Positions 1-62,935 are shown, counted from the first letter of the stretch. The stretch: 62,935 bases of DNA from Cyanophora paradoxa CCMP329 (GCA_004431415.1 QPMI01000442.1:1-62935); one strand, 5' to 3'. Notes: generated by a model not told the origin, from the letters alone. Translations and numbers: made by a program.

Positions 1-13
1 TGGAGCCAGAAAT

Positions 14-210
14 TAAGTTTACCATATGGTAAACTTAGGGTGTGGTAAAGTTGTGCTGTTTGCGTTACACCACTGTAAAGTCACCAGGGTAAAGTCGCCG
101 GGGTAAAGTCAGGGTGGTAAAGTTGTGAAAAGCGGGGTAAAGACGTCGGTGTAAACTCGCCGAGGTAAAGTTGGCGAGGTAAAGACGTCGGGGTAAACTC
201 GCCGAGGTAA
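14..210. repeat. Array of ~12 GGTAAA(G/C) motifs at ~14-bp spacing, starting with a perfect 24-bp palindrome; resembles DNA-transposon subterminal repeats
   Basis: Seen: TAAGTTTACCATATGGTAAACTTA (14-37) is its own reverse complement. (G)GTAAAG/(G)GTAAAC recurs at ~28, 44, 75, 88, 102, 116, 136, 151, 165, 178, 192 and (partially) 206. The subterminal role is inferred from CACTA biology and the nearby transposase. Confidence 0.75.
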
Positions 211-447
211 TGTTGGTTTCGGTGCAGCGGTTCACTTTTTTACGTTTTTTTTGCTTTTTTTTATTTTTTCTGTAAAAGCTATCTATAGCAGCCCATCTTC
301 AAGCGATACTGCGCGCGAGCTCTATCCTAGAGCTAGCTAATCGGTTTGATGAATGCTTCGTATTCCTGAAATCTGCAGCTGGGACGGAATTCTTCTTATT
401 TGCGTGCGCATGCGGACTGGCGGGATGCGCACCAGCCTGGCAGGTCA

Positions 448-1873
448 TTAATCAAGCTCATCTCCACCAACCTGGCTGCGGTGCGTAGTCATCTCCTCCT
501 CGTCCGACGACAAGCCGGACTCATCCCCATCAGGAATATTTGATGCCACTGCTGCAGCTGATTTCCCTGTGGCAAGTGTGACCAGCAGGTCCAGTGGCTC
601 TGAACGTGATGAAGATCCTTGCTGAAGTGTCACGTCCATTGCAGTCTCCTCCTGCATCATGATGTTGCAGCAGCGACACAAGGAGAGGAGAGTTAAAGAA
701 TGAACGAACCAGGAGACGGACATTAGCGTCCTTGAAGAAGCGACCGTAATCGGCAGTCGCTCTTTCGAACTCGGGATTCTGAACGCGATGGAGCGAAGAA
801 TCGGCTTCAAATCGGCGCGCGATCTCTGCCTCATCAGCCTCGTTCTGTCGATGCCGAGATTGCTGCTCGGCCTGCTCAGCCTGAAGCTTCTTCATGTCCT
901 CATCATTCGAATTCTGACTGTCTTGGCTGGCTGCGTTCGACTTTGCTCTCATCTCTTCCTCCTCCAGCTGCCTCTTGTCCTTCCGCTCTTCCTTTTCGGC
1001 TTCAAAGGCGTCGCGGTACACCCATTGCTCAATGACCCAGTCACCAGGCACATGAATCTACGGAATCATGAGTCAAAGTGCTAGCCGTCCAGTATTTTCA
1101 TATACTTCTTACCACGTCACTGCGACTCTTTGCCAGCAAATCGTGCAGCTTGTTGCTTGAGCCGAATCCGAGCTTATCAGCGACCAAAGTCGGTGGCGTC
1201 GGCGAAACTCCAAGCCAGTATGCCCTGAACAAAAGACGTCAAACATGTCGCGGATTTTTGCATTATTGATGCGCAATCACATCATATCCTGATCCGCGAC
1301 TGTGTCTTTCAGAGGAGTATACACTTCCGTAGGATGGATACTCTTGAAGATCGTATTCTTGCAAGCATGGCGCGTACCTGCATTGGAAAATCATAAACAT
1401 AATGCTTGATTGCGAGAAAGACAACAATTGAATGGCGCACGACCCCCAAACATGAAATGGCCTGGCTTCGTGCGGAATCCGAGGAAAGCGGGAACAAGGA
1501 AGCCTTTCTCGGTCTTCTCCCAGTGCGTAACGAGAACGCCGCCAGGGGTCCGTTCCTCGAGTTTGTACTCCAGCCGGAGTTCAGTACGAATAGCGTCTTC
1601 TGACCAGAAGGGGGGCTCGGCCTCGTGCACTTTTCCAGATCCAGATCCCGGAGATCCCGGCTGGCGGCGGGCGGCTGAAACGGGGAGTTTGACGAGGACC
1701 CGCTGATTCCGCTCCCCATTCGCCTCGTTGTGCACTTTCTGAGAGTCGAATTCCAACTCGTCTTTGAGCTTGAGAGCAGCTAGCACATCGCGACGGATTC
1801 GCTGGTCTTCCGTCTTGCTTCGCTTGGCTTTCGGAGCCTCCATCTGCGGCATATGCAAGTCAATAAGCGGCAT
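448..1873 (-). CDS. Spliced hypothetical protein (basic N-terminus, charged coiled-coil-like middle, acidic C-terminus)
   Basis: ORF fragments 1391-1927, 530-1051 and 448-834 can be joined by short GT-AG introns (e.g. gtaag...ccgtag before IHVPGDW). APKAKRSK is NLS-like. No recognised domain. Confidence 0.6.
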
Positions 1874-2110
1874 ATGCAAGTCAATAAGCAGACATATGCA
1901 GCCGGCAAGTTTCACCCACACCGCCAATGTCGAACTGGAATCAGCGAATCGTGATCAGCCCCCCCCCCCCCCCCCCCCCCCCGAAAGAGAAAATCCCGAA
2001 AGAGAACCCTCGAAAACCGCATGACAAAATAAGAATGCAAAAGCTCGCAAAGCAAAAGCGCAAAGCGGCAATGAGACGCAAGTGAATTCGCAAATGTGAC
2101 TGAGCGACTG

Positions 2111-2667
2111 CGTCCATCTCGAACACCTAGCTGCACCGTCAGGTTGCCGGGTTCCGGACCTGCGTGCACGTGTCGACTTCCCTCTTTGCAGAGGCCCGGG
2201 CGTACGCCGTCATCTCGAACACCTAGCTGCACCGGTCAGGTTGCCGGTTCGGACCTGCCGTGCACGTGTCGACTTCCTCTCTTGCAGAGGCCCGGGCGTA
2301 CGCCGTCCATCCGACACCTAGCTGCACCGGTCAGGTTGCCGGGTTCGGACCTGCCTGTGCACGTGTCGACTTCCTCTCTTTGCAGAGGCCCCGGGCGTAC
2401 GCCGTCCATCTCGAACACCTAGCTGCACGGTCAGGTTGCCGGGTCCGGACCTGCCCGTGCACGTGTCGACTTCCTCTTCTCTTTGCAGAGGCCCGGCGTA
2501 CGCCGTCCATGCCTCGAACACGCTAGCTGCACCCGGTCAGGTTGCCGGCGACCTGCCGGCACGGCTCCTCCTGTGCACGTCGACTTCCTCTCCTGCAGAG
2601 GCCCGGGCGTACGCCGTCCATCTCCGACACCTAGCTGCACCGGTCAGGTTGCCGGGTTCCGGACCTG
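2111..2667. repeat. Tandem repeat, ~97-105-bp unit, ~5.5 copies
   Basis: Unit cgtccatctcgaacacctagctgcaccggtcaggttgccgggttccggacctgccgtgcacgtgtcgacttcctctctttgcagaggcccgggcgtacgc starts at ~2111, 2208, 2304, 2403, 2504 and 2614. Copies differ mostly by small indels. Confidence 0.95.
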
Positions 2668-2699
2668 GCTCTGTCAAACATGGCTCTGATGTGTTGTTA

Positions 2700-5600
2700 T
2701 CTGCAAAAACGCAAGCGCGAGAGCAATGTGCAGGCAACGCTTTTGCATGAACATCTAGATAGATGAAAGAAGGGATGAAGAGCAAAGACAGCGTGTGAAG
2801 AGAAATTGACAGAGGGCACACGTTTTTCACAGAGGCTCTCACCATCATCGTCCTGTCCCTATTCATTGGTTCATTATGACACGCAAATATGAGCAGCATT
2901 TATGTAATATGTCGATTGACACGACCGAAGAAAATTGCTCACTGATCTCTTCGAGCCTCCTTCCTCCCCCTCCTTGTTTCCCCTTGCTGCCGCGCCAGCA
3001 TGCTTGTTCCCGGCACCAGCATGCTGTTCCCGGCACCAGCTGCAGATGCCTTGATCCTCGGCTTTTTGGAGGGACGGCACTATTTGCTTCGGACTCGAGC
3101 TCCTCCTGCATCGGTGGATCGATTCGATTAATGGGATCGATACAATTAAGATATAACGGACGTGATGCATCAGAAGCAGGCCAGATGTTGGCTCGGATGC
3201 ACTCGTGTTAGCAGTGCTCTTTGAAGAAGATTTCCTGCCCAGAAAATCGCTCGTTTCGCTCCGTTCGCCACTTGCATGTTCGGCTGCACCGGACCGCAGT
3301 CATCAAAGTAGCAACGAAACCATCTTGGAAAGACTACGGACTTACAACCTGCGCGGCGTCAATCAGTCGGTTCACGTGCTGCACACAATCCAAGATTCTG
3401 ACTGACCATCTGCACCGGATCTCTTTTGCGACGCCTTTCTTCATGTAGAAGTATGGAATCTGTTTCTGAACCCAAGTTGGACAAACAGATGTCACGACAA
3501 CCAGATCGTGGGCGCTCTGTACGGCATCGCAAAGGGCCTCGTCACGAGAACACGATTACTGGCGCTCATAAGGTAGTATTCAACGCATGCACCTCCTCCA
3601 ATTCAAACAGGTTGGCCCGTACAAGCTGCGGATTGACGAATGATAAATCCACACGGCCGACGTACAACCCTGTCCGACTATCTCGGCTGTCGCATTCGGA
3701 CCCCAACGTGCATCAAGTCCACCAGCTCGAACTTGTTGAAGCGCATCAGACTGTTAGGAATCGCTTCCGGTGCAGCAAGGAACGGATTCACTGCGAAACG
3801 AAATCAGGTACGTCAAGATATCGAAAATGAACAACAGTACTGAAGTCTCCGGGGCTGATGATTGCTTAGAGAACTTATCAACCTCTTTTGCCCGCTCGAC
3901 TTCTCGTTTCTGCATGCGTTTCATCTTTTCGGGCCATTATACAAGGTTGCGCCGTTCTGTCGCAAGAATAGAAAACCGTGGACAGCACATTTAAGATAAT
4001 GGCTGGCACACAGCCACATAGTCTCCATTCCGTGGTGCGACTTTGAACAAGATATCTAACGTGACCCTTTAGCCATTCCGTCACAACCTTTTCCGTGAAC
4101 GGCTCCTGACGTGGTATGTCGGTGAATGATGATGATGAGGAAAACAAAGATATGAACCGGTGCTGGATTTCCGTCTGAACTCCTTCAGGATAAACGCGTT
4201 GCTGTCATTGTGCAACAGGTGTACTTGAGGCGAGAAGGATGCGTTGAATCAGCTCTGTAGCGGACCATCGGAATTTAAAAAGATATCATATTCCGAAAAA
4301 GCGATTCGCACTGCTGTACGATGTTTTCATCTCAAGCCAAATGGGTTGCCCAAGTGCGTCCCAAATGCCTGAAGATATACCATAAAATTGATACGAATAA
4401 AAGGAGACCGAGCATTGTGAATGAAGACTCGTGGATTCTTTTCGTCGCGCCTTCCGAGGAAAGAGAAACCTGAGCGTGGTTGGGCGTTTTGCAATGGAAC
4501 TGAATGGAAATCTGAACTGAATGGTGATGCAAATCCGAACCATGCGTGATGGCCACGCAATCAACGCCCACAGGAGCGCAGTGTCGTAGCTGTTTTCTCG
4601 GAGCTTCGCGAAGAGTGCAAGAAGAGCTTCACGCTGCCGACACGGATTTCATCAAAAAAATGAATCCGGTCATAAGGACATGAAAAAGCGAACAGCCATC
4701 GCGGATGACTGGTGTCTGCGGCTCTGATATTCAACGGTCCCAATCAGAAGCCGCACTGAAGCCTCCAGCGTTGCCTTGAAGTCTACAGGACTTGTGGACG
4801 GCCGCCGAAGATCGTGTTCGAGACGTCTGATTGTTTTTTGTCATGCGCACGTATGTTGTCATGTTTTGATCATGTGCGTGTGTAATTCGAAAAACGCACC
4901 AAAGACTCTCATGATATCGTCGACAAGAGTCTGTACTTGAAGAGGCCAAAGCTCCTCTGGATCGTTCGCAGGCTGCCTGAGAACCGATGCTGTTTGTGAG
5001 AGCGTAAGTTCTTCAACGTGCGATTGCAAACAGCAATCGAGTTCACCCACGCATTGGCGTTACTGCGACCGCCCGAAAGGCGGTGCGCAGCGAGACCCGC
5101 GTATGAGTTCTCCTTCTCCGACCCTCGCGGTCGGATCCATCGTTTTTTCTCATCGTTCTTCTGAAGGATTGCTGTCGTCGATCTGCCGACTGTATTCACG
5201 CTCTGATTCTTCAGAATCTGCGCTTCCCATCAGTTTGCGATAGCAATACACAACAGCAGGACCACATTTCGAGCAAGGGAAGCAGCGTTCGCCAAAAGCG
5301 TCATCGGCTTCCACAAAATCAGAGGCGTAACCGGTGAAGAAGAAATTGCAGACACAAAGAAAGACAGCACCTTCAGAGGACCTCCTTTATCAGCAGTCTG
5401 AGGGCAAAGCACCGACCAGATTTTCAGGACCGGCAGCATCGATATTCGAATGGTGAAACAACGGGAAATCACCTTCAACGAAGGAACTGCCGCTGGAATA
5501 TTTTCGCCAGAGACGGTTGCTGCCTGAAAGCAACAGCAACGGCAAAGGTTTCAGCACTCGGGCATCAGCATTCGAACGCTCGAATTGCTGAAGAACACCG

Positions 5601-6563
5601 TTTTGAAGCGGCCGCCAGAGGAGTTTCCGGCCTGAACATGTGAGGAGAGCTCTTAGCATCGGCTGTCAAGTCCATAAAGCGCTGGGATGCATGCACACCG
5701 CTGGAACTGGAACGGGTTCTCCGCCTTTGCTTCGGTTTCCACAGTTCGGGACCTTTCCAATAGCTGCACATGTAGTGTAAGCTGTTATACTAGCGGGGAC
5801 GAGTAAGACTGCGTACATTCAACGCAAGTATTTCTGGCCAGAGTGCATCTCCTCGCCGCTTCTTGATTTTCTGCCAGAAGAGCATCAAAATTTGAAGGAT
5901 CAATATCAACATCGTCTGCCAGCAAGTCACAGGAGCTGTACAGGGAATCAACCTTTCGCAACACAGCTTCGTATTTGCAAAATGAATGCGCACGTGATTG
6001 AGGCCAAGCGTAGATCGATGTCGCGAACCTCCTGAGCAGCAGCATGAAGCTCTCTTACGCTCTTCATCGCGTCTCCGAGAACAGGCGGAATGACAATTTT
6101 GCTCGATATCGGTAACACTTCGTTGGCTTCTTCGACTGCAGCTAGAAAAGCTCGTTCGACGTTAAAAAACCTGATTGGAACCACGCCCGTTGGTCTAATT
6201 GCGACGATTGCATAGAAGGAACCTAACGTGGGCGCACGTTGTCGTATCATAGTTCATGTGCACGGCCGGAGGTTCTGCACGTCCACAATCTCTGTGGAGC
6301 TAATGAAACGATTGCAACAGCGGCATATCCACAGCGTACGCGTACACATAGACCTTGTGGAGCTCATTGAACAACGCAGTCCTCCACTTGAAGACATTTG
6401 CTTTTCGTGCTACGATTACTGCGCAGGCTTGGTACCGCGGAAAAGCGCACCATAGTACAAGCATGCGCACCATTTGCACCGCTAGCTTCCGCTGGGTCGC
6501 CGGTAACGCATGCACGCCACTAGTGCTCACTGGCGGCCGCGGGCTGGCCATTGGGGCAGTCAA
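2700..6563 (-). CDS. Long multi-exon hypothetical protein, divergent from the transposase
   Basis: Chain of minus-strand ORF fragments (6300-6563, 5948-6250, 5785-6045, 5390-5659, 4909-5199, 4561-4743, 3878-4147, 2863-3111) separated by intron-like GT...CAG segments. No domain recognised. The 3' end is uncertain and may run into the tandem repeat; this could be more than one gene. Confidence 0.5.
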
Positions 6564-6821
6564 CTCTGCGAACAGCGCTAAGTGACATTCTGTTGCTGTC
6601 TCATTGCTGCCTAGGAGCGCATCTCATCGCCTAGGTGCGCATCTCATCGCGTCGCTGTACCGGGCTTCGGAAAACTCCGATCGCACTACAGCAAGACTAA
6701 GCACACTCAGAAGAGCTCAAGATGCTTACGGATGGTCGAGATGCTCCACGCCGATGTTTTCAAACTGCGCCGTGTACCCCCCGGGGGGGGAAGAACCTGG
6801 AGCAGCGGTGCGAACCACGCC

Positions 6822-9800
6822 ATGCAGCGGTCAGAGCGACTGCGGTGCGAATGTCAGAAGTGTCAAGGCAAGTTAGTGCGTCCTGAGGTTTTCAATGCAC
6901 ATCAACTGCTAGCGCACACCGGATTCAGTAGCAGCGATCGGCAAGTCGAGTGCCCTTGCTCGCGCTGCAATGGAAAGCGCGTCTCGTCTTGGGTGCAAAG
7001 GATACATTTGCACCTAGACAAATATGGATCCAGTCTAGTAGAGCAAGCTGCCCGGAGAGCTCCTGTAAGCGATTTCGTTCCTTTCGTAGCCGAAGTTCTT
7101 GACGTACCGATCCCGACAATTTCGGTTCGAGCGGCACTAAGAAGACGACGATTAGCAGCCCCGGCAGCACTTCAAGGCAACGAGCGACAAACAGATTCCA
7201 ATTCGAAGCGCAAACGTGTCAACAATAAAGCCGCTCGTATGCTGCGAAGGCTGGGTAGATATACTGATCGTATTGGTCCTCAAGAAAACGGCAATGAACC
7301 TGGACATGAATCCAATATCGTCGATGGCATCGATGGCGATGATCATGCTCATGAGGCTTTCGACGACCCAGCCGCAGAGGAAGGCCAAGCGGACGACATA
7401 CGTGCAGACCCAGCTAGGCGGATCAAGTGGATTATGGCCTAGAGTCGGATCAGGACGCAGCGCTCGACGGCTCAGATGATGAATGCACTACCAACAGGCA
7501 GAATTTTTATTCTGAGCCTCTTTTTGAGGGCTGTAAAGTGTCGGTGCGTGCTGGAGCATTCAATACATTGCTTGATATTGGCTGTATTGGCTTTTTAACT
7601 GTTCTCTAGCGCATGGATTACATCACTTTTTGCCTCGCATTGAAGAAACGCTTTACACAAGCACCTGTTGAGATGTTTGCATCAATCAACGCGGCTGTGT
7701 CTCTCATCATTGAGGGCCAACAAACTGCAACGAGGCAGCTCGGGTCTTGGAAGAGAATGATTAGAGAAATCCAAGAATTCGTAGCGGTAAATAATCAACC
7801 ACTTTCAATTTTCGTGTTCGAAACGTTAACATTTCCCTGCTCAGCCTTCCATCACTTTCAGGACATGTGGGTATAAAGAGACAAAGCACAAGGTGGCGAT
7901 TTGCAAGACAGTCTGGATCGAAGACGGAACTGTTCCTCCAAATACAGTCTGCGAGTGTGGCCATTCAACCTATGCCGATGGTGTGGTGGGCTTCTTTTTG
8001 ATCCGACCCGGAGTTTTCAGCAGCTACTGAACAGTCCTTCGTATTATCCCCGGTTCCAGTGCGTTGATTTCGATTCTGTCGGTGCGGCCACGGCTGATCA
8101 AATTTACACAACGGCGTCCAGTTACGGCGTTCGAGCAATACAGATTGGGGGCGATCGTGTTCCAGATTACTATTTGCGGTCGCAAGAATCCGAAACCCAA
8201 CATCTCACTGGCGACTTTGTTCAATCAAGACTTTTCTCTTCTCTTCACGAGGAGGGCTGTGTGCGAATTTCGGACGGTCTTGGAGTTGTGTGCGCATACT
8301 CTACAGATTCCGCAGTGACGCACAGCTGGTCATTTCCACACCTACAGCTTATTCTGAAAACTGGACTCTAATGTCGTGTTTCTAGGTCCCACGGCGGCTC
8401 TTTCACCCCTGTGTTTGTGATACCTATGTCTGCGCATCCTAATTGGCGGTGCGTGATCATTATCTCGCTTTCCGCTTTTTCGCCACTTGTCTCACCCCGT
8501 TTCGCTCAGAACAGCAATGCAACGCCTTGTTTTTCTCATGGATGGGAAGCCGAGAAACTTCGATGGAATGTTCCGCGTATTCCTTACACCGTGGCTTGTT
8601 GCCAACCAGCCGCCGCCCCCAGGAGTCCCCGCTCCCGAAAGCCAAGGGTTTGCATGCCTTATAATCTGTCTCTTTCTTTCAATCATTCAATACCGTTGAG
8701 CAGAGTGGGGTTTTGCAATCCTCTCACCGGCAAAACTGACAAAGCATATTTCACAATGGCTCTCAATATCGATGACCTCCCCGGATGCGCAACGGCATTT
8801 ATGATAAGTTCGCGTAACGCATCCTTGCGCGGCTTTGTATTCCGGGACAGAAACCTAAACTTTCTGCAGCGTCGCACAGTGGCGAGCACGGCCATCCGCT
8901 TCGGAAGGTGGATTTCTGGAAAGCGCAGAGCAAAACCGCCGGGAAAAACATGTTTCAAGCACACGATCTCCCGCTCAAACACTGGATGCGGGAGTTGTGC
9001 GTACTGACCAAGGATCATGATAGACCCCCATCTGCCCGAACGGACTACTGCATGGTGCATCGAGCCGACGGACTGAAACGTTCCCACTGCAGCTGTTCTG
9101 ACACCCTTCGGTACAGCGAGCCGACGGACATGCTGTAGAGATCCAACGCCAAAGATGGTTTCGGAAAGAGATTACGCAAACAGCTTTTGTTCAATTTGTG
9201 AAAACGAAAACCTTCGGTAAACCTTTTAGAATGGATATAAGTGAACATCCTTCGAACGCGCCGTCCATTGAATTGTCTCTGACCAGGCGTTCAAGGCTTG
9301 CCGACTTTAGCGGAATGGCCACACTTTCGGCTCGGCCCCTATGCGACTTCAGCGAGAGCGACTGGGAGTTCCTGCGGCATGGCGAGCTGAATTTCGACAT
9401 GGGTGTTGACCGTTCAGGGCGCGGCATACTGACGAATTCCACCTCGTCAAAAACCGTCTGGCGGATGTCTTCAACTATCTTCGCGGCAACGCGAATAATG
9501 GTGATAAGCTCAGTCCTACCTCGATTCAGTGTGTCGTTGCATCTTCCAACTTCCATTCGTGGTTGATTTGCAACGTACAACCACTAACTTAATTACTTTC
9601 GTCAATGCGAAGGTTAAGCATCAACATGGATGTTCTTGTCCTTTACAGGGCGCCAAGCGAAGCGGAAATACGCTGCGCAGAGCAAAAGATGGAAAAGGAT
9701 CGGCGACTTTACGAAGCAGCTCTCCGAAATGGCAAGCCTCCTCCACGCCAGCCAGTCGACCTTGTCGCGGAACTCGAAGATAACGCGCCGTTTGCCTGGG

Positions 9801-11798
9801 AAGCCACTGAACGGCTGTACGATGCTATCGAGCGTGTTGCAAGGCGCGCACGATATCCGCACTTTTCAGGAACAACGGTAAGAATTAAATTCGCCAGACC
9901 CAATTTAAGTGAAGTTCGCAATTACAAATCGAGAAGAGCGAACTTTGATGTTTATAATTAGGACTAGCAGGAGTAACCATGTGTGCAGATGGACGAACCG
10001 TCGTTTTTACGGACTGGACGAAACTTTCAAAAGTTCGCTATTGCAGACGTGGCAGGCGACATTCTTCGCATGTGTCTTGATGCGGATATGGATAAACAGA
10101 ATTGCCTCTATCGGATCCTCGTAATCAATCAACTGGACGTCCTGCACGGCATTGGATCGAAGGTAACGTTGAGAAAGCAAAGGCTCCGACACGTCCGTGA
10201 CGTTGTAACAGATTGTTTATCCGGACTTCTTGCTTGAACTCCGCAAACTAGCAGTTCTTACAAGGGGTGCCGAACGTCACTACGTACCCGTGCCGTTCTG
10301 GACAATGTATGCAGCTCTCGTTGTTGATGCGTGCGCGAACCATTGGCTGTAGCTTGCCTGCAATCGGCTTAAATGTGCGAAGAGTGGACGGATGCATCGA
10401 GCTGGGGCCGGCGCCAGCAGTTTCTTCCCGTGGAACGGAGCGGGGCGGTCACAATGTGAAAGTTACTGCAGGAATCGGGCACAATCATCTCTGATAACGA
10501 GTGCGGCCCGACGAACGCAGGCAAGTTGTGAAAATATCTATTGCAATGCATATTGAATTTCGGTATTGGAGACGTTTGAACGGATTTTGTTTGCAGGAAA
10601 TGGGAGCCCTTGCCGTCCTGCAGCATGCAACAAGCGAGTTCTTGAACAAAATTCCACACCTTCTTGACACGGAAAAAGCCGGTGCCATTCGGAAGGGCAA
10701 ACGTGGCTACAGCTACGATATTCACACAGCTGGCGTCGAATACAGTAAGAAAACCAAACCAGAGCTGGGGTTCATTCTTGAAGGAAGGTTCGAAATTCGA
10801 ATTCGCAATTGCCGCCGCCAGCTGCAGATCTAGAGTCTAGATCTGCCCCACATTGATGACAAACTCGCATTAATTCTGCACAGTGATGACAATCACGATG
10901 AAGAGTACGGTGGCTTAATCTCTTCGTTTTGCGAGCGGGAGGAGCTGTTCGGAAATCCCCGTATCTGGCCGTTTTCTTCGACCTCTACGTTGACGAGCGA
11001 GAGCGATTCATAGAGACTAAAGGCACCTGGTTCGAACCATCCGGATATCGATCCGCCCTTGTTTGTTTCTTCGTGATCATGATCAGCATGCGCACCCAGG
11101 CCGAGCTGGGAATACACGATAGAACCTGTATTGCCGGAGGCTGGGCCCTGGCGTCCGATGGATCCGCACTTCTCCAGCATGCCTCGAGAATGGATTGGCG
11201 TCCCACCTCGAAAGGGAACTATGTATCCTTGCTTTTACGCCAACCACCACCTGTTCATTTCCAGCGAACTCTCAACCGACAAGCACGACAGCTCATTCAT
11301 GTCCTTTATCGCGATGGTTCCCCGACGGCAGCTCTGCGACGAGGGGGGCCATCCCTACCCTATCATTCCCCTCGGGCGAATGGGTTACCTCAGCGCCGAG
11401 GAGATCCAAGCGCATCCTGACCGGCGAGAGCCGGTCCGGCGCTATGCTCGTGCCAGAGGCCTTTTCGAGTTCGCCCACGCAAAGGCACCCGGGGTGCGTT
11501 TCGCATCATTCGAGCTGCGGTCTACCCCTTCTCAGCTTGCTCGTTTATGCCCAACTTGAACTGCGACCGAATCGACATCACCAAAGAGGACCCTCTCTGT
11601 CGTTGGGTGTGGCCTGACACCATCGAGCCTTGGCGCCTGATGCCTCTCCCCGACCACACATCGTCGCAATTCGAGCGTGTGCTCCCTAACCCAACAATCG
11701 ATCACCTTATCAGAGCTCAGCAGTGCTTCCCAGATAAGGGAGAGGTTAGGAACTTTCTTGGCGAGCGGCTGCCGTTCACGTCCCTGCGTAAAACGTAG
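6822..11798 (+). CDS. CACTA/EnSpm-type (TNP2, Transposase_21-like) DDE transposase, spliced
   Basis: Motifs occur in the TNP2 order: CECQKC...H and CPCSRCNG...HLHLDKYG (transposase-associated Zn motif, ~6846-7030); EPLFEGCKVS..ITFCLALKKRF (~7516-7650); Cys cluster; YSTDS (~8297, first catalytic Asp); SFTPVFVIPMSAHPNWR (the S.WPV...NLPP..R equivalent); NIDDLPG (~8771, D.P motif); CIELGPAPAVSSRGTERGGHNVK (~10395-10460, GP...ER motif carrying the catalytic Glu). The C-terminal extent is less certain. Confidence 0.82.
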
Positions 11799-11877
11799 CC
11801 TACAGCTGCATGCGCAAGACGTCATTTATGCAAATAATTAGCTTGTAACAAATTTATTATTTCTTGTGGCCTGCGGC

Positions 11878-12557
11878 ATGCAGCCGCAGAGCCTCGGAGG
11901 CCCGGGCCTTTCGGATCCGGTCCTGGTGATAAAGCACACAATCATGATTCTTCTGATCATGAGCCCTTCGAGCTCGTGATCATGAAGCCTCAGGCCTCGG
12001 TACCAGGGCGACTCGGCGAGCTCGACGCATGGCCAGTCATGATCAAAAAGCTCGTGTCTCGTAGCAAGCAACCCTCCGGGCCCAGCCTAGAAGACACACG
12101 GCGCTGATGATGGGAGCTCGAGCCTCGAGAAAGCCTCAGGCCTCCTTTGAGGCCCAGGGACATGCGCTGGTCATAGACTCTAGATCTGAGAGCCTCGGAG
12201 CTCGAGCTTGTGATCATGTGCATCGGATCATGACGCCGCTGAGCCTCACTGGGCTCAGGCCTCGGCAGCTCCCTTTGAGGCTCCGGATCCCTGATCATGA
12301 CTTAATGCAGCCGCAGAGCCTCGGAGGCCCGGGCCTTTCGGATCCGGTCCTGGTGATAAAGCACACAATCATGATTCTTCTGATCATGAGCCCATCGAGC
12401 TCGTGATCATGAAGCCTCAGGCCTCGGTACCAGGGCGACTCGGCGAGCTCGACGCATGGCCAGTCATGATCAAAAAGCTCGTGTCTCGTAGCAAGCAACC
12501 CTCCGGGCCCAGCCTAGAAGACACACGGCGCTGATGATGGGAGCTCGAGCCTCGAGA
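11878..12557. repeat. Near-perfect ~250-bp direct repeat (11878-12129 and 12305-12557) within a TCATGA/TGATCA-rich tract
   Basis: atgcagccgcagagcctcggaggcccgggcc...gagctcgagcctcgaga occurs twice, ~427 bp apart, with one visible substitution (cccttcg/cccatcg). Confidence 0.95.
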
Positions 12558-12783
12558 TCCGCATGATGGGCCGGAGCCACTAGGACGATTAATATTTAAT
12601 TATGCCTCTGTCCCCTCATGATCAGCGAGGACGGCTTATGCACATGATGATCATGACGTGCGTGCATGCGCGTGCACGTGTGAATGCCTGCAGGCGCAGT
12701 TGCTTCCTCATCAATTCAAATCTATTACTTCCTAATTCCTCAAAAAGCTACTCTCCTAATTCCTAATAAAGCTACATTCTCCC

Positions 12784-15700
12784 CTACACATAGATGCGAT
12801 TCGGCCTTTTGCAATTGGGTCGGCGGCACTCGGGGCATTTGCATATTTGCTCTTGGCTGCTGTCGTCGAGGGTTCCGACTGGAGGCCCGGAGGTCGTGAA
12901 TTCGAAGAATGTGGGAATGTGACTACGTCAAGCACGTACCGAATACTTCCACGTGAGGGATCACCTGGCTCAATGTCTAACAAAGCATAAAACCCAAAAC
13001 GATATCTGTCACCAACCATCACTGGTCGAAGCTCGACGTTCGGTTTGCAGCTGTGATTCTGCAGCACTGGCCAGCCCCCGGCTGCCATATCCAGCAACCT
13101 GCACGCGCAGGCCTGTTCAAGCAAGTAGGAAGGGTACTTGTAATTGGAAGAAAGAACGGAATAACCAGTTGAGAAGATGTTTCAGTCGAACATGCGTTGT
13201 GAGCCGCGTAGCTTTCGACCGGGAACTTGCTCTGGACCTGTTGCATTTGTTCCCCAGAAGCTCTCCCAAAAACATGCCTGCTCGTATTCTGGGGGCCCAC
13301 TTCGGGTTCCGGATGCCAACACCACAGTCATTCTGCTCGTCGAAAACTTCCACGGAAATACTTGAAGACTGACCCACGATCTTGAAGTTCCGATTTCCGC
13401 AATCGGTAGTGCCATAAGAGCAGTTGAAAGGAGTGCACTGGTATTCGGAAACAATGTTGTGGCAAGCAGGAGAATCGCGGCAAAGAAGCAGACGTGACCC
13501 CGTGGCCCCGAAGCAGACGCAGCAATCATGGCTCAGTTGTTCTCTCACTGCCGCGCGGAACAGCGCGGTCAAAAATCGAACAGCGCTAGAACAACGCTCA
13601 CGAACCGGCTTTTGGAATATGTGGAAACTGGAAGTTAGAATTGTAAGCCTTGATAACCTCATTCATCCGCTTTTTTGCCAGCTCCGATCCATCATGTGAA
13701 ATTCGGGCCTGGTTTGGAGGGCGAGTATGATAAAGTTTCTGAACGTGTTCCAGGATGTGCGGAGAGGACTCAATTCTGGAGTTCTGAGCTCGGACTTCCG
13801 AGATGTACCTGCAAACGAGCACATGAAAAGGAAGAATACGAAGCTGAACCCTCCCGAACCTGAGTTCAAGTTCTTTGATGTGCTCTTCAGGGGAAGCCGT
13901 GATATCGTGATTGATGAAACGCGCCATAAGGTGCAGAGTAAGTTTCTCCTTGAATTCTTCGAGAGAAATCGGATACGTGTACGAAGCCTGCTTCTCGTAT
14001 TCTTCCTCATGCAGCTGCCCTGTTGGGTACCACATCTGCAACGTCGGAGGCCTAACGGCGCCAGACGCGTCGAGAATGTCGTTCAGACATTCAGACAACT
14101 GGAGTAAGAAGTCGCCTGCATGGACTCCGCACTGCCGTTAAGCCTTCAGTACCGGTAAATTTCAGCAATGCGAGCAATTGAAATGCCGACCGACAATGTG
14201 AACGCGTCCTGAGCAGTTGACGTGGAGCAGGGAAATAAATCGATTCGACAGACACGGTCCTCAAGTCGTGTTTCCGGCAACCAGCGGTCACATCCTCGCA
14301 TGCTCGAAAGCATCTCACCAGCGATGACAGCCGAGTTTTGAAAGTAGGTCCCAAGAGAATCGTAAAAAACCATTCCCGGCCCATCCGAGAAACTCAAAAG
14401 CACGTGAGCAGTCCTTTGCGATGAAAAAAATAAGCGAAACGATATTGTTATACGTTAAAAGAAATAGATTACCAGTGGAATGCCTCTTCCAATACGAAGG
14501 CGACCCCGGGCGCTGGTTTGCGGTGCCGTTCCAGAGATGCAATCTTGGAGACAATGCTCTCAACGACATTTCCATGGAATTCTAGGGGTCGGATTCCAAG
14601 TTGACGCATCAACTGTTTCGCACCAACAATCTCCAAAACTGTTTATAATTATGCTCGAAATTAGGCAATGGAAGACTTTGAGATGATCATTACGCACAAT
14701 TCTGCATGTGGATGTCATTGAAAGGGTCACCCAGCGTGTGCTCTGGAAGAAAAGCGAAGCCTCCCGTGAATTCCGGCAACTCCGGCACGTCAGCAAGCGG
14801 ACGCTCAAGTCGTTCTGGTTCGAGGCGAAACACGTGAAATGCGTCCACGTTGTACGTTGAGTACAATCCTTGAGGGACAGTTCGTGGCCGAAGCCTTGCC
14901 TGCCTTGAAACTGAATCTGAATTCCCGTCGATCACCTTGTTGGCGCAGCTGAGAATTCCCAGGTAATTGAAACGACCAAGAAGTCTGCAGTGATGCACAT
15001 CGCGTTCCGACCATGGATGATGGGAAAGTATCTTTTGGAAAAACAGGATGTCAAAACAGCTTTGCTTAGAGTAAAAAAGACAGCAACTTGGACCCACCAG
15101 GAAGCCCGAGGCGCACTGAACCGCAAGACGGACGAAGATTGATTCGCGAATATCGTGTTCCATCACTTGATCACTAATAACAGCGTGCGTAATTCTGCAT
15201 TCATCACATTAAACAGAGAAGTAGGTGGAATCCATATGTAAGAAAAAAGGGAGCTCACCCCAGACTTCCGAAGTCGGCAAGCCCGGCTTCGCCGATAACC
15301 AGCTCTGTGCGTTGTGTATACGCCTCGAGCAACGCAATCACTTCTGGGAATTCGCTGAACATAACGGATCGGCACTGCTGAAGAAAGGATATCTGAAGTT
15401 TTTTGAAGCTTGCGAGAAACATCTGCAAGATTTCGAATCCGACGAGTTTCTTCAGACGAAATGGAAGCTGCCTCTCCATGAGAGCAAATATGAGGCTGAG
15501 CTGCCTCAGAACGCCACCTGAACCTGCTCCTATGTCCGCAATCACAACCTCTGGCGAGTCCAGCTCCAAAGTCGAGTTCCCTTCCGGCAAGACCCCCCGG
15601 AAATGAACTCTGCTATCGTTTTGATGTCAACGAGGCCGAGCTCGCCATAATTCAAAGATCGAGAGAGCGATCCAATGGATGAGGCTTTCATGTTGTCTTG

Positions 15701-18131
15701 TTTCTTCAGAATGCTGGGCAGACTCTCCTTCCGGATATGAAAACGCATATCGTACACCGCTCCAGCTTCATCCGCATAGCGACCATTTGTGACAACCTCA
15801 GCCGCGAGTTGCCAGCGCCGTGGAAAGTTGTCACATCGACTGAATTCAATCATGCCACGGGAGCAAGAAACGACAAGCGGGGCGACTTCGTTTTCTCGCT
15901 TCTTGCGCTTCACTGGCTTGTCGCCTTCGAATCACTCAGAATTAAAAAAACCAGAAACATTTAAGACGCTCGAACCGACATACGGAGCTGAAGCTAAAGA
16001 TTGGAGGACTCTCGCTGCAGCCTGACGCCTGCCACCGCTGCTGGCCGTGGTGCGCGATGCACTGGAGTCAACAGATGCGTCTGAGGAATTGGGATCGTCG
16101 TTCGCGCCGTATGGCTTCTGGCTGAAGTCTATTGCTGAGTCGTTTCCGGCTGAACGCGTTCTTTTAATTCCCTGGCCAGGCTCTGGTCCGAAATCAACGC
16201 CTGACACGCGGGGTATCAGTTCAGAGATGGAAACATGAGCCATGATTCATGCATATGCTCACCGGGTATATTCTGAGTAAGGTAAGCCCAAATTTGATGC
16301 GTGTTCGGAAGTCGACCAGACGGTGTGCGAGCGGAAGGGTCCTTCGAATTCTTGATAGCGTACCGGTACCACGACACCCTCCAGTTGCTCAACTGTGGAT
16401 GCGTTTTAGGCCGATCCGTACTGGGCTGCTGCGGTAGGTCGCTGCGCATGCTCTTCCGGCGCCGTTTGACGGTGACGGGCCGATGTGCAGCTAAAGGGCG
16501 TGGGAACTCATGATCATGATCACGATTCTCATGGCAGGTTGGCGAATTCCGTGCCGGAGAGCTGTTGGAAGAACTGCTTCCGCCTGGAAGCTGCAGCTGC
16601 TCTTCCGCCTGGAATAAGCGCTCGCTTTCGGACTCATCGCTCGCTGACTGTTCACCGTACGAAAAATCGGTCTTGGTACGATCAAGAGACCGCAAGTGAA
16701 GTTTACGAAGTTCCTCGGAATCGCCAGGGAGTCTGATCTTCAGAGCTAGAAGCCAGTCGCTGGCGACCGTCTCGGCATACTTCAATAGGGCACGCGAGCT
16801 CGATGTCGAAAGCTTCTTTACCCAATCCAGAAGTTCGGCGGGGTTTGCCGGATGGCCGACATTCACAGAAGGAAAATTCGCGTTTTCCAGCATATCGAGA
16901 ACGACATTGGCGGCTTCAGCAGTGATGTCTGATATGACCTGCAAAGATGATGGGATGACAACAGGTGTGCAGAGAAGGTTGAAGATTACCTTCCTGTGGA
17001 GGGCGTCGTCTGTTTTCACACCGAAGGATGCGAAGAAATCTGTTGGCAGCTGAGGAGCATCGTCGTCGCCGTCACTCGATGAGCTCGAGCTCGAGGAAGC
17101 GTACGGTGCTGCATTCGATTAAAAAGCGCGGATGAAGCCCGAGCACACGGGCAGATGCAGCTTTTCTTTCGCACATGAGAGCGGTGGAGAGAATGCCCTG
17201 TTTCCTCGAGCTGCTGCCCGAACCAAGACTGGCGGCGTCCTCGGAGAACGCGGTGCGACGGAGGGCTGCGAGGATAAGAAGAAGCCCGCACAGTCAAGTT
17301 TTAGAATGGCCGCTCACTCTCAGATGGTCAGATTCACGTGAAGGACTTGGGGGGTCCCAATGCTGCGCGAAGCTCAGATCTAGATTGCTGGAGGACGCTC
17401 AAATCGCTGGTTTCTAAGAACGGACGGAGCTCGTGGCACCAACTGGGCCCGGAGGGCAGAAAGGTGTGCGCGGATCCTGGAGCCGGAGGCGGGGGGAGCC
17501 GGATAGCGGGGGGAGCCGGATATAAGAAGCAATAAGAAGTAAGAAGTAAGAGTAAGAAGCTGTAAGCTAAGAAGCTGCGTAGAAAGAAGCTCATTGAAGG
17601 GGAAGAAGCTTTTGAAGTAAAGAAGCTCTAGACACAGCAATTGCAAGCAGGCAGCCAACCACGTGCACGGACCGAGCTCGTACGGCACTGCGATGGAAGC
17701 TCAGATTTCAAAGCGAAGGTATGGCGTGAGGTTGCCTTGAGTAAGAAAGGCTTCCCGCTCTGGTTCTGGTCCTGTACATGTGGCCACGCGTGTGTGAAGG
17801 GCGTGCATAGCGTATCCACATGTACATGCACGTACCGCGGCCGGTACGCCGCGGCCTGACTGGATTCTTGCAGCCTCCCATTGTTTGAGGACTTCTCGAA
17901 ACCGCTCGGGAGCACCTGGGATCATGCGGAGCCGGCCGAGCAGTGCCGCTTGGCGCTTCTTGTAGGTTTCGAGCGGAGCGTCCGGTGGGGCAGTTCATGT
18001 TCCTTTTGGGAAAGCCGCAAGACCAGAGCGATCGGCTTCAGGAGCTCGCACATGCGCTTCTGGAACAAAACCTCCTCATTCGAACTCTGGAAGGCGCCCA
18101 AGCGCGTTGGAGAGGTCAGAGATGTGGGCAT
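12784..18131 (-). CDS. Long spliced protein with a DOT1-like SAM methyltransferase domain and a C-terminal AWS-SET-postSET domain
   Basis: DOT1-like (~14820-15700): NYGELG..., VIADIGAGSGGVLRQL, LVGFEI, ITHAVISDQVM..., ILSHHPW. AWS-like: CCVC...C...CHN....QC...C..GTTDCGNRNF (~13395-13525). SET: GVGIR...IRAGMFLGELLGE, NHSCKPN (13038-13058), FYALLDIEPGDPLTWKY. Post-SET: CKCPECRRPNC. Exons join with no intergenic gap after correcting 1-bp homopolymer losses. Confidence 0.75.
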
Positions 18132-18401
18132 GCGCACACGCCGCAATCGCGCTACGCATGCTAGTTGCGATAGAAGCACGGCCGGGAGAGCTGGCCGGCG
18201 CCGAGAGAGCACGGCCGGCGCCGAGAGAGCTGCGGGTGGTTGTGTAGGCAAGCTCTGTTCTTGTGTACGGACCTGTTTTGCTCTTAGCATTCTGTTCTAC
18301 CGTCTTGACGACGTCGACCGGCAGACGAACTCTGTACCCCCTTGCGCGCCGTGCCTCGGCCGTGGCCACCGTAGCGCGCAGCGGCTGCCTTTGGCGGCGC
18401 G

Positions 18402-21370
18402 ATGAACAGCTTCAGAGAGCCTTTCTTTGACTCTGACTGCTTGAGTCGTCACTGGCATGGTACTTCTTTAGCTTTTCCCCGGGAACCGCGATACCGCGAA
18501 CTGCAAAGAAGTGCGGGGATGATTGCTGACGTTTTCGCGGTGCCGCAGAGCCCCTGCCCCCAGATATGCGGCGACTGGATACGACGGTATGTAAACGCCA
18601 CAGAAACGACGTGCCAAACAGATCTAGACTGCCATACGCAGAACCCACATGCTGCCCTTCTTGAATTACAGGCATCGAAGTCGACTATGGCAGCCTTGTC
18701 GGCAGCGTCAGCCGCCATCAATGCTACGCTTAGGTAACAGGCGCAGCAGAGCTCGAGCAAGTGCAGTTTGGCGTTCTTACTCGTTCTTACTCGCAGAGCA
18801 ATCATCGCAACGGACCCCGTGAACTTCGCTGACCCAAACAAGCAAGTGTGCCTTCTTCTGATAGGCCTAGTTCAGCTTCACGGTCGTCCTCTAGCCTTGC
18901 GTGCTTTCCGGTGCGAATGCGCGGCGTTGCCTTCATCGCTGCCTGCCGGCTCTGTGTCTGAAGCTGTCGATCTTTCTGATCTGGCAGGGCGTGTGCCGAC
19001 CTGCCAGACGGAGAAGTCGAGAGGCTCGAATCTGATTTACGTGTACATGCATATGATTGCAATTCGCACATGCACGTCCCAGATGGCGCTGGATCATTCA
19101 GTGTGGATCAAATCGAAAGAGCGCACGTATTCAACTGGTCTCTTCTTTTCAGTCAGATCTTCGCGTTTCTTCGCCAAGGCCGGATGGCTCTGGATTCACA
19201 ATGGAGTCGGTTCATCGAAGCACGAGATAGCGATTGTGCTGGGGCTTGGGGATCTTCGTCATTGTCAGTGCTCTCGCAAGTTGAAGATGTGTCTCCGTCC
19301 GAAATGTAAGTAGTAGTGTTATGCTTGGAGTGAAATGATTGATTCTTTTTCAGGTTTATCTTCCGTGCTCTTTCGGATCCTATGGGGATAGGGTCGTCTT
19401 CTATGGTGCATGATAACTGGCCATCTTCAGAATTGCAAGAATCTCGCGATGTACCTTTCTCTATCGGTCTGTCACATTACAATGTAGTTCAATCTGTAGC
19501 ATACAATCATGTTTGGCGCACAGTGGACATCAATTCTCACCGGAAGGACATCGATGATAAACTGAGTCAGCTCTGCGACGGTTTCAAGTTTGTGACGCTC
19601 TCGCATGCGGGGAGCGCGTCTGATCTGGAGTCAGTCGTCAATGAGATAGCGTGCCTGGTACGCAGTCAATTCTCTTGTGCAATTGTGGATCCGTTTCTTC
19701 TGATTTCGTCACCAGCTTGCACGCACTGCAAAGCTAAAATGCCCTTTGGGGGCGTATGTGTGGACTAAAGGCTGCTGGGGAACGTCAAGGGGCGCTCTCG
19801 GGCCGAATGTTCGAAATCGAAGGCGGTCGCCAGCACCAGCAAATGCCATCAATGGACGGTAGACTGTGTTAACCTTTATTTTGTCCGTCGACTTCAACTC
19901 TTGACCGATCAGGGAAACCCACCTTGTTATCCCGTGTGTGTACGATAAACTTCCTCCCGACCAGCAAATGCCCGGAAACAATCAAGCACACTTCGCCATT
20001 TCTCAAATTCGGAAGGTATTCATTAACATGTGCGCCTGATTCCGCTGAAGTGGTCCCGACCTTCGACTTAGATAATAGAAGAACGCCGAACGAGCGCGAA
20101 ATCCATCACTGTACAGGAGCTTGAGAGCTCGCATCCCTTTGCAAAGCTTCCTATCAAGGTCAGTTGGAATCACGGTCCGAGCAGCATTCTGGTTCTGTTT
20201 GGAACCGAATCTTTTAGGTTATCATCATGGAGGCAGTTCAAATGGATTCTTTTGACGGAATCCGGTTCATTTCGAAGGAATTTCTTATCGAGTTATCGAA
20301 GCTTAGCAAGGAATTCGGAATCGCACTGTTGGTCGACGAATCAATAACAGGTGAGCAGCTGTACATGTGTGCGCGCATAACAGGGAGAGTGACAATGTCC
20401 GCACTTCACGCGCAGCCATGTGTCGTACAGCGAAGTCTTTCTTCGCATTTGAACAGTTTGTGAGCACTGTGCAGAACTCGAATACGAAGGACGAGATTCT
20501 TGTGCACGGCGTGCTTACGGGGAAAACGATGCTTCCGTCGTGTATTCTCGTGCGCGCTCAGCATTGTTCGCTCTCGCCGAGGGCATTGAGAGCATCAGGC
20601 GTGATGCAGGTAAAAGAAATGCCTGGTGGAGTAGATCCATGGAAGCGGACGTTCAACATTCCAGCGGAAGAATTTGCAAATGATGTTTTTGCCGGTACGA
20701 TTTCACACTTGTAGTTTTCTGAGAAACACTTTCATTGCCTCTCTGCAGAGTATATAACTGTGCAGCCGTATCGTGACGCTTTGATCAGGACATCTTGTGT
20801 TTTGGATAAAAGTTCGTGTTTGTGTCCTAATCGTTACCACCTCTCATGCATATCCTCTAGTTTGCAAAATGCGCACTCGATGTCCAGACTTCTTCCAAAG
20901 CCTTGCAGCTCTGTCGACCAAAATTTTCCATCTCTTTGAGGACTTCGAATTTGGCCTGCGAGCTTCGCTTTGGAGGCGACGGAAATCTTCTATCCGTCCG
21001 GCCGCTTGGCTAGCAGCTCGGGAAGTCTCCCGCTACTCGGATTGCGATCTATCCTACAGTACATCCGTAAATGACATCAAATACGAGGCGGGGCAAGCAG
21101 TTTCGCATGCCGGTACGATTATAGTGTATTGCTTTTCATAATTTTCTGCGAAAGCGCATTTGTTTGCTTTTCATTAATTTTTGCGCCTGTGCAGGATTCC
21201 TGTTCGCAGTGCCGACTGTTGTCGCAGACAATTTGCCCCAGTTCATTTACACGCGCATTGCCCAATGCGAAGTAGCATCTTATCATCGGTACATTTTTCC
21301 AATCGATTGCAATTTCCAGAGGCTGGTGCAGCGATTTGCACGTGCCAAGCGTACAAAACTATCGCTTTAG
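18402..21370 (+). CDS. Class-III aminotransferase-like (PLP-fold) protein with long N-terminal extension, paralogue 1
   Basis: Spliced motif IIMEAVQMDSFDGIRFISKEFLIELSKLSKEFGIALLVDESIT|AMCRTAKSFFAFEQF...ILVHGVLTGK (~20221-20530) resembles the class-III pattern EP.Q...fl..lr.l....gilLIfDEvqTG.gRtG..fA.e...D....gK. Confidence 0.7.
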
Positions 21371-21387
21371 ATGGTAAAGTCTATTTT

Positions 21388-23401
21388 TTAAGAAGAACGA
21401 GCGCGCTTGGGCTTGACCGCACTTGGGCTTGCAACAGGGTCCTCGAATGCCCTACGGCGAAACCAGCGCGCGCTGTCAATGCATCGTCTGTCAAGAGTAA
21501 GCTAATCTTCGAACCGTACGCGTGGAGTGTGTCGTGATTCCGAACATACACAGCCAACAAGATCCGATCTCATCAATGACTCCAGGCCCCAGCGAGCGGC
21601 TCTCTCGCAAGGCTTAGCGATGCTGCTCTCGAAATCGTCCCAAGTAATGCGAAAATCGTACATGGCCTGCGAATGGGTGTGTGGGATGTTAGTTAAAAGA
21701 TGGGGATCGAACAAAGATCGGGCAACATTACCCGAACAAGCATATTGTGATTGTTCATATACGCCTCGGCGGCGGGCATCCATTGTGTATCCTCGATTAT
21801 TTGCATAGTTTTCTCCCACTGAAGATAGCGAAGCACTGTGAGTATAATGGCGCGCGCGGGTGCCCATGGCCAGCAAAATTGCGCACATCGTGCACAATGC
21901 CTGCCACGTTGAGGCAGCTTCCTAGAGAGCCCTCCCTTGTCTTCCGCATCAGGTAATCCATGGCATCGACACCGGGCGCCACCTCGGGATACGAGGAGTA
22001 ATACGGCGCTAGTGTGTGTGCAGCTTGCTTCAGAAGTACCTCGGCCATTAGACGGTTTCGGTACAAATGCTGAACGAGATTCTGAGTAAATTAACAGGCC
22101 AGGCTCTGATATTGATCATCTTTGTCTTACCTTCAACATGCATTGGTCCTGCTTCGGAAGGCGGTTGCAAGAGCGAGCTTCAGTGTACGGATGACGTACA
22201 TATTCCTGAATCGTGTGCACAGAAGGCACAGGATCAAGCATCCAACTCTTGAGAATTCCGGTGTCATGATGAGGAAATAGTGTTCTGAAAGTGTCACCGA
22301 GGCGTTTGTGGTGACGATTGAATATGTGTCGATACGGATGCCCTGGGGCAACAATTGGCTCGAGGCGCATGTTTCCACGGAAACCGCCAACTTGGTAAGG
22401 AACCCAGCCATCACGCGCATGCGACGCGTACGAGCCTTTCCAGGTCTTTGCGTCGAGGAAGCAGTCAAGACTATTTTTGAGTTTGTGTGCACGGACGCCG
22501 ACAGCAGGAGCTGGGACGGGCAAGGTCGCCGGATAGTCTTGTGAAAAGAACGAAACTTGATGCCGGGCGTGTTCTTCCAAGTTGCCTTCGTCCGGCCAAA
22601 CGCCAGAACCGACAGCAAGAGTGCGCTGATAAGGACTCTTGAAAGGGGGAAAACCTTGCACGCCTTGCAAGGGAGTCTGATTTCGTTATATTCCATAAAG
22701 ATTGTTCGACAGTCCTGTCCGCGAGAAATCCAGCTGGCGCAATCCGCAGGGGTCATCGTTGGGAACAACTTCCCGAACATGCTTCGTGTTGACCGGTCTT
22801 GAATACGTGTTTGGAATCGGGAATTCGCAACTATGTCTTTCGAGTGCGCAGAAGAAGGTGAAAACGTTGAGCCGTCACCAAATGCAGGGGAATCCGGATT
22901 GAGAAGAATTACGTCATCATCAGCTTGTTTCTTTGGAGGAGTCGAGCACCTGGAATTCGGGTCCAAATTACCGGCAGTGATCGACAATTCACGATGCTCA
23001 AGCTCACCCTTTGCCCGCGTTCTCGGACAGTAACGGCACTTCGCCAGTTGCCTCAGTCGAAAGATTTGCAACGACGTCGAAATCGGGGTTTGAGTATACA
23101 TCGTCATCGCTCAAAAGAGCAGCAGAAGCTCTTGCCCTGGGCAAATCATTTCCAATTCTGCACACACGATAGCCTGAGCGAGCGTTGATAGCAACAGAAA
23201 CAAAAATCCACACCCGGTGCCATCGCTGTCGACTGTCAGCGTGACAGCGGCGGGCAAGGCCGGTCTGGTGACTTCAGACATCGTATCGGCCAGCGACATT
23301 ACCTCGCTATCAACGTCATTGCCAGTTGATGCCTGTTGCGGACGAAACGGGAATAGCTGCAAAGCTTTGGCGACACTCTCCTTGAGCATTCTGAAGGCCA
23401 T
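21388..23401 (-). CDS. Hypothetical protein of an unknown family (Cys cluster PCxAC, FPPFK, DGWVP...GNxRL), paralogue 1
   Basis: ORFs 23111-23569, 22133-23107, 22116-22670, 21797-22066 and 21502-21897 can be spliced together; colinear similarity to the gene at 53.7-55.5 kb supports coding status. Confidence 0.75.
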
Positions 23402-23637
23402 TGCTGACGAAAGGCCTACGTATACCGGGCTGAAGAGGTGTTGGGCTGACTTCAATGTGGCGGGAAGAGTGGCGCATACTGATCGATACCCCCCGCAAGC
23501 AGTTGGACCCCCCCCCCCCCCCCCGCCCTCCCCCCCTCTTTGCGAGTTTTTCGACGCGTACAAGAACAACCCGAAGATGAAGCAGGCCTAAGCCGACGTC
23601 TTCATGTGGTGCGTGCAGCAGGCCAAGAAAGTTACAG

Positions 23638-26600
23638 TTATTTCGCATCAGATGCACTCGCATGCACATATTCCAAAGCTATTTCGTCCATATCGCGGTC
23701 GTTGTAGTCATACAAAACTTCTTCTCCTTCGTTGATGTCGCGCAATGCGAAGAATGCGATGCCAAGTTCGCCGTTTGCTGGACTCGAGACGTTCGTGGAT
23801 ACCACTCTGCGTTGTCATGATTAGTCAGCACCCGAACACAACAGGCTTAGTGAAGCAAACGAACAAAGGAATAAGATTTGCCGATCCCTTCGGACCGTGA
23901 TTAATTATTCTAGCAAGACCATTCCCTGTTGTCGCATCGAGGCTGCGTACGGTTCGAAACTGCGCCTCTCAAGAGACCAAAAGCATAAGAAACGCACGCA
24001 AAGTGGCGAGAACCGATTGTAAATTCGTAAAGATAATAGTGGCCGCCACGTTGCTGCAGTTTCTTTCGTAATGTGTTTATGCTTGCAAGACCACGAACGA
24101 GGTGGCCTCGATAGACAGAAATGAGCTTCACGCAGCAGTGAGTAGAGCGTTTTTTTTGTATAAATCTCTGAGCAAGAAGAATGCGCAACTGTTCCAATTA
24201 CGATACGCTTGGCTGCAATTGCACCCATTCCCTTTGGAGGTCCGAAATTGCAAGGGCGCAACAAATCTGATTCGTATCGGGAGAGTGCCTCCTCTCCAGC
24301 TGCGATGAGGTTTCGGGCAGCTTGGAGCATCTCTCTACTGATGGTGAGGACGACCGAGTTGACGAGTGTTGGAATCGAACGAGAATTGCGTGTTCGGGAA
24401 GCCTCCTCTTCGAGGAGTTTGCGGTATTTGCTTGCGAGTCGAGGTGGAAGATCCGGTGGCCGCCAGAATGTCAAATCTGCCTGAGCGTTCCGTGCGATAA
24501 AAAGCTTAACTTGTACCGATGCATTAAGGTGCCGATGATACAAAATGACATGAAGACGTGCAAGAGCGTCTTTAGCGGTCTTCGTATTCCCCAGCTGTGC
24601 TCGGCTGTTGTGCATGTAGAAGGAGACGAAGCGATCGGGATTCTTTTCCAAAAACGCAGTAAAATACTCAACACACGATACGTTCAGCGTCTGCAAAATA
24701 TGAACGGTCAGCCATTATATGTATAGGTAAATGACTTCATTTCGGAAAGAACCTCGTCATTCTCTCCGGCATTGAATCCAATGCAACTAGGCATTGATTC
24801 AATGAGATCGACGAGTTTCTTGAAAGCTGAAATGGAGATTTTCCAGCCATGTGCTAGAATAACTTTTGTCACATCGTTGCCCTTGAATGCTTCGTATAAA
24901 TCGACGACCTTCACGAGCGCAAGTTTCAGAAGAACGCGGCATCTTCATCTGCATGCCTACCTCTGTGTCTTGTACGGGATGAGATTTATTGACGAGTTTC
25001 AGGATTTCAGGGAACTTTCTTGACTCTCGTGCATCGGTTATCATTTGTGAAAGCTCTTTGTTCAGTCGAGTGTTTCGCACGGGACGACATCGGGTGTCTG
25101 CTTGTTGTAATTAGAATACGCAAGTAACATGCACTAGAAGCTTCTAGGTCTAACTATAATCAGCGGGCTTCGGCGGGATCACTGATCTACTTTGCTGCTA
25201 GCCTTTGCCCCTTTTGTTTTGCCGCTAGCGCTGCGGCGTCGGCCGCGGCCTCTGCCGCGGCCTCTGCCGCGGCCTCTGCCGCGGCCTCTGCCGCGGCCTC
25301 TGCCGGTTGATTCTTCGCTGGACAATTCGGTCGCAGCATCACGAGCCAGCTCACGCTTCTCTGAGACCGAAGCATGCTCGCCGCCCTCCTCGCCTTGCTC
25401 GCCGCCCTCCTCGCCTTGCTCGCCGCCCTCCTCGCCTTGCTCGCCGCCCTCCTCGCCTTGCTCGCCGCCCTCCTCGCCTTGCTCGCCGCCCTCCACGCCC
25501 TCCAGCATTGGACCTTTAAAAAAAGGTAATGTTTTCAAGCCCGATAAAGATGCGAATGCGAATATGAACGCCCACCTTTCTTATCGGCTTTTTCCGTTCT
25601 CCTCCTCTTGAGCTCCCTATCATCTTCATCTGCGGGAATAGCATCGTTCAGTTGTAGCGCCGCGATTAGCGGAGCTAAATAAGAAGATGAACCGGCAGAA
25701 TCCGGAGCTGCCGTGATAGTGAGCATTTGACTATCAGGTCCGTTCAAATTTTGGCAGGGCAAGGACCTGATTTGGAAATCGAGCTCGGGCCGGCCACGGG
25801 GGCAGGAACCTGCGAAGACTTCTTGACCCATTCGTCCAGTTCCTTCCGGTCGAAAAAACGTCTTTTGAATGTGTCTGGTCCTGATGAGCGAAAAATCTGG
25901 TTAAAGCCTCCGAATTGGAGTTCAGCGAAGAGCTCACCAAGAGCTTGAAGTTGATCCTCGAAGTATTTGGGTTCGAGGAAATAAGCAGGGCGGTCTTCCG
26001 AGCTGAACTTCGCATCTTGCTTCGGAAGGAGATCATCAGCTTCTTTGAGCTCGTCGAGAGTCCAGAAGCCCACTGCAATAAAAGAATCATATAATTGTTA
26101 GCAAAAGTTTGGAAACCTCTAGAGAATTGCATGTTATCAAGCAAACGAACCGTGAAACGAAGGCTTGATTGCGTTCAACGAGTCCACAACCTCGCGTTCT
26201 GCACGAGAGAGCTTTCCGCCAAGCATGCTCTTGCGGACGAGTGGATGGTATCCGACCGCGCCGAATATCACATCAATGTTTGGCTGGTCTGGAACACCGA
26301 ATTGGGTTTCTGGTTCGTCGTCTTCTTCCGCATCCTCGCGACCGATGGCAAGCTGCGGCACGAGCACTCGTGTGATGCGGCCGAACAAGGCGCTTGATAT
26401 TGCCCATCTGCGCGTGCGTTATTTTAGATTGTCGAAGTGATTGAAGGCATGCGTAATGGCGCACTTGCCGAAGGCATGAAGAATCTCTGTAGCGAGAGGC
26501 CCATCAAAGAATCGATTTTCTTTGAACATGTTCATCTGCACGATTTCACCGGATTGCATGAACTTTGTAGAGCTGTAGGTCCATGGCCAGTCAAGAAAAA

Positions 26601-29319
26601 CAAAGCCTGGCAAGGACGCAAATGTGCGTACACCATCCTTATGCACAGGCGATACATAAGCCGAGCCTTCGACATCTTCTCGCCACGCTTCGCGTGGCGG
26701 GTGTGGATAACCGTAATCTGCGTCTCGGCATTTTCATCCCTGTAGCGGTGTCACCGGACGCAACAGGACATGTTAAGTAGAGAAGGCGCACAGCGCGTTG
26801 TGGACAACAAGGGCCTGCGGACACGTCTGGAAAATTTCTTTGGCAAGGCCCATGCAATGCTCACACTCCTCGAACGAAACCATGTGTTCTTTGTGCTTGT
26901 GTTTGGAAATCTGCTTGATCTTCGTGTTCGCCTCTCGCATATCATAAGCGGCGAAGCCATAGTACATGGCGTTGTAGTCCTCTTCCGTTACCTGGTCGTC
27001 CACCCCGAGGCCCTCTGCTTTCTCTGTAGCCGGGCGCGAATCGTAGGACATAAAGAAAGCAGGCTGGAGATTCATTAAGAATAAATAAAGAAGTCTTCAA
27101 GCCTACCAAGAATGCAAAACGCACCAAGCCTTTCAAAGACGAAATAATTTCATTCTTCTCTTTCATGTTGTAAAACTTGAGCATCTGCTTCTTGTGGATG
27201 TCCTTCACCTCGTCGCTCGACAACTCCGGTCCAGAAACTGAAGCGATGGAGGTTACAAGGAATCCCAAACACAAAACAGGACTCACAACAAAAAAGTGTT
27301 GTTCCTGGCACAGAAGCCTTCAGCGCCTTCATCACAGGCCGAACCTTCGTGTTGGTCTGGGTGAACCACAAGTCAGATCACAGGCCGTAAAGCATGAAGG
27401 ATATAAAGATTGAGACCTCGTACACAGGTGCCAAAGAAACGCCGATTACTGATGAAGCGGTGAACCCGTGTTTCTCAGTGGACACGGCGCACATCGCGTC
27501 GACAATATGATCAGGTTCAGCAGCGTTCTGACGGAGCACACCGAGTGGCTCCGAAGTGAACCCCTTCAAAATATGCTCTCCATTGGAACGCGTTGCAAGA
27601 TGTCCTCTAGAAGAGCATGGAAAACCTGTTGGCACATACGAGATCTCAAGGGACGGATTCTGAGAAAGACAAACATGAAGAAACGCACAGAGCCATTCCT
27701 CGCCTGGGAGAAAATCCACTGTAGGACCCGCGGATCGAGGCAATTTGTAAAGCTTGCGAAATTCCGAGTCAGACTTCGCCGGTGGTCCACAGTTCTGGGT
27801 TCGGCTGTTTCCTGTGTCAAGACAGGGTGAGCAGTACGTCGACTTGCACCTGCCACGATGAATAAGTAGCGAATACGATCGCTTAAACTGCAGAAGCGCT
27901 TAACTTCTGCTTACCACTTATTGCCACAGCTGACAACTCGCTGACCTTCGGGCACCAAGAGCCCACACGCCGAACAAACGGCGTTCTCCGCAATGTTTTC
28001 AATGAAACTCGAAATCGGTTGTGCAGCCGAGACAGCAACAGCATCCGGGGCTGTGAATCGAGGTTTGAAACGGAATTCTTTTAACTATCTCTGACAAACG
28101 TGCACCTGCAATTTCACGACGTCCGTACTTCTCAAAATGTGTTTCATACTCTTGCAGTTCCTCTTCATCCCATGGTTCTGGCTTCTTGGCTGAGAAACAG
28201 TCAGAAATGCAAATCCCACATTGCCACTGCAAAACTGTCACGGAAAACGCACGTTCGAAGGGAGCTTTCCCGGCTCTTGAGGGTGTGGGCGAGGAAGATG
28301 GCGAGCGATGGGGCGTAGAAGAGCCGCCGGGCACGGGCGAGGTGGAGCCGGCCCCCGCCGCCAGTGGCGCCTTCTCCTTCTCCTTCTTTGCCCTTTTCTC
28401 CCTCGCCATCGCAACCAAACGCTTCGAACACGTCAAAAGCTCGTGCGTCGATTTACGAAGCTGAGCCAGCGCCTCCCTGCATTTGCTGATTTCCGCATCG
28501 GTGGTAGCGACTTCGAGACGCTGTTTCAAGTCTACGATGCTCGAAAAAGAGTGTGAGAAACGAGCCATTAAAAAATCGCCTTGCAACTCCCGAAAGAGTT
28601 GGTCTGCTTCTTGATTCATCCGATTTGCCTCGGGTTGGGCTGGTCCTGCCGCTGGTGCTTGGGCTGGTGGTTGGTCTCCGCCAGGTTTGTCGAAATCCGC
28701 TTGCGGCGCAGATGGGGATACGGAGGCACTCGCATCAGCGCTAGCTGCACCCCCGGATGCTCCGGCCGCGGGTCCCTCCAACGGTAATATTCCAGCAGAA
28801 AGGTTTTCGGCTCCACCTGAAGACAAATCAGCCAAGACCAGCGCGATCCAAGACGATCCCACCTAGTGGTGGCCGGGTACTGTCTGAAAGTTGGGCTGTT
28901 TCTGCGAGAGAATTGACATCCTGTTGTATTTCGGGATCATGATCAGCATAGTAGTCGGGCAGAAAATGGAATGAATCTCCTAATTCGGTTATCTACTTGA
29001 AGTTCGTTAGGAACAGAGGTGCCAAGGCCTGACGGCCGAAAGAGCCGCGTCCGCAGTTGGTTCGCACCCGCGATTGCAATTGCTTGGGATCCTCGCCCGC
29101 GGCCGGATCCGGATCCATAGCAGCCGCGCGCGCCAACCGGGCTGCCGTGCCGCAACAAGTTCAGATTCTGTAGCTTGTCGTACTCGAAATGGAACGCGCC
29201 GTCAAAGTTCCAACCGGCGCGACCGTGCACGTTGAGAAGCGAGTTCAAAGCCACCCGAAGATGAACTGCGCCAGAAGACAAAGCGTTTCATGCTCAGGTT
29301 ATCCGAAAACATCACGCAT
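23638..29319 (-). CDS. Long spliced protein ending in a PR-Set7/SETD8-like SET domain
   Basis: C-terminal exons (~23690-24240) translate as PKGMGAIAAKRIVIGT...LISVYRGHL...HYYLYEF...LDATTGNGLARIINHGPKGSANL...IAFFALRDINEGEEVLYDYNDRD, paralleling the SETD8 blocks KGRGVIAT, VDAT...LGRLINHS and ASRDIAAGEELLYDYGDR. No Cys post-SET. Continuity with upstream exons needs 1-bp corrections at ~25192 and ~27997; otherwise this is 2-3 genes. Confidence 0.7.
25241..25492 (-). repeat. Coding microrepeats: 12-bp unit (GRGR)n and 21-bp unit (EEGGEQG)n
   Basis: ccgcggcctctg x~5 (25241-25305) and ctcgccgccctcctcgccttg x~5.5 (25377-25492), both inside ORF 25179-25538. Confidence 0.92.
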
Positions 29320-29879
29320 AGGCGGAATACTCCGGGATCCGCACCAATCAAGAAGATTAGCTATTCCGATTGACCACACTGATTGAACAAGTAGATGTAA
29401 AGCCGCCCGAATGACCACACTGAGCAAGTTGCGGCCCGGTTGCAAGTTGCGGCCCGGTTGCCTTTTGGGGGGGTACCCGCACGCAGCCCGGGGCGACGGG
29501 CCGGCGGCGTGCCGGTACGGTGCGGACTCTACGCTGTGCGGACTCTATACTAGTTGGACCTTGCAGGCAACAGGAGAGCTAGTTGCAGTGCGGGCAAACA
29601 TGCATATGCAGGCCGCCTCTCCCAAGCTAGTTACATCGCAGCTATAGCTAGCAGGAGAAGTTTTTCGGCCTACCGTCCATGTGACTAAGCGGTACACGAG
29701 GAGCAGCACTCCGGATTCCTCAGCCAGCCTTCAAACGACCATTTGCAGTTCGCGCGTACGAGCGGCCAGAAGCAGCCCCGGGCGCTTCGAAGAAAGGAAG
29801 AGGGCCGGCTAGCTACCTTGCAGTCGCTCCCCGCCGCGACGATGCTCTCGCCAGCCGTACGTCGGCGACAAAAACCAAT

Positions 29880-30255
29880 ATGCATGCAAAAACGAGGTGC
29901 GCTGAGAAACCTACACTAGCTGCGGCTCAGAACGAACTCAACGATCTCTTTAAATCACATGCCGCTAACGTTGCGCTTGTCTGCGGCACCCCTCGAGCAG
30001 GTTTGGGTCACATCGCCAGAACCGTGCACTCGCAGCCACCGACAGCGATCTGCCTACGTATACGTATACGTGCGCACCGATCAGCAAAGCCAGAAACAAG
30101 CGGTCGTCGAGCGCACCAGGATAACAAGGCGCCGACGTGCCATAGCGGTCATTCTGTCCATTCCGGCGACGCTGTTTAGTCAGCTTATGTCGACACTGAA
30201 GTGGTTTTATACCGTAAAAGCGCACCGAGACCTGCCGCGGGCGCCGTGGTGGTGA
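29880..30255 (+). CDS. Small hypothetical spliced ORF
   Basis: ATG-initiated ORF with an intron-like gtatacg...cag segment; no homology recognised. Confidence 0.25.
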
Positions 30256-30865
30256 GCTGGCTGCAGGTCTTTCTCTTACCTGATCTGGTGGTGCAAAGTT
30301 AGGGGCGCGAAGCGCAGTGCCTGGGCCGGGAGGCAGCACGAATAGTTTATATCTAACATTGAGAAAGCGAAGTACGCACGTCTGGGCGGCGGGGCTCAGT
30401 TTCCCGGGCGGCGGTCCGGCCCGCTGCGCGGCGGCGAGGCCGGGCGCGCCACCCGCTGCGCGGCGGCGGGTCAGGTCTTGCACGGGGATAGTGCACATGC
30501 ATACCAAAGTGGTGGCGTACCGTTAGAGGCACCTGGCGTCCGAGAAGAGCGAGGTGCGACGGAAACGCGATGGGGGAAAACTGATCTGGGAACGCGCGAC
30601 CGCTTCCTGTGAGCGGAACAATCTATCATTCAACATTCATTCAGCTCGGACCCGCGGCCGGATCCCTCGAGGACTCAGTCAGGGCCAGCTCGTTGCAAGA
30701 GGCGAAAACGAGGACGAAACGCCAGAGGCAGCTTGCAAGTTGCAAGGCGGTCTTGCAAGGCGGTCTTGCGCATGCAAGGCGGTCTTGTAAGCCGGCCTAG
30801 CGCTTTGGCTATAGCTAGGTTTTGACCCCGCTTGCACTGTACCCCAGCTGTTTTTTGGGGGCCAA

Positions 30866-33806
30866 ATGGCCGGGCCGCTTGTTGACCATGCCGGCGCCAG
30901 CGCTAGCTGTAGCGGGCCTGCGCCACGATCCGCATTGGCTGATGGCCGCGTGCGATCTTTATCAGACTTCCCTGAAGACCTCTTGATCAAGCTCACAACA
31001 GAAGTCGGCATCGTCGACGCCTTAGGAAATGGCTCGATGAAGCTAAGCCGGTTCATGAAGCAAATCGTTGAAAAGCAAGCTTGGCCGGAGCTCCAGCTTA
31101 CGTCGTGCTCTGCGTTCGGGCATGGACGATATGTGCAAGATGCCGTCTGGGCTCAAGTCTTGGACCGCTTGATTGCCAGCGCTCAAGATGGCCGCCTCAG
31201 TGTTCGGGGACTTGCAATTGAAGCGCAACGATTTCCCCGAAATGGCACCGTCTTCATTGCAAGGGTGCGCGGCGGCGTCGACCTCGGGCAAACATGAAAT
31301 TAAAATCGCAATCGCAAAATCGCATGACCAAAGAGTTGCGTTCGAAAACAGATTCCTTCGCTACTTCGAATTTTATCTCAACAGCGTGCGGGTTTACAGG
31401 AAGTCCGAATCAGCCACCCTGACTTCGCTCGCAATCTGGCAGCGGGATCCCGCTGTAGGTAAGCCTCAGGCGCAATTCTCTAAAACGCAGATGTATGCAA
31501 CTGAAGATTTGCACCTCAGGATTCCCTGGGAACTGAAGCGTAATGCGGTGGTACCGCCGAAGAAGTATCCAGCCCTACGCTTCAGTCCTGACGAATCTGA
31601 AACAATCGAACTCGATCCCGACCCTGAACGTACTAACAGCAAAGATGACATTGACATTCCCTCTGACGACGTCGGCTCGCTTGGATCGTCCGCCGAAAAC
31701 GAGCTCTGTGACTGGGATAACAAGCGCGTTTCACTGGATCCCCCCGGACTTCACTCCGACGACTTTATGAGCGGCGATGGCGAAGACTGCTTTATTCCAC
31801 ACCGTGCACTAGGCGAGGCTGCTACTATTCGTACGGCACTGTATCCGCGGCATAGGTATATACAAGATATCCTGGCCAGTATCACGAGTTCGTCCTCAAC
31901 ACTACAACTGCTTTCAGTTGATCTGAACATTGATGTGATACGAAATAATTTCTTTGGAATGCCGCCACGTGCGTGTACGGGGCATTTCAGTTTTTGAAAT
32001 ATTGACCCTGGAAGCAGTCGGTACACGCCGGAAAAAGTTGTTCGAGGCACTCACCCGACTCGTTAAAATCGAACATCTCGATATATCTGGCAGTTTCGTC
32101 GTTGACGCCGAGTTCATCACCGAGCTACACCAGAGTATCGAGCCATCTGCTTGCATTTGGCGGTCGCTTGGACTGTCAGTCGGAATTCTATCGAAGCCAG
32201 TTGACGGGCACGAGAACAGCCGTCAGTTTAGAGCAGTGGAGTTCAATGCTTACAGAGAAACTGCGGTCCGGGCCGCTGAAACTATCGCTCGTCGGTTCCC
32301 CGCGCTGGAAGTGCGTGCTCGCTTCATTGCGTTGTTGTTTTCTGCACCTGTGGCTTATCATACTCGAGCAGGAGCTGAGATTTCTCACACCGCAAGCGTT
32401 CAAGGGAGTCCAGAATATGGAGCAATACATAGCTCTCCCCAGCCGGGGACTTACAGCACTATTTACCTTGAAAACGCTGAAGGCCCTTCAGATCGGTCCG
32501 CACATATCCCTTATAATTACCGAGTTGTCCCTCCAGATTGGACGGAGCGTTAGATATCATATACTGACATTGTAGCGTTAGATATCTTTTCTCTAATAGA
32601 CGCGAACCACGGGAGAGAGAGTTTCAGAACAAGCCCGATCAAGTACCTCTCCGTTATCGAATGTGACCGGCGGCAAGCGAGGGACCAACATAGCTCAGAA
32701 GCTTTGCGGGCGCTGATAGCGGTCATTTTTGCGTCACTCGTGGCTTACTGTCCTGTGCGTTCGAATTCATGTGTTTAACTGCCAACGGGCGCACATGCAG
32801 TTGACGACTGTGCCTCCCCTAGGATTCTCTCAGACATCTCACCTTGATGAGCAAAACATGGTTTTCTATGAACATCATGACGTCTGTTGCCCTGATTACC
32901 AATTTAACGTCTCTCGTGCTCAACATCGACATGACGCATTCCGCGACTCCGCGCCCTAAAGGCTATCGCTGTTCTGGGTGCTTCCACCAACACGTAAACA
33001 ACATGGACGATGAGCAGTTGTATCGAGAACGGGATCACAATTCGGCAGCGGCTAATCTGGAATCCCTGCAAATGATCCGAGCCTTGACCTACCTCGAGCT
33101 GAGGCTCTCAGGATGCAAGCATCGCCTTGTCAGCTTTTTGGAAGCTCTCGTCCTCAAGAAAGTGTTCAATGCACTGAAAGCTGTTAAAACTTTCACTCTC
33201 AGCATACATCACACACGCATCGCATACGGACTTCCAAAATTGCAGAATGTCGACGTGTCAACGCCAACGTACGAGATCGGAACTGCACTTCAAGAGTTTG
33301 ATAAAGCCGACGAATTAGTTGCACAGCAAGCAGCAGCGGTCATTTCGACGTATTCGGATAGAATCACATCATATCGTCGTGTTGGTAGTCTTCCAGTCGT
33401 TGAGGAGTGCAAGGCTATTCAAAAGGCCAGCGCGTCGTTGGTGCAAGTTGGCCTATTTTTCAGCCCATCACGTCGAATGCGGAATTCGTACACAAGCGAT
33501 TCTGCAGTATTGGCTGATCTCGAACGTACTCTCGAACCGCTTCGCGGGGCCCCTCCCCCTCCTCCATTGTGCCGCGCCCGCCGCGACATTTTTTTCAGGG
33601 CATCCCTCTTCCAGAATCCCAGCTATGCTGCGGCATGTCTTGTTGATTTCTTCTCCGGGATTTGCCTCAAACAGAACGATTTTGTAGGACCTTCCGGCCC
33701 CTGGCGAGTGCATATTACGAAGCATCGACATCCAATGCTCACAACAAACGAGCACGAGAGACCGAGCTCTCGCTACGTCAACGACGCTCCTCGGTTCTTT
33801 GTGTAA
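30866..33806 (+). CDS. F-box-like / LRR-like protein A
   Basis: N-terminal LSDFPEDLLIKL...; LRR-like LxxLxL units (IEHLDISG, LKALQI, LTSLVL, LTYLELRLSG); architecture shared with the genes at 41.6 kb and 58.6 kb. Confidence 0.68.
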
Positions 33807-34390
33807 TCATCATGCTAAATTTTAATTCAGGCTTTGGCTCCTGACGTGAAAAAAGCCTAGGAATGCTACTGAATATCTATATATAGCTATACGCAATCTT
33901 AACCGTGCGCGGCCGTGGGCCGGGCTAGTCACGCACTGTACTAGTCACGCACAGGAAGGGCACATGCTCGACTTACGGGATCACCGAATCCCTCGCGACG
34001 TAGCAACGATGCAACCGGGCCGGGGTTGCACCTGTCATTTCAGTGACGCGTAGCGGGGAAGGCCGGCAATCCCCGAGAACGCGCACGTCGACAAAGCTGC
34101 CCTCGTTCTCGAGCCGCGGTAAACGTCGCGGCGTGTATAGAGCAATCAGCGCTGTCGGCTCCGCTGTCGGCTGTCGGCTCCGGTGGATCTCTCCAGCGTC
34201 TTCAGGCCTTAACTTCGTCTTCGCCATGCTGCGCGCCGCGCAACGACTTGGACGAAACCGTGGCCGAGGCCGTGGCGCGGCTTTGCCGTCGGCGCCAGCT
34301 TCGCCGCCGCTGCTTCGCCGCAGCTTCGCCGCTTCGCGAGCTTCGCCGCTTCGGCCCATGAGGGGTACGAGGGGCTTCGGCCCGCGAGTC

Positions 34391-37300
34391 ATGAAACGTG
34401 GCCGCGAAGTGGATGAAGCACTGGCGAAAGTCGAACGGGCGGAGACGGAACTGGTCAAAGCGCGGGCTGAGCTCGCCGAAGTGCTGCTCGCGCTCGAGCG
34501 GCCGGCTGCGGCCACCACACCGGAGACGGCGACCGCAAGCAGGGACATGGAGCTTGTCGAACTCATCGACATCACCGATTCCGAGTCCGATGAGCCAGGC
34601 CCTTCGACTCCGGCGGCCTCCTACTTGCATGTGAGCGCGTGCTTATCGGCGGGTGCCTGTCCCCCTTCACCCCTCTGCAGGAGATCCGGGGCCAGGCGAA
34701 AACCGCTGTTGCACCGCCGGCGACACCGGCAGCGGTCATCCCTCCGGAGTCACTTGGGCGCCTGACAACCTTGACCCCTCTGCAGGAGATTCACGTCCTG
34801 AAGCAGGTGCTGGAACCGTGTCCGTCACCCGTCGCCAACGTCGCCTTCGCAAGGGGCGCCTGCCGTGCGCCCCGCCCCTTCCCCCCCCGGCGCGAGCCCG
34901 GAGCGCCGGCGATCAAGCGCGAGGCCGGAGCGCCGGCGATCAAGCGCGAGCACGAGGCATGCGCAGCGCCTCCGGCAGCGCCGCAGGCCGAGCCCGGAGC
35001 GCCGGCGATCAAGCGCGAGGCCGGAGCGCCGGCGATCAATTGCAAGCGTGAGCGCAAGGCAGCGCCTCCGGCAGCGCCGCAGGCCGCCGTGGTCAAGCGG
35101 GGGCGCGCAGCGGAGGCGCCGCCGGCCGCGGCGACCGCGGCGGAGCGGCCGCCGCACTCCGCCCCGTCGGCCCGCCCCGTCTTCGTCAAGCGCGAGCCGG
35201 AGGCGCCGCACGCGGCCCGCCCCGTCTTCGTCAAGCGCGAGCCGGAGGCGCCGCCCGCGCGCCCGCGCCCCGCCCGGGGGCACGCATCCTCCTCCCCTCC
35301 TCCGGCCCCCGCCCCCGCCGCGGCTGCCGCGCCGGCGGCGGCAGCGACAACGGTCATCGCGCCCGACGCACTCGTGCGCGCCTCTTCCTCCTCCGCCCCT
35401 CCCCGGCGCCGGCTGACCGCTCCAGGCGCTCCCGCAGGAGGTGCGCGTGCTGGAGCAGGTGCTCGAGCCGCGGCCCTCGCCCGTCGCCGCCCTCGCCTTC
35501 TCATGGGGCGCCTGCCGTGCGCCCCCCGTCCACCGGCCCCCGCGCGCCTCACGCCGCGCAGCGCTCTCGGGCCCCGCCGTGAGCGACTCCATCGTGAGCC
35601 TACACCGTTGTGGCAAGGCGCAGAAGTACCACTGGCGCCGGCCGGCGCCGGAGGAGGCCCCCGTGCAGGAGCCGCCGCCGCCAGGCCCCCTCGACATCGT
35701 CGGCATGGTCCCCATCGTGCGCCCCCGGGCCCTCTCCCCCCTTGCGCTGCGCCGCCTCACGGGCCCCGCAGGAGATCGACCTCGACATGGACCCCATCCT
35801 CGCCTGCCCCCGCGGGCCCATGGTCCCCGTGCCCCAGCCCGCCGCCCCAGCCCCCGGTGCGGCGGCTGCCGGCGCCGCCCCGGGCAGAGCGGCCTCGGTG
35901 GAGGTACCAGCAGCACCAGCGGCGGCAGCGCCGGCGGCCCCCACAGCGGCGCCGGCATCGCCGCCGCCCGCATTGCAGCCCCTCGGCGGGTCCTTCTCGC
36001 AGCCTTCGGCAGCACTGGCGGTGCCGGCGGCACCGGCACTGATGTTCACGCACGCGCTGGAGCTGCCGACGGAGGCGCTGCAGCGCGTCGGGCCGCAGCG
36101 CCCTGCGCACGCCCTCCCCGCCCTCGCCCTCTCCCGCGTGCGCCCTCCCACCCGCCCGCCGGCCGCCAGACTCCGCACTGACGCCGGCGCAGAACGACGC
36201 GTACATGATCGCCTCCCTTGGCACCGCGGGGTACCTCTTCAGGTGCCCCGCACGTCCAGCCGCCGCGCTCCTGGGGCCCTGACGCGGGCGCTCCTGGCGA
36301 GGGGCAGCGTGTACGGGCGGCACGCGCGCTGGGAGCGGTTCGGGCTGATGCGGAGCGACGCGGAGGGGCCTGGGGCGAACCCCCAGTGGCCCACCGCCAT
36401 CGCCTTCAGCCTCCACGACAACAACGTCGTTCTCGTCGGCACACAGGTGCCCGCCCGCCCGCTCCTTGCCCTCCAGCTACTTGCTTCTCTCAGATCGCCC
36501 CGCGTAGACGGGTCGCGTGCGGATCTCAAACCTCAAGAGCCGGCGACCTGTGGTGGAGTGCGCCGCCGGCCTCGGGCCCAGCGGCGAGACGGTGCCCGTG
36601 GCAGCGGTGCTGCCAACGGTCTGCCGGGCGCCCTCGTGGGCGTGGTGGGTGAACCCGGGCCTCCCGGCGCCCCGCCCCGCCCCGCTGGACGCCTCCACCC
36701 CGACCCCACCGCCGAGGGTCGCTGGATCTACTGCACCTTTGCTGCCTCTGGGACGTGCGTGATTCGACCTGTGCCCCCTTCCCGCCGACCCGTCCTCGCC
36801 TCCAGCGGGCGGCGCAGAAGCCTGTTGGCACTCTTCATGCCCTCCGCCGAGTTGCTAAACGTGCAGCCGCCTGAGGGCGCCGGCCCCACACCGGACTGCA
36901 GTCCGCCCCTTCCACCTTTCCTATCTCAGCGCGGCGTCTTCTGACCTAGCACGCAGCACTGGCGCAGCTGGACCTCGCGGGGACCGCCCCGCATGGATCC
37001 ACCGCCCGCGTCGTCCCCGGCGGTGCGCGCCTCGCCCACCCGCGCCGCTGAGCAAAGAACCCTCCGGGTGCAGGAGTGCATTTCTTCCTGCAGGGGTTTG
37101 ACCCGGCGCGGCGCACACCGCCGGCACCACCGCTGCCGCGGCGCCCCGGGGCCCGCCGCCTCCCCGCCACTGCCGTTCGGGCTGCCGCCGGTGGACCTCC
37201 CGGAGGAGGAGACACGGCTGGCACAGCTCGTGGCGGTGACCTTTGAGGACCGCCTTGTGCTCGCCCGCCTGCGCCCGCTCCCCGCTGGCCCCGTCCCCAT

Positions 37301-37835
37301 GGCCCTCCAGATCGTCCACGCCGCGCCCCTTCCCCGGGGCTACACCCGCTTCGAAGCCTCCGCTCTCTCTGCCGATGCAGGTGCCCTTTTCGTCCTCGCC
37401 ACCCGGTCGAGGAAAGGGCAGTCCCTACTCGTCTTCGACCTCTCCCCGGGCCCCGCCAACCTCGCCTGGACTCTGCCGCCGGGCCGCCTCGCCCATCCTG
37501 CCTGCACCCTCAACCTACGTGCCGCCATCCGGCCCCGCCTGCGCACCGCCAGCGACGGCTCCCCCGGGGCGCCTCCCGCACCCGTGGATGCCCACATCGC
37601 CACCTGCCTAGCTGCCTCACCCAAAAACCCCAGTCTGGTGCAACTTCTCACCGGTACCCGAATCTGCTGGACTGACAGTCCCGCAGGTCGCGGTGGGCAC
37701 GCGAGGGGGGGCAACAACCCTTCTCCGCATCCCGGAGCCATTCCTGCGCATGCGGGGGCCGCAGCCCTATCTGTAGGCTTGATTTCGAATTCGAAATTGC
37801 ACCTCATGAAGCTCGTGTCTCGTATACGTAGCTAG
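34391..37835 (+). CDS. GC-rich spliced hypothetical protein: coiled-coil and SIM-like N-terminus, repeated psi-K-R-E motifs, possible beta-propeller C-terminus
   Basis: MKRGREVDEAL...ELVELIDITDSESDE; IKRE x3 and VKRE x2; clear gtgag/gtgcg...cag introns; later PTAIAFS..NNVVLVGT, GRWIYCTF and LLVFDL strands. The fold call is weak. Confidence 0.6.
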
Positions 37836-38340
37836 TGACCCTGAGCGTAGACCAAGCCCAGCCCTGATGATGAAGCCCTCAAAGTCGAGTCGTAGTCATG
37901 AAGCTAGTGAACACTAATCCCCCGCTAAGCCGAGACCCTCAAGATCCGATTATCATGATCTTGACGTGACTCTGGCCGACTCGGCAAGGGCCTTGTGATC
38001 ATGATGAACTTCAGAAGCACTACGCCGAGCCCCTCAGGCCTAATAATTAAATGATCATGAAGCCTTGAGCTCATGTGGCGGGGCCTCCGACTCGGCGAGG
38101 CTCGCAGAGCCTCGGAGTCGACAGCTTCCTTTCAAGTTTCAAGTTTGGCTCCCTGATTATCACATATGGTGATCATGACTCAGTGACTCGTGATCATGAT
38201 CAGTGACCGTCGCACACTGACGACGTCATGCCATGATGGAGGCTCTGAGGTCGAGCCTTACCGTACCCTAGTACTGAGTCATGATCAGGGCCTTGCTGCC
38301 TCGTAACCCCTTGACTCAGTGATCATAATGATCATGTCAT
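37800..38340. repeat. TCATGA/TGATCA palindrome-rich intergenic tract related to 11870-12670
   Basis: About 8 TCATGA by hand count; shares aagctcgtgtctcgta, gcagagcctcggag, cgactcggcgag and tgatcatgaagcct with the 12-kb tract. Confidence 0.75.
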
Positions 38341-38521
38341 GCCGCAGTGCGTACTAGCTATATACCCATTTCGCCATTCGCGATCGGTGCAAGCTTCAAT
38401 TGCAAGGAAAGATTCAAGTCCTTGGCAAGCACAAATAAGGTACATCGTACACTCTTGGCCACTGTGAATCTTTCGTAATGTAGTAAAACCCTGGCAGCAG
38501 CTCCGCCTGCACAGGCGCAAA

Positions 38522-41449
38522 TTAAACGCGCACAATTAACTTTTGCCAGCATCTGCGCGTGCGTGCCGAGCTCACCGACGCGCCTGGTCTGTCAAAAAAC
38601 CCACACCTCTTCACAAAGTAGTATAATCTCAACTCAGGTTCACTGCATTCCTCGATGCCAAGCATCCGAATCGATTTTTGCAGAAGCTGCTCCTGCCAAC
38701 CACCTGCCTTAGGTATTTTCACGGACACAGGTCCTGCGCAGCGATTCAACTCGGGCTGGTGCGGGATGCCGGGTTATATTAACAGAACTCATATCTAACC
38801 TTCGACTTTGGTTATGCCCTGCGGGGAAGGCCGAGAGTCCCCGAGAACCTGCACTTCAAGCACCTGCATACTCTCGAACGACGTCTGGTGCCCGCTGGCA
38901 GAACGCGGGATGAAGGCCCGCTTAAAAACGTCGATATTAATATCAATAGGAACGAGGAAGCGATGGTACACAGGCGGTCCCGCGCGTGTCCCGACGGTTG
39001 AGATGAAAGGAAGTCCAGAATACTTGGCTAACTGGGAAGGTACTGCAAAGAGGAACCCTTCGAATTCGGGAGATGTAAGCGCTTGCTCGAAATGTATGAG
39101 CGTAGAGCATGGAAAGCGAACCAGAGCTCTCTACCATCATATTTCGCTCGACATCGAAGCAAGGATCGTGGTGGCTTGCTCGAATGAGCTGGAGAGCATG
39201 TTGGAACTGCTCTTGAACACAGCTGCATCGATGTTCCAATGTGTGGCGGCTTGTGTCTACATTGTCACGCAACCCGCGCAGGAGATCGATCGTCTGAATG
39301 AGCGCCAATCGGTATTGCTGGGACGTTATAATCTCTGCGATCCTTTTTTCATATTCAAGGGAGTTCGATGTTGTAAGTGGCTCCGAACCATGGAACGACT
39401 TCGACAGCTCCAAAGCAGTTAAATTGGTCGATGCCCGAACGTCGTCTCCCAGGGATCTGTACCGTCAGCCATTGCGTGGACCTGATGGTGAACACATATC
39501 GAACAATTGCAAGTTCTCGACACGTCAACAGCTCACGTACCAACAAGAAAGATGGGATAAGAGCTTTTCCAATGAGGATGCCGTGGACAAGAACACGCCC
39601 CCAGCGGCCACTGCCGCGTCAACGAAATCTTGAAAGGCAAAAAAAGTCCTAGCGTTTCGGAAGCACGCTGACGCGAGAAAAGACAGTTACAATGTATGCA
39701 GTCAAGAAGTAGTACATGCGAAAAACAATGCGAACTCGTGAGTGCCTCGTCGAACACAAGTGCAATTCCATAGCAAGAGCACAGATCGGATAACCGGATG
39801 AGGAAGTCGAGGGAGAGGAATTGAAGCCCCTCGACTGGATCGACACGCACGGCCTCGCAGACGATGATCCGGATTGGAAGGTCAGCAAAAGGAATGGAAC
39901 GACTCATTAACGTGTCATCCACACCCTTCACCGCCTGCCGCCTGTGTTCGATGCGCTACAGGTCGGAGTCAGTGTTGACGTTGCTCCGAAGCACGGACGA
40001 ATATAGATTAAAAGAGTGTCACCTGACGGATGTTGTCGATCACCTCCTCGATGTGAACCAGACGATCCCCTCTAATCTGATCAGTTGGCGGATGCTTTTC
40101 GTAGACAGCAGGCAAGGTCATATGCGCTTCTCTGAAAGTCCCAATCACGATTTTGCATTGCCAATCAAAACAGACAAAAGCAGACCTGCCCGGATATGCA
40201 TTGGCTAGAGCAGTGGCGCTTGCTGGTTCGTTCTTGAGATTGACACCGAACACTCCGCGAGATGCGCCCCATGAGCCTTCGAGCCAGTTGATGAATCCTC
40301 CAACTTCTCCTGAACTACGTGCGATCTGGAAAGTGCATCATCAAGAAAAAAGCCATAATAAGCAGCAGACCAGAAGGGCACACATGGTTCGCCACCTCAA
40401 ACACCACGGGCTCAAGGTCTGACACGCTCCCAGCGTTCGACAGCGTAGTCACAGTTAGACCGGACATTACATTTATGTTTTCTTCGATCTGTTCCCGCAA
40501 TTTGGAAATGTCACCTGGCAGTAAGTAGTGAGCGATAGCAAATGAGAGACATAACACGGATCTTACAAGACGATTCCCTTGATGAAAAGACACCCACGGT
40601 TTCATCCGGATCCTCAGATGCGTTCGGGCTACGATCACCGAAGCAGATGTCGCGCGAGAGAAAATCTGCAGCCGAATCGAAGCCGATTGGATCCATGAGG
40701 CGCTCCCAGAAACTGGACGAGAGTGAGACAAAAAGCTCTCGCAATGTGCATACACATGACTTGCCTGATTGAGTGGCCGAGCTGCTGCACGGTTCGCGAA
40801 ACGATGTGCGTTGCGCTGCCCCATCCTCCGGCAAAGTCGTAATCAAGACGCTGACGGTATGTCATCCAGGTAGATGAAAATCTCTCGCCCCACTCGGCCA
40901 ATGCGCTCCGCAAGTGTGATGCTATTGCCCCCCACGTTTGTAGTGAAGTCTTATTGTGTGTATCCGACCATGTACACCCGTCGACGTCAAAGATTATTGT
41001 CTCGAAGGCATCGAACTCAGGACTGGGCAGCGCGCAGCAGGTCCTGATGATCAATTACGTCTGGACAGCTCGCTAGCGGCTGGGAGTCGACGAAAAACAT
41101 GCACCTGAACGCGCGTATAACATCTTCAAAGCTGGCCTGCGGAGGCAGGGCACGGCGGACAGCAAGGATGACGAGGAATGCCACCGTTGCGGGAGGCGAA
41201 TCGGGCAGGTGCAGATCCAGACTCTCCACGGCCACCCTTCCAGAGGACCAGAATGACTTACGTAAGAAAGATGAGCATGCGCGCACTCACTGAAGCACAG
41301 CTGACAGCGAAGCGAGGGCAACGAGAGCCTTTGTATGGTCCGAAGTTTGTCGGAGTGCGCGTGCAGAAGCACCTGTTGAGGACGGTTGCTCGAAAGCACG
41401 ACGGAGTTCCTCTGCGACGAGAATGAGGATGAGGGCCAAGACCCGCCAT
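38522..41449 (-). CDS. Class-III aminotransferase-like protein, paralogue 2
   Basis: IIVCEAVRVDPVEGLQFLSLDFLIRLSDLCSCYGIALVFDEALT|TCFRNARTFFAFQDFV...VLVHGILIGKALIPS. TLSNAGSVSDLEPVVFEVA matches TLSHAGSASDLESVVNEIA in paralogue 1. The intron after DExxT is in the same position. Confidence 0.72.
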
Positions 41450-41641
41450 AGCTAGCGCGGCCTACGAGCTAGCATGACGCGCTATGACATCGATACCAGT
41501 AGCATACCCTTCCAGTCTGACATTCTGACCGCTGACTGCGTTCTGACCGCTGACTGCGGGCGCGCTGCACGTACTTCGAGTACCCCCCCACCCCGCCACT
41601 CAGCGGCCACTGAAACTGGAAAGGCGCTAGAACCAGATCCC

Positions 41642-44423
41642 ATGAAGCGCCCGCTTTCGCCGGGCGGTGAACATTCTGGCGGTGAACATCAGAGCAAGAT
41701 TGAACGGCCCGGTGAACACCTGCGCTTTTGTGGTCAGCGCGTTTTCATCTTACTAGCACCCTCTGGCAGGGGCCGGAATGTCCAGCACAATGCCCGTTAG
41801 CGGAGCCGACAGCCACCCGCTGGCAGGGGTCGGAATGTCAAGCTCAATGCCCGTGAGCGGCGCCGCCAGCGAGGGAAACGAGAGTCGTACCGGTTCGCGG
41901 ACGGAATCCATGCATGCATTGCTGTCTCGCAAGTAAAGCTGACTGCGCGTGCACGAAGACTCGTCTGCGCATGTGGAGCTCGAGGCCGGAGGCGGCGGCG
42001 AGGCTGCCTATCTTCCCGACGCTCTTATCGTGGAAGCTCTCAAGAACGCTGACTTCGTCGATTTGTGGGACGGGTTACGGATTCATAAGGTTTCGCCAGC
42101 GTTCGGCAAGCTGCTCCGAAATCTTGCTATTGGCGAGCTCAATCTATCGTTCGCACTTGAATCTCGCGGGGGTCGTGATTGCGATCTGCATACCCTCTAT
42201 GGCGGCGAGGAAGTCCGCTGGCTGGCACAACGCGTCACGGAAACGATGCGCGAGCAAGCAATAGCGTCATGGAGTCGGCTTTTGAGGTTTTGCATTCGAT
42301 GTGCCGCGGCGTGGGGTTTTCGCACAAGTGTGTTTCGCTTGGAGGGCAGTTTCTACAAGCAAGTCGATCAGGTCTTCGTTACGCTGGTGAAATCTTGCGT
42401 TTTCGTTTTTCGTGATTGTGACATTTTTCAATTACGCACATTTTTTGCGACACGGCAGGTTCCCCGCCTGCTCTCCCAACTCGACGGGCTTCGCACGCTC
42501 AGGATTGCTCACCAGGCACCAGACAGCGAATTTATCCGTGCATCTCGCACTGCTCGTCGTTATGCATACATTTTGAAGGTCCTACAAGAATGCCCCAAGA
42601 CTGTCGAGCACTTGAGTTTGCTTCTGTCAGTCTCCGACGGTCGCAACGATAAGTCCCTATCCGCATCTTGGCTAGGTACCCTCAGCAAGCGCATATTCGC
42701 ATTAATATTCCAGTGGTTTTCATTGACTGTACATAGATCCGGTACTTTCTTCCGCTTGCGAAGGTCCAGGTTCGTCGGGTTAGATGCATCCACGTCTTAT
42801 TTATCGTGTAGCCACGTGCAAATGTGCTCACACATTCGATGCAGAACGAGAAGTATTCAATGGGATTGTCGCGGCCCTTTCTGCCCTTCCAGCCCTCATG
42901 CATGTGGACTTCGGCGAAGGCATGCTCGTAAACAGGCGCATGCTTGAAGAGCTCGCGCCAGCACTTCCAAAGTTGGAATCTCTGGGACTAGACGTCGACG
43001 GTCCGATCCCGACTCTCTTTCTCTCTCTGTCTCTGTCTCTCTCTCTCTCTTCTCACGAGCAGTCGAACATCTTCCGCAGCTGGTCCGCGCTCGAATCAAG
43101 ATGTCATCACGGAATGTGCAGTCGCAATTGCTGAGCGCTTTCCAAAGCTGAAGCATCTTCGATTGTTTGTCAACGCTTCACCTGGTCATCATGCTCAGCT
43201 GCCGGCTGCGTTTGCACGTATTGGAAAAATGAAAGAGCTGAGAAGCGTGCATATAGGTTTGCTCTGTCATCGAAGTATGCACGTATACGTATGCTTCGTC
43301 CTCTGAAGACTTCATATGCAGATCACACCGCATTTCGTGCCCTGGCGCTGTGCACTAGGTTGCCAGATTTCGATCTCAAGAAGCTTCGCAAGTTTTCGGT
43401 TGACCTCACCGGGGCTACCGCGCCCTTGTCGGATTGCCTGCCCATGGGAGCCATCACTAAGACGGAGGTGTCTTATATTGTTTATTTATCAATTCCGATT
43501 GCAAAGTTTACATCTCGCTCACATCCGAGTAGGTTCTCCCGGAGCTTGATCGAATTGAGTTATTCAATGCTCCAAATCATTATTCGCTGGTGGACCTTGT
43601 GATGACCTGTCTGGCAGGCAATGAGCTCGGCGAGTCGTCGTCCAGTCAATCGCAAAGCACGAAGCAGAAGCAAAAGCAAAAGCAGAAGCAGCCTGAGTCT
43701 TATCCGAGGCAACTGTCTGTCGCTATATCTATTGACGACTGCGGTGACACTGGCCCGTGCTTCAGTAGCGAGATTGTGGGATCGAGCTCGAGGACGGCCT
43801 TCGCTTGCACTGACCTTCCCGACGTCAATCAAAGTAGAATCGGCTTCAATCAAGCATCCATGTCGCCAATTCTTGCAAACTTGCGCTCACTTGATCTCTC
43901 CGTCACTGGCTGCGGCGGATACTTGGCGAGTGTGCTCACGCAACTTTCATCCGTCGTTGCGTGGAGCGCGATTCTGCAAGCCGTCAAACTTGAGATCGTC
44001 CATCAAATTCCATTCCATGTTCACAGCAAGGATTCTGTGCTGGCTGAAACATCTCTTGCGCTTCACATGGTGGACCTGCTCATGACAAAGCCCAACGTCT
44101 TCACGGCAATCAAGCGGGTGGGCCTCGTGCCTGTCGCGTGCGAGAATCAGTCGCTTGCGCGATGCGCGAATCTGGAACGAGTGGATCTCGTGTACAGGGC
44201 CGCCCGGAACGAGTTGATCGATTTGTGTGTCCTCGCTTCAGCTCTGCAACCTCTCCGTCCCATCGCTACCCAACTGAATAGATGGCCTTCGTGCAACATT
44301 CGTTTTGTGAAGGACGCGATTTCGGACCCCATGGCCAAACTCGTAAAAGCTTTGCTTCCAGGTTGGCATATTGCCTTTAGTCATGTTGCAGACGCTCTTG
44401 CCACTCGTGCTCGCTTCTGGTGA
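41642..44423 (+). CDS. F-box-like / LRR-like protein B
   Basis: AYLPDALIVEALKN...IHKVSPAFGKL (F-box-like); LRTLRI, VEHLSL, LPKLESLGL, FPKLKHLRL and LRSLDLS units. Confidence 0.72.
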
Positions 44424-44660
44424 TGGTGAATTTCCAGAAATATTGTCGTTCTCTCTCTGTCTTACTACAAACTTGCAATTGCTACTTGCAATTGGCCGGG
44501 ATTCTTGGACAGAACTTTAAATTTAGACGGGCTATAGCGCGCTGCTTTTTAGAATTTCACCTGTACACGGTGTTTTGCATTAGATAGCCTCTGTACCCTC
44601 GCTCCAATTATACTGTACCCTCTGTCCGGGTTACCGACCAGAACGGAAATCAAAGTTTTC

Positions 44661-45690
44661 ATGGAGCACGCTGTAGCTTGCAAGATAGGGCAGCATCAGG
44701 ACGAATGCGGTCCTACAATCACAAAGCGTGCGATGGATGACGGCCGCGGCAACATCAACGGACTTGTTCCGGCTTCGGTCGGTGATGACCACCAGAAGCG
44801 TGCTCGTACCGAAGGCAATGCGCCGGATTTTGAGGTTTCAAAGACTGGTGCGCGGCCGCTTTTAAATTGTTGATTGTGTTTGGATCTCTGAATTCCAATC
44901 TGGCTCTGCAGACACTGAGAGTGACGTGCTGGATGTCGCTTGCGCCCAGCCCCAGGTAAAGCTGCGAGTGTGCCGGTGTTGGGACTTCTGCTGGATCTTG
45001 GTCGAAGATTCTGATCGGACAAAGCAGCAGGAGCAGCGTGAAATAGTGGTAACCGATGTTCAGTCCGTGCCGGTTCCTGACGGCGATGCGATTCTTAATG
45101 AAACTGAGAATTCCAAGAATGATCTTATGGACAATATCGACGCACGTCGCGCCCAGCTCCAGGTATGGTTTTCATCATTCCCCCCGAGTTCACTTGCATA
45201 TGAATATAATGTGATGCATCTCCCAGGTGGATAATGCATTCGATCTCGAAACGTCAAAGGAGCAGGAGCAGGATGCAATCGTGGCGACCGGCGTTCAGCC
45301 CGTGCCGGTTCCTGACGGCGATGCGATTCTTAATGAAACTGAGAATTCCAAGAACGATCTTATGGACAATATCGATGCACGTCGCGCCCAGCTCCAGGTA
45401 TGGTTTCTCTTTCCCCCCCTGAATTCACCTGTTTACGAATTGAATTCGACGCACCTTCCAGGTGGATAATGGAGTCGATTCCGTGCGGGCTGCTGCCGGC
45501 GATGCGAAGCTAAATGTGCTTGAGAATGCCAAGAACGCTGTCATGGAATTCGAAGATGCACATCGCGCCTCTTGCCAGTCCCAGGTTTGGCTTTAATAAA
45601 ACGACAGACTCAGATTGACGCTTTTTGCAGGTTGATGATGGATTCGATTCGAATTCAGTGACGTCAGAGTAACAGCAGCAGCAGTGAGCT
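44661..45690 (+). CDS. Small acidic protein built from tandemly duplicated exon+intron units
   Basis: VPVPDGDAILNETENSKNDLMDNIDARRAQLQ|gtatggttt occurs at ~45058 and ~45293 (period ~235 bp), with a third degenerate copy at ~45470-45585. Confidence 0.6.
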
Positions 45691-46120
45691 GGAGCAGTAT
45701 ATGCAGAGCAGCTCAGGCAAGCAAGCTCTAGTCACTTAGCAGAGCATCTCAAGCAGAGCAGCTTAGGCAAGCAAGCTCAGGCAGGCAGAGCACATTCCGC
45801 TTATGCACTTCGGTCGAGAAAGACATGTTTTCGGACATTTAATCTGTTATCGTGAAAAACCTTGCATAATTGCATATTTAATCTGTTATCGTGAGAAACC
45901 TGCAAGGATACACTTAATAAGAATTTGCAAGGGCGCCTGCCACCCTGAATCCTTGATTGAGAGCCCCTGATATGTGCACATGCACTGAGAAAATATCTAA
46001 TTGATTCCACCGCACTCCGCGCACCCCCCCCCCCCCCCCCCCCCCTCTTCGCAGCTTCTCATCCCCCCATTTGTATGCTCTACCCCAACTGGTTCGGTAG
46101 CGCGGGAAACGTTAACTGCC

Positions 46121-47902
46121 ATGTTCAAGGGGAAGCGTAAAAGGCAGTATGAGCATGCCCAGTCACATGCTCCAGCGCTAGCTGCAGCTGAAGAGCTTCT
46201 GGATGGCATTGTCACCAAGATTCTCTCCAATCTGACACCTTGGGAATTCTTCACGAGCGAAGTATGGTTAGTGAATAGGCAGTTCAGGCGATGCAGCCGC
46301 AGGGCACAGCAATTGTGGAGAGCTTTCCGTGTGGAGAACTTCCCTCCATTTCGTCTCTTCGATGCACAATGTGAACACGCAATCGAGGAACATGTAAGAA
46401 TATTGCAGCGTGCCGCCCCGCGGATTCGAAAAGGCGCCTTGGCGGGCTGCCGGCATCTCCACATCGGCTTTGGGCCGTTTCTGTCAACACAAAACGCACT
46501 GTACTCCGTTGCTGTCCAATCTGTCATGGGTAAGCACAGCATTACGTTCTTGTGGAATGCTGAAAATGGAATCATGCAGGAGTTTTATTGGCTGCTTCAC
46601 AATCGATGGTGGAGCTGGAGCATGTAACCATCTCTGAGGATGGCTGGGATTCACACCCTTTGTGTGCAATCGCGAGTCATTTGAGCACAATTCCTTCACT
46701 TTCATCCGTTGTCATGCGATTGGGAATGCGGAAACAGCTACTGCGTTGCATCGAGAGTTCAACGTTGTTTCCTCAACTGAGAAGCCTTTCTATATCTGGC
46801 GCTGCCCTGCGCGACACCGACATCGTGAGCTAATGTTTTCCGTACATTTGAAAGCTTCCTTTCGATCTCACCGACACATTCTGGCAGCGGATGATAATGA
46901 AAGCTTGGCCAGCGCTCCAGGAGTTCTCGTGCGCAACTGTGGTGGATCCAATGGCGCTGCACACAATTTCTTCTTGGGGCGTTCGAGCGCAGGCTCTCGA
47001 TTTCTGCAACTCTTCAGTAGCCACAATCGACCTGTTCAGCACAATATTCCATTTACGGAGCTTCTCAAAGCTGGAGCTGAAGGTACGGACGCTCGGTCTG
47101 AATGCAATCTAATAATTGATTTGTTTTATTTTCGCAGGTTGATTGCGAGTCGGGGAAATGTCTTTCGTCTCTAGGAACGCTGCGTGGACTTCGCGAGCTG
47201 AATCTTGACATATGTGTACGTTTTTAAACTTGGATCGCCCTCTCTCCTTATACTGATCGCAGTTCGGAGACTGTCAAGATTCTTGTGGAGGTGGAAGTGA
47301 ACTGCTGCAGGCCACTGCAAATGGGCTGGCCGAAGTTCTTCTGCATGGCAACGAGAATTTGGACTGGGTCGAGTTGAAAATCTCATCTTGCGGTCGACGG
47401 CATTCCTTGGACGGAGACAGTCTGGTGGAGCTGGTACGATCGGCGAGGCCAGCCCTCCGTCGGATCACCATACAGCACTCTGGAGGGATCATCGAAAGAC
47501 ATGTTCTGCGAGTGCGATTTGTGGTGCAGAAGTGAGTCGATATCCATCTTTTCATTGACATTAGCACTGCAGGAAATTGCGGGATGCTACCAAAACCTTC
47601 GGGGTGTGAACATTGGCATGGAGTTTGGACTGGCCATCGGGTCCGGAGAAAGCTTGCAGCAGCTGGATGCTGTTTGCAAGGATCTACTTAGCTTTTCCCG
47701 CGCTAATATGCCTCCCTTGGTGCTTACTGTAAGCACGCGCGGCAATTACAAACTTTTCCACCCGGCCGTAACATTTTGCCGGAGCTGGTTTACAAATTCT
47801 ACGATTCCGATTTCTGTTTTTGTCGATCAAAAAGCAGTTGTTCGCAGAGCAGTTATATCGAGTAAGAGCACATGTAGCATATCAAGTATGCCACTTTTAT
47901 AA
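46121..47902 (+). CDS. F-box / LRR-like protein C
   Basis: MFKGKRKR (NLS-like); ELLDGIVTKILSNLTPWEFFTSEVWLVNRQFRR (F-box); FPQLRSLSISG, WPALQEF, LSRFLWR/VENLIL-type repeats, YQNLRGVNI. Confidence 0.78.
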
Positions 47903-48099
47903 GTGTATACATATGCAGCTTTGTACCTATGATCCTACCCATTTACATCGTAGCTTTAAATTTCATGACATGAATTTGATTGGTACATCAGACGAAAACT
48001 CGAGAGACTTCAGTCGCTGCCCGCCCTGCCCATACCCATCCTTCGCCGCCGATTACCCTCGGCTTGACTGTCTTATAATTAGTGTCATTCAATTGCAAG

Positions 48100-49411
48100 T
48101 TACATTGCTTCTGGCTCTACACAAAAGGTTTTATTCCGCCACTTCAAACTCTGCCGTTTGAAGTGCCCTTTACAGCTTTCGGAAAGTAAAACAACGTCTG
48201 CTTCGGACCACGTCCAAGGTAAATCCAATTGCAGCACAGCCTCGGAACGGACGCGAAGAAGTTTCGAGCGCAGCTCGTAAATTTCACCTGCATGGGCCCT
48301 TTTAGTTTCCGCGAAGAAAGACTTCGAACGAATAGATCGCACCAATCAAATTGGATGGTAGTGTCTGTATCATGATCAGGGACGGCGTCTCAAAATGATA
48401 TGCATCAGTGAGAGTCACGCTCGTAAGCTTTGGCATGCGGTCCGATGAGATAAGCTCAAGAATGGCGGGGTGAAGCGCCAGTGCTCCTGCTGATAGCTCG
48501 ATGAAGCAACTCGCAAGTTTGCCAAAAATCAGGTCCACCGGCCAACCCGTCGGCGGAACCACTTCACGGAGGCTGAGGTGGTCGCACACCATACGCGCAA
48601 CCCAGGAAAAGACTTTGACAGTCTTTTCATCCCGGAGATTCCAATCTTGAAGCCAAAGCACAGAGATTGATTCAAGGTGCGGTAACGCCGCAAGCGCACG
48701 TTCAAGATGGTCAGGCTCCGGGTCCACTATAGTGGTGTCCAGATGGCGCAATCTTGTCAAGGGAAAGAGAGTTGACATTGAAAAGACTGTGCAGAAGTGT
48801 CGAGGGAGGTTCAAATGCGATCCCCATGCCATGTGTACACGTCCAGGCGCGGAAGAATCTTCGAATCCCATTTTCATGTAGGACGTCGGCATATCGACGT
48901 CAACGTGGATAGCATTGCACCAACGTCCTTCAGGAATCCGGAAGTATTTCTTCGCGATGCGAACTGGAACTCCGTCCTGAGGAGTGCGTTGATCGCCCCT
49001 CTTGGCGGGAGGTCCTCGGAGCCTGGTGCTCTTTCAGTTAGTACCTGTACAGCAGCATTTCTTCAGCTAGTACAGCAGTTAGTAGAGAGTCTCGTGCATG
49101 CCTTAAACTCACACTCGTCTTGTCCATATCCAGGCTGATCAAACGCCACTGCCTGCAGACTACCTCCAAACGCATGCGCTCGACAGTGGACAATCCAGAC
49201 AAAACTTGCATCCAGATTTCGTCGGGAAGATCGATCTCTACACTTCGGGCGTCATGGGCTCTGATGCGTGGATTTCGAATTCAGGCATCGATATCACCCT
49301 GACCAAGGTGAAAATATCGCATCCGCACCTCTCCGCTTGCGGTGTTGTATTAACGTAAATTTGAGCATTCTTCTTCTTCCTCATCATGGATCGCGTCTCA
49401 ATCTTTCGCAT
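48100..49411 (-). CDS. F-box / LRR-like protein D
   Basis: Reverse translation of ~49135-49235 gives IDLPDEIWMQVLSGLSTVERMRLEVVCRQWRLI, a canonical F-box (not in the ORF track); followed by LTRLRHLD, LPHLESISV and MPKLTSVTL. Confidence 0.85.
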
Positions 49412-49727
49412 GTGGTCGCTGAAGGGATTGCTGTCATCGCCCCTGCATGCGCACTCAATAACGTGTTCTTATAAGCCATCATTCACACATTGGAGCCCCA
49501 TCGCACCGTCGTTTGCGGTCGGCTGTGCGCCCTTCGTTTGTGTTCTGTGCGCTCATGTTGGTGCGATTTGTTGCGATTTGAAAGATCACAAATCTGTACC
49601 CCCATCGAGGATACCCCTCCCACGCAAACAAACCCCATTCCACCGCGTTCGCAAACAACGCAAACAGGCATTTAATTTCGTTTTCACCAAACAAACTAGC
49701 TATAGCACAATTCCCATCGGAGGAAAA

Positions 49728-50138
49728 CTACTTTATTGTGCCGGTTACGATTTCGCCGACGCGCGTAAGTGCAGATTCAAGCTCTGTTATACGTTCCCGG
49801 AGCGCATGCCGTCTCGCCTCTTCCGCTGCTACCTCGAGCTCCAGCTCGTCGATTCGTTGGCTGAGCTTGCCGGCCAATTCATCAGCTGCACGCACTACAA
49901 CTTCAACGGCGCCATGCAAGTCTTGAACATTTCGTTGTAGGGCATTGAGCGCTTCCTCGTGTTCGGATTGTGTTCTCACCGCTCGGAAAGCAGCAGTCAC
50001 CCGCATGATCTCTTGCACGGTTTGGCTCAGCTGCTGACGAGCCGCTGAAAATGTGAACCAAATCAGTTCTATAGTAGCCTGGTTAGCACACACAGCTGCA
50101 GGTTGGACGGTCTTACCTTCTTCTTCATTGCTTTCCAT
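49728..50138 (-). CDS. Small coiled-coil protein
   Basis: 136-aa ATG ORF with a heptad-like E/L/A-rich sequence; two GTACCC motifs lie just upstream. Confidence 0.6.
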   Translation of the reverse strand: MESNEEEGKTVQPAAVCANQATIELIWFTFSAARQQLSQTVQEIMRVTAAFRAVRTQSEHEEALNALQRNVQDLHGAVEVVVRAADELAGKLSQRIDELELEVAAEEARRHALRERITELESALTRVGEIVTGTIK

Positions 50139-50201
50139 GCCGCTTCACCGAGAACAGAACGGGTACAGAGAAATTGGAGCCTGGGTACATCCAGATCGCA
50201 C

Positions 50202-51700
50202 GATGCACATCAGCGCTGGTTCCGAAGCCCTTTACATGCTAGCGCAACTCTGCGAGTCTCTTCTAAAAAGAAACGGTACGTTCGACCTCTACATGTGAAG
50301 CGCGCAGAACTCCCAAAGTCTGACGTGTCTGAAACAGAGCAGGAAACGTCATTCCCACCCGGGCCACGAAAACGCAAGCTCCGAATCCAGGCAACCGAGC
50401 CTCCGCCACCTCCGCCTTCTTTTTCGAATTCGACCGGAAGAGATGTCCAATGGACTGAACAGATTCCCAACGGCGTCAGCGAATTCTTCATTCTAGCTCA
50501 ACCGCCACTTGAATTTGGGCGCCATGGAAAAGCAGCACCCTCAACCATTCCCAGCGTTCCAAAACTGCGTACTCCAGAAAAGAGCACCGATATCGACCGG
50601 GACTTTCTACGTCAGCCCTTCGTTAGCGAGTGGCGACACTGTCCACAGCTTTCAGACAAAATAAGGTCAACCATGCTGTACATTTCCATCGACTTTCGTG
50701 AGTCCGAAACACGCAGAAATCGCCTGGATCAAGCTGAAGTGGTTATATCATGCATAAGGTTGAGCCCTCCCATGCAGTTGAGCTCGAGGTTCAGGTTGCT
50801 GTACCTGACAAGAAGCATTTCCTAGCTCATGGCGCAACGATCCGCGAGTTGTGGCGAACAAGAGGCACTATGTCACGCTTCGATTCTATCAGCGGTCCTT
50901 GTGGTACACGATTCTATCAGCGGTCCTTTTGATCGCGTTATGAATAAATTTCATTTTTTCATGCTTACTTTAAATTTCACGCGGGCGTGTTTGCAGCTCA
51001 GACCCGGTCCCTTTTCCACTTGCTCCGTTTGTTCGATATGTTCGCCTCCATCCATATATGGCATTTAAAGGGTCCGCATCCTTCCGCCGCATCGACACTA
51101 CGGGGGTGGGCTTTGGTTTTCCCTGGTCATTGGTTTTACTATCCTGGTTGTAACTCGGCGCGCGGATTTCAGTTCAAGCTGAAAATGTGCGCGCGAGTTC
51201 TCGAGTTCGAAGCAGACAATGGCGATCCATCAGTGCTTCGAGCTAAGGTGTGACCGTGTGATGCGGGCGAATGTTAGTAAAATCTGCCCGCAGCTGAAAC
51301 ATTACAGGTGCAGACAATGTTAAAGGAATCTGATCTCGCAGCATGGAATATCGACGCACTTTGTTATCAGGTCTGTGAACGAAGAAATTCGTCGACAAAC
51401 GAAAAAGATAGATGATGTTCGGAAATTCAGGTCGGCGTATTCGCACAGCAGGCTGATTGTTCAATTCGACTCTTGGGGTGGGGAACGACAGAACCTTTCA
51501 CCAGTTGTTGCAAACAGAATGTCAAGGATAAACAGGTGCAGTTCAAATGCGGCCAGAACATGGCAATGCCGAATATCGAGATGGTGATTGCGTTCCCGAT
51601 AACAGGCAGATGCAGGCCAACACCTGCGCCCGTTGTAGCCTCTAGTGCTCACCTTGCGTATACAAGCATGCGTATACAAGACCCGAGCAGTGAAGCAGAC
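50202..51700 (+). CDS. Spliced hypothetical protein (PRKRK NLS-like, Pro-rich)
   Basis: ORF 50103-50825 plus downstream exon-like pieces; boundaries uncertain. Confidence 0.4.
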
Positions 51701-51946
51701 ATCACTTGCCGTCATGTATGTTTTAAAAATACACTGATCAGACAATTGCCCTACAATTGCAATTGCATACTACAATGGAAAACTACTGAACTCAAAATAA
51801 AATTGTCATGACATCGTACGCATCAAGCGCCTGATCATGAATGCTTCATCGATGTGCTAGGCTGGCTAGGCTGGCCTTTTTTCGGGGGGTACTCTGTTCC
51901 ATTTTTGAACCTTGACGTCCGAGCTTTACAGGGCGAGCAGACCGGC

Positions 51947-53150
51947 ATGCCAACGTGCACGCCAAGACCATGGCAAGGAGCGTTCGACTTGGGAGATGTT
52001 CAGTGCAAGCTTTTTTCACTACATGCTTATCGGAAAGCTGAAGTGCATGCGGTTACATGCAATCATCACAGCGCTTGCAATTGACTGATACAGTGCTTGC
52101 GTTCGGATTTCAGCAATCCGCCGTGGGCGAAACCCACTTTCCTACATCAAAACTCAATTACTTTCGATCGTACGATACATGTAGTGGCACAGGAGTGGTA
52201 CCCGCCGAGTCCAACGTTTTCGTGTGTTCCAGGAGCAGTGGGCCTCTTGATTCGCTTGTGGACATGTGTCATAAGCATTCGACCGCAGATTGTATTCGGA
52301 GGCAAGGGCAGTGTCCGAATTTCCGGAAATGTCACCTTCTGCTTCAAAGATCCCGACTCCGACAAGTACACTTGGAGGGGCAATGCAGGGTAAAGCTTTA
52401 TGTCGCGTTGTTGTTTACTTGAGGGGAATATATTGACGGCGCAGCTGGATGAAACACAACAAGAATGGGGAAAACAGTTCTTTGGAAATCGAAGTCCCAG
52501 GCTATACTATGTTCAGATCGCCCAAATCCGGCACCCCGGCAACTTTGTATATCGATGCGAAAGATCAGACGTACGAACTGGCAATCATCGTGAAAACAAG
52601 TGCGTGAACAAACGAGATCTGAGCATGGCCACGGCCGCGGGCATCAGATCCGTATCAACTCATGACATCAGATCTGCGCAAATCTTGCGTCGAAAATCTT
52701 ACATCAGAGGATAAAAAATGGATCGCGTTAACAGTATGTTTCTGCCTGAACTTTCCGCTCAGCTTCTGTTGAATGCGCGCTTCACGCAGGCGATGGCCGA
52801 TGCACTCGTAGGTTCCGAGAATTTGAAGCACTCAACGATTTCGACTTCAATGAATCGGAGTCCATCGCGCCTGGCATCGCTTGCTTATTCAACTGTGCAA
52901 GCTGCATTCCAAGCAAATTCGATCAACGCCACAGGCATCCGTTTCCAGAACTCTGCTACCGGCGAGCAGGTCGTCGAAAGCTTCATTTTGTACTGTCTGC
53001 TTTCGAATTCATGGGGCTCACTTCAGTTGCTCTGCAGTTAACGCTCTCAAAAATGTCTGGACAGTATATTTTTAGCGCAAGCCAAGATCATGAACACGCT
53101 GTCAAACGACAGCGCACCGGTGCTACGAAATCGAAACCACAGATAGAGGA
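51947..53150 (+). CDS. Spliced hypothetical protein
   Basis: Chain of + ORFs (52097-52393, 52400-52714, 52718-53041) with intron-like breaks; no domain recognised. Confidence 0.4.
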
Positions 53151-53248
53151 AGAACAGAATATCGACAGCAATGAATAAATCTCATTAGACGCTTTGTACC
53201 CGTGGTCGGCCCTGTACCCCGGCCGTGTGCATTGGGCGCCCCGATGTT

Positions 53249-53617
53249 ATGATGATCATGATCGGTCCAGAGAGAAGTTCGAATTCGATGCTCGATAGAG
53301 AATTACTTCAGTTGGATCATATGGCTGCAGCATCAGGCGCGAGTTTGTTTCGGCTTCAACGCGAGATGGAGCAAACGTATCGGGCATGTTTAGCCTGGGA
53401 CGTTCGAGTGACTGCCTTGGAGAGAAAGATCCTCCAAATGCATTCTCATGGTCTGGTCGCTGACCTTCAGCGCGCGTATCAGAAGCAGTCCCGTCTTTAC
53501 GTCAAGCGTCTTCAGCTAAGCCTCAAGCGCGCTGACATTTATCGCGACCTGTTAGCCGTGCATGCGACTCTGGCTTTGATTAGATCTCTGATGCTTTGTG
53601 CAATGCTGAACTCATGA
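53249..53617 (+). CDS. Small helical/coiled-coil protein
   Basis: Single ORF preceded by two GTACCC motifs (53196, 53214); L/R/Q-rich. Confidence 0.5.
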   Translation: MMIMIGPERSSNSMLDRELLQLDHMAAASGASLFRLQREMEQTYRACLAWDVRVTALERKILQMHSHGLVADLQRAYQKQSRLYVKRLQLSLKRADIYRDLLAVHATLALIRSLMLCAMLNS

Positions 53618-53679
53618 TATCACGATTGTTAAAATAAAACTGCAAGGTACATTTTCAATTGCACATGGCGGCACTGCAT

Positions 53680-55479
53680 GATCATTCCTTGGGCGATGCG
53701 CGTTGAAAAACGGTGACTATGATGTGGATTCGTGGGCGTGGTCACAGTTAAAGAGATATGCTTGCACAACGTTGCTGAATCCCCTTGCGAAATCCTCGTC
53801 ACACGCTTGTTTCAAATGAGTCTCGACATCCACCCATAAAATGCGGAAGTCGTATGTGGCCTGTGGTTAAACCCGTGACCTTCGAAACATGAAGAAACAG
53901 ATATGAGTTACCCTGATAAGGTTATTGTGGGTATTGATGTATGCCTCTGCCGCCGGCATCCAGCCGTCGTCCTCTTCATTTTGCGTTGCTGTCTCCCACT
54001 GCAGAAAACCAGAAGTTGAGATCTGCAAACGTTGCACAAAACAATAGCAGTAAACGTACTTCATAGATAGCTCGGGCAGTTTCAAGGCAATGCCCTCGCT
54101 CGCGAGTCATTTCCATAAGCACCAGCTTGGCAGGTCGAGTTCGTATTCCCACATTTACGTTTGCAGGTCGTTCATAATATGGTTTCAGCACATCCGCAGC
54201 CTTCTTGAGACCCATTTCAGCCACCCGGAATCGGATGTAAAGATGCTGCGAAGCCATTTAAAACACAAATCCTGTCCGCGATGCTGTCTTTGCTTGCAAA
54301 ATATCCTTCGAAACCTTTTACCTTAAGAAGGCTCTGATCCTTGTTGTTGAGATCGTCCCATTTTCGTGGGCGCCGAAACAGTGCCATGATGTTACTGATC
54401 TGAGCTTCTGAGATCACAGGTTCCAACAGCCACTCGCGAATGATGCCAGCGACGTGTGTCGGCAGAACAGGTGAACGTGTCGCAACGGGTCGCTTGTTGG
54501 AGAAGTCTGAGAAAGCGTTGCTTCGTGTTTCGTGATTCAACAAGAAAATGCGGGTGAAGGCAAAGCGAAGCGGGTGCCCAGGAGGAAAAATGGGTCGCAG
54601 ACGTGTGTTTCCGCGCCATGGGCCACTTCGGGTTGGAACCCAGCCATCAGTCTTCATCGTGCGCGACGCAGCCATCCACGTTTCCACAGATAAGCCGCAA
54701 TCGACTTCGTTGGTTATCACGTGAGCAAGAACTCCTGGTCGACGACACGGCCAAGGAGAGAGTAAAATACCATCACGCCAGTGCCGCGAGAAAAATCCGA
54801 CTTGGTCGCGGCAATGCCAACTTAGCTGAATGTCGTCCGGCCGTTGGACGAAACGAATGAATGTTGGGAAGGTGGTCTTGAACGGCGGGAATTTGTTGCA
54901 GGCTTGGCATGGATGAACAATATCACCGTGTTGCACGAAAAAATCTTTGCAGCAAAGACCACAGGCTTCTTTGCAGGCACATTTTACTGGAATTGCTTTC
55001 GGAAAACCGGAGTTGATCAGACGTGCTGTCACAGGATCGCTCATGTCGAAAGCGGGTGCGGGATTGCCGACATCCTCTGCAGTGGTCCTGAAAACACAAG
55101 GTCAATAACTCTAAAGCACTCAGCACACAAATGTTATTATCCACACCTATGCCTGCCGGCGCCAGTGCTGCCGGCCGCTGCCGATATCGATGGCGATACG
55201 GTCGTATCCAGCGACGTCGACTGCACCTGGTTTGCATTCTCCGCTCTCTCCCTGTCGGATGGCATGAGCGAAAACATTGTTGTCTTTCACTTCGAAAACA
55301 TACCCAGCTGACTCTTGAAACGTGTGCTCAAGATCTAAGTCTGCTGCCTCCGCTGCTGGTAGCACTTCGGGCGACAGGACGTCGACGTGCTCACCGTCTG
55401 GAGATTTAACGTCCCATGTATCATGTGCAGCCGAAGGGCCGAAGAGGATTTTCCTGATACCGCCTAGCATTGGCACCAA
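53680..55479 (-). CDS. Hypothetical protein of the unknown Cys-cluster family, paralogue 2
   Basis: CACKEACGLCC...PCQACNKFPPFK, HCRDQVGFFS, DGWVPTRSGPWRGNTRLRPIFPPGHP, LKKAADVLKPYY and ATYDFRILW all align by eye with the 21.4-23.4 kb gene. Confidence 0.78.
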
Positions 55480-55530
55480 AAAGTGTGGTTTCGAAGATGT
55501 ACCGCCCCTGGCGCTCTACTACCCCGACAT

Positions 55531-55632
55531 CCCCCCCCCCCCCCCCCCCCCCCCCCCTACAACAACAACAACAACAACTAAAACAACAACAACACACACA
55601 CGCATGTACACACACACACAAACACATCAACA
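55531..55632. repeat. Poly-C tract followed by (ACA)n/(AC)n microsatellite between divergent genes
   Basis: C-run at 55531-55557, then acaacaaca... and acacac... Confidence 0.9.
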
Positions 55633-55633
55633 C

Positions 55634-56309
55634 ATGCAAAAGTGCGTAGAGAATTCCGATGTAAATGTCACTCACGATGACTCACGATCACGGCAGATCG
55701 AACTCGATAACCTCGACGTGTAAGAGCTCGAGGCGTGTTACCTTCCCGGACGGCCATTCCTTCTGGGTTTCTTCAGACACAGTCGAACATCGGAATGCAT
55801 CTGGACAAGTATTGTGGACCGTAGAGCACAGTGCTCAGATTACAAGTGGCTCGCTGGATCTTTACAAATATTGCTCCATGTCGCGAACACACATGGCAGC
55901 CTTTCGTGAAGCGGGCTTATTCGGTGAGGCACTCGTGGTGGTTTCAAGTGAGACGGAGCTTTTGTTCTTGGACGTACTGTCCGGTGAGCAGAGGATCGTG
56001 TTCTCGGAGGACGGTGTTGCCGCGTGTGTGTGGACTGCGAGCAGCTGGCGCCCGTATCGCATCATCCGAGCTGGTCAAGCTGGCGAATGGGAGCACTTTT
56101 CGGCTAAATTCCCTTCTCGAGTGGAGCTGGACAGCGATAATTGGGACATTGTGGGGATGCCGGATCCCCATACTATCATCTGCCTTTTCCCCGATGGAAA
56201 CGTCAAGCGATTTGCGATTCACGGCATCAACGGCAACCGCAATGCCCTAATCTGTCAGTTTGAAAGCATCGCGATTGAATACGAAGTGCCTGTATCTTCC
56301 GAGAACTAG
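55634..56309 (+). CDS. Hypothetical beta-rich protein
   Basis: 214-aa ORF 55665-56309 with protein-like composition; start uncertain. Confidence 0.5.
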
Positions 56310-56377
56310 TTCTAGGTATACCGGAATGGAAATGGAAATTTGATTAATCTTGTCTGAAAACAAAGCTTGCGCTCCCG

Positions 56378-56530
56378 TGCGCGTTCTAGTGTTTAAGCCA
56401 GATACCGATATCTTGGCGCCCTAGGAGCTCGTGCGCGTTCTAGTGTTAAAGCCAGATATCGATATCTTGGCGCCCTAGAAGCAATCGATCGATATCGATA
56501 TCGATAATTTGCCGGCGCCCCCAGGAGCTA
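56378..56530. repeat. ~50-bp direct repeat x2 plus a degenerate third copy
   Basis: gtgcgcgttctagtgtt(t/a)aagccagata(c/t)cgatatcttggcgccctag at ~56378 and ~56431. Confidence 0.9.
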
Positions 56531-56751
56531 AAGCTGGTCCCCCCAGGAGCCAACATCGGCCAAAGGAGCGTCGGGCAAGTACCCCCCCCCCCTCGGGTTT
56601 TCCGGCAGCAGGTACCCCCCAACCGGTACCGGTCCGGTTGAATTCGTCGAGTCGCAGTTGTCAGCTCAAACTCGTACTAGGTGGCGCGTTCTAGTCGCGT
56701 GGTCAGCCGTGCTTACTTGCAAGCGAATACGGAGTGCTAGTATAATAAGCG

Positions 56752-58520
56752 ATGCAAGTGCTATACTCCACGGCCAGTCGCAAACGACGTCTGAGTGGCG
56801 GTAAGTCGTCTCTGAACGTGGCGTCTTGGAACGCGCGCCTGATTTTCAGCTTCAAAGTTCAAATCGGCCGAAGTTCAAATCCTTCATATTCGCCTTTGGG
56901 TGACGAAGCAGTGGGTATTCACATTCCCAGTGTATCCAAAACTCACGTTGCGGTACTAATGCCACTAACGCTGCAGGTTTCAGTGCAGTTTACGAGCCAG
57001 GTGCCTTCCCGTCTATCTCGCGAGTTTTGACTCTCAAACCTACTCAAACACAACATTCGAAGGCGAAGACTCAAACACACTAATACAAGACGAGTTTACA
57101 ATTCGAAAACCGTTGCGAAATCGCTTTTTGCGTCCAGGTGGGCACTCGGTTTCCTCGCCATTTTGAACCAAATGCCAACCCCCCAGCAGACATTCAGAAA
57201 TGCATTGTGCCATTTCGAGCAGTCATCCAAAACATTGAACAATTCCTTGCGTCTTCTGGAAAGGAAGCCAAACGAATCAACCTCTGCTTTGAAGTCTATT
57301 CATGGGCGCTTGCGTCGGTAACGCATACCGATCTTTGGGGTCCTGAGGTTGTTTTTTTCGAAGATCTTTTTATAAAAGGTGAGCTAAGCACACGCAGCCC
57401 GATCTCGTCAGGCCCTTTGAATCCAGCTTGCAGGCCTCAAAAGAGAATTGGACGTGTGCGGGTTCGGGCGTGGATTCGATCTTCTGTTTGCAGAGCTTGA
57501 CCCATTTCCAGTCATACCAAAACCGGAGGATATTTCATTAGCGAAGCTACTTGCTTTATGTATGATCGAACGTATGTTTTCGTTCTTTTGTCAAGACACA
57601 TGTCACCTGACAGTGCCCTAGATAATCCCGAAAACAAGTCATCACCACTTCATTCACTCTGTGTCCGAGCAGCATCGACAACGATATTCGCGGCGTGGGC
57701 AAGAGTCGCGGAATTGACCAAAGATCTCGAAACTGTGCTTCTGCACGAAAAAGAGCAGGACACGTTTCGTAACAGAGCTGTTCAAATTGCACGCTTAATC
57801 GTGTTTGGATATATGCATGCTGGTGAATTTTGATTCTTCGGTATTCGTTTTTGTGATAAAACGTTGCTGATCTATTTTTGTCGCAGCCTTGATCTGTCAA
57901 ATCCGTGCCCCAGCCGAAGTGCTTCTGAAGGCGGCTGTTGTGAATGCATTTCATGACCTCAGACAAGAAGTCCAGAATGATTTCATCCAACTCCATCCTC
58001 AATTGCACAGGGCTGATTTTCAGCTAGGTGTGTTATATTGATCGGTCTTTGTACATGTATGGTTGCCAATAACGTTTTGGAAGAAAATGTTTCGCAGGGT
58101 GCAAGCACTGCTGAACTTCGGTGCCTGGAACATTTATCGCTCGCAACATTGTATTCCGTGAGCCATGTGGGCGCAATTTGGCGCACAAGTTATCCTTCTT
58201 CGGCTTTGCGATCTTGTCTTCGAGCACACACTTCAATTCCGAGCTCGAGTCTCCAACGATTTGTATCCTTGCTTCTTGTTCTCGGTTTGTCGAACCTGAA
58301 GCTTCGATTGCAAAGATGCATCTGAGGCCCGAAAACAGAAATGCGGGAAAGATTTCAGTTGGGGCATCCTCATCGAATCAAACCTGAATCCGACTTGCGA
58401 AAAGATCCTTCTGAGAAGGTCAAAAAGCAGTTGGTTGACGCATCAGCTGCCTTCATCGACCTTGTGTTCAAGATGAGCGATATGCTGCAGAGCGCCCAGG
58501 GGATCCCTATTCCAAGTGAG
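56752..58520 (+). CDS. Spliced hypothetical protein (RKRR NLS-like)
   Basis: Chain of + ORFs 56752-57030, 57138-57500, 57558-57833, 58038-58325 and 58341-58523 with intron-like gaps. Confidence 0.45.
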
Positions 58521-58593
58521 TGAAATATTCCTTCCTATAAGGAATAGGGCCTTTTTAAGTGCCGTTTTTCTTGCGTCGTATTTCGAAGTCCTG

Positions 58594-60985
58594 ATGTCAA
58601 AATCAGAGACGCTCGCACAACATATGCATCACTCTATCGGCGCTCACGTGCACCATTCTACGCCGACGTCGGAGCAGTGCGAACCTGTCGATTCTGGTGT
58701 CCCATTGACAGCTTGGAGCCATTTGTGCTTGGACGTTTTGGACGCTCTTTTTGATGTCATCGGTCTCGCGGGCGTCCTCGACGCTCCTGATCAAGGACTG
58801 CTTCGTGTTTCCCAATACTTTATGCAGTCGTTCAAGAATCATCGTTGGAAAGAACTCCAAATTGGGACGCTCTGGGCCGACACCAAAGCTCTCCAGAAGC
58901 TGCGATGGATTCGACATCGTTTTGCAAACGGGTCTCTGAAGCTCAGGAACCCCCTTCAACTATCGATCACTCTTCACACTCAACCGGATATGTCTACGGC
59001 AACTCAAGCTGCCCAAGAAGTTCTCGGTCTTCTTCGTTGCTTATCGCGAGGAGGAATTCGCCTGCAGTCCTTTTTTCTCGAGTGTTCTGTTCCAGACTCC
59101 CACGCATTCCGCTCCGCTGTAATCGAAACACTCGGGAACGGTCTCTCGGCTGTTCGTCTTGACATTTGTGAGCATCGTAATATCCGGCACTTCGAGGAGT
59201 ATCTTCGACATACTGAAACTGATTCGGTGCCACATCTCAGCTGCGATTTTACCGAGCCGTCCAATTTCAGCGCATCGATTCCATCGATGCAACATTTCAA
59301 CACCTTCCTATCTTTTATGCAGAGTTTGCATCGCCTTCAGTCGCTTGATTTGCGTTCACATGGCATCGGCGGATTTTTCGAGCTGGATGATGTTCTACGA
59401 ATTGGAGCTGCAACGCGGGCACTCGTCTGTCTTCGTGTTCCTCTGCAGAATGTCACCGCTCGAACTCCTTCACAGCTCGTCGCTGCCCTTCCAAACCTGC
59501 AGGTGCTTTGAATGCATCCCACTCAACAACAAGTCTTATTTGCACAGGAACTGGAGATTCGGGGTGAAAACGTTCCTTTTTACGGCGCGGAAAACTCTCC
59601 ACCTATTGCTAGCAGTGGCAGTGTCAATTTGAAAACTCTTGGTAGCTTCGTTGGATTATTACTGGTGTCATACGTTCATTTATCTGAACTTCCACGTGCG
59701 CAGTGCTCGACTTTCCAATGCGAAAGGGGATGTTCACTGCGATCATAGCCTCGATTTTTGGTGTGATCGATTATCTGTCCGACACTGAAGACTCGGACAA
59801 AGAAATCGCGAGCTCATCGCGAACACTTCCAAATGTCATTTTCGGCGGTTCCGGGCCCCCGCAGACTGGATTTGGTATTTCGTCGTCTCTTATGGCCTTG
59901 AAGCATGGGGTCGTCTTCGATTGCAACGATATTTCTGCGATTGCTAAACTGGTCTGAAAGTATTTTTCAAACATTAAGCACGTTCTCTGACCTGAGTTCA
60001 GGAATCTTGTGCATTTCATGTTCCTTGCACATGGCTGGCGAAGCGAAATCTGGATTACTTTTCCCAATCAACATGCAAGATTCCGTTCAGCAGATCACTT
60101 CAGAGCATGAGTTATGTGATTTTGAATCACCATGAATCTAATCGACTTGCGTCACTTTCTTCAAATATACCGTCTCTCCTACATCTCCGCCTCACGTTTC
60201 ATCTGCGCTTCCGTCGCATATACGATGACATGGCGGAGCCGAATGAAGGGTTTATTGCCCATGAGAATCAGCAAGAATGCCTGTCTGCATGGAGTGATGC
60301 CCTCAGCTCTCGCCATCTCAGTTCCCAGTTAAAGAGTGTCAGCCTTCACCTTGTTGGAGCTCGAGATTATGTTTCGGTGGCACTTGCCGAACTCATCTTT
60401 GCAGCAAGGAACACGTTGCGTGAGTTTTGTTACGTGGGTGAACCTTTTGGAGAACCGGTCGCGATTGCTCTCTCGACATGCAAACGTCTTCAACGAATCC
60501 ATGTCGTTTTCGAAAACTTTAGACCTTCCAAGCTCTCAACAGAATGGCCGATAGGTTATCAGCCGCTTTCGGAAGCCCTGTCTTCCCCGCAGGAGAGCGA
60601 TGCATCTGTTCCATTGGATATTTGGATGCAAGAGCTGATTCCTTTGGCGCGATGCAAGCCGGACGTGCTGGCAGAGTGCAGTATTGCTTTCAGTCGTTGC
60701 CGCGGTAGTGTCACCGACGACTATGCCGCGCGTCTGCTTCACATTCTCCCATACTGGACGATTTCGGAGTGTTTGTGCGGAGGCCATACTGGACGAAATG
60801 CCTGCGGCTACGTCGTGTACACGGAGGGAAACGAGAAATGCCGTCTTCTGGACTTCCGTCAGCAGGCGGCGCAGCGCTCGTGTGATTTTCATTTTCGGGA
60901 TACATATGCAGCTATGTTAAGAGGACTTTACGGAGAAATGACTTGCATGATGCCGTCGTGTAATGAATGTCTTCCGGCTTCTTAG
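58594..60985 (+). CDS. F-box-like / LRR-like protein E
   Basis: WSHLCLDVLDALFDVIG...LLRVSQYF...RWKELQI parallels protein A (LSDFPEDLL...AWPELQL); LHRLQSLDL, LPNLQVL, IPSLLHLRL; the C-terminus CKRLQRIHV...LPYWTI parallels protein B (CANLERVDL...LPGWHI). Confidence 0.72.
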
Positions 60986-60999
60986 AACAGTGTACTAGG

Positions 61000-61735
61000 A
61001 CCAATCATGATCATGTACTGGAGTTAACGTTCCGATGGCCGGGCACGGGTCGTGATCTTGATCATGAGCCCCGGGCCCCGGGGCATGGCTGCCCTTCCTG
61101 CAGCTCAGCGGCTGTACATGTGATCGCACCTCGCCGCCGGCGCCCCGGGGGCTACTTGCCTCTGCCACTGCCGCCGTGCCACGCGCATGTACGGTGCTGA
61201 TCACGAATCATGCTCATGATCATGAGGCCCGGGCCCGGGGCTTGGTTGCCCTCCCTGCAGCGGAAGTCACATTTTCCCCGCCTGGGCCCCAGGGGCCTCC
61301 GCGGGCTCCCTTCAAGGCTTCCTAAAGATCTCAAAGTCTGCCAATGCCGCACTGCCACATGTTCACTGAGTCAGTGCTCATTACGAGACATGACATGATC
61401 ATGAGCCCCGGACCTGGCTGCCCTGCCTCAGGGCCTGCAGCTGTGATCCCACCGGTACCTCGCCCCGGGGGCCGGCGCCTCCGAGGCCGGGCGCCCTGAG
61501 GGCTCTAGCTCCTGGAGTCCTCGCCTCTGCCACTGCCGCCGTGCCACGCGCATGTACGGTGCTGATCATGAGGCCCGGGCCTGGGGCTCGTCATGCCATG
61601 ATGAGTCATGATATGATCATATAAGCCCCGGGCCTGGCTGCCCTAGGCCTGCCTTCAACTGTAGCCGATGTCACGATCGCAAGTCGTGGTACGGTCCGAT
61701 GATCATTATCGATATCATTCATGAGCCCCGGGCCC
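61000..61735. repeat. Third TCATGA/CCCGGG palindrome-rich tract with an internal ~46-bp direct repeat
   Basis: About 8 TCATGA by hand count; gcctctgccactgccgccgtgccacgcgcatgtacggtgctgatca at ~61158 and ~61523; repeated catgag(g/c)cccgg. Confidence 0.8.
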
Positions 61736-61942
61736 GGCTTCAATTTCTCCGGAGTTATGATTGCTCATTGTACACTAGCTTTTTTCCAAATAGCCATACG
61801 GGGCATTGTTGTATTGGCAGAGACCACAAATGCGACCTGAACGCTGGTAAATATAGGCTATTATATAGCCCGGGCCAGGACATTCGTTGCTAGGAGGGCT
61901 GGGACCTACCCAAACTGCCTTCCGAGTTCTAACTAGCCCCCC

Positions 61943-62180
61943 GGGGGATGGTGGAATGGGAAGGGGGGGTCTTGGCGGGGGGAGTCGGCACCAGGCAGGG
62001 TCGGGGGGGGGCCTTGGCGGGCGCTGGGGGTCGGGGGGTGGAATGGGAAGGGGGATCTTGGCGGGGGAGTCGGCACCAGGCAGGGTCGGGGGGGCCTTGG
62101 CGGGCGCTGGGGGGCGGGGGCCGCATGCCTGGGGGGGATGGGGGGTACGCGGACCGGCTTCGGGGGGGGGGGGGGGGGTT
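61943..62180 (+). repeat. G-run-rich ~88-bp direct repeat x2 plus poly-G (G-quadruplex-prone)
   Basis: ggtggaatgggaaggggg..tcttggcggggg(g)agtcggcaccaggcagggtcggggggg..ccttggcgggcgctgggg at ~61950 and ~62037. Confidence 0.9.
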
Positions 62181-62935
62181 ACGCGGTCGCGTGCCGCGAT
62201 TCCTCGGATTAGGCTAGCGGCAGTCTATGCGTAGCGTAGCCCTAGTCTAGTGCTATCGAGCAGCTAGCTCTAGCACTCTCTGTATTCTGATTAGCGCCGG
62301 GCGCGACTCCGTTTGGGGTACGCGATCCCTGGACGGTACACTTGTAATAGACCACTGTGCTCCACTACAGCCCCAGCCGTGCGTGACCGCACGACGCTGC
62401 ACCGGTGGGAATCCTATCATCCGACAGGCCCACTGCTCACGGAGCCAGAACCCCGATCATCAGCGACCCGTCATCAGCAACCGACCAGCTCGCACCAGCG
62501 GCTCATCCGGCGCGCAGGTAGACCTCAGCAGAGTCGTGGTCGCTTCTCGCGCCCCGCCTGCGCCGCTCCGGGCTGATCCGCAGTTGGCGACCGAACATTC
62601 TGGAAAGAACCAGAAACTTAGTCCTGCGGATCCAGGAACGCGCGCGAATACCGAGGGATCCCCGTCCCGATCGGATCGTCGCCGTTTCCTGAGCGAGCTG
62701 CGTGCGAGCCCGTGGGATCATTCCTGATCGGTCGCTAGTCACTCGCCGCGACGCCAGCCTTCTCCGGCTGTTGCGATCGTGCTGGACAAGACGAAGAGCG
62801 ATCGGATCGACGGCTGAGGCGTGCGCGCCCGAGCTGTCTCCGGAATCGCCGCAGCCGAGCTAGTGAGCTTGCTCGCCGCTGCTGTGGACCACGACGGCCT
62901 CGGATCTCGAGCGAGGCACATTCTCTCACGGAAAA

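Follow-up and report, generated by a model that had tools for sequence, protein, structure and literature searches.

Closest described systems

CACTA transposons have TIRs that start with CACTA (or CACTG) and end with TAGTG (PMC4158355). An algal EnSpm element well above the usual size, that of Chondrus crispus, is 16-20 kb long with 4-5 ORFs according to the citation of it in PMC6431247. TET/JBP dioxygenases are encoded by KDZ, EnSpm, Plavaka, Helitron and other DNA transposons of fungi (PMC12730594), so that the earlier note on the present DNA, which knew of no CACTA element with a chromatin-modifying cargo, overlooked a precedent. Tens of kb of genes without a role in transposition, possibly moving together, are found in Starships (PMC11162782) and other giant eukaryotic transposons (PMC6431247).

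The DNA analysed here, called the window, is the whole stretch of 62,935 nucleotides from Cyanophora paradoxa CCMP329. The earlier note took it for one giant CACTA-like transposon, and its observations and interpretation were in part confirmed and in part supported. The explanation preferred here, held with about even confidence, is a low-GC nuclear gene island with a divergent transposon unit at its left; the other genes would be residents and the block has possibly been copied.

The window resembles CACTA/En-Spm (TNP2, TnpD-type) elements in its large multi-exon transposase-like gene with an N-terminal zinc finger matching Pfam Transpos_assoc below its gathering score, in a second gene between this gene and the element end, in a short motif repeated in the subterminal region and in a family with diverged copies. 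It differs in that neither a CACTA/TAGTG terminus nor a 3-bp TSD can be seen and the second end is missing from the window, in that the motif repeats occur at one end only within the window with no inverted counterpart found, and in a catalytic domain for which neither Pfam Transposase_21 nor phmmer nor ESM features gave a match. The Chondrus element shares the algal host, the CACTA type and the extra ORFs, but as cited it has defined ends and 4-5 ORFs, against about 20 genes over 60 kb claimed here without ends. The fungal TET/JBP transposons, EnSpm-type transposases among the carriers, are alike in the idea that an enzyme modifying chromatin or DNA marks is carried to escape silencing; they have a single enzyme gene in defined copies, whereas here SET writer domains adjoin the transposase-like gene as candidates for co-mobility (PMC12730594). 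Starships use a tyrosine recombinase "captain" and are known with defined boundaries as well as empty sites (PMC11162782); no such feature was seen here.

Composition and layout of the window

The window has a uniform GC content of about 51%, compared with a genome mean of 67.6% (PMC6704402). GC measured in 500-bp steps is 44-62% across the low-GC island, and GC3 is 0.45-0.60 in all island ORFs, the transposase-like gene included. The composition that the genes had been said to share was thereby borne out; the shared upstream motif, left unspecified in the earlier note, was not found. That all island genes match the transposase-like gene in composition is a point against the preferred explanation.

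The exceptions to the low GC are a block of 70-81% GC at 33.95-37.8 kb and the last 1 kb. The block, nested between the two low-GC halves of the window, has a host-like gene with EPGAPAIKRE and RPVFVKREPEAP repeats; there was no Pfam match in the block and no inverted repeat bounding it. Beyond about 61.9 kb the GC content is 65-68% and G-rich 83-bp repeats are found. The features are listed in Table 1.

Table 1. Position and strand of the features in the window, with the basis of each assignment
Feature	Position	Strand	Basis or detail
Subterminal-type motif array	1..230	+	Unit (C)G(S)NGRGGTAAAS, 14-bp period
Gene L, orphan, at least 3 exons	451..1954	-	Predicted ORFs
96-bp tandem repeat, 5.5 copies	2111..2667		
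Transposase-like multi-exon gene	6732..11797	+	Transpos_assoc-like zinc finger, RNA joint, paralogue contigs
Motif-rich spacer with TGATCATGA, GAGCCTCGG and GGCCCGGG	11850..12650		
SET-domain gene	12759..15931	-	SET at 12759-13181, 27.1 bits (Pfam cut-off 22.4)
Paralogue A1, orphan, multi-exon	19343..21367	+	Similarity to A2
Paralogue B1, orphan, conserved DGWVP..RGN.RL.PI..PGHP motif	21505..23110	-	
Second SET-domain gene	23641..24714	-	SET at 23641-23814, 25.7 bits (cut-off 22.4)
High-GC (70-81%) block with host-like gene	33950..37800	+	GC3 0.71-0.77
Second TGATCATGA-rich motif stretch	37800..38350		
Paralogue A2	38798..40842	-	Similarity to A1
F-box gene	48305..49280	-	F-box exon 49041-49280, then leucine-rich exon
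Paralogue B2	53720..55101	-	Similarity to B1
Right edge of low-GC island, third TGATCATGA/GCCCCGGGCC-rich stretch	60980..61900		

Low-GC, repeat-rich compartments with fast-evolving families are known, for example, from the AT-rich isochores of some fungi and from subtelomeric duplicated blocks. The window is like them in being a compositionally distinct island with orphan and expanded families, transposon genes and possibly multi-copy blocks. No telomeric repeat was found at the window edge, and the Cyanophora genome paper describes no such low-GC compartment (PMC6704402).

A Pfam scan of about 96 ORFs of the window gave only two SET domains and one F-box beyond the Transpos_assoc-like match, with no second transposon-type protein and no viral hallmark domain. 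Pfam searches found no housekeeping gene in the island, and homology, representative-protein and metagenome searches found no relatives of its orphan genes. A foreign or extrachromosomal origin (from a giant virus by integration of a fragment, from an episome or from a contaminating eukaryote) would agree with these orphans, with a GC content atypical for the host and with the high contig depth given below. It is nevertheless very improbable given the spliceosomal GT..AG introns in the genes, the host-type high-GC segments within the window and at its end, the lack of viral hallmark domains in the ORFs scanned and the recurrence of the sequence in DNA runs of 2012, 2019 and 2024.

Three motif-rich stretches (11.85-12.65, 37.8-38.35 and 61.0-61.75 kb) bracket two sub-islands. 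The first stretch contains a 253-bp direct repeat (11878-12130 and 12305-12557, 99.6% identical) that has 2x depth in short-read contigs. The words common to the three stretches are only 10-16 nt long, and there is no shared element. The bracketing, with one member of each of the paralogue pairs A and B in either sub-island, is what points to a patchwork, in which several mobile or duplicated cassettes with no relation to one another came independently into a silent, low-GC region that tolerates repeats and the TGATCATGA-rich stretches are the seams; the weak RNA signal over 7.2-13.2 kb (depth about 2) agrees with this. Such an origin is unlikely, as the stretches have so little in common, no cassette has recognisable ends and a single unbranched contig of constant depth spans 12.5-23.5 kb.

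The left-end array and gene L

The array consists of about 9-10 units of the 14-bp consensus within 28-215 (nine at 38-214), all on the plus strand. Exact GGTAAAG is found 7 times at 44-184 and 11 times in the whole window, where 4.2 are expected, and none of 100 shuffles reached 11; the left-end motif array reported earlier is therefore real. One inverted unit (GTTTACC-ATAT-GGTAAAC) is located at 18-34. Within the window the array is found at the left edge only and is cut by the window start, so a CACTA-type terminus would lie to the left of the window. The window probably corresponds to one complete short contig, broken off within the array. Its start inside a 230-bp end-type array is what would be seen in the contig of a collapsed multi-copy element, a second point against the preferred explanation.

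Gene L abuts the array with its 3' end and has an acidic coiled-coil-like C-terminus. It gave no Pfam match and no homologue, and is possibly an accessory (ORF2-like) gene of the transposon.

The transposase-like gene

The first exon of the transposase-like gene matches Pfam Transpos_assoc (PF13963) with an E value of 3.9e-5 and 24.2 bits, below the gathering score of 27.7 bits. The N-terminal CxxC/CxxC zinc finger is followed by exons with the motifs DG.., ..DDLPG.. and HTDEFHLVKN. RNA contigs contain an in-frame 84-nt GT..AG intron at 9529-9612 (joint 9528>9613), and the gene is weakly transcribed. Several diverged paralogue contigs were found in DNA and RNA runs, with 86-90% identity at 7201-8308 and 9469-9760 and further colinear patches of 36-49 nt that reach about 11.7 kb. 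The conserved patches coincide with predicted coding frames and with the motifs TKHKVAICKTVW, FQQLLNSPSYYP and HTDEFHLVKNRL, and some of the paralogues are better expressed than the gene in the window, the ORFs of which are broken by 8 assembly indels.

Searched exon by exon at E values up to 10, the gene gave no Pfam match to a DDE/Transposase_21 core, Plavaka or KDZ. A phmmer search with 7877-8368 against 1.84 billion representative proteins gave only two spurious repeat proteins, and ESM-atlas features gave nothing for the catalytic core. In the comparison with TNP2-type catalytic motifs, which was made by eye only, V stands where the third acidic residue is expected (HTDEFHLVKN), and no Cys pair follows the second Asp. 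The TNP2-type transposase of the earlier note thus stands as a spliced multi-exon gene with a Transpos_assoc-like finger and diverged paralogues, but not as a gene with a catalytic domain matched by Pfam, phmmer or ESM. Judged from its sequence, the product is a putative transposase.

SET-domain, F-box and paralogous genes

Both SET domains exceed the Pfam gathering score and hold SET motifs (NHSC or INHG, and the terminal Tyr). The first gene encodes NHSCKPN and, after correction of indels, ...GDPLTWKY and a post-SET-like exon with CKCPECRRPNC; an upstream exon has the class-I SAM motif VIADIGAGSGG. The second encodes ..ARIINHG.. and ..GEEVLYDY. Three histone-lysine-methyltransferase-like domains had been proposed; the DOT1-like domain had no Pfam match. 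One of five proposed F-box-like genes was recovered, with an exon at 49041-49280(-) that scores 36.4 bits for F-box-like and 34.1 bits for F-box, above the gathering score; the other four gave no Pfam match and no phmmer similarity among themselves. The earlier idea that the element writes its own chromatin marks and recruits SCF ligases against host defence proteins is a conjecture drawn from the presence of such domains.

The two dispersed paralogue pairs were confirmed, with 35-46% protein identity for both pairs together. A1 and A2 are 41-46% identical over five exon pieces and B1 and B2 are 39% identical. B1 gave no Pfam match and its predicted structure is unusable (pLDDT 34); no homologue of B2 was found. 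Because the identity is so low, the pairs are old and not recent captures.

Element ends, depth and copy number

No inverted GGTAAAG array, TIR pair, long-range inverted repeat, second terminus or TSD is visible in the 62.9 kb, and the right edge of the island at 61.9 kb has no inverted array, TIR or TSD; hence there is no cargo flanked by two element ends in the window. The search for an inverted array, CAC(T/G)-type TIRs and a TSD that had been suggested, run within the window, was thus negative, and the claim that the whole 62 kb is one giant CACTA-like element was not upheld. Since the search for a right end of the putative transposon was negative throughout, the 12-kb unit is likewise a proposal. 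The roughly 20 neighbouring genes are treated as island residents and would at most be candidate cargo of the transposase.

Short-read contigs identical to the window, unbranched from the transposase-like gene through 12.5-23.5 kb, have a k-mer depth of 1539-1804. Contigs of the diverged transposase paralogues have a depth of 94-143, which makes the window contigs about 17-fold deeper, a ratio to be read with the limit that Logan contig depth is by the tool's definition not a copy number. The high, equal depth covers the transposase-like gene and at least 11 kb of its neighbours. The diverged paralogues gave no contig that covers 12.6-13.2 kb, the position of the SET exon, though transposase patches down to 36 nt were matched. 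On the suggested recurrence of transposase and cargo together, the identical contigs, at equal depth to 23.5 kb, and the diverged paralogues, with no counterpart of the SET exon, point in different directions. The stretch from 8 to 14 kb, internal to the window, is present in 14 DNA runs (2012-2024, one strain label) with a word share of 0.93-0.94 and no skipping joint, as an empty site would give, apart from the patchy paralogue. Compared with the short-read contigs, the window has 11 one-base deletions at 7201-13200 (about 1 per 550 bp), and many of its ORFs are broken because of such assembly errors.

If the depth ratio is a copy number, the transposase-like gene and its neighbours have multiplied together, as expected of a giant CACTA-like transposon that comprises the whole contig, possibly extends to the right, carries the SET, F-box and orphan genes as cargo and has a dozen or more near-identical copies. 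Consistent with this are also the window start inside the array, the uniform composition and GC3 of the island genes, the lack of a housekeeping gene or other transposon protein among the Pfam matches in the island, and the existence of enlarged algal EnSpm elements, as far as cited, and of transposon-borne TET/JBP enzymes (PMC6431247, PMC12730594). It is still rather unlikely: the ends are lacking, a 4-kb high-GC host-type gene separates the two halves, the paralogues within the window are ancient, older transposase paralogues have no SET neighbour, the contig depth is not a copy number, and transposition efficiency is reported to fall with cargo size (PMC6431247). It is with the same reserve that the contig can be regarded as the collapsed image of a CACTA-like DDE transposon of at least 60 kb, with about 12-18 near-identical copies and about 20 intron-containing genes including two SET and one F-box. 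We know of no DDE transposon of about 60 kb. The block as a whole may be multi-copy, and the depth excess is more readily explained by duplication of the block (segmental or of chromosome-end type) than by transposition of a 60-kb unit.

Interpretation and significance

The preferred explanation, a low-GC island with a transposon unit at its left, draws on what was observed: a motif array, a family of spliced genes, SET and F-box domains, two pairs of paralogues, the base composition and the depth of the contigs. The left 12 kb would be a recognisable mobile unit of end-array, orphan accessory-type gene and spliced transposase-like gene, probably a very divergent CACTA/TNP2-like cut-and-paste transposon. 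The transposase-like gene would be one of a family whose other members have diverged and are in part better expressed. The remaining 50 kb would be two sub-islands, split by the high-GC host-type gene and populated by fast-evolving orphan genes, the two SET-domain genes and the F-box gene, all residents with the composition of the island. Copying of the entire block is possible, with duplication preferred over 60-kb transposition.

Since single-base deletions in the reference amount here to about one per 550 bp, gene calls need short-read correction first. The giant element, if real, would exceed all known cargo-carrying cut-and-paste elements in size by a wide margin and would be the first non-fungal one with chromatin "writers". 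Should the depth ratio reflect real copy number, a gene block of 60 kb that has a transposase at one edge underwent a recent multiplication of about 17-fold; it would then be a giant DDE element of a new kind or else a homogenised block of a chromosome end. If the block is an island only, the compartment could hold the transposon-control or transposon-escape machinery of the alga.

Composition and assembly quality

The genome of Cyanophora paradoxa has a mean GC content of 67.6% (PMC6704402). The window is intron-bearing eukaryotic DNA with 44-62% GC per 500-bp step over nearly its whole length; the outliers are the high-GC block (see table) and the final kilobase at 65-68%. In the low-GC part, GC1 exceeds GC2 and GC3 lies at 0.45-0.60 in every plausible coding ORF, while the GC3 of the gene in the high-GC block is 0.71-0.77. 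The shared composition described in the earlier note is real, and with its uniform GC and GC3 the region is a low-GC island within a high-GC genome.

Compared with public short-read contigs aligned over 7201-13200, the window has 11 single-base deletions, about one per 550 bp. The broken ORFs across this stretch are assembly error, not biology. The exons grow longer once the deletions are corrected (local script), and the breaks account in part for the poor recognition of domains in searches made with single exons, piece by piece. The same error rate explains why the share of window words found is constant, 0.93-0.94, in 14 DNA runs from 2012, 2019 and 2024. Base correction of the assembly was by majority rule only (PMC6704402), so indels may persist genome-wide, and their use as proof of a multi-copy block was dropped.

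Coordinates of features in the window
Feature	Position	Strand	Remarks
Orphan gene (gene L)	451-1954	-	ORF calls; next to the array
96-bp tandem repeat, 5.5 copies	2111-2667		follows gene L, left to right
Missing-base sites	7416, 7994, 9335, 9416, 10476, 10956, 11055, 11490, 12156, 12869, 12956		short-read contigs one base longer
SET domain 1	12759-13181	-	Pfam, 27.1 bits, above threshold
SET domain 2	23641-23814	-	Pfam, 25.7 bits, above threshold
High-GC block	33950-37800	+ (gene)	70-81% GC; EPGAPAIKRE and RPVFVKREPEAP repeats, VELIDITDSESDE stretch
F-box	49041-49280	-	Pfam, 36.4 bits
Paralogue pair A	19.3-21.4 kb with 38.8-40.8 kb	+ with -	35-46% protein identity (range for A and B)
Paralogue pair B	21.5-23.1 kb with 53.7-55.1 kb	- with -	35-46% protein identity (range for A and B)

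The left-end array

The motif array reported at the left end is present. Nine units of a degenerate 15-mer, each on the + strand, recur with a 14-bp period at 38-214. A scan with the 15-mer found no second comparable array elsewhere in the window on either strand. The exact word GGTAAAG occurs seven times at 44-184 and 11 times window-wide against 4.2 expected, a count reached in none of 100 shuffles. An inverted unit at 18-24 forms, together with the following unit, GTTTACC-ATAT-GGTAAAC. A telomeric array was considered and rejected, GGTAAAG being no permutation of the TTTAGGG or TTAGGG repeat. The array is truncated by the window start, and any terminus therefore lies outside the window. Past the 96-bp tandem repeat follow 4 kb that hold short ORFs only.

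The transposase-like gene

Exon 1 of the gene at 6732-11797(+) matches Pfam Transpos_assoc with an E-value of 3.9e-5 and 24.2 bits, below the 27.7-bit cut-off; the remaining exons, searched one by one at E up to 10, have no Pfam match. Searched with phmmer against 1.84 billion representatives, 7877-8368 gave only two FG-GAP-like repeat proteins, judged spurious. ESM-atlas features scored at most 0.85, one Plavaka-tagged cluster at 0.83 being a lead only, and metagenome scans with a 44-nt unique word and with a transposase exon gave no match. By eye, the corrected exons seem to match the block order of TNP2 proteins, with a CxxC...CxC ribbon (CKTVW...CECGH) first and then the blocks ..ISDGLGV.., ..NIDDLPG.. 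and ..HTDEFHLVKN...

Reads independently support 6732-11797 as a real, constrained gene family. The joint 9528>9613 in an RNA contig removes an 84-nt GT..AG intron and fuses two predicted exons in frame. Lower-depth DNA contigs are 86-90% identical to 7201-8308 and 9469-9760. Another contig matches in colinear patches only, 36-49 nt each and reaching ~11.6 kb, which in the predicted frames encode TKHKVAICKTVW, FQQLLNSPSYYP, HTDEFHLVKNRL, CFYANHHLFISS and PNLNCDRIDITKE. One paralogue out-expresses the window copy, its 2.4-kb transcript contigs having a depth of 11-14 in two RNA runs against about 2. The overlap of this transcript with the window is limited to the 36-nt zinc-ribbon patch 7881-7916, and by this shared patch a relative of the gene is clearly expressed elsewhere in the genome. 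After indel correction a minimal-intron reading path with seven GT-AG introns exists through 6732-11797 (local script); it bypasses the RNA-supported intron and is thus no proof that the gene is intact.

The gene had been named a TNP2-type transposase. It has a Transpos_assoc-like exon, scoring under the cut-off, and belongs to a spliced family; its catalytic core is unmatched in Pfam, phmmer and ESM features. It is probably a very divergent CACTA/TNP2-like transposase, its membership being putative rather than demonstrated.

Neighbouring genes

Two of the three histone-lysine-methyltransferase-like domains proposed are SET domains above the Pfam threshold, and corrected SET 1 has the terminus ..GDPLTWKY followed by a post-SET-like exon, CKCPECRRPNC; the third, a 'DOT1-like' exon, contains a class-I SAM motif but has no Pfam match. 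Among five supposed F-box-like genes one holds, while the other four have neither a Pfam match nor phmmer similarity to each other or to it. The two dispersed paralogue pairs exist as described, though their protein identity shows them to be old. Both members of family B (21505-23110, 53720-55101) retain the motif DGWVP..G..RGN.RL.PI..PGHP.R..F.R; the family has no Pfam match, and an AlphaFold model of its second member (B2) from a two-row alignment was unusable (pLDDT 34).

A homologous-protein search, covering only proteins of 0.55-1.75 times the query length, found no homologue, the query itself included, for the gene L exon, transposase exon 1 or B2. Exact-product look-up of the gene models in public protein collections returned nothing, as did Rfam and tRNA scans. 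About 96 ORFs searched in Pfam gave nothing beyond the named domains and no second transposon-type protein. An upstream motif common to the genes was not identified; several palindromic 8-mers are strongly over-represented window-wide (CATGATCA 37 copies, AATTCGAA 20, CAATTGCA 20 and GAGCTCGA 22).

Boundaries and internal structure

The structure of the window gives no sign of a single giant element. The window contains no inverted array, long-range inverted repeat or dispersed DNA repeat tied to the left end. A right end was sought in the stretch 11.85-12.65 kb, on either side of the high-GC block and where the island stops at ~61.9 kb; neither an inverted array nor meaningful inverted repeats were found. 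The words CACTG/CAGTG and GTACTAG occur by the boundaries at chance frequency. In mid-island lies the high-GC block, which is without bounding repeats; its gene, which has no Pfam match, resembles a normal gene of host type enclosed by the island.

Three stretches (11850-12650, 37800-38350 and 60980-61800) are rich in the words TGATCATGA, a palindrome, GAGCCTCGG and GGCCCGGG, and 15 of the 18 copies of TGATCATGA in the window lie inside them. Their common sequence consists of 10-16-nt words only, and the first contains a 253-bp direct repeat. The stretches flank two sub-islands, each with one A and one B paralogue. Long poly-C (22-27 nt) or poly-G tracts were seen at 1960-1982, 46025-46045, 55531-55557 and 62162-62178. 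A tandem duplication of 235 bp occupies 45020-45479.

Contig depth and copy number

Contigs identical to the window and covering 7201-11907 have a mean k-mer depth of 1539-1804 in DNA run X2. An unbranched contig of 10,977 bp, from 12,528 to ~23.5 kb, past the 253-bp repeat, falls in the same range; at the internal 253-bp repeat contig depth is twice that of the neighbouring contigs. Depths of 94-143 were measured for three or more distinct contigs of diverged paralogues. The uncalibrated ratio of ~17-fold spans the transposase plus no less than 11 kb of neighbouring DNA, contig k-mer depth not being copy number by itself. The genome is haploid (PMC6704402), and no paralogue within it can fall below single copy. 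This leaves two options: some 12-18 copies of the block, or paralogues derived from a minor genome. The latter is hard to square with the paralogues being present, and more expressed, in separate RNA runs.

A ~17-fold copy number of the block is possible. It would fit the window beginning exactly inside an end-type array, and also the length of 62,935 bp, suggestive of a whole short contig in a published assembly of 712 contigs with an N50 of 214 kb. The transposase would then have multiplied jointly with 11 kb or more of its neighbours, either as a giant element or by duplication of the block, whether segmental or at a chromosome end. The two window ends do not overlap, which makes a simple tandem unit unlikely. 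No diverged-paralogue contig aligned to the SET exon at 12.6-13.2 kb, though 36-nt patches aligned on the transposase, which is weak evidence for older family members without a SET neighbour. That more than 60 kb of the window form one giant CACTA-like element, as first proposed, seems to us unlikely.

Precedents and interpretation

Some known precedents are missing from the earlier note. CACTA features are defined in PMC4158355. Fungal EnSpm, Plavaka and KDZ elements carry TET/JBP (PMC12730594), and EnSpm elements of 16-20 kb with 4-5 ORFs occur in the red alga Chondrus, according to a citation in PMC6431247. Starships are true giant cargo carriers, but use a tyrosine recombinase (PMC11162782). 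The idea that the region writes its own chromatin marks and turns SCF ligases against host defence is speculation from domain names.

The interpretation that we favour, itself finely balanced between right and wrong, is of a low-GC gene island in which the left 12 kb would be a divergent CACTA-like transposon unit, the other genes would be residents rather than demonstrated cargo, and the block may have been duplicated whole.
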